Virus record (IMG/VR): IMGVR_UViG_3300005805_000211 | Location: 1-38,189 of that record | Length of the DNA: 38,189 nucleotides | From: a virus | Taxonomy: Duplodnaviria > Caudoviricetes | Strand: one strand, 5' to 3' | Shown: piece after piece, positions 1 through 38,189 of the stretch | How positions within the stretch are numbered: position 1 is the first letter of the stretch | How the letters are laid out: each line of letters starts with the position of its first letter | Program-made: the position numbers and the translations under genes | Notes under the pieces: model-generated | The model's database searches: none | What the model was told of the DNA's origin: nothing | What the model saw: the letters and a program-made list of their open reading frames with translations, nothing else

Positions 1-476
1 CCAGGCCGGAGCACCACCACCCACCACCTTTCACCTAGAGCAGAGGTGATGCGAACCATTAGAGCATTGCGCCTGATAAACCCATTACAGACACGCCGAG
101 AGGCACTCATTGAGTGGAGATACATAACAGCCTTTATTAGTGAAGTGTTAGCCCTGATGAGCAGACAAGCACTAATAGATAACGAACCAACACCCTTCCC
201 TAACTTCACAGAGATACATATTAAAACCGAAAGACGAACAGGTATCTACAAGACACACAAGGTACTTGCCTCACTTCCACCTGACCATAGACGAGAAGTG
301 ATTAAAGACATACAGAGACGACGACGAAGGGCATACAACATATTCCTCAGGACAACATCTACGCAAGAGTTCTCTGAGTAGGTGAGACAGTAGTGAGTCC
401 TACCCCTACCACACCATAACCACACAGGGGTCAGAGGTAGGACACCAAGACAGCATATAAGTTCATTTTTGTATGT

Positions 477-505
477 TGGCAAGTCTGATAATGGTCTACT
501 AATAT
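477..505 (+). promoter_or_regulatory. cassette-type promoter, leaderless
   Basis: TGGCAA-GTCTG-N12-TAATAT, with the ATG at 512 only 6 nt after the -10 box. Confidence 0.7.
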
Positions 506-511
506 GAAGTT

Positions 512-823
512 ATGACCACACGAACATACACAACTACATATGATGAACAACAATGTCGCTACCCGAAGGGGTCGCTAGTCCAAGCGTCAGTTGAGCCACA
601 TAAAACTATTGCCTATGGTATTCGTACAGAGTGGGCAGTAGTGCTAACAGTCGCCTCACCGACAGGTGATAGTTCAGATTTTTTTCACCTACCTATTCCT
701 TGCTTGTCGCTAGAACAGGCGTGTGCTATCGCAGACGACTACAACAGAGGCTTAGAGCCACGCCTAGTTGGAGTTTGGTATGAGCAGTATGCGAAGTATG
801 ACGAGCAACTAAGAGTTTCGTGA
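512..823 (+). CDS. hypothetical protein
   Basis: Follows the promoter; GTGA overlap with the next ORF. Confidence 0.75.
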   Translation: MTTRTYTTTYDEQQCRYPKGSLVQASVEPHKTIAYGIRTEWAVVLTVASPTGDSSDFFHLPIPCLSLEQACAIADDYNRGLEPRLVGVWYEQYAKYDEQLRVS

Positions 824-1362
824 AACTAGCAACAGCCCACAGAGCCTCACGGGTATACACGGGTAATCTACTGATACTCCAGAACGCAGTCCGTGTAGCA
901 GGTATGACCAACACACTTGATCGTGTAGACCTAGCATTGCGAGGTTTCCTACCAGAACGAGTGAAGCGAAGTGCCTTTAGGAAAGAGTTGTTTATAGACA
1001 GGATGGTAGAGAACGCTTCTACCACTAACGCAGTAGACGACAGTCGCAAACTCTACGCAGATGAGTGGAGTGATGACCTAGAAACTTTTACCTCACGCTA
1101 CGAAATGCGAGTGTGGTACATAATCGGAAGGTGCTACGGTTTTGCTTTCGCAACAGATACTCAACAGTATCTCAACTACAAATCGGAACTACTCGCAGTA
1201 ATGAATATTGACAATGCCTCACTCGGCGAACTAACCAACACATATACGCTGGGAGTAGAACACGGTAGGAAAGATAAAAAACAGCGTGATGAGTGGCAGA
1301 AGCGTGAGCGCATAGAGACACTGCGAGAGCGTAATCATCCAGTCTTTGGAGATAATGAATAA
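820..1362 (+). CDS. hypothetical protein
   Basis: 180 aa, coupled to both neighbours. Confidence 0.8.
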   Translation: MKLATAHRASRVYTGNLLILQNAVRVAGMTNTLDRVDLALRGFLPERVKRSAFRKELFIDRMVENASTTNAVDDSRKLYADEWSDDLETFTSRYEMRVWYIIGRCYGFAFATDTQQYLNYKSELLAVMNIDNASLGELTNTYTLGVEHGRKDKKQRDEWQKRERIETLRERNHPVFGDNE

Positions 1363-1765
1363 CGCTCGGATATGTTCGGCGTGTGGGATAGAGAACCCCT
1401 GTACACAACAGAGGTTCTTACCTGATAATGGCTGGGTCTTACACTTTGACACCTTCGGCTATTACGGTGGATTTGATGACAACATTGAGACAGTGATTTC
1501 AGGCGCACCCAGTAGAGAGTGGATATTTTGTCACGACTGTGTTGTGAAGTTTCTTTCTTTATTTCCACTACTCCAAGCCAGTCTCGGCAAGGGGATACAC
1601 CTATGCGAAAGCGATACTCCGTGTTGCGAGTGGGCGTGGCGTGCTACGGGTAGGTTTGGTAAGTATGAGCGCAACGAGAGTGGTGAACTCGTACCTGTGA
1701 GTGGAGCGCATTACCAGATAGTCCAAGACGGTCTATGGGTAGACGGAGATGATGAGCGTGTGTGA
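1355..1765 (+). CDS. hypothetical Cys-rich (putative Zn-binding) protein
   Basis: CSAC and CHDC motifs; GGAG SD before ATG 1355 (the ORF track starts at 1346). Confidence 0.75.
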   Translation: MNNARICSACGIENPCTQQRFLPDNGWVLHFDTFGYYGGFDDNIETVISGAPSREWIFCHDCVVKFLSLFPLLQASLGKGIHLCESDTPCCEWAWRATGRFGKYERNESGELVPVSGAHYQIVQDGLWVDGDDERV

Positions 1766-1961
1766 CCACTACACGAAGCCAGACCTTTATAACGAGGTAG
1801 ATGAAGTTGTCGCTTTGTATGAAAGCAAAGCGCAACGGAGACTAGAGCAGTCAGCCCGTATCCCTTCCATAGATGAACCGATAGATGGCAGTAAGTATTA
1901 CGACCTCATATGCCAAGTCGCTAATGAGATGTGGCTTGATGACATACTGACTGATAGATAA
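1752..1961 (+). CDS. hypothetical protein
   Basis: GGAG SD; the stop codon lies in a TGATAGATAACT motif variant. Confidence 0.7.
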   Translation: MSVCDHYTKPDLYNEVDEVVALYESKAQRRLEQSARIPSIDEPIDGSKYYDLICQVANEMWLDDILTDR

Positions 1962-2030
1962 CTCCCCGAAGAAAGCCGGGGCTCTCAGTACGACAAGCCA
2001 AGAGTTATCTATTAGAGGTCTGTGAGTTGT

Positions 2031-2240
2031 TTAATAGATAACTATCTGTCCAACGCTCACAAGAAACACAATGCCGTTATGGGTGATGTAGGCGTACTCT
2101 TTTTCTGTCCCTTTGTACTCAACAAAAGTTGCCTCGACCGTTCCAGTGCGTTCCCGTTTACCTTTTCCGTTATCGGTTATGTATCCAAAAGATACGGGTA
2201 TCTGTACGGTCGTTCCCTTTTTTATTTCTGTTGTGTTCAT
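2031..2240 (-). CDS. hypothetical protein
   Basis: ATGA overlap with the upstream minus-strand ORF. Confidence 0.7.
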   Translation of the reverse strand: MNTTEIKKGTTVQIPVSFGYITDNGKGKRERTGTVEATFVEYKGTEKEYAYITHNGIVFLVSVGQIVIY

Positions 2241-2404
2241 CTCTTCGCTTTACTTGGTCTATCCATCTTTATCGCTTTGCTAAGTGCGCTCTCACGGGTT
2301 GGGTGTAGTTCTACTGGGGAATAACGGTTAGCCGTATCCACCACCCACCAACCCTTGCCTTCGTAATCAGGTCTTATGTCGTATCTCGGCATTGCGTACC
2401 CCAT
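2237..2404 (-). CDS. hypothetical protein
   Basis: ATG at 2404 overlaps the stop of the upstream ORF. Confidence 0.6.
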   Translation of the reverse strand: MGYAMPRYDIRPDYEGKGWWVVDTANRYSPVELHPTRESALSKAIKMDRPSKAKR

Positions 2405-2601
2405 TAGAGAACCGTGACCCACGACATTGCTACCCGTAGCAAGTTGTCATAGTCGCCTGATGTGGACTGTCTGGTGTACTCAGCGATTTCATCTGCCGAA
2501 ACTTTTGCTCGCTTTAGTGCTTTCCTTACAGCACCCATAATCGCAAATGCGTTGCCGTCATTGCCTGTTAGTTGTACTTCTATTTCTGGATACTTAACCA
2601 T
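2404..2601 (-). CDS. small conserved phage protein (LTGxDGNAF...SGDYDNLL type)
   Basis: Recognisable DGNAFAIMG and SGDYDNLL motifs; GAAAGG SD. Confidence 0.85.
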   Translation of the reverse strand: MVKYPEIEVQLTGNDGNAFAIMGAVRKALKRAKVSADEIAEYTRQSTSGDYDNLLRVAMSWVTVL

Positions 2602-2606
2602 CTGAG

Positions 2607-2807
2607 TTATCTATCCTTTCTCTCACCTGTGTAGTGGCGAATGATTTTCATAATGTCTGTGCCTTTTTCTACGGCAATATCAATATCTTCGTTTTCTACC
2701 AACGCTTCACGCTGTTCATCAGTAAGTTCGTTCGTATCTACAACCAAAACTTCATCACTTGCGTCAATAATCGTTGCTGTTCCTGCGTGAATAATCAAAA
2801 TAGTCAT
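2607..2807 (-). CDS. hypothetical protein
   Basis: GGAGG SD; part of an operon. Confidence 0.75.
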   Translation of the reverse strand: MTILIIHAGTATIIDASDEVLVVDTNELTDEQREALVENEDIDIAVEKGTDIMKIIRHYTGERKDR

Positions 2808-2999
2808 TTAGATTTCCTCCCCATTTACCCAAGCGTTTGTTTCGTGTGCTATTTCTAATACATCAAGACCGTAGTAGTCAATGATGAGTTGATTAGCCGT
2901 AGCCTCTGCTTTTTCCTCGTTGGTTGCTTCTACATTTACAGTCATCACGAAATAGTCAGCGACAAACTGAACTGTGTAGTATTTTGTTTTTGTTTTCAT
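2808..2999 (-). CDS. hypothetical protein
   Basis: GGGGAG SD, downstream of a cassette promoter. Confidence 0.8.
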   Translation of the reverse strand: MKTKTKYYTVQFVADYFVMTVNVEATNEEKAEATANQLIIDYYGLDVLEIAHETNAWVNGEEI

Positions 3000-3034
3000 T
3001 ACTCCCCCTTTTGTGTGGTGTTGGTTATACCATC

Positions 3035-3170
3035 AGTGTATTCTGCCCATTTCAGACTAGCCACCTGAGTTATCTATTAGAGACCATCAGTTGTTTAAAA
3101 TGTGTGCCAGTCGGTACGGGTTATCGGAAGCCCCCCGTGTTCGGCAAAATCCAAGCACCTGAAGCCCCGG
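3035..3170 (-). repeat. composite cassette element
   Basis: One GCCCCG arm near 3164, the polar motif at 3120-3138, TAATAGATAACT near 3068, and promoter TGGCTA-GTCTG-N12-TACACT at 3063-3035. Confidence 0.85.
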
Positions 3171-3253
3171 CTCAAACACAAAAAAATCAGACTGGCGCGC
3201 CCACAAAATTCGTGGGCTTGCCCTCAGAGAGAGAGTGTGACGGGTCGCCAAGT

Positions 3254-3282
3254 TGGCTAGTCTGTACCTGTAGAGATACACT
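3254..3282 (+). promoter_or_regulatory. cassette-type promoter
   Basis: TGGCTA-GTCTG-N12-TACACT. Confidence 0.8.
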
Positions 3283-3311
3283 CATAGACAACCACAAAAA
3301 AGGGAGAAACA

Positions 3312-3659
3312 ATGGACACGAAAACATTTGAACAAAAAGTTAAAGACGCCATAGACGGCGAAATAATTATTGGTGACGGACACACACTGTTCGGCGCTGA
3401 CTTCTATGCACCGCACTTCACGGCAAGCGAACTCACTGACGCTGGCCTGCTTCGTAATCACGCAAGCAACCAAGAGTCGTGGAAGTCCACCATCTTTAGT
3501 GACAATGGTGAAGTGATTGACGAACTGTTTGCCGTTTACAATTTGGAATTTCTTTATTGGATTGCAAATCAAATTGGAGTGACAGAAAGTGTTCGGTCAA
3601 TGGGGCGCGGTTCGCAAGCGCGAGAACTGGTCGGTTATATTCGCGAAAAGTTGGCCTGA
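3312..3659 (+). CDS. hypothetical protein
   Basis: Promoter, CA-rich leader and AGGGAG SD. Confidence 0.85.
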   Translation: MDTKTFEQKVKDAIDGEIIIGDGHTLFGADFYAPHFTASELTDAGLLRNHASNQESWKSTIFSDNGEVIDELFAVYNLEFLYWIANQIGVTESVRSMGRGSQARELVGYIREKLA

Positions 3660-3673
3660 AAAGTTATCTATTA

Positions 3674-3703
3674 GAGAGTGTGGGGGGAAACTCCCACACT
3701 CTC
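3674..3703. terminator. hairpin between convergent genes
   Basis: GAGAGTGTGGG / CCCACACTCTC, flanked by two AGTTATCTATTA motifs. Confidence 0.6.
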
Positions 3704-3715
3704 AAAAGTTATCTA

Positions 3716-3952
3716 TTAAAGTAATGCCGGCTTCGCGAGCCTCTGTGTGCCGACCAACCATAACGCCCACGCATTAACGCCAGACACGAGTTCTCTCATT
3801 GTGATACCCCACTCCTCACACTGGGTATCAAAATCGCCTTGAGCAATTTCACCCCACACATCGGCCACCGCTTGCGCCCCTGATATTCCTAGCGCGTAAT
3901 AATTCTCGTTCAGTATTTCTATAATTTCTGTTGTCTTTAATTTACTGGTCAT
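3716..3952 (-). CDS. hypothetical protein
   Basis: Starts about 10 nt after a minus-oriented polar motif. Confidence 0.7.
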   Translation of the reverse strand: MTSKLKTTEIIEILNENYYALGISGAQAVADVWGEIAQGDFDTQCEEWGITMRELVSGVNAWALWLVGTQRLAKPALL

Positions 3953-3961
3953 AGCCCAACC

Positions 3962-4010
3962 TTATCGGAAGCCCCCCATCAAAGCAAGACCTACGCAGGG
4001 GGAGCCCCGC
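3962..4010 (-). repeat. truncated composite cassette element
   Basis: TTATCGGAAGCCCCCC at 3962-3977 plus one AGCCCCG arm. Confidence 0.7.
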
Positions 4011-4065
4011 CACCCTCTAAGATGTATTCAGATAAATCTATCTAGAAGGCAAGCAGGAGAAGACA

Positions 4066-5088
4066 ATGGCACACGGTTTAGAGATTACGGCAGGAGGGGT
4101 GGCTCGAATGGCGTACTCTAATAGAGAAATCCCCTGGCACAGACTTGGGATAGCGATGAAGGGTCTCCAAACAGCCGAAGCAATGCTCGAAGCCGCACAG
4201 GCAGACTTTGACGTAGTCACTACACGGGTTGCTGTGTGTGACGACAATGGCGAACCTATACGAAACCCCGACAACTCTCCAATATTAATTAGCGATAGTC
4301 GCGCGACCGTACGGGTGAATAATGATGGAACGTTCGAGGGTCTCTCAACGGTCGGAACTCGCTACGTGGTTCAGCAAAACAAAGAGTGTTTAGATTACGC
4401 CCTAGCAATTGTCGGAGCTAGTACGGGTGATGCTGTAGTTGACACGTGTGGAGTTCTTAATGGTGGGCGTGAATTCTTTGCTTCACTAGATCTCGGCGCA
4501 CTAGTCATTGACCCCATGGGCGTAAATGACCAAATCGAACGTTATCTATTAGTGAGAAACGGGCATGACGGCAAGACGCCGATTACCTTTGCCAACACTT
4601 CTATCCGAGCAGTATGTAAGAACACAGTAATCGCTGGGATGAAATCAGCGAAACGTGTATTCACTGCTCGCCATACAAGAAATGTCGAAGCCGCAATAGA
4701 GCAAGCCAACGAAGTTCTTAATATTTCTAATGCGTGGGCGTCAGAATTCACGAGAACAGCAGAAAAATTACTCTCCGTCAAAGTCGCTCCCGGAACAAAA
4801 ATATTTGGAGATGTTCTTGACGCAGTGTTTCCATTAGAAAATGGCGCAACGTCTAGACAAAAGAAAAACAGAGACGAAGTTCTCTCGCTTGTCAAGGGTG
4901 TTTACGAAAGTGATAACAACGCAAAGGGCTACGGGTATAACGGTTGGTCAATGCTGAATGCTATTGGCGAATATCTTGATCACTATCGCGAAGCGACCCC
5001 AGTTGAGAGAGCGCTTGCGTCAATGGATAATAACTCTTGGGTGACAAGAGCAAAAATGATCGCTCAAGACAAACTCTTGTCGGTTTAA
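4066..5088 (+). CDS. DUF932 family phage/plasmid protein (TIGR03299-like)
   Basis: MAHGLE start, PWHRLG, Y-x-V-x-QN, L-x-GG, YLLVRNGHDG and IRAVCKNT motifs. Confidence 0.9.
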   Translation: MAHGLEITAGGVARMAYSNREIPWHRLGIAMKGLQTAEAMLEAAQADFDVVTTRVAVCDDNGEPIRNPDNSPILISDSRATVRVNNDGTFEGLSTVGTRYVVQQNKECLDYALAIVGASTGDAVVDTCGVLNGGREFFASLDLGALVIDPMGVNDQIERYLLVRNGHDGKTPITFANTSIRAVCKNTVIAGMKSAKRVFTARHTRNVEAAIEQANEVLNISNAWASEFTRTAEKLLSVKVAPGTKIFGDVLDAVFPLENGATSRQKKNRDEVLSLVKGVYESDNNAKGYGYNGWSMLNAIGEYLDHYREATPVERALASMDNNSWVTRAKMIAQDKLLSV

Positions 5089-5141
5089 TAAGTGCAGCAA
5101 CCTGTATCATCTAAACAGAACTCTTACGAAATGAGGCAACA

Positions 5142-5582
5142 TTGAGTGAGGAATATGATGATGAAGCATCTGACTTCTCGGGACACGGCGAAGACGATAT
5201 GCCCACAAGAGAAGAGCTTGCTATTTGGCTTAGTGAATTTATGTCTCAGTCCCAAAAGGCTAATGCCATGTATAGAAATCATTTCTGTACTCTATTAGTT
5301 TCCAAGCTTCACAAAGAGTTTGGTATTGAGGGGATGTGTGAGTTGATGATGGCGATAGACAAGCGTTCGGGTTGGGTCTCGGACATCATTATCGAGGACA
5401 ACGACATCCATGACATCCTTTTCCGTGAGTACGGCGTGTTCGACAATGATGCAATAATTAAGGCAAGGATGAGTAGTCAACTTGTCGAGATGAATAAGAA
5501 AATTTGGAGACTACGCAAAAAGTACGCAAAACTGATCGCTGAGGAAATAGCGTCTAACGCGTCTGCACAAGTTAAGGAATAG
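5142..5582 (+). CDS. hypothetical protein
   Basis: 146 aa ORF, GAGG SD, TTG start. Confidence 0.75.
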   Translation: MSEEYDDEASDFSGHGEDDMPTREELAIWLSEFMSQSQKANAMYRNHFCTLLVSKLHKEFGIEGMCELMMAIDKRSGWVSDIIIEDNDIHDILFREYGVFDNDAIIKARMSSQLVEMNKKIWRLRKKYAKLIAEEIASNASAQVKE

Positions 5583-7526
5583 TTATCTATTAATAGATGC
5601 TCGCGAAATTAACCCGAGTATTAACTGCACTGCCCCATCTTCCTCAACAAAATCTCCACCCTCGACAGCTGCATTAACAACTGTTCTTTTGTTATCTATT
5701 AGCTCATAGATGTATTCGTCTATAGTCCCACTCGTCAGCATGTATGTCGCCGTGACTGAACCCGTTTGACCAATACGGTGAAGTCTGGAATATGTCTGGT
5801 CTATGTCTGCGGGTGTCCATGGCAACTCGATGAACAAACACTCCTCGGACGCCGTAAGGGTGTGCCCTGTTTTGGCAGCCTGTATAGATAACGCAATTAC
5901 CGGAGCTTCATCCACCGATAAAGTCTGAAACTTTCTTTTGTTTTCTTCTACGTCTTCTACTTTCATTCCGCCCTGGATGCGTAGGTCCCCAAACTTACGG
6001 GCTACTTCGTCAACAATGTCTCGATGATGCGCTGCTACTACTACTTTTTTCCCGTTATCTATTCTCTCTTGTATCCATTCGAGCGCTGCTTCCATTTTCG
6101 CTTTAGCCGCGAGCCTTCTCAAGACAGATAGTCGAACTAGGTGTTCATTTGCTTCCGCCCTGATCATTGCCGACATTGCTGCGTTATAGGAAGGCAGCCC
6201 TTGCTCTATCGCTAACTGCCTAGCCCTTTCTGCGATATACATCAAAATATCTTGCTCTGCTTTCACGTAGTCTTTCATCGCGGCACTCGAACCGTCAATG
6301 ACTAATCGACTATGAACTACGGGCGGCAACTCTGATAGCACCTGGTCCTTGGTTCGGCGTATGTAGCATGCTCCTCTTAATCGTTCGTTTAACTCGTCAA
6401 GATGTGAATTGCCACTTAAGTTCCATTGACCAAATCTGTCTTGGTACGCAGCGCAATACCTTCGATAAAAACCCCAAAGACCTCCAAAATCCTTCAGCCT
6501 TCCCAAGATGTCTAGTTGACTGGCATATTCGGCTGGCCTGTTTGTCACGGGTGTTCCAGTGAGACAAAGCACGGGTGTATTCTTCTTGCTACTTCTAGCT
6601 ATTTTTATTGCTGCCTTTGTTCGTTGTGCCGTCGATGTTTTGCAGTAGTGGCTCTCGTCGAACACATAAGCGCCATGTCCCAAAAGATTAGCTTGCCATG
6701 CTTGTATGTTGCTGTAGCCAACGACGACTATGTCGTATGAGTTTTCTCCTGGGAATGTTTTTCTATTTGTTACTGTGCTAACTCTTCTATGAGGTATCCA
6801 CTTTGATATCTCATACGCCCAGTTGAGTACAAGGCTTGGTGGACACACAACAACGGCCGGATAAGTATCCCCATCTCTGGCAGATAAATACTCCAACGTT
6901 GCTATCGCCTGAATTGTTTTACCCAACCCCATCTCATCTGCAATAAATGTTCTTCGAGCGTTTGCCGCATAAGCAACGCCGGCTTTTTGATATGGAAGTA
7001 ATTCTCCAGTAAGGCCGGGCACGACTATGTCGGCGTCGGTCGACCTGGAAGCTTCGATTAATGTGTTGATTTGCGAATTTACTTTCTTGGAAATTGCCAT
7101 AACTTCGGCATCTATGGCCACATCAAAACCTTGAGCCCACTCAATTACTTGCGAGATGGATGACATCGGCGCGCGCCACGAATATCGTGCTCCATCCCAT
7201 GAAACAGCCGGGATTTTTTTTACTGCCGCGATTATTACTCGCTCGTATGGGAACTTCATATATATCATGTCGTCATAAAGAGACACGCGTTGCTCGCCGT
7301 GGGAAGCAATACTTTTTGGGGCCTGGAATTTTAAAACATCAGAGGTGACTTCGAACTCGTACTTAAGAGCAAACTCCCTAGCAGAGGCGATGGACGTAAT
7401 TGGAACTCTCCACACCTTGGCTACTTTGTCCCATCGAGCTCCATTTACTCTCTTTATTTCGCTTACCTGTTCTTGGTCGAACGGGAAATCAAAAATGAGT
7501 TCTTTGTTATCAAGAAACATCCTCAT
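5583..7526 (-). CDS. SNF2/SWI2-family helicase with two N-terminal HARP-like repeats (SMARCAL1-like)
   Basis: ADEMGLGKT, DESH, LTGTP, YIRRTK and QTYSRLHRIGQ motifs; duplicated FPY/F...K...WD...WR.P unit. Confidence 0.92.
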   Translation of the reverse strand: MRMFLDNKELIFDFPFDQEQVSEIKRVNGARWDKVAKVWRVPITSIASAREFALKYEFEVTSDVLKFQAPKSIASHGEQRVSLYDDMIYMKFPYERVIIAAVKKIPAVSWDGARYSWRAPMSSISQVIEWAQGFDVAIDAEVMAISKKVNSQINTLIEASRSTDADIVVPGLTGELLPYQKAGVAYAANARRTFIADEMGLGKTIQAIATLEYLSARDGDTYPAVVVCPPSLVLNWAYEISKWIPHRRVSTVTNRKTFPGENSYDIVVVGYSNIQAWQANLLGHGAYVFDESHYCKTSTAQRTKAAIKIARSSKKNTPVLCLTGTPVTNRPAEYASQLDILGRLKDFGGLWGFYRRYCAAYQDRFGQWNLSGNSHLDELNERLRGACYIRRTKDQVLSELPPVVHSRLVIDGSSAAMKDYVKAEQDILMYIAERARQLAIEQGLPSYNAAMSAMIRAEANEHLVRLSVLRRLAAKAKMEAALEWIQERIDNGKKVVVAAHHRDIVDEVARKFGDLRIQGGMKVEDVEENKRKFQTLSVDEAPVIALSIQAAKTGHTLTASEECLFIELPWTPADIDQTYSRLHRIGQTGSVTATYMLTSGTIDEYIYELIDNKRTVVNAAVEGGDFVEEDGAVQLILGLISRASINR

Positions 7527-7544
7527 TCGGTAAGTTTAACTCAG

Positions 7545-7621
7545 AAATAAACCGACTGACGGGCCACTATTAGCGGTTAGATGAAGGGAGAACCGCTCGT
7601 CGTGACCCGTCAGCCACCACA
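7545..7621 (-). ncRNA. candidate sRNA or structured leader with an anti-SD loop
   Basis: 13-bp plus 7-bp stem with G-U pairs on the minus strand, loop CUCCCUUCAUCU, followed by UUUAUUU; promoter just upstream. Confidence 0.45.
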
Positions 7622-7627
7622 AGGTTC

Positions 7628-7656
7628 ATGGTACAGCCCCATTAACAGACTAGACA
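7628..7656 (-). promoter_or_regulatory. cassette-type promoter
   Basis: TGTCTA-GTCTG-N12-TACCAT. Confidence 0.7.
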
Positions 7657-7675
7657 TCCTGTAGCATCAAATCTT

Positions 7676-7882
7676 ATGAGCAAACAGTATTCAATGTTTA
7701 ATTGTGTAGTTTGTGGATTCCCTATTGACCCGAAGTCAGCGAATGCTGAAAGACTCGGCGTGGTTTGGCTGCGCTCGAGCGGCAAAACAATTACGCGAGT
7801 AGTGGAGGAACTTCACTCATACAAGCACGAATTTTGCGATGACAAAGGCATGACAGACTATGTACAAGATCCCCTTTTCTAA
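7676..7882 (+). CDS. small putative Zn-binding protein
   Basis: CVVC and HEFC motifs; TAGCAT -10-like box just upstream (leaderless). Confidence 0.65.
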   Translation: MSKQYSMFNCVVCGFPIDPKSANAERLGVVWLRSSGKTITRVVEELHSYKHEFCDDKGMTDYVQDPLF

Positions 7883-8090
7883 ATTTGCATCAAGACTCTC
7901 AAACCTGAGAGCGGTTATCTATTGGAAGAAGTACAGCCTTCTTGCCCCACCATGTAAGCACTGCGTCTTCGAAATCACAAAGATGCCGGACATTCGTGGC
8001 CGGATGAAGTACTATCCGATTTGGGTTACGTGTACAAACCCTGAGTGGGGTGGGCCGGCAAACGACGGGTGTCAGTGGGGAAACGTTTAA

Positions 8091-8219
8091 AGTTATCGGA
8101 AGCCCCCGTACCGAATCGATGTGTGGTCCCTTCGAGCGGGGCTCTTTCTATCAATAAAAAAAGTTATCTATTAATAAAAAAAGTTATCTATTAGAGAACA
8201 GTGTCTCTAATAGATAACT
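8091..8219 (-). repeat. composite cassette element with inverted TAATAGATAACT pair
   Basis: Polar motif at 8091-8109; palindrome AGTTATCTATTAGAGA-N6-TCTCTAATAGATAACT at 8182-8219. Confidence 0.75.
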
Positions 8220-8224
8220 TTTCT

Positions 8225-8599
8225 TTAGAGCCACTCGGCTAAATCGCCATCCATAATTTCAGATGAGTCCACTCCGTTAGCTTCAGCGATTGCTTCCCAT
8301 AAATCTTCTTCAGTGAAATTGCCGTTCTCTGGAAGAAAATCATAAAAAGTGCCAGTCTTTTTACGAGGCTCAACTACTTCCACTTCTTCATCAGCAAATA
8401 AAGTTTGGAAGATTACAGGGCTATATTCGTCTTCGTGTCCCTCAATGTCTACTCCATCCCTCATGGTGTCGGTGTCCATGTCGTAAACACTTTGTGGACT
8501 CACGGATACTTCACTTACTTTGATTTTTACTTGTTGTCCAAGAAAATCTGAACACTTAATAATCATTCCCTCTTTTATTTCTTTGGCTTGAATTTTCAT
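8225..8599 (-). CDS. hypothetical acidic protein
   Basis: CAACTA leader and GAGGG SD. Confidence 0.8.
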   Translation of the reverse strand: MKIQAKEIKEGMIIKCSDFLGQQVKIKVSEVSVSPQSVYDMDTDTMRDGVDIEGHEDEYSPVIFQTLFADEEVEVVEPRKKTGTFYDFLPENGNFTEEDLWEAIAEANGVDSSEIMDGDLAEWL

Positions 8600-8653
8600 A
8601 ATTTCCCTCTCGTTGTTTAGTTGTTGTTTAGTTATTGTTTATTAAATCGATTT

Positions 8654-8947
8654 TTATACACTTAACCCTTCGGCTTTGGCTTCGTCAAATGAGAGCCAAG
8701 GGCTATCTGAGACCAAAGTTTTCATTTCTTCTAAAACAAGAAACCAGTATTCTGCTACTGATAAATCACAAAGTTGATCCTCGCTGGCAAATCCTGTATG
8801 TCCTGAGTTGGTGTAAAGATCTTTAGGCAACTCAATCTGATGAGAGAAGCACCGATTACCGTGTTCTTTGTAAAAGTATTGATTAAGTTTCAAATTATTA
8901 TCTTTTGCGTATGTTTCGCATTCTTTTCTACTTGATGATTTCTTCAT
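8654..8947 (-). CDS. hypothetical protein
   Basis: Promoter and GAGGGG SD. Confidence 0.8.
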   Translation of the reverse strand: MKKSSSRKECETYAKDNNLKLNQYFYKEHGNRCFSHQIELPKDLYTNSGHTGFASEDQLCDLSVAEYWFLVLEEMKTLVSDSPWLSFDEAKAEGLSV

Positions 8948-8976
8948 AATTCCCCTCTCATTATGTGGATGCTTTA

Positions 8977-9018
8977 ATGGTACTGGTCAAAGTACAGACT
9001 AGCCAAGTTATCTATTAG
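8977..9018 (-). promoter_or_regulatory. cassette-type promoter abutting TAATAGATAACT
   Basis: TAATAGATAAC-T-TGGCTA-GTCTG-N12-TACCAT. Confidence 0.8.
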
Positions 9019-9030
9019 TGATATATCGCT

Positions 9031-9471
9031 CTAGGTTAAGTTCCGATACTTCCAAACGTGAATCAATGGGTAATGATGAGTAGGGTTCTCTAAATCTAAT
9101 TCTTCATTATCTATATCTGGAGTGACACGAAATTTTCTCGTCTTGGTGTCCACTCCGTTATATGTATCTGGATAATTTTCTCTTACCTTATTTGCGAAAT
9201 CATTAAATTGTTTTCTGCCGATATTTGCGATTAACGCTAGTTGGCAAGCGAATAAATCTGGCTCAGTAATTTTCGGCATAGTGAGCGATAATGTCGCGCG
9301 CTTATTTCGCTCTACGTCTTTCCAATTCTTTCCAAATTGTTCCGTCAATACTTGTTTCACTTCTTTATGTTTTATTCCAAAGTGTTTTGCAATATCGCAT
9401 ACGGGTACTTCATCAAGAAACATCTCACATATGTATTTATATAATTTAGTGTTGAGCGATATCGTGGTCAT
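9031..9471 (-). CDS. hypothetical protein with possible N-terminal HTH
   Basis: VPVCDIAKHFGIKHKEVKQVL resembles an HTH. Confidence 0.7.
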   Translation of the reverse strand: MTTISLNTKLYKYICEMFLDEVPVCDIAKHFGIKHKEVKQVLTEQFGKNWKDVERNKRATLSLTMPKITEPDLFACQLALIANIGRKQFNDFANKVRENYPDTYNGVDTKTRKFRVTPDIDNEELDLENPTHHYPLIHVWKYRNLT

Positions 9472-9486
9472 ATCTAGTCTCTCAAT

Positions 9487-10107
9487 TTAGTTATCTATTA
9501 GTAATACTTCTTGTTCACTTCGGCGAGTGAATAGTGCTATGACCTCACTCTTGCAAATTGTCTTTTCTATGACTTTGGGTACATCATCACCATCAGCGAG
9601 TCGCTCGGCGAACCATTGAGCTCTATCTTTATCCAGAGTCCACGAAAATCCATCTTCGTTCTTGCCCTCGTGACATCCACGATAGACCGTAAGAGTCTCG
9701 GGTAGTGCTTTGTATTCTTCATACTCGTCAGCGTTCATAATTGCATTACGCTCGGGTCTATCTATCGTGAGTAATTCACGAAGCACGTCTTTGTCTTGCC
9801 ACTGGTTTTCAGTGCCTACACATACGTCACCTAGCAGTGTCCAATATTCAGAGTGGTTATCTATTAGGTGAGCAATCTCATCCAGCGCATTGACTCGGTA
9901 TGGTTTCTCGTGGAGATGAACATACAAACTAAATCTGCCATCCTCTAACGCCTGCTCCGCTTGTAATTTCTTTTGAGAATACATCTTGTTTATTAGTGCC
10001 ACGTCAATAATTCCGATTACGTGAACCAGTGGGTGCGCTAGACGTTTGCCGAAAATCTCGCAATCCACGAAATAGTCATTGAGGTCATCTAGTAATTGTT
10101 CGCTCAT
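9487..10107 (-). CDS. putative ADP-ribosyltransferase-fold protein (R-S-E clade)
   Basis: LTVYRG, GFSWT and EQEVLL in the canonical order. Confidence 0.65.
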   Translation of the reverse strand: MSEQLLDDLNDYFVDCEIFGKRLAHPLVHVIGIIDVALINKMYSQKKLQAEQALEDGRFSLYVHLHEKPYRVNALDEIAHLIDNHSEYWTLLGDVCVGTENQWQDKDVLRELLTIDRPERNAIMNADEYEEYKALPETLTVYRGCHEGKNEDGFSWTLDKDRAQWFAERLADGDDVPKVIEKTICKSEVIALFTRRSEQEVLLIDN

Positions 10108-10113
10108 ACCACC

Positions 10114-10220
10114 AATGTATCAGCACGTTTTCAAATTAGCAAGTTATCGGAAGCCCCCCGTATCCAGAACAAAAGACCAAGCGAAAGAAGCCCCGGCTTT
10201 GCAAGCACAATACGGGGCTT
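10114..10220 (-). repeat. composite cassette element
   Basis: Inverted repeat at 10188-10220, 20-mer at 10142-10161, variant promoter TTGCTA-ATTTG-N12-TACATT, leaderless ATG at 10107. Confidence 0.85.
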
Positions 10221-10326
10221 TATGAGGCAAAAAAAGCAAAAAAAAAGGTATGTCATCGGGTTAACATACCAGACTTACTCAGCCCGTCAGACCGCCGTCG
10301 TTTGGGTAGTTATCTATTAGGGGTGG

Positions 10327-10770
10327 TCAGAGAACGCGGATATTAACGCCTGACCATTCATGCCCTGATGCGTCACCGACCCGACGGTCTATCTCGCTCA
10401 TCGCTCCCTCAATCGCTTCCTGAATGATGTCAGTGATTTCATCTAGTCGCTCGTTCAGCACCGAGTCAGCGTCACCGTCAAGTGTTGGCACTGCGATGCG
10501 GATGGTCGCTCCGAACTCAATCGTGCCGACCGCTTCCTTGACCGTCATTGCTTCGGGTATGTCAAGCCACGCATAAATCGCTTCACGCACTGCCGTGTCT
10601 TGCCACTCGCTGTGTTGCGCACTAAAGTCAGGGTCAGACCCACATAGGTCGCTCACTCGTGCGTACCGCTCGTCAGCTGTCAAGCCACTCGGCATCGTCT
10701 CAAGTGCTTCGGTCAATTTCTCGGCGAGGGCGATGTCGCCCTCATTGGTGTACATTCCAAAATCGTACAT
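10327..10770 (-). CDS. hypothetical protein
   Basis: GAAAGGG SD. Confidence 0.8.
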   Translation of the reverse strand: MYDFGMYTNEGDIALAEKLTEALETMPSGLTADERYARVSDLCGSDPDFSAQHSEWQDTAVREAIYAWLDIPEAMTVKEAVGTIEFGATIRIAVPTLDGDADSVLNERLDEITDIIQEAIEGAMSEIDRRVGDASGHEWSGVNIRVL

Positions 10771-10796
10771 AATGTTTTCCCTTTCTTAGTTATCTA

Positions 10797-11081
10797 TTAG
10801 AGAACATCTTTCAACATTTCTTGGACTTTATCACTGACTTCCTTCAAGTCCTCAACAAGGTTGATGCTGGCAAATCCTGAGATGCCTTGTGCGAACTCAA
10901 TCATAAATTGAACTTTCTTTTGAAGGTCTTGTGATGCCATTGTAATGTCGCCGTCTTGATTGAGATTTTCAAGACTACGAACTACTTGCCTTGCCTGCGC
11001 GAACAGTTTTTCAATTTCTACTGACGCTTGAAGAAAGTTCTCGCTGTGCCATATTCCGTTGATTTTGGTTGATGTGTTCAT
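10797..11081 (-). CDS. hypothetical protein
   Basis: Promoter, CA-rich leader and GAAAGGG SD; TAA stop lies inside the 12-mer motif. Confidence 0.8.
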   Translation of the reverse strand: MNTSTKINGIWHSENFLQASVEIEKLFAQARQVVRSLENLNQDGDITMASQDLQKKVQFMIEFAQGISGFASINLVEDLKEVSDKVQEMLKDVL

Positions 11082-11111
11082 TGTTTTTCCCTTTCGTTGT
11101 GGTGTGGTGTT

Positions 11112-11370
11112 AGCGTATCACAGACGGTACAGACTAGCCACTTATCGGATGCCTCCCGTATTTTTGCAGCGAAAGTTTGAACGGGAGAAGCCCCGGCTTC
11201 GCCGTCTCAAAAGCGGGGCCTTTCCCTGACAGGGCAGAAGTGCGCTTCCGACACGGGGGGCTTCCGATAACTCGGCTGGCGCACACTTCGCTACGCTCGT
11301 GCTTGCCCACAATTTAGCCCGACTATCTCTAATAGATAACTTGGCTAGTCTGAACCCTACTAGGTATAGT
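11112..11370. repeat. bidirectional composite element (polarity switch of the array)
   Basis: Central inverted repeat at 11190-11219; degenerate minus 20-mer at 11142-11159 and plus 20-mer at 11253-11272; divergent promoters at 11140-11112 and 11342-11370. Confidence 0.9.
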
Positions 11371-11408
11371 TAAAGTGTAATAACCACCACACACAAGGGA
11401 GATAAAAA

Positions 11409-11861
11409 ATGGAATTGCTAGAAATGGCAGAACGAGTTGAGAGTGAGATAAATGACACTCTCGGGTTTGAGATAAAGAAGGCTCTACTGATGTCCGTTAC
11501 TGACGGACTATTTGGAGTTGAGTTATCAGCACCATTGGCAAATGGTGATGTCTATGAATTGCTAGAGAATAATGAAACTTTGGAATTAGCGAAACGGTCG
11601 CACACGGTCGCTATCGTCACTTGTGGTTGGGCAGCACCAATTAGTAGTGATGATGATGACGCTAACGAAGTAGCACCAAGCCAACACGCACAACGAAGGC
11701 GAGTTCGTCTAGTCGTGCTTGCTAATCGCACTAGCGTAGTAAGTGTGCTTAGGTTTGGCGATAACCCAACCGAAACAGTTATTGACGAAGGCAAGGCTCG
11801 TGGCTCGCTCGCAGACGCTATCCATACGCTTATGCGTGAGAGTGCTAACAGCCTGAACTAA
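11409..11861 (+). CDS. hypothetical protein
   Basis: AAGGGAG SD; GWAAP...PSQH..RRRVRL motif. Confidence 0.85.
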   Translation: MELLEMAERVESEINDTLGFEIKKALLMSVTDGLFGVELSAPLANGDVYELLENNETLELAKRSHTVAIVTCGWAAPISSDDDDANEVAPSQHAQRRRVRLVVLANRTSVVSVLRFGDNPTETVIDEGKARGSLADAIHTLMRESANSLN

Positions 11862-11883
11862 TCACTAATAGATAACTAATCTC

Positions 11884-11918
11884 ACGCCACGACACTTGCC
11901 CCCCGAGTGTCGTGGCGT
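11884..11918 (+). terminator. hairpin after gene
   Basis: ACGCCACGACAC / GTGTCGTGGCGT. Confidence 0.6.
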
Positions 11919-11994
11919 TGAGTTATCTATTGTGAATAACTATCTGCCCGACACTCAAAGAGAGTTTGCGCCGAGAGCCAACCGTCGGGTCGAA

Positions 11995-12211
11995 GCCCCG
12001 CGACACGCCCGTTTTGGGCGGGGCCTCCCCCTGACGGGGCGGAAGTGTGCTTTGGATCACTCACGGGGGGCTTCCGATAACTCGACTGGCTGGGTCGCGC
12101 TGATGACGGTGCGCCTAGCGTCTGCCTATCTCTAATAGATAACTCTCAAACGGTTCGCGCATTTCTAATAGATAACTATGCCCGACAAGTCTGATACAGC
12201 CGTGATAGCGT
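11995..12211 (+). repeat. composite cassette element
   Basis: Inverted repeat at 11995-12024, 20-mer at 12063-12082, two 12-mers, promoter CGACAA-GTCTG-N12-TAGCGT. Confidence 0.85.
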
Positions 12212-12246
12212 GGCTGTACCACTACTACCACACGAAGGGGCGTTAT

Positions 12247-13419
12247 ATGGATACCACTGAACTACGCGAAGTTATTGTGCCTGCTTATTTAGAAGCCGAG
12301 TTATTAGAGCGCGAGCGCGTTCTAGCAAAGCGTTGTGAGCGTATGGGCGTACCTGCGCCCGTAGTCAAAGTCACGCGCCGATTTATTGACAAGCATCTTG
12401 ACGATTTGGGTCGTGAGTGCGTCACGCCACGCATAGCGTATGTCGTTCACGGTGAGCGACCTGTATTGTCTGGTGGCTGGCAAGTAATCGCAAGCGTTGA
12501 ACATTTCCCTACGGGCAATATCGTGAGCGTTGCGCCATACGCTCGCGCATACGCGCCTACTGATTTACTACACGCGCCTGCGACCTGCGACCACTGTGGA
12601 CATAATCGCGCTCGCAAGTTCACGATAGTTGTTCGCGATAAAGACGGCGTTAGCCATAGGGTTGGTAAGGCTTGCCTGCGTGATTTTACGGGTCATAACT
12701 TGCCTGCTGTCTGGGAGATTTTTGATACTGACTTAAACGAGTGGAGTGATGACGATTTTGCGCGTAATAGTTCTACTCACTCACTCACGGAAATAGTCGC
12801 GTTATCTGTCGCGTCTATAGAAGTTAATGGTTGGCGTAGTTCTACTGACGCAGAAGGTAATCCGACAGAAGGCATTACTACGCGCAAGCGCGTTGAGAGC
12901 GCACTACGCCCTATGCGCCCTGATGACATAATCGCTGTCACTGACGAGCATTATGCTCGCGCTGTATGCGCTATTGAGTGGATTAGTGCGACCACTGATA
13001 GCGAAGGCTATATCGCTAATCTGCGTTCTTTAGTGCTGTCTGGTTCTACGGATAGCAAGCGTATGGGTTTGCTCGTATCCCTTGCCCGTTCTTACGACAA
13101 GCACCTAGAACACGCTGAGCGCAAGGCTGAGCGCGAGCGTGAACGCGCTACCGAAGTTCGCGTACCCTGCCCTATCGGGCGCGTCACGGTAATCGGCAAG
13201 GTCGTATCGGTGGACAGTAAAGATACTGATTATGGTACGCGCCACGTTATGACGGTCAAAGACGACACGGGCTTTACCGTCTGGGGTTCGCAACCTAGTT
13301 CGCTGTATCCGAGCGTTGGAGATCGTATTGAGTTCACGGCAAGCGTTGAGCGTTCAGACCGTGATGAGTGTTTTGGATTTTTTAAGCGACCGACTAAGGC
13401 TCGCCTACTCGCGTTGTAA
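12247..13419 (+). CDS. phage protein with Zn-binding motif and C-terminal OB-fold-like domain
   Basis: CDHC...R.R...VGKACLRDF; C-terminal GKVVSV...YG...VWG...GDRIEF...GFFKRP; GAAGGGG SD favours start 12247. Confidence 0.8.
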   Translation: MDTTELREVIVPAYLEAELLERERVLAKRCERMGVPAPVVKVTRRFIDKHLDDLGRECVTPRIAYVVHGERPVLSGGWQVIASVEHFPTGNIVSVAPYARAYAPTDLLHAPATCDHCGHNRARKFTIVVRDKDGVSHRVGKACLRDFTGHNLPAVWEIFDTDLNEWSDDDFARNSSTHSLTEIVALSVASIEVNGWRSSTDAEGNPTEGITTRKRVESALRPMRPDDIIAVTDEHYARAVCAIEWISATTDSEGYIANLRSLVLSGSTDSKRMGLLVSLARSYDKHLEHAERKAERERERATEVRVPCPIGRVTVIGKVVSVDSKDTDYGTRHVMTVKDDTGFTVWGSQPSSLYPSVGDRIEFTASVERSDRDECFGFFKRPTKARLLAL

Positions 13420-13521
13420 ATCATTAAGTAGAGTTATCTATTAGAGATGAGAAATCATTTTTAATAGATAACTTTTTTACACACGACCTGGCTCGATCAC
13501 TGGGTGTCCGGCACTCGGAAG

Positions 13522-13696
13522 AGCCCCGGCTTCGACGGGTTCGGCGCGGGGCTTTTCCCCAAAAGTGGGGGACTGAATACGGGGGGCTTCCGATAACTCG
13601 GCTGGCGCACACTTCGCTTCGCTTCGTGCTTGCCCACACTCTGAATAATTATCTCTAATAGATAACTCGTCTAGTCTGTACTTTAGCTAGTACGCT
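13522..13696 (+). repeat. composite cassette element (complete)
   Basis: Inverted repeat at 13522-13553, 20-mer at 13579-13598, CTGGCGCACAC block, 12-mer, promoter at 13668-13696. Confidence 0.9.
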
Positions 13697-13726
13697 AATA
13701 AACAACTACTAATGAAGGGATGAGTT

Positions 13727-14074
13727 ATGGCACTTAATAAGTCAGCACTAGATAGGTGGATTACTAGCGAGCCACAATGGCAACCTACGCTAATCACGCA
13801 AGAGAATTACGCCGATTACTTTGGCGATGACTTGCAAATTAACGAACTGAAGTGTGCGTGGGCAACTGGGCAATTCTTCAAAAATGTCGGTTGGATTGAC
13901 TACGAAGGTAGTTATGGATATTCCATATACTTCGTACCATTCTATATGTTGGATGAAGACGGCGAGATATTGGTGAACGCCGAGTCATACGATGAAGACG
14001 AAGCACTACACGAAGCCAACGAACGAAGAATTGACGCCGAGAGGCAAGCACTCAAAGAGGCAGGGGACCTGTAA
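13727..14074 (+). CDS. hypothetical protein
   Basis: GAAGGGA SD. Confidence 0.8.
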   Translation: MALNKSALDRWITSEPQWQPTLITQENYADYFGDDLQINELKCAWATGQFFKNVGWIDYEGSYGYSIYFVPFYMLDEDGEILVNAESYDEDEALHEANERRIDAERQALKEAGDL

Positions 14075-14358
14075 TGGGCAGACAATTTGCAAAGGACTTG
14101 CACGAAGGCATCGTAGAGTTTGCGCTTGGCAGGTCAGAGTCAATCCGCTTGCACTTGGCAGTTAATCACTATCCGCCCGTGCCTGCGCTTATGGTGCCTG
14201 TATGCATTAAGGCGATTGATAGTTATAACGCCAACCTGAACGGCGATGAACTTATTGAATTGCCTGAAGGCGTGTCGTGGCGAGGTAATCAGTCTGCGCC
14301 TGCGTGGGCAATCATTGAGAGTCACCACCTAGAGGAATGGTGCGACTCAGATAGTTAG
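14074..14358 (+). CDS. hypothetical conserved phage protein
   Basis: TAATG coupling; HL..NHYPPVP and IIESHHL motifs. Confidence 0.85.
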   Translation: MGRQFAKDLHEGIVEFALGRSESIRLHLAVNHYPPVPALMVPVCIKAIDSYNANLNGDELIELPEGVSWRGNQSAPAWAIIESHHLEEWCDSDS

Positions 14359-14437
14359 GCGGGCTAACTAAATTGACGGTCTATCTACTAATAGATAACT
14401 TTATGCCGATAGATAGTTACACGCCTGCGCAAGGGCG

Positions 14438-14614
14438 AGCCCCGCTCTAAGCAGTGCAAAGCCGGGGCTTTCCCCAAACAATCAACTTTGGTTTATTACG
14501 GGGGGCTTCCGATAACTCGGCTGGCGCACACTCGCTACGCTTCGTGCTTGCCCACAATCCAGCCCGACTATCTTAATAGATAACTCGTCTAGTCTGTACT
14601 TTAACTAGTACGCT
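14438..14614 (+). repeat. composite cassette element (complete)
   Basis: Inverted repeat at 14438-14469, 20-mer at 14498-14517, block, 12-mer, promoter at 14586-14614. Confidence 0.9.
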
Positions 14615-14647
14615 AATAAATAACTACTAACGAAGGGATGACTAGTA

Positions 14648-15073
14648 ATGGTAATCATAATGAACGACTTGCAGGGAGTCACAGACGGATGGGATGGCAC
14701 TATCACGAATAGTTGCAGTTGCGCCAACTATGACGAAGAGACTGACACTTACACTGCGTCTGACGAATGTTATGGCGATTGTTGGAATACCACGATTGAC
14801 TTACTAGAGAACGACTTAGGCGATTGGATGAGTAATAACCCTAATGATTGGTGGCAAGTTAATGGACTACCACTATGGAATAGGAATGTCAGTGGCTCAT
14901 TCCACGCCGACACGGTTGAAGAATTAGTTCGTGGCATAACCATTGAAGGCGAATGGACATTGCGCTATCGGCTTAACGAGAATGTCTTAGTGTTGCGCCT
15001 ATCGCACCATGACGTGCCAATGGGCAGAGAGTTCACTGTAACCTACGGCGCCGACCCTGACGCATTAGATTAG
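14648..15073 (+). CDS. hypothetical protein
   Basis: GAAGGGA SD; C-terminal SHHDVPMG. Confidence 0.8.
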   Translation: MVIIMNDLQGVTDGWDGTITNSCSCANYDEETDTYTASDECYGDCWNTTIDLLENDLGDWMSNNPNDWWQVNGLPLWNRNVSGSFHADTVEELVRGITIEGEWTLRYRLNENVLVLRLSHHDVPMGREFTVTYGADPDALD

Positions 15074-15134
15074 CGACCTATCTACTAATAGATAACTCTA
15101 TACCGATAGATAGCCACACGCTTGCGCGAGCGCG

Positions 15135-15305
15135 AGCCCCGCTCCAAGCAGTGTAAAGCCGGGGCTTTTTCTGAACAACCAACTTTGGTTTATTACGGGG
15201 GGCTTCCGATAACTTTTTTACTACCTATTTATTTTTTTTATTTATTTTTCTAAATACGAGGGTGCTTGACTTATTCTTTCACTTGCCCTAACTTAATAGA
15301 TAACT
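15135..15305 (+). repeat. composite element followed by canonical sigmaA promoter
   Basis: Inverted repeat at 15135-15166, 20-mer at 15195-15214, TTGACT-N17-TAACTT at 15266-15294, 12-mer over the predicted TSS. Confidence 0.85.
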
Positions 15306-15328
15306 ACTAAACACGAAAGGGATACACA

Positions 15329-15634
15329 ATGAAAACAGAAAGCGAACTAGAAAAGCAATTAAGAATAGACGAGCATTACAGGATATTACTAAAGGGCATT
15401 TGGCGAATAATAATTCCGTCAATAATTATTTTTCTTTTAGTTTATTTTGGTATGCCTAGACCGTCATACACTTGCCCTAATCTTTCTATAACTGTAAAAA
15501 ATGGCGACACACTTGATGGCATAGTGCGTAAACATTGTTCAGGCACTTTCACAGACGCTCTTGACGATATGGTGAGCGAGTACGGCTCAACTATCTACGC
15601 AGGGCAAATAGTCATATTGCCGACCGATAACTAA
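15329..15634 (+). CDS. membrane-anchored LysM-domain protein
   Basis: Hydrophobic TM segment, then TVKNGDTL..I...IYAGQIVILP. Confidence 0.85.
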   Translation: MKTESELEKQLRIDEHYRILLKGIWRIIIPSIIIFLLVYFGMPRPSYTCPNLSITVKNGDTLDGIVRKHCSGTFTDALDDMVSEYGSTIYAGQIVILPTDN

Positions 15635-15646
15635 TAGATAACTATT

Positions 15647-15675
15647 TGGCTAGTCTGTATCTAGCCCGATACTCT
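15647..15675 (+). promoter_or_regulatory. cassette-type promoter
   Basis: TGGCTA-GTCTG-N12-TACTCT after a 12-mer. Confidence 0.8.
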
Positions 15676-15704
15676 AAAAACAACTACTAAACGAAAGAGG
15701 AAAA

Positions 15705-16205
15705 ATGGGATATACACACTATTGGCGCAGACCACGACCTGACGGCGAGCATTACCACACTCACTCAGCGTATATGTTTGGGCAACTCGCATTTGACGCA
15801 TTAAAGATTATTAAACAAGCCGAGCAAGACGGTATCCGTATTCGTAATGGGTACGGTGAGGGCGAGCCTGAGTTTAACGAAGCATTTTTCAGCATTAACG
15901 GTGATGCGAGTGCTTTTAGTGATGACGGCAGAGACTTAGCGCACGAGACTTTTTACTGGGAAGGCATACCAACAATTAGCGAACACCGTAAAGACGAGCC
16001 CGAGACTTTTAACTTTTGTAAGACTGCCTATAAACCTTATGACGCCGTTATTACGGCGATACTCATACGAGCCAAACATATCTACGGCTCTTATGTCTCT
16101 ATCTCATCTGACGGCGACTGGCACGAGTGGCAAACAGGGCGTGAACTCTACGAGCGAGTTTTCGGCGAGGTTGCCGAGTGCCCGTTTAATAAGGTGAGCG
16201 TATGA
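15705..16205 (+). CDS. conserved hypothetical protein (MGYTHYW...HETF...FCKT..KPYD family)
   Basis: Recognisable motif series; GAGG SD. Confidence 0.85.
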   Translation: MGYTHYWRRPRPDGEHYHTHSAYMFGQLAFDALKIIKQAEQDGIRIRNGYGEGEPEFNEAFFSINGDASAFSDDGRDLAHETFYWEGIPTISEHRKDEPETFNFCKTAYKPYDAVITAILIRAKHIYGSYVSISSDGDWHEWQTGRELYERVFGEVAECPFNKVSV

Positions 16206-16357
16206 CCAGCAACCCCGAGAAAGAAAATGAACTCGCATTACTCGCACGGGCTGTATGGGGCGATAGCGCCGTAGAATTCTTGGTGGGTGCTTTATCGTCA
16301 GTAGTAAGCGAAAGTCAGTTAGACGCACTAATCACAAAACTGAAAGAGGGAATATGA
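16202..16357 (+). CDS. small hypothetical protein (51 aa, not in ORF track)
   Basis: ATGA overlaps at both ends; MTSNPEKENELALLARAVWG... Confidence 0.65.
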   Translation: MTSNPEKENELALLARAVWGDSAVEFLVGALSSVVSESQLDALITKLKEGI

Positions 16358-16479
16358 ACGCCGAGACTGAGCAAATAAAAACTACTGAGCCAGCGATAGA
16401 ACTACTATCTACGCCGTGCGTGGAGTGTGGCAAGCGACTATCGCCTGACGAGTTTTACTACGGGCACGACTGCGAATAA
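16354..16479 (+). CDS. small putative Zn-finger protein (41 aa, not in ORF track)
   Basis: GAGGG SD; CVECG...YGHDCE. Confidence 0.65.
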   Translation: MNAETEQIKTTEPAIELLSTPCVECGKRLSPDEFYYGHDCE

Positions 16480-16559
16480 AGTTTCTATCTCTAATAGATA
16501 ACTTTTTCTATCTCTATCTCTAATAGATAACTATTTGCCCAAAAAAAATAGCCAGGCTG

Positions 16560-16768
16560 AGCCCCGCCTGCGCCAAACAGCGCGGGGCTTCGACCTGAAA
16601 AAAACAGACAAATACTTTCGGCAGACACGGGGGGCTTCCGATAACTTTCGCCCACTGGGGTCGTGCGTGAAGGGGTCGCCAACATTTGCTCTTATTATTT
16701 GACGGTGGTGGAAGACCCGACTATCACTAATAGATAACTTGGCTAGTCTGTACCCTTACCGATACTAT
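16560..16768 (+). repeat. composite cassette element
   Basis: Inverted repeat at 16560-16589, 20-mer at 16627-16646, 16-mer at 16700-16715, 12-mer, promoter at 16740-16768. Confidence 0.9.
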
Positions 16769-16822
16769 GAAGGTACTCTCGTTGTACCACACAACTAGAC
16801 CCAACGAGAGTGGAGTAAAATA

Positions 16823-17251
16823 ATGAGTAAGTCCCTGTCAGTAAAGGTGAAGGTGAGTTCGCTCATCTCTGCCTTAGAAAAGGCATTGGCAGACCGTGAA
16901 AAACGGTTTGTTGAGCGAGAAAAAGAACAGGAAAAGTTTGAGAAGGCACAAGAGGCGTACAACCTTGCCGTGCTCAAACTAATCAAGAGTGGCAAAGCCG
17001 AAATCACCGAAGCAAGCAAGAACCACTGGGCAGACCGACACGACAAGAAAAAAGGAAAAACAGCGTTCAATGTGAGTGTCCTTTTGCCGAAGTCATCACT
17101 CCCCGTTGAGCCAGAAAGTCCAGACGGTTATCCAGAACATCAGTACAAGCGTGAAAAAGACGAAATTACACAAGCAATTCGTGTTCTGAAAATGACTGAA
17201 CAAACCGAAGTCTCGGCAAGCACCTACAAGAGCGTGGCTGAATACCTGTAA
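16823..17251 (+). CDS. hypothetical coiled-coil protein
   Basis: GGAG SD. Confidence 0.85.
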   Translation: MSKSLSVKVKVSSLISALEKALADREKRFVEREKEQEKFEKAQEAYNLAVLKLIKSGKAEITEASKNHWADRHDKKKGKTAFNVSVLLPKSSLPVEPESPDGYPEHQYKREKDEITQAIRVLKMTEQTEVSASTYKSVAEYL

Positions 17252-17271
17252 TCCCTAACAGGCTCAACCCA

Positions 17272-17313
17272 AAGGGGTTGGTGGGCAAATCGCCCGCCAA
17301 CCCCTTCTCTTAT
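17272..17313 (+). terminator. intrinsic terminator
   Basis: AAGGGGTTGGTGGGC / GCCCGCCAACCCCTT followed by a pyrimidine/T tract. Confidence 0.7.
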
Positions 17314-17547
17314 TGTGCCGAGTTATCTATTAGAGGTAGATAGTCAAAAGCCAAACAGCAACGAAAATAAATACTAATAGATAACTCATACCACTCTGAA
17401 AGAGTTGCGATACAGCAACGCCCGCAGTCGTGAGTTCGCCTCACGAAGTTCGTTTATGTTTGTCTCTAGGTCAGAGAGCCGTTGAAACATAAATAGTAAG
17501 TCGGACTTATCTAATGCCCCCCGTTCGTTCAGGCTGATGTTGTGAAC

Positions 17548-17745
17548 AAAGCCCCGGCTTGAACGGACTTGATGCGGGGCTTTGTCTGCGTTAAAGAAAT
17601 ACTTAGGCACGGGGGGCTTCCGATAACTGTCATCTCTGCTTTGGTTCACGCAAAAAGAATAACCGAACTGGTGTTCGTATGGCGCAAGTCTCTAATAGAT
17701 AACTGTCTAGGTATGTTGGAAAGTCTGTTATTAGGGGTGTAGGGT
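17548..17745 (+). repeat. composite cassette element with LexA box
   Basis: Inverted repeat at 17548-17583, 20-mer at 17609-17628, 12-mer, promoter TGGAAA-GTCTG-N12-TAGGGT. Confidence 0.85.
17664..17677. promoter_or_regulatory. putative LexA (SOS) box
   Basis: CGAAC-TGGT-GTTCG matches the Gram-positive/actinobacterial CGAAC-N4-GTTCG. Confidence 0.55.
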
Positions 17746-17790
17746 AGTGGCTAGCCACAACCCACACCAACTAGAAAGAAGGTAATCAAA

Positions 17791-18204
17791 ATGGCTACTA
17801 AGACAAAAGTGATAGAAGTGACAGAGAATTATCTAAAAGCCCTAACACTCCAAGAGCAAGCCGAGCAAGTTCTCGCAGAAACAAAAGAGACAATGCTCGC
17901 CGTGTTCCAAGCCGAAGGAATTAGCGAGACAGAAGTGAACGACCTTGTAGTGAAGGTTTCACCGTCATCACGCCGAACCTTTGACATTGAGAAACTCCGT
18001 GAGAAACTCACGCCTGCTTTGTTCCGTAAAGTCACCAAGCCAACAGTAGATACTCGTGCTTGGGATAGCGCACAAGATAAAGGCGAAATCAGCAAGAGAA
18101 TTATTAGCACCTGCGTAGAAGTAAACAACTTCTTTCGGGTCACAGTCAAGCCTGCGAAAGGCGCAGAGAAGCCAGCAAGCAAAAAAGTTAGCGAAGTAGC
18201 CTAA
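17791..18204 (+). CDS. hypothetical phage protein (basic, coiled-coil N-terminus)
   Basis: GAAGG SD. Confidence 0.85.
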   Translation: MATKTKVIEVTENYLKALTLQEQAEQVLAETKETMLAVFQAEGISETEVNDLVVKVSPSSRRTFDIEKLREKLTPALFRKVTKPTVDTRAWDSAQDKGEISKRIISTCVEVNNFFRVTVKPAKGAEKPASKKVSEVA

Positions 18205-18274
18205 CTTGTCAAGTTTGTAGTGGGGGTTAAATGCCCCCATTACACTAATAGATAACTACTAGAAAGGGGCAGAA

Positions 18275-18694
18275 ATGCCAACAGCATTACTACTTAAAAC
18301 AAATGGTGAAGTTCTACCAATAGAACTGACAAACAATAACGACCACGAAATTATCCACGAAAGTGTTGGGGGTTGGTTTGACTGCGTAAGAAATCACGAA
18401 AGGCGCATTGTCGGTTATGTCCACGACGAAGGGCTACTCATTGGTTTGCCAGCAAATCCAGTTTCGTCGTTTCTCTTTAATCAAGTTCTCGCAGGTGACT
18501 GCGTAATCGTTGGCTCTTTCAGCGAAACGGGCGAGTATGACGGAGAGAGCCACGAACTACCCCCTGCTTTTATGTCAAACAGGTTCGTAGAAATGGCTCG
18601 TGAAATGGGCGCAGATATAGAACTCAACGAGAAACTAAACGCTCTACTCGCAAATGTCGATACCAGTATCACCATAAGCGACTGGGTGGACTAG
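18275..18694 (+). CDS. DUF3846-like protein
   Basis: VGGWFDCV, DEGLLIGLPANPVSS and LAGDCVIVG motifs. Confidence 0.8.
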   Translation: MPTALLLKTNGEVLPIELTNNNDHEIIHESVGGWFDCVRNHERRIVGYVHDEGLLIGLPANPVSSFLFNQVLAGDCVIVGSFSETGEYDGESHELPPAFMSNRFVEMAREMGADIELNEKLNALLANVDTSITISDWVD

Positions 18695-18704
18695 TTATCT
18701 ATGA

Positions 18705-18736
18705 GAGAGTGGCACACCCCCCCGTGTGCCACTCTT
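18705..18736 (+). terminator. hairpin after gene
   Basis: AGAGTGGCACAC / GTGTGCCACTCT. Confidence 0.6.
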
Positions 18737-18784
18737 TCGCCTACCCCTAATAGATAACTTTTTCACCAACCCAACCCAACGAAC

Positions 18785-18894
18785 AAAGCCCCGCCCGACA
18801 CACCAAAAGCCGGGGCTTTAACCCAAACTAATACGGGGGGCTTCCGATAACTATTCTGTATGGGTTGGCTAGTTTGTACCTTTATCAGTATGCT
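18785..18894 (+). repeat. composite cassette element (short)
   Basis: Inverted repeat at 18785-18819, 20-mer at 18833-18852, promoter TGGCTA-GTTTG-N12-TATGCT. Confidence 0.85.
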
Positions 18895-18920
18895 GATGTT
18901 CTACTAAAAGGAGCAACGAT

Positions 18921-19160
18921 ATGACAGATAAAATTTGTACTGCTTGTGGGCGTAAAAGTTCTGAGCATATTCTCTGTAGTTATGACAAAGTCACTCGGTA
19001 TTGTCCTGGCGATAAAATTATGTCCAAAGATGAGGAGTTGGAACTCATTGACGACCTGATTAATATGTTTGATGAATTAGGTTTAACAATAGAAACCTTT
19101 AAGGAATTAGGCTTAATAGATAACAACTACCAACCACTAGAAATCAAAGGGGATAGATAA
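18921..19160 (+). CDS. hypothetical protein
   Basis: AGGAG SD; CTAC motif. Confidence 0.75.
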   Translation: MTDKICTACGRKSSEHILCSYDKVTRYCPGDKIMSKDEELELIDDLINMFDELGLTIETFKELGLIDNNYQPLEIKGDR

Positions 19161-19378
19161 TGATGATAAACACAAATCCACAGGAGTTGCGAGAAACAGT
19201 CAGTCGTGCTTACTGGCAGGGCAGACAAGAGGCACAACAAGAGATAGACCAACTCAAAGCAGAAATTGAGAGACTAAAAAATCTCCGTTTCACTGGTGCG
19301 CCCTACTCTCAAAAAGAGTTGGAGCAAATGGGCAACCCAAACTATGTGACACCAGAAGGGTGGATATCGTGGGAGTAG
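19160..19378 (+). CDS. hypothetical protein
   Basis: TAATG coupling. Confidence 0.75.
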   Translation: MMINTNPQELRETVSRAYWQGRQEAQQEIDQLKAEIERLKNLRFTGAPYSQKELEQMGNPNYVTPEGWISWE

Positions 19379-19572
19379 TTGTAAACGAATTTAATGAGTG
19401 GTGGCTTAATCATCTCGCCCAAGAAACAGAGAAGGCTAAAAAGCGAGCAGATAGGCTTTATCCAACTCGTGTTCTCAGCAATAAATTAAAAAGAGAAATC
19501 TTTATGGACTGCTTTCATTGGGCGATGTTGGAGCAACGACTGACAATGGAGCAACTTTATGATAAGAAGTAA
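19360..19572 (+). CDS. hypothetical protein (start uncertain)
   Basis: Fills the gap in the operon. Confidence 0.6.
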   Translation: MDIVGVVVNEFNEWWLNHLAQETEKAKKRADRLYPTRVLSNKLKREIFMDCFHWAMLEQRLTMEQLYDKK

Positions 19573-19822
19573 AGAAGTAATAAACGGCGACAAAGACTGG
19601 TTTATTTGCTTGTGTAAAAACGAACCACACTTAGACGGATTTTTTACTTGTCTGCCCAACGGGAGCATTACGCCACCAACGCTTAACGGTGACTGGCAAG
19701 GCGTATATTACGTTTGTGGTAAATGTAGTCGCATTATCAACCAAGACACGCTAGAGGTCGCTGGTGTCTGCTCTGAGCAAGTTGCTTTTAATAACGCCAA
19801 CTATAATTGGGATCTCTACTAA
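19559..19822 (+). CDS. hypothetical Cys-rich protein
   Basis: CLC.N...GF.TC and CGKC motifs; GGAG SD. Confidence 0.75.
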   Translation: MIRSKEVINGDKDWFICLCKNEPHLDGFFTCLPNGSITPPTLNGDWQGVYYVCGKCSRIINQDTLEVAGVCSEQVAFNNANYNWDLY

Positions 19823-20184
19823 TGATAATAGATAACTTTTTTTCGCGAATTCGCTCGCTTGTGTCCGTTATCTATCAGTGTCTCATTGCTCAAAAACGAA
19901 ACGAACGGGTAATAGGTATAAAGGCTGAAATCATCTCAGATGAGATTATGTTGGAGTCTCCCTATTCTGTAGTTGCCAAAACTAGAGAATTAGTTTATTG
20001 CTCGCTTTCTCGTCAGCCAAAATATGAATTATTTGACGAGTATGGGATTCCTGATGATGATGTCTTTCACTATTTCCCAGACATTAAGAGTGTTCTAAAG
20101 CAGTGTGTATCCACTGGCGATAATGGTTGGCGTATTTACTCTTGCGAACTAGTGTCTGCAAAAGAGGATTTGCTAGACGCCTAA
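19822..20184 (+). CDS. hypothetical protein
   Basis: TAATG coupling favours start 19822. Confidence 0.65.
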   Translation: MIIDNFFSRIRSLVSVIYQCLIAQKRNERVIGIKAEIISDEIMLESPYSVVAKTRELVYCSLSRQPKYELFDEYGIPDDDVFHYFPDIKSVLKQCVSTGDNGWRIYSCELVSAKEDLLDA

Positions 20185-20216
20185 CCCTAATAGATAACTT
20201 TTTTTTGACCGGAAAG

Positions 20217-20415
20217 AGCCCCGGGTCCAACGGAACATGCGGGGCTTCGACCTGTCGGCATAGGGGGCTGGGGGGCTTCCAATAACTCTCGGCTGTAAAT
20301 AAAATGATTTTATTTGATGACCCTGAACGCTGGGGCTTCCGATAACTCTCTAATAGATAACTTTATTTGACGGTGGTGGATGAGGTTGGCAAGTCTGTAC
20401 TTGTGGGGATATAGT
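20217..20415 (+). repeat. composite element with two polar motifs
   Basis: Inverted repeat at 20217-20246, motifs at 20270-20287 and 20332-20347, 12-mer, 16-mer at 20368-20383, promoter at 20387-20415. Confidence 0.85.
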
Positions 20416-20446
20416 GGGTCGTACCACAACTAACAAAGGATTAAAT

Positions 20447-21175
20447 ATGCCTAATTGGTGCTATCAAAACCTAGAAATACGAGGACCGAAATCTGACATT
20501 GACGAATTCTTTGACGCCATGCAACAGTCAGTTCCCGACTCTGAGGGGGTAATCCATACAACGAGCGAACTCAACCACTTATGCCCACTTGATGAAAGAA
20601 CATACGCCTACAAAACTATTACCGACAAAGACGGAAATGAAAAACTCATAAGAACCTATGCGACTATGGAAGAAAATGGCTTTGACGGCTATAACCACGC
20701 AGTAGAAGTGTGGGGAACAAAGTGGGGCGCATGCGATTTGGAAGTCAATAGTCGCAAAGGCAAATATCCACTTCATATTTACTTCACTAGTGCTTGGTCG
20801 CCTGCGTCTGGCTTAATTAGGGGCATATCCACGAAGTACCCGACTCTAATTTTCGGGCTGAGATACACAGAGGAAGCAGATTTTTTTGCTGGATACGAAA
20901 TAGTCCAAAATGGGAAAATTCGCCATACTGCCAATGCTGGGTCTGCCAACACTGTGGAAGCAGATGAGTGGTTGGAAACTCAGAAACAACTAGCAGAAAG
21001 TAATCCTGAAATCAAAGAGTGCGACTATATGGATACTTACTACGACATGTGCAATGAAGCCCGAGAACTCCGTGACGATAAATTAGAAACGGGATATCAG
21101 AAAGTTATGAATTCCTTCTCACGGTGCTACTCGGCTAAACCACCGAAAGAAAAGGTGATGACTACCCCCTTTTAA
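20447..21175 (+). CDS. YubB/DUF1281-like ferredoxin-fold protein
   Basis: MPNWC.N.L.I.G, WGTKWG and F.SAWSP motifs; AAGGA SD. Confidence 0.85.
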   Translation: MPNWCYQNLEIRGPKSDIDEFFDAMQQSVPDSEGVIHTTSELNHLCPLDERTYAYKTITDKDGNEKLIRTYATMEENGFDGYNHAVEVWGTKWGACDLEVNSRKGKYPLHIYFTSAWSPASGLIRGISTKYPTLIFGLRYTEEADFFAGYEIVQNGKIRHTANAGSANTVEADEWLETQKQLAESNPEIKECDYMDTYYDMCNEARELRDDKLETGYQKVMNSFSRCYSAKPPKEKVMTTPF

Positions 21176-21225
21176 CTTAATAGATAACTTATTAGACACA
21201 AACCCATAATCAAACAAAGGAAAAA

Positions 21226-21447
21226 ATGGATACCAAAATAGAAAAAGAATCAAAAAAAATAGCAATGCGCTTATTGCAGGAGCGACAAGCAAAAGACTGG
21301 TCGCAACAGGAACTCGCCGATAGGGCTGGTCTTGACCGAAAAACAGTCAACCGAATTGAGAACCTGCACTTCTCGCCAAGTATGGAAACCTTCTTGCGTC
21401 TATGCAATGCAATGAAAGTCCGACCACAAGAAGTCATTAAGGGCTAG
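21226..21447 (+). CDS. XRE-family HTH transcriptional regulator
   Basis: SQQELADRAGLDRKTVNRIEN...PS. Confidence 0.9.
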   Translation: MDTKIEKESKKIAMRLLQERQAKDWSQQELADRAGLDRKTVNRIENLHFSPSMETFLRLCNAMKVRPQEVIKG

Positions 21448-21460
21448 TTATCGGTTCGTG

Positions 21461-21503
21461 GTGGTCGCTATGCCTGCACCTTTCATGCTTGCATGGCGAC
21501 CAC
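21461..21503 (+). other. hairpin with anti-SD-like loop
   Basis: 13-bp stem with one G-U pair, loop CCUUUCA. Confidence 0.5.
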
Positions 21504-21508
21504 TCGGC

Positions 21509-21549
21509 TAATAGATAACTCTGCTAGTTTGTACCCTTACTGATATGCT
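21509..21549 (+). promoter_or_regulatory. 12-mer plus cassette-type promoter
   Basis: TAATAGATAACT-CTGCTA-GTTTG-N12-TATGCT. Confidence 0.8.
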
Positions 21550-21580
21550 CTACTAACCACAACTACTACAAGGAGAAATT

Positions 21581-22294
21581 ATGTCAGACGAAAAAGACAA
21601 CCAAAACACCGAAGCACCAGAGCGCACAAGCGACCCTACGAAGTTTCGTAATCAGGTAATGCTGGAAGCACTCAAAGACACAATGACCCGAACCATATAT
21701 GCAAAAACAGAAATGTGCAAAGCAGAACCAATGTCTGACAACCCACCACTTCTGTTGGTTGCCTATAATGCAGACGCAGAGAACACGCCGAAACTCCAAG
21801 TTGGCGACAATGAAAAAATCAAAATGGGCATGATTCCACTTATCCACTCGGACGATGTTCGTGACGCTTTAATTGACGTAATTGGCGCATTGCCAAGCGA
21901 ACAATTTGAGTTCATGATTCTCGCTGTTGAGGGATACCACGACACTGCACAAGTAAACGGTGAACTGCCCGAAAATTGGAAGCGAGGCGATTTGGCTGAG
22001 GACTACAAAACAAATCCATTTACTACCGTAAAAGAGGGAATCATAGTTAGTGGCGTGGACTGGGAACACGAATACGCCATAAACGGTCATTGCACTTACT
22101 CTTACGATGACAAGGGCGTTCCAGTGTTTGACGAAACAGACATGAGTTGGTCGCAAATAGAAATCAGTGAGGAAACTGGCATGATGACTTTTATTATGGC
22201 TAGTGCTTGCAGTTTTATGCAGAGAAAACTCCTAGCAGAACACTTCCACTCATTATTGGAGTCAACTCCTAAAAAGAAAAATAACCCACAATGA
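21581..22294 (+). CDS. hypothetical protein
   Basis: AAGGAG SD. Confidence 0.85.
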   Translation: MSDEKDNQNTEAPERTSDPTKFRNQVMLEALKDTMTRTIYAKTEMCKAEPMSDNPPLLLVAYNADAENTPKLQVGDNEKIKMGMIPLIHSDDVRDALIDVIGALPSEQFEFMILAVEGYHDTAQVNGELPENWKRGDLAEDYKTNPFTTVKEGIIVSGVDWEHEYAINGHCTYSYDDKGVPVFDETDMSWSQIEISEETGMMTFIMASACSFMQRKLLAEHFHSLLESTPKKKNNPQ

Positions 22295-22446
22295 ACGAAA
22301 ACGCCGTAAAGCAAATCACCGAAATTGTTGATAAAGCAATAGGCACAATATCGGGAAGGGAGTTGGTGGCTTCGTCTGAAATCATTGACCTACTTCTTGA
22401 TATCCGACTACTCCTACTAACAGAGACAGACAAGGAAACAGCATGA
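22291..22446 (+). CDS. small hypothetical protein (51 aa, not in ORF track)
   Basis: ATGA overlaps at both ends; MNENAVKQITEIVDKAIG... Confidence 0.7.
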   Translation: MNENAVKQITEIVDKAIGTISGRELVASSEIIDLLLDIRLLLLTETDKETA

Positions 22447-22808
22447 CAATAGAATTAACTGGCGAGGACAAAAACAACCCTTTTTTGGCACTTGGGCAAT
22501 TTGATATTGAGGACCTATCCCTACTGACCGAAGCCATAGGCTTATTCGTGCAGAACAACTCACGGCTCATGTTTGACGCAAAGGAAGTCCACGAAGTCGC
22601 CAAATGTACTAATGACAAAGAACGTCAGAAGGCGATATCCAAACTAAAACCAAAATATAAAGGTCATGCACTAGATGACGATGAGATAAACCGACTAGAC
22701 CTAATAGATAACTTAGTACTTGACGCAATGAGCGCACTGGAAGCCAAAGAGGAATCGGGCGCAGTCATACTCTCGCTAGAGGAACACCTAAAGAATCAGG
22801 AGGAGTGA
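22443..22808 (+). CDS. hypothetical protein
   Basis: AAGGA SD; ATGA overlap. Confidence 0.8.
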   Translation: MTIELTGEDKNNPFLALGQFDIEDLSLLTEAIGLFVQNNSRLMFDAKEVHEVAKCTNDKERQKAISKLKPKYKGHALDDDEINRLDLIDNLVLDAMSALEAKEESGAVILSLEEHLKNQEE

Positions 22809-23106
22809 TTCGGCTTTGCTGTCAGCCTGAGCCCCGCTTTACTCTTTCAAAAATTGCTCCCGACGTTAAAAAAAATCAAAAAAATACACTCTTGGGCGGC
22901 CGGCCGGCGGCGAGAAAAAATCAAAAAAATGTAATTTTTTATATGACGGTGGTGGATGAGATGGCAGTGGTGGCAGTGCGAAGAATTCGGACTCCAAGTC
23001 ATAACGAAAATTTCACTTTTTTAACCATGTACCGCGCAAGTCTGATATTGGGTTCGGTAGCATGGGGGGCTAATAGATAACTTTTAACTACAAAAAAGGA
23101 TTTATC

Positions 23107-23592
23107 GTGGAAACTATCAATGACGAGTACGTAGATACAGTCAATAAAGAACTGTGGAGTAAAGCCCGAGAAAAGTACGGCTCTAACTACTCTGTACCCA
23201 AAGATGAAATTTCCTACATCGGCGAACTCATTAGAGGGCTACATGTGCTGGGGATTTGGCAAAAGGAAGGGCAAGCAAAAGCCCCCGAATCTGTCTTGCG
23301 CTCATACTCCGTCATGGAGCATGTAATCCCCGAAGTAATTAAAAGGGCTTTAGGTAAACAGGAAATAGAAACTGCCGAGTCTTTGCGCCCAGAAAAAAGA
23401 GAAAAAAAATGGAATTCTTTTATTGCTTGGGCGAAACTTCATGAAGCCGAACAATTCACTACCGAACAACTGGTAGAGGTTTGCGGGTTCTCTTACCAGA
23501 CAACTCTTGAGTTCTTAAAGATTTCTCCATACTTTAAGAAAATCAAAAAGGGTCTTTACGAAATAACGAACCCAAAGACTAAAGATAAATAA
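23107..23592 (+). CDS. hypothetical protein, possible C-terminal winged HTH
   Basis: AAGGA SD; FTTEQLVEVCGFSYQT...KKIKKGLY; variant promoter at 23034-23063. Confidence 0.75.
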   Translation: METINDEYVDTVNKELWSKAREKYGSNYSVPKDEISYIGELIRGLHVLGIWQKEGQAKAPESVLRSYSVMEHVIPEVIKRALGKQEIETAESLRPEKREKKWNSFIAWAKLHEAEQFTTEQLVEVCGFSYQTTLEFLKISPYFKKIKKGLYEITNPKTKDK

Positions 23593-23640
23593 GTCTTTCT
23601 TTAATAGATAACTTTTTATCTTTCTTTCTTTTTACAAAAA

Positions 23641-23886
23641 AGCCCCGCTCTACCCAAAACCAAACGGGGCTTCGGCTCGCCGAGCAAGCAGACAGGCACG
23701 ACGGGGGGCTTCCGATAACTGGCGCACACTTCGCTTCGCTTCGTGCTTGCCCACACCCAAACAGCCACCTCTAATAGATAACTCCAAGCACACCTCTAAT
23801 AGATAACTCTCTCTAATAGATAACTTCCAACAATAATAAATAGTCTTAAATAAATGTTGGCTAGTCTGTACCCTTCCCGATACAGT
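23641..23886 (+). repeat. composite cassette element with three tandem 12-mers
   Basis: Inverted repeat at 23641-23671, 20-mer at 23701-23720, block, CTCTAATAGATAACT three times, promoter at 23858-23886. Confidence 0.9.
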
Positions 23887-23926
23887 TGGTCTTGCCATAT
23901 CAACCACAACAAAAAGGAGTAATAAA

Positions 23927-24649
23927 ATGGCAGATACAACGAACAAACTCCCCGAGTGCTGGCAGGCACTTGAGGACACACTTAATGCAGGAATTGACCG
24001 AGTGATTCTATTCGGACCTTCGGGTATCGGAAAGACTTACGCAGGTCTAACTACTGGTGATGTTTCGGCTGGCGCATACCGACTGGTCTGCACAGAGGAC
24101 ATGACCAATATGGACGTGACTGGTGGATTCATGCCAAACGGCAAAGGTGGATTCCAGTGGCTCAATGGCTCGGCTCTAAAGGCTTGGCAAGGAAACGGGA
24201 AAAAGGGTGGTCGGCTCATCGTTGATGAAGTTGACAAGGCTTCGGGCGATGTGTTCGCAACACTTCTCTCAATGCTTGATTCACCTGAATCGGCTTCATA
24301 CGAACACCCTGAGACTGGCGAGGTAATTCGTCCATTAGAGGGATTCTCAGCAATTATGACTACAAACATTGAGACAATGGGCGAACTCCCAACTGCTCTC
24401 GCTGACCGATTCCCGATTCGGATTCGCATTGACAAGCCACACCCACAAGCGTTGCTTCGTCTTTCACCTGACCTTCGTGAGTATGCAGTTCGCATGGCTG
24501 ACGCTGGTGATGACAGAATCTCACTCCGAGCCTTCATCGCTCTTGACACACTTCGCAAGAGTGTCGGTATGGAACGAGCCTGCCACCTGACCTTCGGGCG
24601 CAGGGCTAAGCAGATTCTTGACGCTATTGCAGTGGACATGGTGAAATAA
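23927..24649 (+). CDS. MoxR/CobS-like AAA+ ATPase
   Basis: Walker A GPSGIGKT, Walker B LIVDE, TTN sensor, ALADRF. Confidence 0.9.
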   Translation: MADTTNKLPECWQALEDTLNAGIDRVILFGPSGIGKTYAGLTTGDVSAGAYRLVCTEDMTNMDVTGGFMPNGKGGFQWLNGSALKAWQGNGKKGGRLIVDEVDKASGDVFATLLSMLDSPESASYEHPETGEVIRPLEGFSAIMTTNIETMGELPTALADRFPIRIRIDKPHPQALLRLSPDLREYAVRMADAGDDRISLRAFIALDTLRKSVGMERACHLTFGRRAKQILDAIAVDMVK

Positions 24650-24651
24650 CC

Positions 24652-26202
24652 ATGTCACGACACACTCCACAAACTACAGCAGGTAGGGGCAAGCCCTTCC
24701 CTACCTCAATAGATAACTCCAAGAGGGGGTCGGCTAAGGCAGAGCCGACCCTTATTGGGCGAAAAGACATAGAACACGGCACTTGGACAGTCGAAAATTG
24801 CCGAGCAGTGCGTGGCGAGCCACGAACAAGCATTACTGAACGCATTATGTTTGCGCCAAGCGATGATGATGAAAAGGCTCGGGCTGTTCGGGCGCATGAA
24901 ATGATGCACTCCAAAATCTCACCCTCTACGCAAATGGATAAGTGGGTGGAACGACAAATTGCGTCAGAGCAAGCACTCATTGTTGCTGAGGAATTGCGAG
25001 TCAACTACCTATGCTCTAAAGCAGGGTTTGATATGTCGCACTTGGCAGACGGGGGCGAACTCGCAGACGGGGAGCGTATGGGTGCAACCAAAGACTGGGC
25101 TGGTTGCGTGGCTACGGCGTTCGCAACTGCTGGAACAGGTGCTAACAAATTATTCCTAAACGGCGTTCGCAGACATAACAGAGAGTGGGGCGAAATCTTA
25201 CTTAAAATCTCTAAGCGAGCATTAAGAGAAATTAAGAAAGCCGATAAATCTAGAGATCTTGCAGACACAAGCGTAGATAGCAGTAGTGGACTATCACCCA
25301 TAGGGTTCTCTCACACCGAGAGAATCGCAGAGTGGATAGACAGACTTGCCATGTTTCCACCACCACCTGAACAAACTAAAAAAGTCAAAAAGTCAAACAA
25401 GTCGGATAAAAGCGAGGGCGATTCCTCAATAGATAACTCCGACAAACGAACTGCACACACCAACAAAGGTGCGTCTGATAGTGGAAATAAAGACGGAAAG
25501 CCTGACCTTGACCAAATCACCCCGAGCGAACCTACTCGTGGTATCCCACGCTGGACAGAACTACGGATAGAGCGTTGCCCAATGCCAAAATACAGCAAAG
25601 GTCATATCGGTAAAAAACGAATTGCTACAAACATGGGTCGCAGACCACGCCGTATGCACCGTATGTTGACCGACCCAAGTATGCGAGTGTTTGACAGAAC
25701 AGTTCGTGGTAGTGGTGGCATGGTCATACTTGACGCAAGTGGTTCTATGTCTTTCACTGAATCACAAATTGCAGAAATCCTAGAACACGCTCCAGGTGCT
25801 ACTATCGCTATGTATTCGGATAGGGGCAATACTGGAACGAATATGTGGATAGTCGCTGATAAGGGTCGCATGGTAGAGCAGTTGCCCGACTATGGATTCG
25901 GAAACGGCGTTGACTTCCCTGCTATTGAGTGGGGCGTTAAGAATCGAGCCAAGAAAAATGCACCTCTCGTATGGGTCACTGACGGGGGAGTATGTGGACA
26001 CAATGACAGTTTCAATAGTGTTCTCGCTATGCAGTGTTTGACATACGCTCGCAAGAATCGCTATATCATCGTTCCCCACGCTGACGAAGCAATAAAGCAA
26101 CTAAAGCAACTGGCGAACAATGGAAAGGCAAAAAGCGTCTATCCACCAATGTTTAAGGAAGTGTGGAAAAGCGTTCACGGCACTATCCCTTTGACCGACT
26201 AA
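24652..26202 (+). CDS. HEXXH metallopeptidase-like domain plus VWA domain protein
   Basis: AHEMMH...EE motif, low-complexity linker, MIDAS DASGS, VTDG. Confidence 0.85.
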   Translation: MSRHTPQTTAGRGKPFPTSIDNSKRGSAKAEPTLIGRKDIEHGTWTVENCRAVRGEPRTSITERIMFAPSDDDEKARAVRAHEMMHSKISPSTQMDKWVERQIASEQALIVAEELRVNYLCSKAGFDMSHLADGGELADGERMGATKDWAGCVATAFATAGTGANKLFLNGVRRHNREWGEILLKISKRALREIKKADKSRDLADTSVDSSSGLSPIGFSHTERIAEWIDRLAMFPPPPEQTKKVKKSNKSDKSEGDSSIDNSDKRTAHTNKGASDSGNKDGKPDLDQITPSEPTRGIPRWTELRIERCPMPKYSKGHIGKKRIATNMGRRPRRMHRMLTDPSMRVFDRTVRGSGGMVILDASGSMSFTESQIAEILEHAPGATIAMYSDRGNTGTNMWIVADKGRMVEQLPDYGFGNGVDFPAIEWGVKNRAKKNAPLVWVTDGGVCGHNDSFNSVLAMQCLTYARKNRYIIVPHADEAIKQLKQLANNGKAKSVYPPMFKEVWKSVHGTIPLTD

Positions 26203-26247
26203 CTAAATAGATAACTTCTCGCCTGCTCTAAACGGCAGGCAAGACTA

Positions 26248-26289
26248 GCACTACCCACCAGTTTAATTACTCCAACTGGTGGGTAGTGT
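26248..26289 (+). other. long hairpin with anti-SD-like loop
   Basis: 16-bp stem, loop UAAUUACUCC. Confidence 0.55.
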
Positions 26290-26325
26290 CTTATTCACGG
26301 AACAACTACTAGAAAAGAGAAAAAA

Positions 26326-26568
26326 ATGAAAGAAATAGAAATACCAAAAGAACACTACAACGACTTAACACTGAATCAAATGGCAGATTTAGAAAGCACT
26401 CTTAATAGTCTGCAAGAGGCGATAGAGGCTCTTACAGAAGTCAAAAACATGATAATCGCAGGCAAGTTCTCGCAACGAGAAGCAGAACTTACGCATGATG
26501 ATTTAATCAAAAATGCAGGTTTAGATTTCTTGTCTGCTATGGAACAATACGCTTGGTCTGACCATTAA
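26326..26568 (+). CDS. hypothetical protein
   Basis: CAACTAC leader and purine-rich RBS. Confidence 0.75.
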   Translation: MKEIEIPKEHYNDLTLNQMADLESTLNSLQEAIEALTEVKNMIIAGKFSQREAELTHDDLIKNAGLDFLSAMEQYAWSDH

Positions 26569-26581
26569 AAGGGGCGAGCCA

Positions 26582-26824
26582 ATGACAAAAAAAATAACAC
26601 TTGATGAGTGGCACGAGAGATATTTACAGCCCTTCACGAACGATGACAGGCTACAGCAGGTCATAGACGCTTATGGTGGGTTTGCAGGCTGGGTGCTTGA
26701 CGGAGTGTTGGCAACAAAAAACATAGACGGTGAGTGGGTTACTGACCATGAGTGCCTAGAGATAATTTCTTTACTGATTAGTCGCTACCTTGACGCAGTC
26801 AATAGAGGGATAGACGCTCACTGA
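26582..26824 (+). CDS. hypothetical protein
   Basis: AAGGGG SD. Confidence 0.75.
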   Translation: MTKKITLDEWHERYLQPFTNDDRLQQVIDAYGGFAGWVLDGVLATKNIDGEWVTDHECLEIISLLISRYLDAVNRGIDAH

Positions 26825-26869
26825 GACTAATAGATAACTCTAATAGATAACTCCAAAGAAAGAGAAAAA

Positions 26870-27148
26870 ATGATAAGCGAGATTAGAAAACAAATAAACG
26901 AACACCTAGAAAACATAGGCGAAAATGCCCTGCTTATGGACGGATTTGATGAGGCGTTAATCGGGTTCTCTCAGAGAATAAACGAACCTTTATTGGCAGT
27001 TTATTCGTGGGAAAAAATGATGAACGTGTGCATGAAACGTGACGGCATGACTGAGGACGAAGCAGACGAATATATATCCTATAACTGCATTGGTGCTTGG
27101 GTCGGCGAGCAGACTCCAATTATTGTTATGCCACTGAATATCTACTAA
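26870..27148 (+). CDS. conserved small phage protein
   Basis: DGFDEALIG...AVYS...EA.EY..YN.IGAWVGE.TP motif. Confidence 0.85.
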   Translation: MISEIRKQINEHLENIGENALLMDGFDEALIGFSQRINEPLLAVYSWEKMMNVCMKRDGMTEDEADEYISYNCIGAWVGEQTPIIVMPLNIY

Positions 27149-27266
27149 TAGATAACTTAGAAACGAGGAATAATCAAATCATGAAAGTTATCTATTATGT
27201 ACTATTTGTGACTCTGTATGTTTTGAGGATAGACGTACTGCCACGACTGGTACTACTAATAGATAA

Positions 27267-27626
27267 CTATTTGCGACCACCCGAATTACGGCTACTTAAG
27301 TCCACGCTTCTATTCTCATTGTCTTTGAGTGAGATAGCGTTTAAGGCTCGCTCCATAGTGCGCACTAGAGCCACCAATGCAGACACGGCTAGAGCCTCTA
27401 GGAACGTCAGAGTCCACGAGATAGCACCAGCGTCACGCAAGACGCTAAGAACTCCGAGTAAAGAAAACGAATAGACCAAAGAAATTCCAGCAAAGCCAAA
27501 CAGAGCCCCGCCCAAAACGCCGAATGACGGGGCTTTTTTAGAAGCTTCTGGGACCAGTGAAGAATATTTGGAAAATTGATTTAATTCTCTTTTTGATGAT
27601 GTTGTGTACCCGGGCGGCGGTTTCAT
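27267..27626 (-). CDS. hypothetical membrane protein
   Basis: AAGGA SD; two hydrophobic segments. Confidence 0.7.
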   Translation of the reverse strand: MKPPPGYTTSSKRELNQFSKYSSLVPEASKKAPSFGVLGGALFGFAGISLVYSFSLLGVLSVLRDAGAISWTLTFLEALAVSALVALVRTMERALNAISLKDNENRSVDLSSRNSGGRK

Positions 27627-27684
27627 AAATTTCCTTTATTTAAGATGACGGTGGTGGATGACCATCTGGTTTCCGCGGAACGTT

Positions 27685-28059
27685 TTAAATTTCTTCATTT
27701 TTTTTAACTATTTGATGAACCCGCTGCCGGCTCAAATCAAAAACATCTGCAATCTCACGCAGGGATTTACCTGCGCTGCGCATTTCATGGATTTGTGAAT
27801 TCCTGTTGATGTCTGTTGCTGGACCAGGCTTGAATGGGCCCCATTGCCAATTTTGAATTTTTTGAATTTTTTGGATTCTGTCTTCTGACAATTGATTTTT
27901 ACGATATCGCTGTCTGATATATCCGACCCAAGCTCCCAGTGAAATTTCATTTTCTTGAAATTTTTCAATGTGCGCAGCCGGAATTTGAGAATCACCTTCT
28001 CTCTGAATGTATTGCTCAAGAGCCTGGATATATGTACTGAATCGTGTGTCGTTGTCCAT
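27685..28059 (-). CDS. helicase-associated (HA) domain plus sigma-region-4-like HTH protein
   Basis: LGAWV..IRQRYRKNQLSEDRI...W.W, then SLREIADVFDLSRQRVHQI; leaderless start at 28059 after TAGTGT. Confidence 0.8.
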   Translation of the reverse strand: MDNDTRFSTYIQALEQYIQREGDSQIPAAHIEKFQENEISLGAWVGYIRQRYRKNQLSEDRIQKIQKIQNWQWGPFKPGPATDINRNSQIHEMRSAGKSLREIADVFDLSRQRVHQIVKKNEEI

Positions 28060-28072
28060 AACCACAACACTA

Positions 28073-28090
28073 GACGAACAGGTGTTCGTC
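28073..28090. promoter_or_regulatory. putative LexA (SOS) box
   Basis: GACGAAC-AGGT-GTTCGTC immediately upstream of the -10 of the 28059 gene. Confidence 0.7.
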
Positions 28091-28198
28091 CCAAGCACAT
28101 GTCCAAAAATTGATAGAAACATTCTTTTAATAATGGTTGACATTTTAATGGCTGCTGGATAGAGTTAAGGGCACTACTACTACCTATCACCGTGGAGG

Positions 28199-28621
28199 AT
28201 GATCATGTCCCAAGAGACCCTAAAAGGCAGAGAAAAGATAGGCAAGTCCATAAGACTTATCTATACCGACGACCCGTACACCAAACTTAAACCTGGCGCT
28301 ATGGGTAGGGTAACCCGAGTTGCATCCCTTGGTGGGCAAATCACTGTTGGTGTGCGCTGGGAAGACGGCTCAGGTTTGTCCCTTATTGACGGTATTGATT
28401 CGTGGCACGTTCTCTCGGATGAAGAAGAGTTTGTCCTGCAAATGGAGAAATATGTGGGCGCTGCCTACAGCTTCCTTTCGGCGTGGCAATCAATAGAAGA
28501 CAGCTCTGACCTGCAAAAGATTATTGACGAAATTAAATGGCCCTTTGCAATGTCCTTTGACGAATACGCCGCCGAGATGAATCATCATCTAGATTCCATC
28601 AAAGATAAATTAAAAAAATAG
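28199..28621 (+). CDS. DUF4314-like domain protein
   Basis: IRLIYTDDPY..L.PG..G.V...V.WEDGSGLSLI.G.D motif; start may be 28205. Confidence 0.8.
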   Translation: MIMSQETLKGREKIGKSIRLIYTDDPYTKLKPGAMGRVTRVASLGGQITVGVRWEDGSGLSLIDGIDSWHVLSDEEEFVLQMEKYVGAAYSFLSAWQSIEDSSDLQKIIDEIKWPFAMSFDEYAAEMNHHLDSIKDKLKK

Positions 28622-28694
28622 CGCGCCGCCGCCCGGCCGCGGATCGGTCAAAAAAATCAAAAATTTAAACAAAAGATCGGAGGGTCTTCTTCAG

Positions 28695-28904
28695 ATGCAG
28701 GAATATTTGCTAGCTAACCGAGAAAATTTAATCAGAGAAAAAGAAAAAAAGAGAATCATGATGGCGCTGCGTCTGGCAAGTCAAGCCCGCATCAAATATG
28801 GAGACGGCGCCTTGGACCACCTAGCTGAGATTATAGTTAAAGAGTTAACAGAAGAAGAGGTTCAAAAATTAATAGAGAATTTAGAAAAAACTAAACAAAG
28901 CTGA
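28695..28904 (+). CDS. hypothetical protein
   Basis: ORF in a plus-strand run. Confidence 0.6.
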   Translation: MQEYLLANRENLIREKEKKRIMMALRLASQARIKYGDGALDHLAEIIVKELTEEEVQKLIENLEKTKQS

Positions 28905-28941
28905 GTCAATGTGACTCAAGAAAGATGAGCGGGATCTTTAT

Positions 28942-29397
28942 ATGGAAGAGAAAAAAAGAAAATACAAAACTGTCAAAGGGAACAATGCATTTGAGGAAAT
29001 GCTTAGAAAAGAACAATTGAATCCAGAGCTCATTGATGAAGTAATGGACAAGGTTCAGGAAGCAGAAGCAGATGTACATAATATTATTTTCATCTTCACT
29101 GATGACAACCTTGCGGTTACCGGCGTGCACGTGCCGAAGTCGGCGTTAAACGGCGAGAACGGTCCCATTATTTTTAAGAATTCCAAACCCAATTGTTTGA
29201 CTGCAGCCTTCGCCCGAGAATATATTGAGGAGCGAATACAAAGAGCTGATGAAGTGGGAGAAGAAGCGGGGCTTGGCGAAGTCATCGCCGACCAAGTCTG
29301 GATCTCCGAGTTGGAAAGAATGGTTGAGGAGGTTAGACTAAAAATACAAACTTCTCCTCCCAGGGACTGGGATGAATTACTAAAAGAGGGAAATTAA
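28942..29397 (+). CDS. hypothetical protein
   Basis: 151 aa ORF. Confidence 0.75.
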   Translation: MEEKKRKYKTVKGNNAFEEMLRKEQLNPELIDEVMDKVQEAEADVHNIIFIFTDDNLAVTGVHVPKSALNGENGPIIFKNSKPNCLTAAFAREYIEERIQRADEVGEEAGLGEVIADQVWISELERMVEEVRLKIQTSPPRDWDELLKEGN

Positions 29398-30095
29398 TGT
29401 TGACGGTGGTGGAAGAGATGGGGAACGACGGACCAAGATGGTGGCAGGATGCTGCCTCTATTGTAATTTGTGATATTTTTAATAATTCTTCGCTCGAGAA
29501 GATCGTCCGGCATCTGGATGAGCTCGAAGAAATTGGGAAAAAAAACGAAAAAAATGCAAAAAAGTTATCTATCCCGGCCGGCGGCCCAGACGTCCAGGAA
29601 TCGGAGAAATTCCTTAATTCCCATTTTGATGGAATGCTGAATAATTATAAGTTCTTTAACTCAGACTATGCATATTGGGTTGATGAATGGCGACAGCTGG
29701 GTTGTTTGGCCGCTGCGGCAGGGATTAAAAATGGCAATTTTTTAGCAATTTCCCCGGATCCTGGATCCGGCCATCAGCACCCAGAAAATTTTAAAAAAAC
29801 AGCTAATTCCGCGTCGGTGGAATTTGACAGCTGGATGATTCGCGACACCATTCTTGAGACCCTTATCAGGAAGCAAAGAGACTATGGTCATGAAAACATA
29901 TCCAGATTTGGGCGCTTCGGTCTACTGGTGCGGACCCATGACAAACTAGCCAGACTCCGCAATCTGCAGGCGACTCAGAATTCGCCAGAGAACGAATCCA
30001 TCATTGATACATACACAGACATAGTTGGGTACTCGGCAATTGGGATGATGCTGGAGAGAAATTGGTTTAGCTTAAATCTGAAGATAGAATTTTAA
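29397..30095 (+). CDS. DUF1599 / nucleotide-modification-associated domain protein
   Basis: RKQRDYG..NI...G..VR..DKLARL.NL...ES..DT..DIVGY motif; start may be 29418. Confidence 0.8.
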   Translation: MLTVVEEMGNDGPRWWQDAASIVICDIFNNSSLEKIVRHLDELEEIGKKNEKNAKKLSIPAGGPDVQESEKFLNSHFDGMLNNYKFFNSDYAYWVDEWRQLGCLAAAAGIKNGNFLAISPDPGSGHQHPENFKKTANSASVEFDSWMIRDTILETLIRKQRDYGHENISRFGRFGLLVRTHDKLARLRNLQATQNSPENESIIDTYTDIVGYSAIGMMLERNWFSLNLKIEF

Positions 30096-30161
30096 TTAGT
30101 CATTAAAAATAATTACTAGATCGACTACTGTTTACATGACGGTGGTGGAAGAGGAGATGAA

Positions 30162-30350
30162 ATGGGAATAGTTATAGGCACCCTTATCTACAAGGCCGGC
30201 AAGCGCCGCGCTAACAAAAAAAGAGATAAGCAAGACAAGAAAAAACAAGAGTTCGAAAACTGGGGTAACCACGAATCCACCAGGGCAATGTACGACTATT
30301 ACAACGGCGGCGACACATCAGCCATGGATGAGTACTATGCAAACAAATAA
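30162..30350 (+). CDS. hypothetical protein
   Basis: GAGGAG SD. Confidence 0.65.
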   Translation: MGIVIGTLIYKAGKRRANKKRDKQDKKKQEFENWGNHESTRAMYDYYNGGDTSAMDEYYANK

Positions 30351-30600
30351 CCCAGATCAACCCTTTGAGGAAGACATCCAGGAAATGCGTGCTGAATTCG
30401 AAAGAAATTCAATTCTTGATGCTGAAGAAGAGAAAGCTTACAAAGCTGAAAAATCTCAAGAAAACAAGAAGCCCGATTACCTGTCCGATCTAACCACCAA
30501 GATAGGAATATCCGGTAACAAGGCTAATAAAATTATTCAAAATTTGCTTACAGGGGAAGGCCCTGTGAGACCCTTTAAGGAGGAAGATGATCTCTCTTAA
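30328..30600 (+). CDS. hypothetical protein
   Basis: Part of an operon; start uncertain. Confidence 0.6.
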   Translation: MSTMQTNNPDQPFEEDIQEMRAEFERNSILDAEEEKAYKAEKSQENKKPDYLSDLTTKIGISGNKANKIIQNLLTGEGPVRPFKEEDDLS

Positions 30601-30994
30601 ATTATTTTTATTTATTATTACATTCACCATACTGGGATGGAACCTCCACGCCGTGTGGGAGCGCGCTCGAATCTGGCAGCGCTACAAAAAAAATCAAAAA
30701 AATCATGAAAGAGGACACCGGGCGGCCAGACGAATGCATCCCACAAATCGCGATTGGCCAAAAGATCCGGTAGTGGATCTATCAAGAAAATCAAAAATTT
30801 ATGACGTCCAAAAAGAGCTCTGGCCAGAAATGGCAAAATTAAAAGAAAACAGAAAAAAATGGGCATATGATGCCGGCCCTAGGTTTAAACCAGACAGCAC
30901 AGTCACGCCAATCCAGGACACAACGTTCTACAAACAGATGCACATCAAACGAAAGCGGTGGGGCAGCCCCAGCGGCGGGCAGTGGTTTATTTAA
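30587..30994 (+). CDS. hypothetical protein with N-terminal TM segment
   Basis: AAGGAGG SD. Confidence 0.7.
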   Translation: MISLKLFLFIITFTILGWNLHAVWERARIWQRYKKNQKNHERGHRAARRMHPTNRDWPKDPVVDLSRKSKIYDVQKELWPEMAKLKENRKKWAYDAGPRFKPDSTVTPIQDTTFYKQMHIKRKRWGSPSGGQWFI

Positions 30995-31093
30995 AAAGTG
31001 GACCCGGGGGAATCAACACCACCTACCACAACGGAGACTCAACCCCGGGTCCTGCACCTTCGGCGATTGGGGAACTATGCCGAACGGAGCCCC
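30993..31093 (-). ncRNA. candidate ~100-nt sRNA
   Basis: Extended -10 TGGTAAATT upstream, two hairpins with anti-SD/anti-leader loops, terminal U tract. Confidence 0.5.
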
Positions 31094-31185
31094 GTTAATT
31101 TACCACACTCTTTTATTTAAAACTGTAAATATTTATTGTTTATTTTCCCCCAGATTAATTTTTTTAAAAAATCCCCTCCAGGTCC

Positions 31186-31214
31186 TTGACGGTGGTGGAT
31201 GACTCTGGTAGGTT
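31186..31214 (+). promoter_or_regulatory. sigmaA promoter containing the 16-mer
   Basis: TTGACG-N17-TAGGTT. Confidence 0.55.
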
Positions 31215-31514
31215 GCTAACCCATCTGGTCCAATAGGCCCAGGTACCAATGTGACGTCACAATCACTGAAACCTACACGCCCTGAAACACTTTCTGGAAA
31301 CAGAAGGTTTAGTTAAAGTCGTCCAAAAATCAGTTGGTACAAATTTAAAGGTTTTCCCCCAGACCCCCTTTCCAAAGGGGGCTTCTTCTTGGATTACTAC
31401 GGTAATTATTTTACGTAGTTATTAGTGTTCTTATTTACGAAATTAATCCTTTCGTAAGGCGAAAAAACAAAAACCGTTTTTCCCATTTTTGGTACTTATT
31501 TTTCACTCTATGTA

Positions 31515-31543
31515 TTGACGGTGGCGGATGACCCTAGTAGTAT
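31515..31543 (+). promoter_or_regulatory. leaderless sigmaA promoter containing the 16-mer
   Basis: TTGACG-N17-TAGTAT, ATG 6 nt later. Confidence 0.75.
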
Positions 31544-31549
31544 CTTGCT

Positions 31550-31918
31550 ATGGGGAAACGTGGTCCATCCGAACACAACAAAACAAAAACCGCCGCAGCA
31601 AAACTTGTTCCGAAAGAAGAGAAATTAGAAATATTTGACTTTTGGAAACTAACGTTCGATAAGTCTCGGGTCAGCATGGATGCTAAGCGCGAGGCAGCAA
31701 TCGGTTGGGCAATCTATACCTATGGCATAGAAGCATGCCGGCAAGCAATCCTTGGCTGTGCGTCGTCACCCTTCCACATGGGCCAGAACAAAGCCGGCAA
31801 GACATACAACGGCATAGACTTGATATTCAGGGACGCTGAACACGTCGAGATGTTTATAGAGCGCTATGAGCTATCTACGAAATCAAACGGCCGCGATGAA
31901 TGGATCAATAATGGATAA
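31550..31918 (+). CDS. phage replication initiator-like (C-terminal domain) protein
   Basis: IFDFW...R...I...YG.E.C..AI.G...SPFHMG.N...Y.GIDLIFR pattern; upstream of a loader-like gene. Confidence 0.6.
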   Translation: MGKRGPSEHNKTKTAAAKLVPKEEKLEIFDFWKLTFDKSRVSMDAKREAAIGWAIYTYGIEACRQAILGCASSPFHMGQNKAGKTYNGIDLIFRDAEHVEMFIERYELSTKSNGRDEWINNG

Positions 31919-32393
31919 ATCTGAATTAGCAAACCTAGTAGATCAGGTATACGCCACGTACAACCAAGAGCTCCCAGTAGGGGATAAGGCCAGGCTTCAG
32001 CTCGTCTACAAGTCTTGGTACGATCTACTCCATGACCTGAGCTACACGGACTGTAAGGAGTCTTTCTTAATGCTCGCCACTACTTCTACATTTATGCCTA
32101 GGGCGGGGGATATACGACGTACAACAATTAATAGGCGTACAAAAATTAGGGAATTCGATGAACCTATTATTGCTTGGGGTAAATTTCATCGCCTAATGGA
32201 GGATGCCAATGCGGGTGTGATGAATCAACAAGAACTACAGGAACCTCTCGTACAGACCGTGCGTAAGTTGGGTGCTGCTGCCGCAGGGATGCATACCAAT
32301 GGGGATAGGGAACACTTTATCCGAGTGTATGAAAAAATAATAAATGAAATAGAAGGGGAAAAATATAAAGTCCCTTCTCAGATTGAGGAATAA
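31911..32393 (+). CDS. helicase loader/inhibitor (G39P-like)
   Basis: Y.....W.DLL.DLSY..C......TSTFMP..GDIR; AW motif. Confidence 0.65.
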   Translation: MDKSELANLVDQVYATYNQELPVGDKARLQLVYKSWYDLLHDLSYTDCKESFLMLATTSTFMPRAGDIRRTTINRRTKIREFDEPIIAWGKFHRLMEDANAGVMNQQELQEPLVQTVRKLGAAAAGMHTNGDREHFIRVYEKIINEIEGEKYKVPSQIEE

Positions 32394-32543
32394 ATGTTTG
32401 GTTATTCTATTTGGCAATTATTATTACTCTGTTGGTCGTCAATATTTATTTGGAATGTTTCTTTCTCCCCTCGTTCATTCCCTAAAAAAATTGTGCTTAT
32501 TACTCTTGTGGTAGTTGCAATGAGGAATTTAGTACTGAACTAA
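32394..32543 (+). CDS. small membrane protein (49 aa, not in ORF track)
   Basis: GAGGA SD; two hydrophobic stretches. Confidence 0.55.
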   Translation: MFGYSIWQLLLLCWSSIFIWNVSFSPRSFPKKIVLITLVVVAMRNLVLN

Positions 32544-32552
32544 ATTCTGGGT

Positions 32553-32720
32553 ATGAAACGAAACCCAGGCCGGCCAGTCGTCATCCCTGACAAGCCAGTA
32601 GTGACACTTACTCTCAGGGTAACAAAAGAATTTAAGCAGAAATTAATTGATCAATCATCTGCTGTTGATCTGACGCTCACCGCCTACATACAGGCGTTGG
32701 TTGAGCGCGATGGGTCGTAA
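32553..32720 (+). CDS. ribbon-helix-helix DNA-binding protein (55 aa, not in ORF track)
   Basis: GRP...VTLTLRVTKEFKQKL...DLTLTAYIQALV. Confidence 0.75.
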   Translation: MKRNPGRPVVIPDKPVVTLTLRVTKEFKQKLIDQSSAVDLTLTAYIQALVERDGS

Positions 32721-33054
32721 GTCTCAAAAGACCAGATTCCCCAATAGATGGACGGGAATAACCCTGCGACTAAAGGGTGAAGAAAAAAATCGAATACTAG
32801 AAGCTGCAAATAAAAAAGGAATATCTGTAAATCAGTTTATTCTTTATGCTGTTTGGGATTTCATTCGAAACGAAAAGGGAATCCCCTCGCCCGGAAATGC
32901 GCAATTCGCTTTACCAACAGTACAAGAAGAGGTACTCGCTTATCTGCGCGGGGAGACATTAATGAAACCGTGCGGCAAAAAAGATTGCAATCAAATAATT
33001 ACCCAATTAAATGAGATGAATTTTTGTGAGACTTGTAATCTGCGAATTTTGTAG
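32710..33054 (+). CDS. ribbon-helix-helix protein with C-terminal Cys cluster
   Basis: GITLRLKGEEKNRILEAANKKGISVNQFI; CGKKDC and CETC. Confidence 0.75.
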   Translation: MGRKSQKTRFPNRWTGITLRLKGEEKNRILEAANKKGISVNQFILYAVWDFIRNEKGIPSPGNAQFALPTVQEEVLAYLRGETLMKPCGKKDCNQIITQLNEMNFCETCNLRIL

Positions 33055-33118
33055 TTAATAAACACAAAAAAACAAAAAAAATCAAAAACAAACTCGCGCG
33101 CAAACTTTTTGGCCTTTT

Positions 33119-33493
33119 TTATGATTGCCACATTTGCGCAAGTGTTGGTCTACTCGGTTTTTGTTTTCTTCTTCTCTGTTCTGCTGCTAGTTGTCGACTG
33201 GTCAGACCAGCCCAGACACCATGCATATCCGCAGCCGGGAACTCTAGTGCGTACTCCAAACAGTAGTTGCGAACTGGGCATGCTTTGCAGATGGCTCTAG
33301 CCTGTGCAATGTAGGTAATGTCCTTATGTTGTTTAGGAAACATAAGTTCGGTCTTTCCTTTACATGCTGCTGATTTAAACCAATCTTTTTTTTCTATATA
33401 CAGTGCTGTAATAGGTATTGTTTCTTTTTTATCTAATTCTTTTTGGGTAATTTTTTTACTAGCCACCGTACGCACTCTCCTAAAAAAGAGCAT
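33119..33493 (-). CDS. whiB: WhiB-family transcriptional regulator
   Basis: W...AAC, AICKACPVRNYC and GVWAG motifs; the true start is probably further downstream. Confidence 0.92.
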   Translation of the reverse strand: MLFFRRVRTVASKKITQKELDKKETIPITALYIEKKDWFKSAACKGKTELMFPKQHKDITYIAQARAICKACPVRNYCLEYALEFPAADMHGVWAGLTSRQLAAEQRRRKQKPSRPTLAQMWQS

Positions 33494-33550
33494 TATTACT
33501 CTCTCTAGGTAATTACTACTATGTAAATACTGAAACCAAGTGTCAAGTAG

Positions 33551-33823
33551 ATGTGGATATTTGGTAGGTGTGTTATCATCTCATTCATGAGTTCTTTATA
33601 TGATCAAGACCCAAAAACCATCCATATGTATGAGCAAGAAGCTGTTAATTTCCTTATGGGTAGTGGGCAAATAACTCACGAGGACATCGATACAACAATA
33701 GAAAACAGCAACAAATATTCGCTTGTAAAGATGACCGCAATCAACTTATTTCATACCGCCAAGATGCGTACCTGGAGTGATGTACAAAACATTAGGGCTG
33801 GTAAGGGAGATTATCTCTACTAG
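33551..33823 (+). CDS. hypothetical protein
   Basis: ORF; probable start is the ATG near 33587. Confidence 0.55.
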   Translation: MWIFGRCVIISFMSSLYDQDPKTIHMYEQEAVNFLMGSGQITHEDIDTTIENSNKYSLVKMTAINLFHTAKMRTWSDVQNIRAGKGDYLY

Positions 33824-33928
33824 TAACTACTCCCCCTTATTCATAGAGACCTATTTAGGGGTATAGGAGTATTCGGTACTAAGCAACGTGGATGCTTATA
33901 AATAGCGGCGCGATGTCTTTGCCTCTAG

Positions 33929-34549
33929 TTATTTTGACTTCTCCTGACCCTGTATCAGGGTGTGATATGGAGCGCCTGTATATGGGTCGAACTTTGAAGC
34001 TACCGATATCGCTTTGGTCGCCATTTTTCTAGCGGCCGCAAGGGTCAATTTACCTTTGGGGTAGGAGCCGTAGATAGCTCCAAGCGCATATTGGGCTCCG
34101 GTGCCTATCGTGAACACTCCACTGGAGTCGGAAATCCATGAATAATCGCCGTCGATAACATAGATGGCTCCATTAATGGCCATAATAACGGTAGATGCAT
34201 GTTCGGCAATATGTGTTTTAGAACTGTTGTCAGGTAATGCATAGCCGTGTGCCTCAAAGCATTCTCTCAGGGCTGGGATAAATTTAACTGTAACAAAATG
34301 GTCCAGCTTCCTACCTCGAAGTGAAGGGGCTGGGTTTGGGGGGATAAACGCATGATGCAAAATATTGATCGCTCTTAAATCCCCGGCGGCACCAAGAATG
34401 TACTTACCATTCACCCCTATTTTGCCATTGGATTCCCTCAAGCTAACTATTTGGGATATCGTGCCGCCATCTTCTTCGACGTCTGATATACGCGAATCAG
34501 CAGTAACAACACAGAACCCATCTCCTTGAATTCCGATGATTGTTGTCAT
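33929..34549 (-). CDS. proteasome-beta/HslV-like Ntn-hydrolase
   Basis: N-terminal MTTIIG, ADSRIS, AG, IGTGA..A.GA, D..TG. Confidence 0.85.
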   Translation of the reverse strand: MTTIIGIQGDGFCVVTADSRISDVEEDGGTISQIVSLRESNGKIGVNGKYILGAAGDLRAINILHHAFIPPNPAPSLRGRKLDHFVTVKFIPALRECFEAHGYALPDNSSKTHIAEHASTVIMAINGAIYVIDGDYSWISDSSGVFTIGTGAQYALGAIYGSYPKGKLTLAAARKMATKAISVASKFDPYTGAPYHTLIQGQEKSK

Positions 34550-34550
34550 T

Positions 34551-34793
34551 TTAGTTAAAGTCTTTTCCCTTATTTTTTATATCTTGCATCTTTGTCGCTT
34601 CATCGAGAAGCGTTGCGATTGAGTCATAAAGATCATCACCAATAGCGGCTCTATCTATAACTGACTTTGTTTTTGGGGTTAATCCATAAAGCCATTCCCC
34701 CTCCTCATTTATCCCTACAACATCGATGAAGCCGGCCTCTTTAAGGAATTCGAGGTCTTGGATGAGTGTTTCGTTCCATTCTTCTTCGTTCAT
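34551..34793 (-). CDS. hypothetical protein
   Basis: ATGA overlap. Confidence 0.7.
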   Translation of the reverse strand: MNEEEWNETLIQDLEFLKEAGFIDVVGINEEGEWLYGLTPKTKSVIDRAAIGDDLYDSIATLLDEATKMQDIKNKGKDFN

Positions 34794-36007
34794 GCTTTGT
34801 ATTCTTCCCCTCTAAATATTCCGTGGCCGCTATATATCCACATTGGTTCATAAAAAAATTCTTCACCGCCAACACCTATTGGTTGATAGGTGACCACACC
34901 CAGCCCCTGCTGCCAGTTCTCGGCACCTTGTAGGAGTGGTCTCCCAAATTCATCTGCGCCGGATTTGACCGAAGGTACTGCCCCATCGATTCTACAGAGA
35001 CACCCAGGACTTGCCGCCATAATTGTTCTCGGTCCCTTGTCTGTTCTCCTGGTTCTATAGGCGTATTCGTTTCTGTGGATATGCCCATAGATAACTGATA
35101 TACGTTCGTTGTCCAGATATTTCTTGGTGGTCGAATTATTAGAAACAACCTTGTCGCCGTGGACAACCATAAGATTTGTGTTGATGTAGTGGGCTGATTC
35201 CGGGTACCCAGAAAGGTAGTCAACTCCGAACTCATCCATTCGACACAAATACGGAACCGTCATTACTGGCCATTCTGGGCGAAGCTCGCCTGGTTTGATT
35301 CCCCTAGTTATTCCAAATGCCGCCTCTGCATTCGTTTGTATATACCGAGGTAGTCTCGCTTCGTGGTTCCCAGCAATCCATGTAATCTTTGCTCGTGGGG
35401 CAGCTTCTCTGAGCTGTGCACATAAATGTGTGGCCCTATCGATTGCGGCTTGAACCAACATCTTGAATGGAGCTGCTGTCAGATATTTGCCAAATTCTGC
35501 AAAATCTAAATTATCCCCAACCATTACTACCTGGTTTGGGTTTAATTTCTCAATAACCTTCAAAGCCACTGATATTGCTTGTTCATCATGGATTGGCTCC
35601 ATATCGAAAGAATCGAGCGATTTACGGTAATGTCCAATTTGTATATCAGGAACGATAACTGCCGTCTCCCACCCAGTTGGCTTGCCTACTTTTGTCTTTG
35701 TCTTTTGTAGTTGTATTCTGGGTCCTTGGGTAACGACTGGCCATCGTGGACCAGACTCCCACGAGGGGGAAATTCTTATTGCTGTAGTAGTCGTTGCTTT
35801 TGGTTTGCCGTCTTTATCGGTCGTTGTTCTATGATTGACTGTAAATTTAGCGTCCCCTATCTCATCTACGGCAATCCCTCTTTCCTTAAGAACTTCGGCT
35901 ATATCCCCAAGAATCTTTCTTTTAGCGATAGACGACTCGGCGTCTGCTTTCATTGCTTTAAGTTTTGAGTTGAGCTTGTTGTTTGATGCCTTTTTTCTAC
36001 TTACCAT
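34790..36007 (-). CDS. calcineurin-like metallophosphoesterase
   Basis: PDIQ, GDNLD, GNHE, HGD and GHIH motifs. Confidence 0.88.
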   Translation of the reverse strand: MVSRKKASNNKLNSKLKAMKADAESSIAKRKILGDIAEVLKERGIAVDEIGDAKFTVNHRTTTDKDGKPKATTTTAIRISPSWESGPRWPVVTQGPRIQLQKTKTKVGKPTGWETAVIVPDIQIGHYRKSLDSFDMEPIHDEQAISVALKVIEKLNPNQVVMVGDNLDFAEFGKYLTAAPFKMLVQAAIDRATHLCAQLREAAPRAKITWIAGNHEARLPRYIQTNAEAAFGITRGIKPGELRPEWPVMTVPYLCRMDEFGVDYLSGYPESAHYINTNLMVVHGDKVVSNNSTTKKYLDNERISVIYGHIHRNEYAYRTRRTDKGPRTIMAASPGCLCRIDGAVPSVKSGADEFGRPLLQGAENWQQGLGVVTYQPIGVGGEEFFYEPMWIYSGHGIFRGEEYKA

Positions 36008-36347
36008 TTTTTGCTCCTAATCGCTTAGAGATACAGCAAGACTTTGCTGCTTCTGGGTCTTTGAAACAGGTATTTCGTTTTTCGGCAAGAAATTCCCTAC
36101 CTATAGAAATTCCTTCACCATTTAGTGTTCTCACCAACGACATGGTTGTGATATCGCTTTTTAATACTTCCATTAACGCTTCCGCTGTATCTGGATCAAG
36201 GCTGCCAATAATTCGACCAAGCTTGCAGTCCTGTTTGGATGACTGTATTTCTAGAAGTTTCCCCAATGCATCTTTTAGCATGATTTGACCTGCTAACCTT
36301 TCGTTATATGGCTCGTATTCCGACAGCGACACCCCATAGGGAATCAA
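35997..36347 (-). CDS. hypothetical protein
   Basis: Overlaps the downstream gene; start uncertain. Confidence 0.6.
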   Translation of the reverse strand: MIPYGVSLSEYEPYNERLAGQIMLKDALGKLLEIQSSKQDCKLGRIIGSLDPDTAEALMEVLKSDITTMSLVRTLNGEGISIGREFLAEKRNTCFKDPEAAKSCCISKRLGAKNGK

Positions 36348-36426
36348 TAACTAACGAAACCGAGGCCCCCAATGTCGTCCACTTTGATAGTACACTATCG
36401 AACTACATGCGTGTGGTTATGTCGCC

Positions 36427-36867
36427 ATGAAAAACCAAAATTCTGAAAAAATAAAAAAAGCCCTAGAACTGGCCATCCAAGAAAGTTCCAGCGAAGGCGC
36501 TGACGCCCTGGAGCGGATTCTTCAAACTTTAGACCAACAAAAAATAATTCGTTACCATAACGATGGTGATGTGAATCTCCTATCTACTTCCGGAAGAGTT
36601 CTTGTCTCCCTAATAGAAGACCCAACTATGACAATTAGGGCAATAGCTACTTATCTTGGCCTAAGCGAAACAATGATTGATAAAACAGTTAAATCATTAA
36701 TACAGTCAGGGCTTGTTACAAAAACAAAAGTCAATCGACAAAATGTCTATAAATTAAATAAAAAAATGATTAACCAACAACTTGATATACGTCAGTTTGT
36801 ACGCGCCATACACGAATTAAACAATGAAAAAAACGATGACGAGATTGGAAATTTGGACCCATTCTAG
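36427..36867 (+). CDS. winged-helix DNA-binding protein
   Basis: PTMTIRAIATYLGLSETMIDKTVKSLIQSGLV. Confidence 0.8.
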   Translation: MKNQNSEKIKKALELAIQESSSEGADALERILQTLDQQKIIRYHNDGDVNLLSTSGRVLVSLIEDPTMTIRAIATYLGLSETMIDKTVKSLIQSGLVTKTKVNRQNVYKLNKKMINQQLDIRQFVRAIHELNNEKNDDEIGNLDPF

Positions 36868-36879
36868 TAAGTTGTTAAA

Positions 36880-37311
36880 ATGAAAAAACCCCAAAAACAG
36901 AGATCCCCTGCAATCTACGGTAGTGGCGGTTATCTACTTCTTTGTTTTGCCAAAAGTCAGAAACGACAGTTTTCTATTGTGGTTGCGGCGGATGTACTTG
37001 CCGGCAAGTTCAGAAATACTAGCGATGCACGTACCGTGGCTAAAAAACTTGAAAAACATGGTTTATTAAAAAATCAAGGCAACGACATATGGCTACTTAC
37101 GGACGATGGGAATAACGCAATAGACAAGATTGTTAATAACTACAGAAGAATGAGAATTCGTTTACTTGGTAAAAGCTATATGGAGGGGAAGCTAAAAGAC
37201 ATAAAAGCCAACTCCTCGATGTCAATCGATGGCTTTATGGATGATGAAATACTTGAAGAGATATACATGAAAATCGCAATGAAAACAAAAAAGAGGCGGC
37301 GGTTGGTTTAA
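36880..37311 (+). CDS. hypothetical protein (possible wHTH)
   Basis: KKLEKHGLL...WLLTDDG. Confidence 0.65.
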   Translation: MKKPQKQRSPAIYGSGGYLLLCFAKSQKRQFSIVVAADVLAGKFRNTSDARTVAKKLEKHGLLKNQGNDIWLLTDDGNNAIDKIVNNYRRMRIRLLGKSYMEGKLKDIKANSSMSIDGFMDDEILEEIYMKIAMKTKKRRRLV

Positions 37312-37320
37312 CCGCAAGAT

Positions 37321-37650
37321 CTAGTCTCTACTAACCAACCAAGCCTGAAATATTTCGTCGGACAAAGGCATAAACCAAAGCTGAGAAGCGTCTGGGTTTT
37401 TTATATCCCCAACAAGCGTCCAGCAAATTTCAATTTCGCTTTGGGCTGGACACATTCCACCATTGCACTCCATGCCATAACGAGAAATAAACCATTTGAC
37501 AATACATTCACCATTTTCCGTAATGCATTCCTTGTTTTCTGATTCTGGGCAAATTACTTCAGTGACCTCAAGTTCTGACTTATTTATGCGCAGAATGATT
37601 TTGTGCTTATCGTTATGCCATATTTGCTCTATGTCTGATTGTCTTGACAT
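37321..37650 (-). CDS. hypothetical protein
   Basis: AAAGG SD. Confidence 0.7.
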   Translation of the reverse strand: MSRQSDIEQIWHNDKHKIILRINKSELEVTEVICPESENKECITENGECIVKWFISRYGMECNGGMCPAQSEIEICWTLVGDIKNPDASQLWFMPLSDEIFQAWLVSRD

Positions 37651-37761
37651 TTTTGCCTTTGGATAAATTACAAAATCTATATACGAACCTAAACAGTGTG
37701 GTGCACAAAAAAGGTATCACACAGAACTATCTTAAAAAGTAAGCGGGTTCTAGCACTTCCC

Positions 37762-38100
37762 CTACTCTTGCTGTGATTTTGCTACAAGTCTTTCGTCAGC
37801 GTTATTGAGGATACTAGCCCAAGCTTCATCAATGGACTCAGCAAAATTGGACATTTCGCCTCTCAGTTTATCTTTTAGGCCTTTTTCACATAACTCAATA
37901 AACATTTTATAAAAATCTTCACTCTTCGTGCTTAAATGATGCGTTTTGGATGTGAGTGGATTTTTCACATAAACATGCTCAGCCTTATAAAGAGGAACCA
38001 AAATATTGTAAGGAGAGTTCATTACCGAAGCAAGAGCTATTTCTTCCCTGGAACGCTTATCCTCAACAGCAAGCTTTTTTTTAATCGGTGGACGACTCAT
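37762..38100 (-). CDS. hypothetical protein
   Basis: 112 aa ORF. Confidence 0.65.
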   Translation of the reverse strand: MSRPPIKKKLAVEDKRSREEIALASVMNSPYNILVPLYKAEHVYVKNPLTSKTHHLSTKSEDFYKMFIELCEKGLKDKLRGEMSNFAESIDEAWASILNNADERLVAKSQQE

Positions 38101-38189
38101 TTTTTATCTAGATTTCTTTTTATTAAACGAATTAAGGTGGTCGTTTAAGTGAGTATCTATTTTGTTTTCTACATTAGCTATATCAGAGT

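What the first reader, a model, noticed from the sequence alone, without database searches (positions are those of the whole stretch)
173..27268. About 60 copies of TAATAGATAACT, also written into coding sequence, confined to the accessory region
Seen: the motif occurs at gene ends, often supplying the stop codon (5583, 10797, 27148). It also occurs in tandem (23772-23826, 26828-26852), as inverted pairs (2003-2043, 8182-8219, 13433-13474) and directly before promoters. Two of its three forward frames contain stops. Inside genes it appears in the open frame as x-I-D-N: ELIDN and RIDN in the helicase, LIDN twice in the ART-like gene, LIDN in 18921 and 22443, SIDNS twice in the VWA gene. Full copies vanish after ~27.3 kb. 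It shares the core GATAACT with the 20-mer. Knowledge: mycobacteriophage L5 stoperators are similarly dense asymmetric sites. Inference: a binding site that coats this region for silencing, activation, nucleoid organisation or DNA protection.
Basis: partly seen in the sequence, partly recalled or inferred. Interest (0 to 1): 0.82.

Follow-up and report, generated by a model that had tools for sequence, protein, structure and literature searches.

The report
Phage early-gene word with lineage dialects
An uncultured lake phage writes one 12-letter DNA word about 60 times across only its block of small early-type genes, its relatives respell the word at the same places even inside proteins, and it is likely the docking site of a still unidentified phage protein that would shut this block off.

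Summary
In detail: 49 exact and 61 near copies (chance 0.01 and 0.21), all in 173-27268. The window is a fragment of a ~150-170 kb integrase-free lake myovirus with WhiB genes. One phage clade carries the word, and each lineage uses its own spelling (about nine). In the VWA gene two in-gene sites stay in place but are respelled per lineage (IDNS, LDKS, VDKS, VGKS) and are absent in word-free relatives, so the DNA word is selected, not the peptide. Sites abut the -35 region of a conserved promoter class (106 co-oriented, 1 reversed), follow stop codons, and enter long genes more than short ones. The block's right edge matches, within about 0.5 kb, the edge of a block purged of 4-bp palindromes. 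Best reading (0.5): stoperator-like operators of a phage protein that shuts early genes off. No reader was found: none of the DNA-binding candidates tracks the spellings convincingly. It is not a cluster A stoperator system (no integrase, no such repressor). The scan noted the same kind of word and the purge before, in related phages.

The parts
173..27268 (.). Word A array: 49 exact and 61 near copies of the asymmetric 12-mer, mean gap between clusters about 0.5 kb
11330..11370 (+). Example of the promoter-abutting class: A directly upstream of the -35-like hexamer of a D promoter (same geometry at 13656, 14574, 16728, 21509 on + and 9006 on -; 3-4 nt further off at 15632 and 3068)
24707..24718 (+). 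In-gene site 1 of the VWA-type gene (SIDNS), respelled in each lineage
25427..25438 (+). In-gene site 2 of the VWA-type gene (SIDNS), respelled in each lineage
5690..5701 (-). In-gene site in the SNF2 helicase (ELIDN); IDN in only 2 of 10 orthologues
4540..4551 (-). Antisense in-gene site in the DUF932 gene; the peptide RYLL is kept in 9 of 10 orthologues, so here only codon choice carries the word
8182..8219 (.). Inverted pair at a convergent junction, predicted hairpin with U-tracts on both strands (z -7.8 and -9.1)
13432..13473 (.). Inverted pair forming a predicted 20-bp hairpin with G-U pairs and a U-tract (z -8.8)
23772..23825 (+). Three tandem copies upstream of the AAA-VWA promoter
26828..26852 (+). 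Two tandem copies behind a stop codon
11253..11272 (+). Example of motif B, the 20-mer (14 copies of its core): G-run plus the right half of A; the half changes together with A across lineages
11191..11219 (.). Example of element C, a dyad GCCCCG-N16-18-CGGGGC (12 of 12 copies with that spacing) at the head of cassettes; its half-site is also enriched in word-free relatives
8200..27540 (.). Main stretch purged of short palindromes; they resume at 27543, 275 bases after the last copy of A. 1-3.4 kb is purged too, the 4-8 kb island is not
27645..27661 (+). Motif E copy at the block edge; 8 co-oriented copies at 16.7-31.5 kb; kept in all 9 whole genomes; a separate system from A
27685..28053 (-). 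HA-domain plus helix-turn-helix protein; conserved with or without A, likelier reader of E than of A
36880..37311 (+). Fast-evolving winged-helix protein, long form seen only in the word-bearing clade; weak candidate reader of A

Best explanation
The word marks the promoters, gene ends and long genes of the phage's early-type block, and it is likely an operator for a phage-encoded, probably monomeric DNA-binding protein that would block initiation and elongation there to shut the block off. Shown: the array, its confinement, its orientation, its place against the -35 region, selection on the DNA spelling, and lineage-specific respelling. Inferred: that a protein reads it, that the protein is the phage's own, that the block is transcribed first, that binding represses, and that spellings diverge because co-infecting relatives interfere with each other's early genes.
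For: Selection on DNA: 10 in-gene copies against 0.24; both VWA sites present in 12 of 28 orthologue rows in seven spellings and in 0 of 13 rows from word-free clades. Private spelling: the window has 49 of its own word and 0 of seven others; G008 has 53 in-block copies of a word that differs by one core base and 0 of the window's. DNA-level, oriented reading: within -90..+70 of 113 promoter matches, 106 sites are co-oriented and 1 is reversed, 75 promoters have one at -60..-25, 34 sites start at -34/-35; these sites lie upstream of the transcript start. In the window 42 of 47 unambiguous sites are co-oriented and 4 of the 5 others are partners in hairpins. Repression over activation: the distance to the promoter varies, the word replaces the -35 hexamer in 6 of 11 listed G007 promoters, 3 sites start right behind the -10 hexamer, and post-stop and in-gene sites make sense as roadblocks but not as activator sites. 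In-gene rate rises with gene length: 0.13, 0.23, 0.52 per kb. No fixed spacing between neighbours, as for a monomer. Same promoters exist without the word in G011, so it is an added layer. Cluster A stoperators show the same layout and divergence (PMC9283540, PMC6550527).
Against: No reader identified: the XRE, RHH1, HA-HTH, 23107 winged helix, first WhiB and a 224-aa HTH protein keep their recognition elements across spellings; the RHH2 strand is the same in two spellings; the 36880 winged helix differs as much within a spelling as between (60% and 60%) and has unlike helices for near-identical spellings. No integrase in 5 of 5 whole genomes, so there is no lysogeny to explain immunity-type divergence. 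A preferred site at about -41 is also the classic activator position (recalled). 35 of 113 promoter matches have no site within -60..+20. Pooled over six genomes with automatic gene calls the bias is weaker: 139 to 44 at stops, 34 to 19 inside genes. The gene-length trend counts orthologues repeatedly. The word contains stop codons, so gene ends are a cheap place to build it.
Confidence: 0.5

Rival explanations
1. Self-mark and protection: a protein coats the restriction-exposed early DNA at these sites, shielding it from host or phage nucleases and telling own DNA from that of relatives.
For: The last in-block site lies at +2.8 to +3.1 kb from the AAA start and palindromes resume at +3.0 to +3.35 kb in six genomes. 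Long genes gain internal sites and gaps are more even than a hard-core null in 4 of 7 genomes at p<0.05. Dialects, inverted-pair hairpins and in-gene placement match Neisseria uptake sequences (PMC3630211, passages). Early-injected DNA is the restriction-sensitive part in T5-like and Autographiviridae phages (PMC10644984 passages, PMC12455610 abstract).
Against: The purge also exists in word-free G011-G013, so it is older than the word. Protection does not need 106:1 orientation at promoters. The unpurged helicase island also carries sites. Both edges may simply follow the edge of the early genes.
Confidence: 0.2
2. Activator or counter-silencer: a virion-borne or first-made protein binds beside the weak -35 hexamers and recruits host polymerase or lifts AT-binding silencers.
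For: 34 sites start at -34/-35 from the -10 hexamer, strictly oriented. The block is richer in GC and poor in AT-only 4-mers in several genomes.
Against: Geometry shifts between lineages and the word overlaps the -35 in G007. Most sites are behind stops or in genes. The same promoter type works without the word in G011.
Confidence: 0.18
3. Molecular drive: the word spreads because it biases recombination between cassettes, as proposed for uptake sequences and PeSL elements, without a regulatory role at each site.
For: Cassette order differs between relatives. Deletions between 13-bp stoperators are known (PMC5712189, passages). One strain deletion of 197 bases starts beside a degenerate copy at 2605-2616.
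Against: In-gene sites sit at fixed places in conserved genes and cost amino-acid changes. Flanks of the word are not shared. Drive does not predict the promoter geometry.
Confidence: 0.07
4. A host protein or an RNA-binding factor reads the word.
For: No phage reader was found. Some pairs fold as terminator-like RNA hairpins.
Against: Very close phages differ in spelling (G009 against G010 and G016). Promoter-abutting copies lie upstream of the transcript. Of 42 metagenome loci with tandem copies, the 15 that carry motif B and hit genes of this phage group have 4-28 copies; the other 27 have 2-7 copies and no such genes.
Confidence: 0.05

Closest known systems
Operators and stoperators of cluster A mycobacteriophages (L5 gp71, TipsytheTRex repressor; PMC9283540, PMC6550527, PMC5712189)
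   Same: Short asymmetric word, many copies, at promoters and in short intergenic gaps, oriented with transcription, no fixed pair spacing, consensus differs between related phages.
   Different: About 60-75 sites in a 30-kb block instead of 20-30 across the genome; written into proteins; no integrase; no stoperator-type repressor found; inverted pairs double as predicted terminators; edge coincides with a palindrome purge.
PeSL promoter-terminator cassettes of T4-like phages (PMC4122927; PMC2839356 listing only)
   Same: Repeated composite elements (here C-B-A-promoter) between small variable genes of a hyperplastic region.
   Different: The word also stands alone behind stops and inside conserved genes, and it is respelled per lineage while the promoter box is kept.
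DNA uptake sequence dialects of Neisseriaceae (PMC3630211)
   Same: 10-12-mer with clade dialects round a conserved core, intragenic copies, inverted pairs as terminator hairpins.
   Different: Here in a phage, confined to a fifth of the genome, oriented to promoters; no uptake process is known that would act on it.
First-step-transfer DNA of T5-like phages (PMC10644984; 10.1101/866236)
   Same: A block of small host-takeover-type genes under selection against restriction-type sites, whose expression must later be shut off.
   Different: The purge here skips an internal 4-kb island, two-step injection is not shown, and T5 has no dispersed private word in the passages read.
Repeated start-associated motifs of lytic Microbacterium phages, clusters EC, EF, EG (PMC7302621)
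   Same: Unexplained repeated motifs in lytic actinobacteriophages.
   Different: Those have 8-13 copies at a set distance from start codons; none is reported inside genes in the passages read.

Membership tests
Cluster A operator/stoperator system | Asymmetric 13-14 bp site in many copies | tested here: met
   12-mer (13 with the preceding C in 43 of 60), 61 copies
Cluster A operator/stoperator system | One orientation relative to transcription | tested here: met
   42 of 47 unambiguous sites in the window; 106 to 1 at promoters; weaker with automatic gene calls
Cluster A operator/stoperator system | Sites at promoters and in short intergenic gaps | tested here: met
Cluster A operator/stoperator system | Sites spread through the whole genome | tested here: not met
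   48 of 48 exact copies in the block of G001, 0 in the other 135 kb
Cluster A operator/stoperator system | Temperate phage with integrase or partition system | tested here: not met
   No PF00589 or PF07508 match in 5 of 5 whole genomes; the ParB-like genes flank a PAPS reductase and no ParA was seen among the 126 ORFs scanned
Cluster A operator/stoperator system | Repressor with HTH plus Stoperator domain that co-varies with the motif | tested here: not met
   The two best candidates matched no such structure; no candidate tracked the spellings
Cluster A operator/stoperator system | Repressor-dependent, polar block of transcription | not testable with these tools
   needs a reporter assay; no RNA holder listed
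PeSL elements | Terminator stem-loop joined to an early promoter between variable genes | tested here: inconclusive
   Composite cassettes exist, but element C has a loose 16-18 nt spacer and folded no better than shuffles in one of two tests
PeSL elements | Serve as recombination points for indels | not tested
   one suggestive strain deletion only
DNA uptake sequences | Clade dialects with conserved core, intragenic copies, inverted pairs | tested here: met
DNA uptake sequences | Genome-wide spread in a naturally competent cell with a pilin receptor | tested here: not met
   phage record, confined to one block
T5-type first-step-transfer region | Contiguous terminal repeat that enters first and lacks restriction sites | tested here: inconclusive
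   Purge is strong but skips an internal island; contig depth steps down at about 33.1 kb in three runs, which strain mixture explains as well

The most novel reading that the evidence does not exclude
A lytic phage clade has evolved a private sequence barcode for its restriction-exposed early DNA: its own protein coats every half kilobase of that block, including long genes, and so protects or licenses its own early DNA while silencing or sparing no relative with another spelling. That would be kin discrimination between lytic phages by DNA words, rewritten at 60-75 places at each lineage split.
Probability: 0.2. Interest if true: 0.87.

Novelty: new variant of a known kind. Interest (0 to 1): 0.63.

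Why it matters
Stoperator-type control is known from temperate mycobacteriophages with 20-30 sites. Here a denser array sits in large phages with no integrase, bends protein sequences, arose in one clade and has been respelled about nine times, once between very close relatives. That makes two open questions testable: how lytic phages shut off their first genes, and how a protein and dozens of its sites change specificity together.

Tried and rejected
Peptide constraint (IDN needed by the proteins): rejected. Chance or composition: rejected. tRNA, tmRNA or Rfam RNA: none. Iteron, Chi or replication polarity: orientation follows local transcription units, with three switches along the block. 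Fixed dimer spacing or helical phasing between neighbours: none seen. Readers tested by alignment across spellings and not supported: XRE 21226, winged helix 23107, HA-HTH 27685, RHH 32553 and 32701, WhiB 33119, winged helix 36427, and in G001 a third RHH, a second WhiB (variable, inconclusive), a 224-aa HTH protein and a basic 253-aa protein, which has syntenic counterparts in word-free genomes. A three-way scan of G009, G010 and G016 flagged small acidic or structural genes, no DNA-binding fold. The first evenness test was biased by merging close sites and was redone with a hard-core null. Host: a WhiB search of bacterial genomes gave 3 short contigs in unrelated bins, read as misplaced phage DNA; no cultured relative. 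No RNA holder listed. Terminal repeat from contig depth: inconclusive. PafBC-type promoter: the D box sits 18 bases before the -10 hexamer and I compared it only with a recalled consensus; not pursued (listing only). Outputs were cut in the middle; the XRE and RHH2 parts were reprinted. The tree is the quick one; the careful search did not finish. Literature searches showed no paper on this word or phage group; for I saw 15 of 130 listings, all unrelated by title. Subscription papers and supplements were not searched.
Full report
Observation. The 12-mer occurs 49 times exactly and 61 times with up to one mismatch, against shuffle means of 0.01 and 0.21. All copies lie in 173-27268, and the 10-base core has no copy beyond 27.3 kb. 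Ten copies of the core lie inside 51 genes of the block, against 0.24 under synonymous shuffling. Eight of 10 IDN peptides in these genes use ATA GAT AAC; in the rest of a relative's genome 1 of 6 does.

What the window is. It is a 38-kb virus record, about 24% complete, held by lake and freshwater runs (11 of 20 listed runs hold half of the words or more). A relative of 170 kb, G001, aligns at 67-79% over much of the window. G001 has tail sheath, portal, terminase, two WhiB genes, primase and ribonucleotide reductase. No tyrosine or serine integrase was found in 5 of 5 whole relatives. So this is most likely a lytic myovirus; an actinobacterial host is inferred from WhiB, which PMC10914622 (passages) uses as a marker. 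In G001 58 of 60 core copies lie in 2.3-27.1 kb. The block holds small unknown genes in cassettes: a spaced dyad C, the 20-mer B, the word A, then a promoter-like element D (a -35-like hexamer, the box AGTCTGWAC, and TAnnnT after 18 bases). Calling it the early block is an inference from this layout.

Dialects. A de novo word count in 80 loci found by the AAA ATPase showed that relatives carry their own spelling at like density: ACTAGATAAGT, GGTAGATAAGT, AATAGATAAGT, GAGTAGATAAGT, GAGTAGATAACT, GTGTAGGTAAGT, CTAAAGGATAATGTAA, CTAGGATAGTGCA, and perhaps a G-rich form in L077. Five further whole or near-whole genomes hold 44-76 copies of their top 10-mer, nearly all within about 35 kb round the ATPase and at shared offsets. 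The genome-by-word table is almost diagonal; the overlaps are 8 and 11 related words in G009, 3 in G007, and 3 plus 1 in G006. G011-G013 keep C half-sites and E, and G011 keeps D-type promoters, but none has a word of this kind. In a quick tree of 37 rows the 16 word-bearing rows form one clade (SH-aLRT 100), and rows with different spellings can be very close (L087 against L088 and L099). The right half of B changes along with A, including the GAT to GGT switch in G010 and G016, which points to one reader for both. Between the window and G001, 21 of 28 aligned sites are identical on a background of 75%.

In the VWA-type gene both in-gene sites, near residues 18 and 255, are present in 12 of 28 rows, spelled SIDNS, LIDNS, LDKS, VDKS, IDKS, VGKS or VDNS by lineage; two more rows show their own word at one place in the aligned DNA; one word-bearing row has none; 0 of 13 word-free rows have them. 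Some rows are near duplicates, so seven spellings is the independent count. In the helicase, IDN at residue 610 is in 2 of 10 orthologues and at 489 in 1 of 10. Against a blanket claim: the antisense DUF932 site encodes RYLL, which 9 of 10 orthologues keep, so only codon choice is informative there.

Anatomy. Three classes. (1) Promoter-abutting: over 12 records (9 gave matches, several closely related) 75 of 113 D matches have a site at -60..-25 from the -10 hexamer, 34 sites start at -34/-35, 9 at -26, and 106 sites are co-oriented against 1 reversed. In G007 the word takes the place of the -35 hexamer in 6 of 11 listed promoters. (2) Post-stop: 18 of 51 genes have a co-oriented site at the stop, 5 a reversed one. 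(3) In-gene: 5 sites in 39.6 kb of genes under 600 bases, 5 in 21.8 kb of 600-1000 bases, 16 in 30.7 kb of longer genes, pooled over six genomes with orthologues counted repeatedly. In the window 42 of 47 unambiguous sites are co-oriented, 12 sit at convergent junctions, 2 at divergent ones, and 4 of the 5 reversed ones pair with a neighbour; several such pairs fold as strong hairpins. Gaps are more even than a hard-core null in 4 of 7 genomes at p<0.05, borderline in 2 (window 0.065), and not in G006; regular gene sizes could cause part of this.

The purge. Following earlier scan notes I counted short palindromes. In the window AGCT, GATC, GGCC, GCNGC, GGNCC and CCWGG occur 0-5 times per kb in 9-27 kb and 20-26 times per kb in 28-31 kb; they resume at 27543. 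The set was chosen after seeing the counts. In G007-G010 TTAA, ATAT and TATA fall to 1-8% of the rate elsewhere. In six genomes the last in-block site is at +2.8 to +3.1 kb and palindromes resume at +3.0 to +3.35 kb. The purge is also in word-free genomes, and the DUF932-helicase island keeps its palindromes yet carries sites. So the word was added to an older, specially constrained block. In T5-like and Autographiviridae phages restriction acts through sites in the first-entering DNA (PMC10644984, passages; PMC12455610, abstract), which is the likeliest cause of such a purge, though TATA and ATAT are not usual restriction sites (recalled).

Not found. The HA-HTH helix LSRQR(V/I)HQI is unchanged across all aligned rows, with or without the word; its HA helix changes in the distant clades where motif E changes, so it fits E. 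XRE, RHH1, the 23107 and 36427 winged helices, the first WhiB and a 224-aa HTH protein are near constant in their recognition parts. The 36880 protein is a predicted winged helix (pLDDT 76; MarR-like Foldseek rows, none under E 0.001), only 28-33% alike between lineages, and longer in the word-bearing clade than in word-free relatives. G009 and G018 share both helix and spelling, but G010 and G016 share the spelling and not the helix, so it stays a weak candidate. In cluster A, repressors with identical HTH domains can read different motifs (PMC6550527, passages), so constancy of a helix does not exclude a protein.

Mechanism. A site upstream of the transcript, in fixed orientation, with a private spelling, is best read as a DNA site of a phage protein. 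Repression explains all three site classes with one activity, as for stoperators, which block initiation at operators and elongation in gaps in a polar way (PMC9283540, abstract, introduction and first results; PMC5712189, passages). I give it 0.5; protection or self-marking 0.2; activation 0.18; drive 0.07; host or RNA reader 0.05.

Comparison. It works like stoperators in layout but fails membership on genome-wide spread, temperate life and repressor type. It shares traits with PeSL cassettes (PMC4122927, first third of the text), uptake-sequence dialects (PMC3630211, passages) and T5 first-step DNA (10.1101/866236 and PMC10644984, passages). Nine searches of the held library showed no description of this word; supplements were not read and could hold motif tables. 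Earlier notes of this scan report the same kind of word in related lake phages; they are leads, and the tests above are my own. Verdict: a real, selected signal, new variant of a known kind, interest 0.63.

Noticed in passing
window 16699-31531 (8 copies, all +): Motif E, TGACGGTGG(T/C)GGA, is strictly co-oriented and kept in all nine whole genomes; one copy marks the right edge of the purged block next to the HA-HTH gene, whose HA helix changes where E changes. A second, more conserved stoperator-like system.
   Followed up: partly
window 1-27540: Purge of 4-bp palindromes and CCGC, in relatives also TATA, ATAT, TTAA and AATT down to 1-8% of the rate elsewhere, skipping the 4-8 kb island.
   Followed up: partly
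window about 33.1 kb: Contig depth is about 1.5-2 times higher left of 33.1 kb than right of it in three runs of three studies; long terminal repeat, packaging start or strain mixture.
   Followed up: partly
window 10191-27535 (12 copies): Dyad GCCCCG-N16-18-CGGGGC with a non-pairing spacer whose length is lineage-typical (16-20; 25-30 in G011); looks like a dimer site rather than a terminator.
   Followed up: partly
window 22866, 22915, 28650, 29548, 30688, 30790, 33076: Phased A-tract word (AAAAAAATCAAAAA-like) often behind GGCCG runs, also inside ORFs; not found as such in G001.
   Followed up: no
L028:3672-6162 (G001): ParB-like, PAPS-reductase-like and ParB-like gene trio, the reductase 82-87% identical across lineages with a weak DndC hit; possible DNA modification system.
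   Followed up: no
L028:14047 to L029:15044 (G001): Very long head-module ORFs: 3694 aa with a prohead protease at the start, and 2699 aa.
   Followed up: no
L026:3416 to L027:3272 (G001): About a dozen 2OG-Fe(II) oxygenase genes in a row; elsewhere two TauD genes, glutathione peroxidase-like genes, an acyl carrier protein and an ion-channel gene.
   Followed up: no
L023:1-60 and L031 end (G001); window 381-420: Low-complexity CCTA/CCCAC repeats at both ends of the G001 contig, at the left side of the word block.
   Followed up: no
G001 34149 and matching places in G006-G009: One isolated copy of each genome's own word behind the HslV-like gene, upstream of WhiB, about 7 kb outside the block; no exact copy there in the window.
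   Followed up: no
window 2616-2814: Other strains lack the gene 2607-2807; the deletion starts beside a degenerate copy of the word.
   Followed up: no
L202-L210 (G013), 45-56 kb from the ATPase: A long coding repeat array with about 34 copies of one unit.
   Followed up: no

Follow-up and report, generated by a model that had tools for sequence, protein, structure and literature searches.

Among described systems, the PeSLs (promoter-early stem-loops) of T4-type phages stand nearest to the locus considered here. They are intergenic units of ~100–200 bp, repeated through a variable gene region and bearing a host-type promoter and SD; a gene lying between two of them in one phage can be matched in a relative by one chimeric element, crossover positions are varied, there is a G/C-tract inverted repeat and no dedicated recombinase is known (PMC2839356, PMC4122927). 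In each of these respects the present element is alike. A second likeness is to cluster A phages (L5 gp71, TipsytheTRex), where dozens of asymmetric 12–13-mers, oriented with transcription, occupy promoters and short gaps between genes and vary in spelling between related phages (PMC9283540). Integrons and CALINs, those of phages included, also have co-oriented, small, unrelated genes separated by repeats, with units that move whole (PMC9892861), and exchanges made by Rad52-like phage annealases are likewise bounded by short imperfect homologies (PMC3945230). Among the papers listed on integron-like arrays in phage early regions, winged-helix shut-off, phiC31 repeats and the motif strings, mostly freely accessible ones, none describes the element.

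The DNA analysed (the window) is the whole 38,189-nt stretch of the IMG/VR record IMGVR_UViG_3300005805_000211, and its sequence is confirmed by Logan contigs of 8 runs. The phage, from a lake, has HK97-type portal and capsid families and a Rad52-type annealase, and 50,697 GenBank phage records hold no close relative. Its host is probably an actinobacterium, because there are two WhiB genes, and it is probably lytic, because no integrase was found in 14 genomes. In the related genome G001 a ParB-domain gene adjoins a PAPS-reductase gene.

The element and its parts

The repeats are confined to a ~27-kb block of small genes. A 20-mer polar box, P, has 15 matches in the window at no more than 3 mismatches, 10 of them exact, where 100 shuffles of the sequence lead one to expect none. 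The inverted repeat AGCCCCG-N16-18-CGGGGC (the dyad) occurs 12 times, 11 of these within 3035..23886, two of which end in GGGGCC, and an optional block has four copies (11278, 13604, 14523 and 23721). In the window the distance from dyad to P is more scattered (25–47 nt) than the dyad-to-box spacing given below. P has GATAACT in common with a 12-mer, the T word TAATAGATAACT, of which the block at 173..27268 carries 49 exact copies, or 61 when one mismatch is allowed. Rfam gave no match over the whole window at E up to 1, and the single match of the 18-mer in 185,579 prokaryote genomes is likely due to chance.

The repeats reported in the preliminary description (P, TAATAGATAACT words and dyads) are thus real, and the positions and strands it gave for the polar motif are all correct. 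Of its 16 polar copies 15 stand at the above threshold, the sixteenth (core 20332–20347) matching in its last 16 bases only. The part order that it called fixed holds as a consensus, but parts are missing from several copies, and the 12-mer that it counted as a component is not tied to the element, its exact copies being spread over 173–27268.

On the minus strand, P at 3119..3138 (1 mismatch) and P at 3960..3979 (3 mismatches) each have a single dyad arm upstream. A single arm is also all that accompanies the minus-strand P at 8091..8110, one G short, for which no clear cargo had been seen; it does face something, a promoter-like site (7651) in front of the SNF2 helicase gene. Next comes an exact P(−) at 10142–10161 with its dyad at 10189–10219 (10142..10219), and then a divergent element (11140..11370) in which a degenerate P(−) (11140–11159) and an exact P(+) (11253–11272) share the dyad 11189–11219, followed by the optional block, a T word (11330–11341) and a promoter-like TTGGCT-AGTCTGAAC-N9-TATAGT. 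Its plus-strand neighbour is the mobile unit gene 'g18' (11409..11861; 150 aa, no family).

All further elements with P are on the plus strand and have a dyad. At 11994..12177 the exact P (12063–12082) is accompanied by two T words, and at 13522..13696 (P 13579–13598) and 14438..14614 (P 14498–14517), again exact, by the optional block, a T word and a promoter-like site. The head of the latter element resembles 13579–13730, and its upstream half (14369–14517) is 87% identical to 15066–15214, which reaches into the element at 15135..15305 (exact P 15195–15214, T word). The exact P at 16627–16646 (16560..16768) precedes a second promoter-like class, TGACGGTGGTGGA (16700), a T word and a promoter-like site; that at 17609–17628 (17550..17745) has a T word and promoter-like site, and that at 18833–18852 (18787..18894) a promoter-like site with no T word. 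Two P copies (20268–20287 and the core at 20332–20347) share the element at 20217..20415 with a T word, a TGACGG-class site and a promoter-like site. The exact P at 23701–23720 (23641..23886), with the optional block, three T words and a promoter-like site, heads an AAA+ ATPase gene and its partner, which are conserved in the phage family; that polar copies point into accessory cargo, as had been proposed, therefore does not extend to this one. The last dyad (27504..27534) lacks P, and a TGACGG-class site follows at 27646.

The T word, its respelling and promoter-like sites

T words are mostly oriented with transcription and their polarity flips near 11200. Of the 61, 22 follow a same-strand stop by no more than 40 nt, a further 31 are intergenic and eight lie within genes, seven of these eight in the sense orientation; some gene ends also have hairpins, separate from the dyad, that are flanked by T words. 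In a 170-kb relative the word is limited to the equivalent block. The genes of the block at 173..27268 are probably early ones.

Judged by sequence only, the window has 15 plausible promoters of the form TTGGCT-AGTCTGTAC-N9-TAnnnT, while a generic sigma-70 scan gave no excess (17 against 24 expected). A PafBC-type promoter was considered and, by eye, did not fit the consensus. In seven of the 15, P or T ends 4–5 nt before the promoter box; over nine genomes the word adjoins 38 of 101 promoter-like sites, and in G008 10 of 18 have it occupying the −35 position. Is the word there to compensate for poor promoters, as the site of an activator might? That test was negative (TTG in 12/38 sites beside a word versus 16/63 of the others, p 0.5), and the majority of promoter-like sites whose −35 is good do not rely on a word next to them.

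The dyad is retained in seven sister lineages in which the word has changed, six of which show a change in the tail of P as well. P is nearly invariant within the clade of the window phage and degenerate in sister lineages with varying gene order. Such joint respelling of the 12-mer and the 20-mer tail is the behaviour expected of binding sites. The dyad stands 27–31 nt from the promoter box in 80 of 113 cases and 37–42 nt in a further 15; in its flanks G-T is no commoner than A-C, the stem does not extend inward and a T tract is present in 8 of 57, so that to judge from its letters it looks like a DNA dyad and not like a terminator stem.

A candidate reader

A 143-aa protein encoded at 36880..37311 (plus strand), predicted to have a MarR/PadR-like winged-helix fold with a helical tail, is a candidate for the protein reading the T word and the tail of P. 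Among 13 records of word-bearing lineages 10 have it at full length, the 14 other records have it in part or not at all, and it evolves fast, with a mean identity of 29% against 63% and 58% for the neighbouring genes. Over seven lineages its identity did not co-vary with word distance (rho −0.17, Mantel p 0.26), nor did that of its recognition-helix region (rho 0.09, p 0.63). The two-domain HTH/Stoperator repressor of cluster A is absent among the matches listed for it and for another HTH gene. Other candidates were set aside: the HTH genes at 21226, 23107 and 27685 have a recognition helix unchanged across lineages with different words, 9031–9471 is present in one of 16 records, and a 224-aa HTH protein of G001 has weak generic matches only. 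For 23107–23592 nothing in the ESM Atlas exceeded 0.9.

Rearrangements and recombination genes

The comparison drew on metagenome stretches carrying the 17-mer (47 in all), with 16 loci that had one P and lacked the T word excluded as chance; the rearrangements all come from metagenome assemblies and were judged by eye, with junctions read from the sequences where indels misled an ungapped switch-point score (four of eight events) or an anchor was misplaced (one). Whole gene units are gained, lost, relocated and inverted between close relatives. Thus 'g18' is the first unit here and in G002 and G003, while in G001 and L043 it lies between homologues of 18275–18694 and 19559–19822. Ten of 21 readable rearrangements have their crossover in register within a repeated part (P three, dyad two, T word four, promoter box one), four join two different parts out of register and six use no repeated part; the four parts make up 26.5% of the intergenic DNA of the window. 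The shared stretches at in-register crossovers are 11–36 nt where read. In one word lineage, seven strains compared over 10 kb had no rearrangement. In the Logan contigs no joint leads back from one P to another, but such contigs break off at repeats and lose rare forms, so that this does not count as evidence on excised circles or skipped units.

The expectation that changes of gene content and order break at the element is accordingly borne out, and the opposite outcome, relatives with identical gene order or breakpoints random with respect to the element, did not occur, since their gene changes do break there. What is not supported is the narrower proposal that the 20-mer is the recombination site, crossovers falling in four different parts and 6/21 events in none.

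The recombinase search that had been suggested found none in 14 related genomes (completeness 90% or more in 11): tyrosine recombinase (PF00589; control found in 14/14), Y1-HUH (PF01797) and, above the cut-off, serine recombinase (PF00239) were each absent from all 14. A polyvalent protein of 3,700 aa contains one sub-threshold PF00239 match (47 positions, E 0.02), which was discounted, and a Pfam scan of 129 ORFs of G001 gave no PF07508 serine recombinase domain and no other HUH families. A CALIN needs no IntI in cis, and RYYYAAC is one half of the attC core. The other side is GTTRRRY (PMC9892861). By a simple pattern test the pair RYYYAAC...GTTRRRY is within 150 nt of none of 15 P copies, and five elements folded as DNA on both strands (z −2.9 to +0.6) have no shared structure beyond the 7–9-bp dyad. 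Present in all 14 genomes is a Rad52/22 annealase gene, which in G001 adjoins a PD-(D/E)XK nuclease gene, with RuvC and SSB elsewhere. Several crossover repeats, at only 11–21 nt exact, are below the 23–27 bp of exact pairing that Red-beta requires (PMC3945230).

Regulation, recombination and their rivals

The reading that we hold to be probable is of a repeated early-gene control unit, with the gene units between its copies shuffled at the repeats, likely via the phage's own Rad52-like short-homology recombination. The element would be a host-type promoter flanked by putative sites for phage proteins. The 12-mer and the 20-mer tail would be one type of site, both read by one lineage-specific protein (the candidate at 36880–37311), and the dyad a double-stranded site at which a second, conserved, dimeric protein may sit at fixed spacing. 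The reader would shut off early transcription, which is preferred to activation. Gene units would be gained, lost, moved and inverted at the repeats because the copies share short identical stretches, with the annealase presumably making the crossovers. Against this reading stand the four out-of-register joins of different parts, poorly explained by simple homology, the crossover repeats below the Red-beta range, the lack of co-variation between candidate and word and the scatter of dyad-to-P distances in the window.

Those same joins favour a reading in which a protein complex on dyad and P was selected to draw the annealase or a nuclease to the element, shuffling being a function and not a by-product, as do dyad loops and P-adjoining spacers that often differ strongly in strains 97% identical elsewhere, and the speculation of Arbiol et al. 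that a protein binds the GGGG...CCCC stems of PeSLs (PMC2839356). However, neutral spacers plus mosaic exchange with distant relatives would produce an identical picture, turnover of genes in the block is seen in lineages lacking the word too and the seven strains of one word lineage are unrearranged, and such targeting seems unlikely. We give as little credence to a combined version, programmed shuffling with no integrase, in which dyad-binder and winged-helix reader would both control early transcription and aim the annealase and nuclease at the element, exchange of gene units being preferred between phages with the same word and a tandem array of the same sites acting as a decoy. (That array is found in L050, an unrelated element with no relative in IMG/VR.) Could the sites instead be non-transcriptional, and organize or protect the first-entering DNA by coating against restriction, as entry stops or as a replication start, with shuffling a by-product? 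The word does occur at gene ends and inside genes besides promoters, polarity flips at the block centre and the block is depleted, relative to the rest, of AGCT (14 against 103 expected) and GGCC (16 against 78). Yet the word keeps a fixed distance to the −35 position, which it abuts or overlaps, and tracks the local direction of transcription as stoperators do (PMC9283540), which makes this too an improbable account.

Least probable of all, and by our estimate very much so, is the integron-like system of the preliminary description in its literal form, with an unrecognized recombinase cutting at P and units excised and inserted as circles. It would account for the gain, loss and relocation of whole P-to-P units, for the three crossovers at P and the close-strain alignments that often end there, for the near invariance of P in the clade and for the fixed geometry of dyad and box. 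But seven of the ten in-register crossovers are away from P, sister lineages with a degenerate P vary in gene order too, the units carry promoter-like sites themselves, and neither the attC core pair, a shared fold nor an integrase-family gene was found in the tests above.

Comparison with known systems

If the preferred reading of shuffled early-gene control units is right, PeSL-type shuffling extends to an uncultured family of ~150–170-kb freshwater phages, probably actinobacterial, and is tied there to a word of stoperator-like kind, spelt anew by each lineage over dozens of copies. No new recombinase is revealed. The protein encoded at 36880–37311 is a testable candidate reader for which the seven lineages supply natural protein–word pairs, and the joint change of a regulator and 60 sites becomes a question that can be tested directly.

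From integrons and CALINs the locus differs in having no attC core pair, common hairpin or IntI, in a crossover point that is not fixed, in units with their own promoter-like sites and in the occurrence of inversions. Cluster A is characterized by more than 20 asymmetric 13-mers along transcription and there are 61 copies here; unlike those of cluster A, the sites are confined to one block, with the word linked to a dyad and a G-run, there is no integrase and the putative reader consists of one winged-helix protein that has a helical tail. As for PeSLs, an analogy set aside earlier on sequence grounds, it is the behaviour of the element that they fit. The inverted repeat here has a fixed unpaired centre of 16–20 nt, the unit has an oriented, lineage-specific word and a fixed dyad-to-box spacing, and PeSLs belong to T4-type phages of Gram-negative hosts whereas the window phage has two WhiB genes and HK97-type families. 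The element works like a PeSL and is not one by lineage: we take the locus for a set of PeSL-like regulatory cassettes that include stoperator-like sites, and not for an integron.

Parts of the element and their placement

The polar 20-mer, P, has 15 matches in the window at up to 3 mismatches, 10 of them exact, and none in shuffles; in a 16th copy the match is limited to the last 16 bases. With it go 12 dyads (AGCCCCG-N16-18-CGGGGC), 4 optional blocks and the T word, the 12-mer TAATAGATAACT, which occurs in 49 exact copies, or 61 with one mismatch allowed, 8 copies being intragenic. The copies of the multi-part repeat that the preliminary description placed at 3035..23886 are thus confirmed, but the T word reaches past that range, spanning 173-27268. 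In G001, a relative of 170,425 bases retrieved via the 20-mer and estimated complete, the parts all fall within bases 1-27,500; the exceptions are a single P at 169,692 and three T words with one mismatch each.

P and T share a terminal GATAACT, and in 7 of 15 plausible promoters (18 pattern hits minus 3 that overlap or lie outside the block) it ends 4-5 nt ahead of the box AGTCTGTAC, overlapping the first base of the TTGGCT -35; a P-like copy can replace T at this box. A second promoter-like class, TGACGGTGGTGGA (16700, 20368, 22944, 27646, 29401, 30137, 31187 and 31516), shows much broader conservation across the family than the T word does and is probably a middle-gene class. Opposed pairs of T words at gene ends (8182-8219, 11866-11932, 13432-13473, 17321-17386 and 18693-18759), some flanking a hairpin, are terminator candidates.

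Some neighbors of these parts deserve mention. The last base of a clade-conserved ORF for a Cys-rich 76-aa product (7860-8090, plus strand) adjoins the P at 8091, which faces it head-on. Immediately 3' of one P copy is a degenerate tandem repeat of CACTGGCGCTCGGTG-like units (G002 10760-10960; L044:1030-1560; G and L labels denote other contigs and loci), varying in length from strain to strain. On a 1.7-kb metagenome contig, a tandem array (L050:1230-1731, minus strand) with periods of 50-131 nt contains the exact P core five times and the T word eight times without a dyad, upstream of a DUF932-like gene only 19% identical to that of the window; it is possibly a decoy carried by an unrelated element, or else an assembly artefact.

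The phage and its host

The window is a 38-kb virus record. Its genes with an assigned family code for DUF932, WhiB, an SNF2 helicase, an AAA+ ATPase and several HTH proteins; many small ones are without a family. In G001 there are also genes for terminase, portal, capsid and sheath, for a second WhiB, and for RuvC, SSB, a nuclease of the PD-(D/E)XK type and a Rad52/22 protein. Since WhiB genes are present, the host is inferred to be an actinobacterium. The window sequence recurs in contigs from 8 public runs, and most runs containing it are freshwater metagenomes; cultured relatives are all distant (best ATPase tblastn identity 31%).

A polyvalent protein of 3,694 aa in G001 (L069:1047-12131) combines prohead protease, ArdC-N, zincin and helicase domains. 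At 63-83 kb of that genome (L066-L067), about 13 2OG-Fe(II) oxygenase genes form a cluster with genes for glutathione peroxidases, a fatty acid desaturase and a cyclopropane synthase-like methyltransferase. A ParB-domain gene adjoining a PAPS-reductase-domain gene (L068:11229-13162) possibly serves DNA modification. AGCT and GGCC are strongly depleted in window 1-27300 relative to the remainder of the window and of G001, and GATC is absent throughout G001. Four clade contigs begin at almost one point, beside C-rich low-complexity sequence (window 1-60; G001 ends), which marks either the end of the genome or a break in the assembly; one further P and T word stand shortly before the G001 contig end.

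Respelling of the word and nature of the dyad

Among 80 loci around the ATPase gene, seven other lineages (ATPase identity 78-86%) each use a word of their own, e.g. ACTAGATAAGT, GGTAGATAAGT, AAAGGATAATG and GGTGTAGGTAA, with the dyad unchanged; in 6 of these 7, P is a G-run plus a tail resembling its own lineage's word. For 85 dyads from 8 genomes, partly orthologous and so non-independent, 80 of 113 orientations have a dyad-to-box distance of 27-31 nt, and another 15 have 37-42 nt, about one helical turn longer; the window's own spacings are more scattered. Among the 57 dyads with a single orientation, the flanks show G-T and A-C pairs about equally often (11 versus 9 and 9 versus 8), the stem is not extended inward (7 of 57 paired against 20 expected) and a T tract is present in 8. 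The dyads are read as putative double-stranded protein sites.

Gene order, crossovers and the question of a recombinase

Do relatives keep the same gene order? Mapping of the clade's contigs, 12 from IMG/VR and 14 distinct ones from metagenomes (G002 being the L003 contig, G003 that of L006, G004 that of L021, and G005 being L015), shows that they do not: a mobile unit (gene 11409-11861) leads in the window, G002, G003 and L018, and comes five units later in G001 and the separately assembled L043. Twenty-one rearrangements were read by eye at base resolution, with unresolvable allele replacements left out of the count, and 10 are in-register crossovers within a repeated part. At P are a 737-bp unit of G002 missing from G001 (the two filled copies have 28 nt in common, one mismatch), the absence of two units from L027, and the first site of the mobile unit (36 nt common, one mismatch); in the dyad or its spacer, the second site of that unit and a 1.6-kb stretch by which G024 and G019 differ; at the T word, the L018/G005 inversion, an L100 unit missing from L103, an L044 insertion and an 863-bp unit of G007 bordered by an exact 21-nt repeat; at the promoter box, an L044 gene swap. 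In a further four the junction pairs two unlike parts out of register, and one of these, the loss of 8.5 kb from G007, may be misassembly; one has a T word at a single end; and 6 are without any part, several at start/stop overlaps. Gene gain, loss and reordering had been proposed to break at the 20-mer, and they do break in the repeated parts, but only 3 at P. Crossovers being spread over P, dyad, word and promoter box, alongside events without parts, exchange does take place at the element, though not via one fixed site. Of the intergenic DNA in the window, 26.5% belongs to the four parts. Against a special role, no rearrangement is seen across 10 kb in seven strains of one word lineage, and genes turn over also in lineages without a T word.

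The notion of an integron-like array, served by a tyrosine, serine or HUH recombinase elsewhere in the genome, fared poorly. Profile searches of 14 related genomes gave no PF00589 or PF01797 and no PF00239 above cut-off (positive in 14, 7 and 13 of 14 known control genomes, respectively); there is no attC core pair near any of 15 P copies and no common fold among five elements. PF04098 (Rad52/22) is in all 14 related genomes. Since the repeats at crossovers measure 11-36 nt, against the Red-beta minimum of 23-27 bp given by De Paepe et al. (PMC3945230), the fit to a Red-beta-type requirement is only approximate.

A candidate reader of the word

A presence screen of G001 genes over nine records flagged the gene at 36880-37311 (plus strand), proposed to bind the T word and P tail. 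Its profile is full-length in 10 of 13 word-lineage records, the three misses being loci that, by their coordinates, stop before its position, and partial, weaker or absent in 14 records of other lineages; in G013 and G014 its two neighbors are adjacent or almost adjacent. Mean identity over seven lineages is 29%, versus 63% and 58% for the neighbors. The structure model (pLDDT 81) resembles MarR/PadR winged helices (best Foldseek E 0.011; VIA Z 12.4, rmsd 2.4 over 85 residues). Counting against it, other genes share its distribution in the screen, and its sequence identity between lineages shows no significant correlation with word distance (Mantel p 0.26; seven lineages). As a candidate reader it is a lead.

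Predicted mechanism and known systems

Upon entry, host polymerase would likely initiate at every unit's promoter; later a phage protein would likely bind the T and P sites and shut the block off, acting at the -35 and perhaps also as a roadblock, and a second protein would occupy the dyad. The many short identical stretches would be crossover points for a Rad52-like annealase, and promoter-bearing units would therefore move intact. We regard this predicted scheme, taken whole, as rather probable.

The literature searches made here brought up no description of this element. By sequence it had been said to resemble neither PeSL cassettes nor integron attC arrays. Tests for integron features were negative. 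In its workings the element is like a PeSL array of T4-type phages (PMC2839356, PMC4122927), and its T word is arranged like stoperators (PMC9283540).

What the first reader, a model, noticed from the sequence alone, without database searches (positions are those of the whole stretch)
13579..15214. Sibling cassettes with near-identical frames but different cargo; similarity switches at the 20-mer
Seen: 13579-13723 closely matches 14498-14641 (20-mer through promoter and SD). 14381-14517 closely matches 15078-15214 (trailer CTATCTACTAATAGATAACT...inverted repeat...CAACTTTGGTTTATT and the next 20-mer). The enclosed genes (13727+14074 versus 14648) look unrelated. Similarity stops immediately before the 20-mer at 13579 and immediately after the 20-mer at 15214. 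Inference: the repeat unit runs from one 20-mer to the next, the 20-mer is the crossover or boundary, and cargo is swapped inside a constant frame.
Basis: partly seen in the sequence, partly recalled or inferred. Interest (0 to 1): 0.85.

Follow-up and report, generated by a model that had tools for sequence, protein, structure and literature searches.

The report
Shuffled gene cassettes in lake phage
Two neighbouring gene units of a freshwater phage that likely infects actinobacteria have 90%-identical flanks around unrelated genes; they lie in a 30-kb row of repeated spacers at which related phages differ by gained, lost, moved and flipped genes, likely through ordinary short-homology recombination of the kind known from T4-type phages.

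Summary
In detail: both frame pairs are 90% identical, the cargo genes are unrelated, and the site at 14498 joins one sibling's trailer to the other's leader inside 21 shared bases. The pair is one part of a 30-kb array of small genes in a 150-170 kb WhiB-bearing myophage family. Spacers are built from fixed parts: two inverted CGGGGCT boxes 16-19 bases apart, the 20-mer, TAATAGATAACT, a promoter-like stretch and a ribosome site. Relatives differ by cassette gain, loss, relocation and inversion. The 20-mer is not a unique crossover: of 44 intergenic break points 4 lie at it, 9 at the CGGGGCT box, 7 at TAATAGATAACT and 24 elsewhere. Six near-complete relatives have no integrase; 5 of 5 tested carry a Rad52-family annealing protein. 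Best reading: a variant of T4 PeSL-type shuffling, with two versions of one slot stacked by unequal crossover. Unexplained and more interesting: CGGGGCT occurs 161 times in the arrays of five genomes and once outside (21 expected), and in one relative it often sits at the centre of long palindromes.

The parts
1977..31088 (.). Whole spacer array (limits of CGGGGCT): small genes on both strands, 17 copies of the 20-mer with up to 4 mismatches (10 exact, 3119-23720), 49 exact TAATAGATAACT (2003-27268), 29 CGGGGCT
13520..13554 (.). Inverted box pair GCCCCG-N18-CGGGGC ahead of cassette A
13579..13598 (+). 20-mer opening cassette A
13599..13723 (+). Leader A: shared stretch, TAATAGATAACT (13656-13667), promoter-like AGTCTGTAC (13673) and TACGCT (13691; -10 role inferred), ribosome site GAAGGGA (13714)
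   Evidence: promoter role is inference, the sigma-70 scan does not list it
13727..14074 (+). g21, 115 aa, no Pfam or PHROG family; 8 relatives at 56-86% identity
14074..14358 (+). g22, 94 aa, coupled to g21 by TAATG; widespread phage family; closest relative (L306, 88% aa) lies in a phage stretch without the 20-mer or TAATAGATAACT
14381..14497 (+). Trailer A: TAATAGATAACT (14389), inverted box pair (14439-14468), 28-base spacer
14498..14517 (+). 20-mer at the chimeric junction: upstream like 15195, downstream like 13579 and 11253
14518..14641 (+). Leader B: mosaic, switching from 11253-like to 13579-like at TAATAGATAACT (14574); promoter-like stretch 14591-14614; ribosome site 14632
14648..15073 (+). 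g23, 141 aa, no family; homologues in the arrays of G006 (44%) and G010 (36%) and in L197-L201; start preceded by TAATG at 14646
15078..15194 (+). Trailer B: TAATAGATAACT (15086), inverted box pair (15136-15165), spacer
15195..15214 (+). 20-mer closing cassette B; followed by the unrelated T-rich leader of g24 (15329-15634)
11140..11272 (.). Symmetric form of the spacer: two opposed 20-mers share one central box pair (also 17505-17628)
11253..12082 (+). g19 cassette (11409-11861), found at a different slot in G001, L161-L164 and L172 than in the window and G002-G004

Best explanation
The two units are neighbouring cassettes in an array of small, likely early genes whose spacers repeat a kit of short motifs that likely bind proteins, and they were likely stacked by an unequal crossover inside the 20-mer, likely made by the phage's Rad52-family annealing protein. 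Shown: the frames, the unrelated cargo, the chimeric site, the array, and gain, loss, relocation and inversion of units in relatives. Inferred: (1) the motifs are kept by selection on gene control (promoter-adjacent binding sites, possibly roadblocks that shut the region off), so they are the only homology between unrelated genes; (2) short-homology recombination uses whichever motif is shared, and crossovers there leave working expression units; (3) two versions of the slot before g24, one with g21-g22 and one ending in g23, had cargo exchanged earlier at the ribosome site or TAATG overlap and at TAATAGATAACT, and were then joined in tandem through the 21 shared bases.
For: Frames 90% alike on both sides with unrelated cargo. 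Flank incongruence. Relatives at about 70-80% nucleotide identity keep the motifs only in this region and change the cargo between them; 29 of 45 window ORFs at 2-24 kb have a homologue in G001 against 16 of 16 beyond 31.5 kb. Crossovers read by eye fall in different motifs: 20-mer edge (G001 7789), right box (L033 3764), TAATAGATAACT (inversion in G004 vs G003), left box (g19 insertion). Automated count: 20 of 44 intergenic break points at a motif, 6.8 expected. Rad52_Rad22 above cut-off in 5 of 5 genomes, next to a PD-(D/E)XK exonuclease, with RuvC and SSB, in G001. Rad52-like recombinases work on short and diverged homology; minimal pairing 23-27 bp for Red-beta (PMC3945230, passages). PeSL crossovers also fall at varied points of the element (PMC2839356). 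The slot before g24 holds g22+g69 in G001-G004 and g23 two ORFs ahead of the g24 homologue in G006. A joint 13764 to 14646 in contigs of X1 and X10, with 346 bases before g23 in the X10 contig against 345 from the g21 start to its TAATG, fits a relative in which a g21 allele is coupled directly to g23 (the middle was not seen). Four-base palindromes such as ACGT, TCGA and AGCT are scarcer in the arrays than elsewhere in 5 of 5 genomes and the window, as expected of early DNA.
Against: 21 exact bases is just under the quoted 23-27 bp, and the box crossovers share only about 13. Alignment ends are drawn to conserved words, so the motif enrichment is an upper bound, and 24 of 44 break points lie at no motif. 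No relative with g23 alone in this exact frame was found; g21 has no locus in the viral collection. The Rad52 gene lies outside the window and is known only from relatives. No joint at a 20-mer was seen in contigs of 6 runs. Binding, promoter activity and timing are untested. The model does not explain why CGGGGCT is absent outside the array or centred in palindromes in G010.
Confidence: 0.6

Rival explanations
1. Motif-started recombination: CGGGGCT (or the shared GATAACT) is a nick, cut or Chi-like site for an unrecognised phage or host enzyme, kept dense in the accessory region to drive shuffling and kept out of the core genome.
For: CGGGGCT: 161 in the arrays of five genomes, 1 outside against 21.4 expected. 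It is the most enriched break-point class, 9 of 44 against 1.5. It occurs in both orientations, partly inside genes, in pairs of fixed spacing with no inner pairing. In G010, 29 of 66 CGGGGC words sit at the centre of stems of 8 or more pairs against 0.75% of random positions, which could be fold-back footprints. Tandem runs ending in GATAACT occur (window 23772-23825; L175).
Against: No candidate enzyme identified. A transcription roadblock or repressor site would also be purged from late genes. The G010 palindromes could be selected terminators with the box parked in the loop. Array limits for the count were set by eye from the motif distribution. Break points are spread over several motifs.
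Confidence: 0.17
2. Local tandem duplication of one cassette followed by cargo replacement, or gene conversion between neighbouring spacers, made the frames alike without two slot versions meeting.
For: Leader B is a mosaic of 11253-like and 13579-like halves; neighbouring sites 11256 and 12066 also share upstream sequence (82% over 73 bases). Frames are more alike within the window than to their counterparts in G001-G004.
Against: Needs two further events, each ending at the cargo borders. Both blocks have the same 10% divergence and meet exactly at one 20-mer, which one unequal crossover gives at once. Whole units do move and flip in relatives.
Confidence: 0.13
3. A dedicated site-specific system (integron- or shufflon-like) inserts and excises cassettes at the 20-mer.
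For: Sharp switch at 14498; a second case at G001 7789; the central 15 bases are nearly invariant over 44 sites; fixed geometry of boxes and 20-mer (62 of 98 sites at 35-39 bases, sites not independent); a cassette (g19) relocated as a unit.
Against: No tyrosine recombinase above cut-off in G001, G002, the window or five more genomes; no serine resolvase above cut-off in G001, G002 or the window; no Y1 transposase in 5 of 5. The 20-mer is not enriched among break points (p 0.09). The g19 move and the inversion cross elsewhere. The exact motif is missing in G006, G007, G009 and G010, whose arrays are shuffled too.
Confidence: 0.07
4. Assembly artefact: two strain variants of one slot were joined in tandem by the assembler.
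For: No listed public contig bridges 14498; depth differs between the cassettes in X1 (12.9 vs 19.9).
Against: The exact repeats at the junction are short (15+20 and 1+35 bases), below read length. Both cassettes have similar depth in X2 (26.5, 22.1), X3 (26.9, 23.6) and X9 (8.1, 5.2). The X1 excess matches a second phage at depth about 4 sharing g23.
Confidence: 0.03

Closest known systems
PeSL (promoter-early stem-loop) cassettes of T4-type phages (PMC2839356, parts 1-4 of 6 read; PMC4122927, parts 1-2 of 3 read)
   Same: About 100-base composite spacers with promoter, inverted repeat and ribosome site, crowded in a variable region of small unknown genes; insertions, deletions, replacements and displacement at the spacers; crossovers at varied points of the element; no dedicated recombinase shown.
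   Different: Not a T4-type phage and likely an actinobacterial host. The inverted repeat is a pair of fixed boxes with a 16-19 base unpaired middle, not a terminator-type stem-loop. Extra conserved words (20-mer, TAATAGATAACT). Units on both strands, with inversions. One word is purged from the rest of the genome. Circles and promoter or terminator activity are untested here.
32-bp boundary repeat of Arthrobacter cluster AU phages (10.1101/2020.01.10.891226, passages read)
   Same: Actinobacterial phage; intergenic repeat flanking genes that are deleted and translocated between relatives; recombination proposed.
   Different: Six copies around five genes of a 57-kb siphophage, against a 30-kb array with several motif classes in a 150-170 kb myophage.
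Repeated asymmetric intergenic motifs, SAS and ESAS of Microbacterium and cluster K phages (PMC7302621, passages read)
   Same: Conserved asymmetric words in short spacers upstream of genes, function unknown.
   Different: No cassette shuffling described in the passages read; simpler, one motif per site.
Stoperators of cluster A mycobacteriophages (PMC9283540, abstract only)
   Same: Many asymmetric sites near gene borders; a model for how TAATAGATAACT or CGGGGCT could silence a region.
   Different: Stoperators are spread over a temperate genome with a known repressor; here the sites are confined to one region, no integrase and no binding protein was identified.
Integron gene-cassette arrays (recalled, no paper read)
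   Same: Unrelated cargo between repeated sites; cassettes reordered as units.
   Different: No integrase, no single crossover base, each unit has its own promoter-like leader, both orientations.

Membership tests
PeSL-type shuffling spacers | Repeated intergenic element clustered in a variable region of small unknown genes | tested here: met
PeSL-type shuffling spacers | Gene gain, loss and displacement next to the elements between close relatives | tested here: met
PeSL-type shuffling spacers | Sigma-70-type early promoter in the element | tested here: inconclusive
   conserved AGTCTGTAC and TAnnnT-like stretch before the ribosome site; consensus scan 8 found vs 10.9 in shuffles, not listing these two
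PeSL-type shuffling spacers | Stem-loop acting as terminator | tested here: not met
   by shape only: 8-9 pair stem with 16-19 base middle that pairs no better than shuffled (mean z +0.51 window, -0.11 G001, +0.74 G006); not found by the terminator scan. Activity itself untested
PeSL-type shuffling spacers | Mini-circles formed between elements | not testable with these tools
   only assembled contigs available
PeSL-type shuffling spacers | T4-type phage | tested here: not met
   G001 terminase closest to psiM2 and Gordonia phages at 42-44%; two WhiB, tail sheath, baseplate J
Integron or other site-specific cassette system | Cognate tyrosine or serine recombinase | tested here: not met
   PF00589 none above cut-off in 8 records, 6 of them at least 90% complete; PF00239 none above cut-off in 3 records. 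A host enzyme or unknown fold is not excluded
Integron or other site-specific cassette system | One fixed crossover point | tested here: not met
REP or MITE-like element moved by a Y1 transposase | Y1 (HUH) transposase in the genome | tested here: not met
   0 of 5 genomes
Stoperator-type roadblock sites | Phage repressor binds the sites and stops elongation | not testable with these tools
   candidate regulators exist (HTH 21226, MarR-like 36427, Arc-like 32701, WhiB 33119); none tied to a motif
Structured RNA family | Rfam match | tested here: not met
   0 matches at gathering score over the whole window

The most novel reading that the evidence does not exclude
This phage family runs a programmed diversification zone: CGGGGCT is a cut, nick or Chi-like signal read by a still unrecognised enzyme, packed about once per kilobase into the 25-45 kb early region, shown as spaced inverted pairs in some lineages and as the tip of a hairpin in another, and removed from the core genome, so that breaks and crossovers are aimed at cassette borders without any integrase.
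Probability: 0.15. Interest if true: 0.82.

Novelty: new variant of a known kind. Interest (0 to 1): 0.45.

Why it matters
It extends spacer-mediated gene shuffling from T4-type phages to a family of large uncultured freshwater phages and gives base-level junctions for gain, relocation and inversion, so the question of homology-driven versus site-driven shuffling can be tested on defined sites. The 7-base word that is dense in the early region and absent elsewhere in five genomes points to a DNA-level signal with no known reader; finding that protein would be the real advance. The sibling pair by itself is a clear but ordinary product of such an array.

Tried and rejected
Paralogy of cargo: rejected. 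Dedicated recombinase: only weak hits, one at E 8e-4 across two stops in the window and one at E 0.02 inside a 3,700-aa frame; both rejected. Terminator reading of the inverted repeat: not supported by folding. Dif-like site: considered from memory, dropped because the bases after the 20-mer vary freely. Host or prophage link: the 18-base motif gave 1 match in the bacterial genome collection, taken as chance; host genus not determined. Three metagenome matches without flanking boxes (L152, L183, L184) were taken as chance and left out of the counts. The G001 Mantel value (r 0.76) is an artefact of overlapping windows at two tandem 20-mer pairs and was not used. The cycle count on flank types gave 0 at all four boundaries and was uninformative. 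No RNA holder listed. No joints at 20-mers in contigs of 6 runs; contigs break at these repeats and drop rare variants, so this is weak. g21 loci: none confirmed in two viral scans. g23 look-alikes in the Atlas: one unnamed cluster, no usable family. The 2,583-aa protein of G001 had no solved relative. A structure job for g21 was unfinished at four collection tries and gave nothing. Literature: TAATAGATAA in 42 papers, 30 listed, no title on phage motifs; CGGGGCT with phage 0 papers; WhiB with GATAW 0; two searches gave nothing relevant. Break-point count: alignments under 120 bases or 88% identity, ends near contig edges and ends with still-homologous flanks were dropped; 126 ends merged to 50, of which 6 lay in genes; gene calls came from a simple script.

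Full report
Observation. Similarity drops at the stated edges. The cargo genes, which I label g21 (13727), g22 (14074) and g23 (14648), are unrelated by BLASTP, by profile comparison and by DNA, so simple paralogy is out. The site at 14498 has the upstream flank of 15195 and the downstream flank of 13579; those two parent types share 21 exact bases, which bounds the crossover.

What the window is. It is a whole 38,189-base virus record. WhiB, an HTH regulator, an SNF2 helicase, DUF932 and an AAA protein are annotated; most small genes have no family. WhiB marks actinobacterial phages (PMC10914622, passages); the host is inferred from this alone. Nine of 20 listed runs hold half or more of the region's words, all nine lake or freshwater, from 3 studies, one of which may be the source. 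An exact scan for the 20-mer found 34 stretches in viral contigs, among them G001, 170,425 bases and rated complete, at about 70-80% nucleotide identity to the window. G001 encodes a tail sheath and baseplate J, so a myophage. More distant relatives of 145-154 kb (G006, G007, G009, G010) came from a DUF932 scan.

Anatomy. The window has 17 copies of the 20-mer (10 exact) on both strands and 49 exact TAATAGATAACT, all within 2-27 kb. In G001 these words are confined to the matching region. The typical spacer reads: gene end, TAATAGATAACT, an inverted pair GCCCCG-N16-19-CGGGGC, about 28 variable bases, the 20-mer, a variable leader, TAATAGATAACT, a promoter-like stretch, a ribosome site. The pair spacing is 16-19 in 12 of 13 outward pairs in the window, 11 of 12 in G001 and 13 of 14 in G006, and the middle pairs no better than shuffled sequence. 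The right box lies 35-39 bases before the 20-mer's own GGGGCT in 62 of 98 sites, with a side peak at 47-48 (10 of 98); these sites include orthologous copies. Where two 20-mers oppose each other they share one central pair (11140-11272, 17505-17628). I infer sites for DNA-binding proteins rather than RNA terminators. In G006 the 20-mer's place is taken by a G-run followed by TAGATAAGT, and G007 and G009 have their own variants, so the exact 20-mer is lineage-specific while CGGGGCT is shared.

Shuffling in relatives. Cassette maps show changing cargo between motifs, g19 at two different slots (window and G002-G004 versus G001, L161-L164, L172) and the g66-g68 block inverted in G004 relative to G003. 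Read base by base, the crossovers differ: the 5' edge of the 20-mer for a 720-base unit between G001 and G002; the right box for a two-cassette difference between L033 and G002; TAATAGATAACT for the inversion; a fourth case (G003) is complex. The g19 insertion in G001 keeps target sequence up to the left box, then a donor-type middle, which fits entry of a circle crossing at that box (inference). Leader B of the finding itself switches affinity at TAATAGATAACT. An automated count over 19 contigs gave 50 distinct break points, 44 intergenic: 9 at a box, 7 at TAATAGATAACT, 4 at the 20-mer, 24 elsewhere, against background shares of 3.5, 8 and 3.8%; only the box class and the sum are significant, and alignment ends favour conserved words. 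Cargo also travels without frames: g22's closest relative (88% aa, DNA match limited to the gene) is in a stretch lacking the 20-mer and TAATAGATAACT, while G001-type copies are 63-71%.

Enzymes. No tyrosine recombinase reached cut-off in 8 records, no serine resolvase in 3, no Y1 transposase in 5. A Rad52-family annealing protein is present in 5 of 5, in G001 beside a PD-(D/E)XK exonuclease and near RuvC. Such proteins recombine short and diverged homologies, with a minimal pairing segment of 23-27 bp quoted for Red-beta (PMC3945230, passages).

How this pair likely arose. The slot before g24 holds g22+g69 in G001-G004; in G006 a g23 homologue lies two ORFs ahead of the g24 homologue. Contigs of X1 and X10 show a joint from 13764 to 14646; in X10 the g23 part starts at base 347 of the contig, against 345 bases from the g21 start to its TAATG, and g23 is also preceded by TAATG. 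This fits a relative with a g21 allele coupled to g23, but the bases between were not shown. The simplest history is that versions of one slot with related frames and different cargo existed in close strains and one unequal crossover in the 20-mer put them in tandem. Local duplication or gene conversion remains possible.

What stays unexplained. CGGGGCT occurs 32, 37, 16, 16 and 60 times in the arrays of G001, G006, G007, G009 and G010 and 0, 0, 1, 0, 0 times outside (21.4 expected in total; limits set by eye; in G001 and G009 the whole 6-mer CGGGGC is scarce outside). In G010, 29 of 66 CGGGGC words are centred in stems of 8 or more pairs, in either orientation to the next promoter, against 1 of 34, 1 of 49, 0 of 16 and 1 of 33 in the other four. 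The arrays are also poorer in several four-base palindromes, in line with early DNA that meets restriction first; that test was prompted by earlier scan notes. A roadblock site of the stoperator kind (PMC9283540, abstract) or a cut or Chi-like site would both fit; I favour the regulatory reading and keep the second as the novel case.

Comparison and verdict. It works like the PeSL arrays of T4-type phages (PMC2839356; PMC4122927) and resembles the cluster AU boundary repeat and the unexplained motifs of Microbacterium phages. It is not a PeSL member in the strict sense: different phage group, and the inverted repeat fails the terminator shape test. I found no description of these motifs in the searched library; subscription journals are largely missing and no supplements were read, so motif tables there could exist. 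Earlier notes of this scan report similar arrays in other phage genomes; they are leads, not support. Verdict: real, a new variant of a known kind, interest 0.45.

Noticed in passing
G010 114581-136890 (L280-L281): 29 of 66 CGGGGC words sit at the centre of palindromes with stems of 8-19 pairs and variable arms, just upstream of a repeated promoter-like motif, in either orientation.
   Followed up: partly
G010 114843, 127910, 128742, 130456: Four copies of a 16-base palindrome that I recall as the parS consensus, all inside the array; none in G001, G006, G007, G009 or the window.
   Followed up: partly
G001, G006, G007, G009, G010 whole; window whole: GATC is absent from all five relatives but occurs 39 times in the window: a recent difference in restriction pressure or DNA modification.
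   Followed up: no
L175:1300-1731: A distant contig carries five 20-mers alternating with TAATAGATAACT-like units, all ending in GATAACTC, upstream of a 338-aa gene that resembles DUF932 by eye; could be a real expansion or a misassembly.
   Followed up: no
window 16692-31531: A further repeated word, TGACGGTGGTGGA, in about 8 copies on the + strand; variants dominate the arrays around g23 homologues L197-L200.
   Followed up: partly
window 12247-13419: 390-aa gene (PHROG 2319) present only in the window among the six genomes compared; one distant phage homologue is annotated RecT-like, the rest hypothetical.
   Followed up: partly
G001 114047-125131 (L299): 3,694-aa protein joining a prohead protease, ArdC-N, a zincin metallopeptidase and UvrD-like helicase pieces, next to the portal.
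   Followed up: no
G001 155108-162859 (L300): 2,583-aa protein with an exonuclease domain beside the primase-helicase; no DNA polymerase was recognised among the proteins scanned.
   Followed up: partly
G001 63000-83000 (L038-L039): About a dozen 2OG-Fe(II) oxygenase-like genes in a row, plus TauD, ferredoxin, acyl carrier protein and glutathione peroxidase genes elsewhere.
   Followed up: no
window 1-31500: Partial loss of four-base palindromes (ACGT 0.38, AGCT 0.29, TCGA 0.33, GGCC 0.29 of expected) against 0.7-0.95 in the rest of the window.
   Followed up: partly
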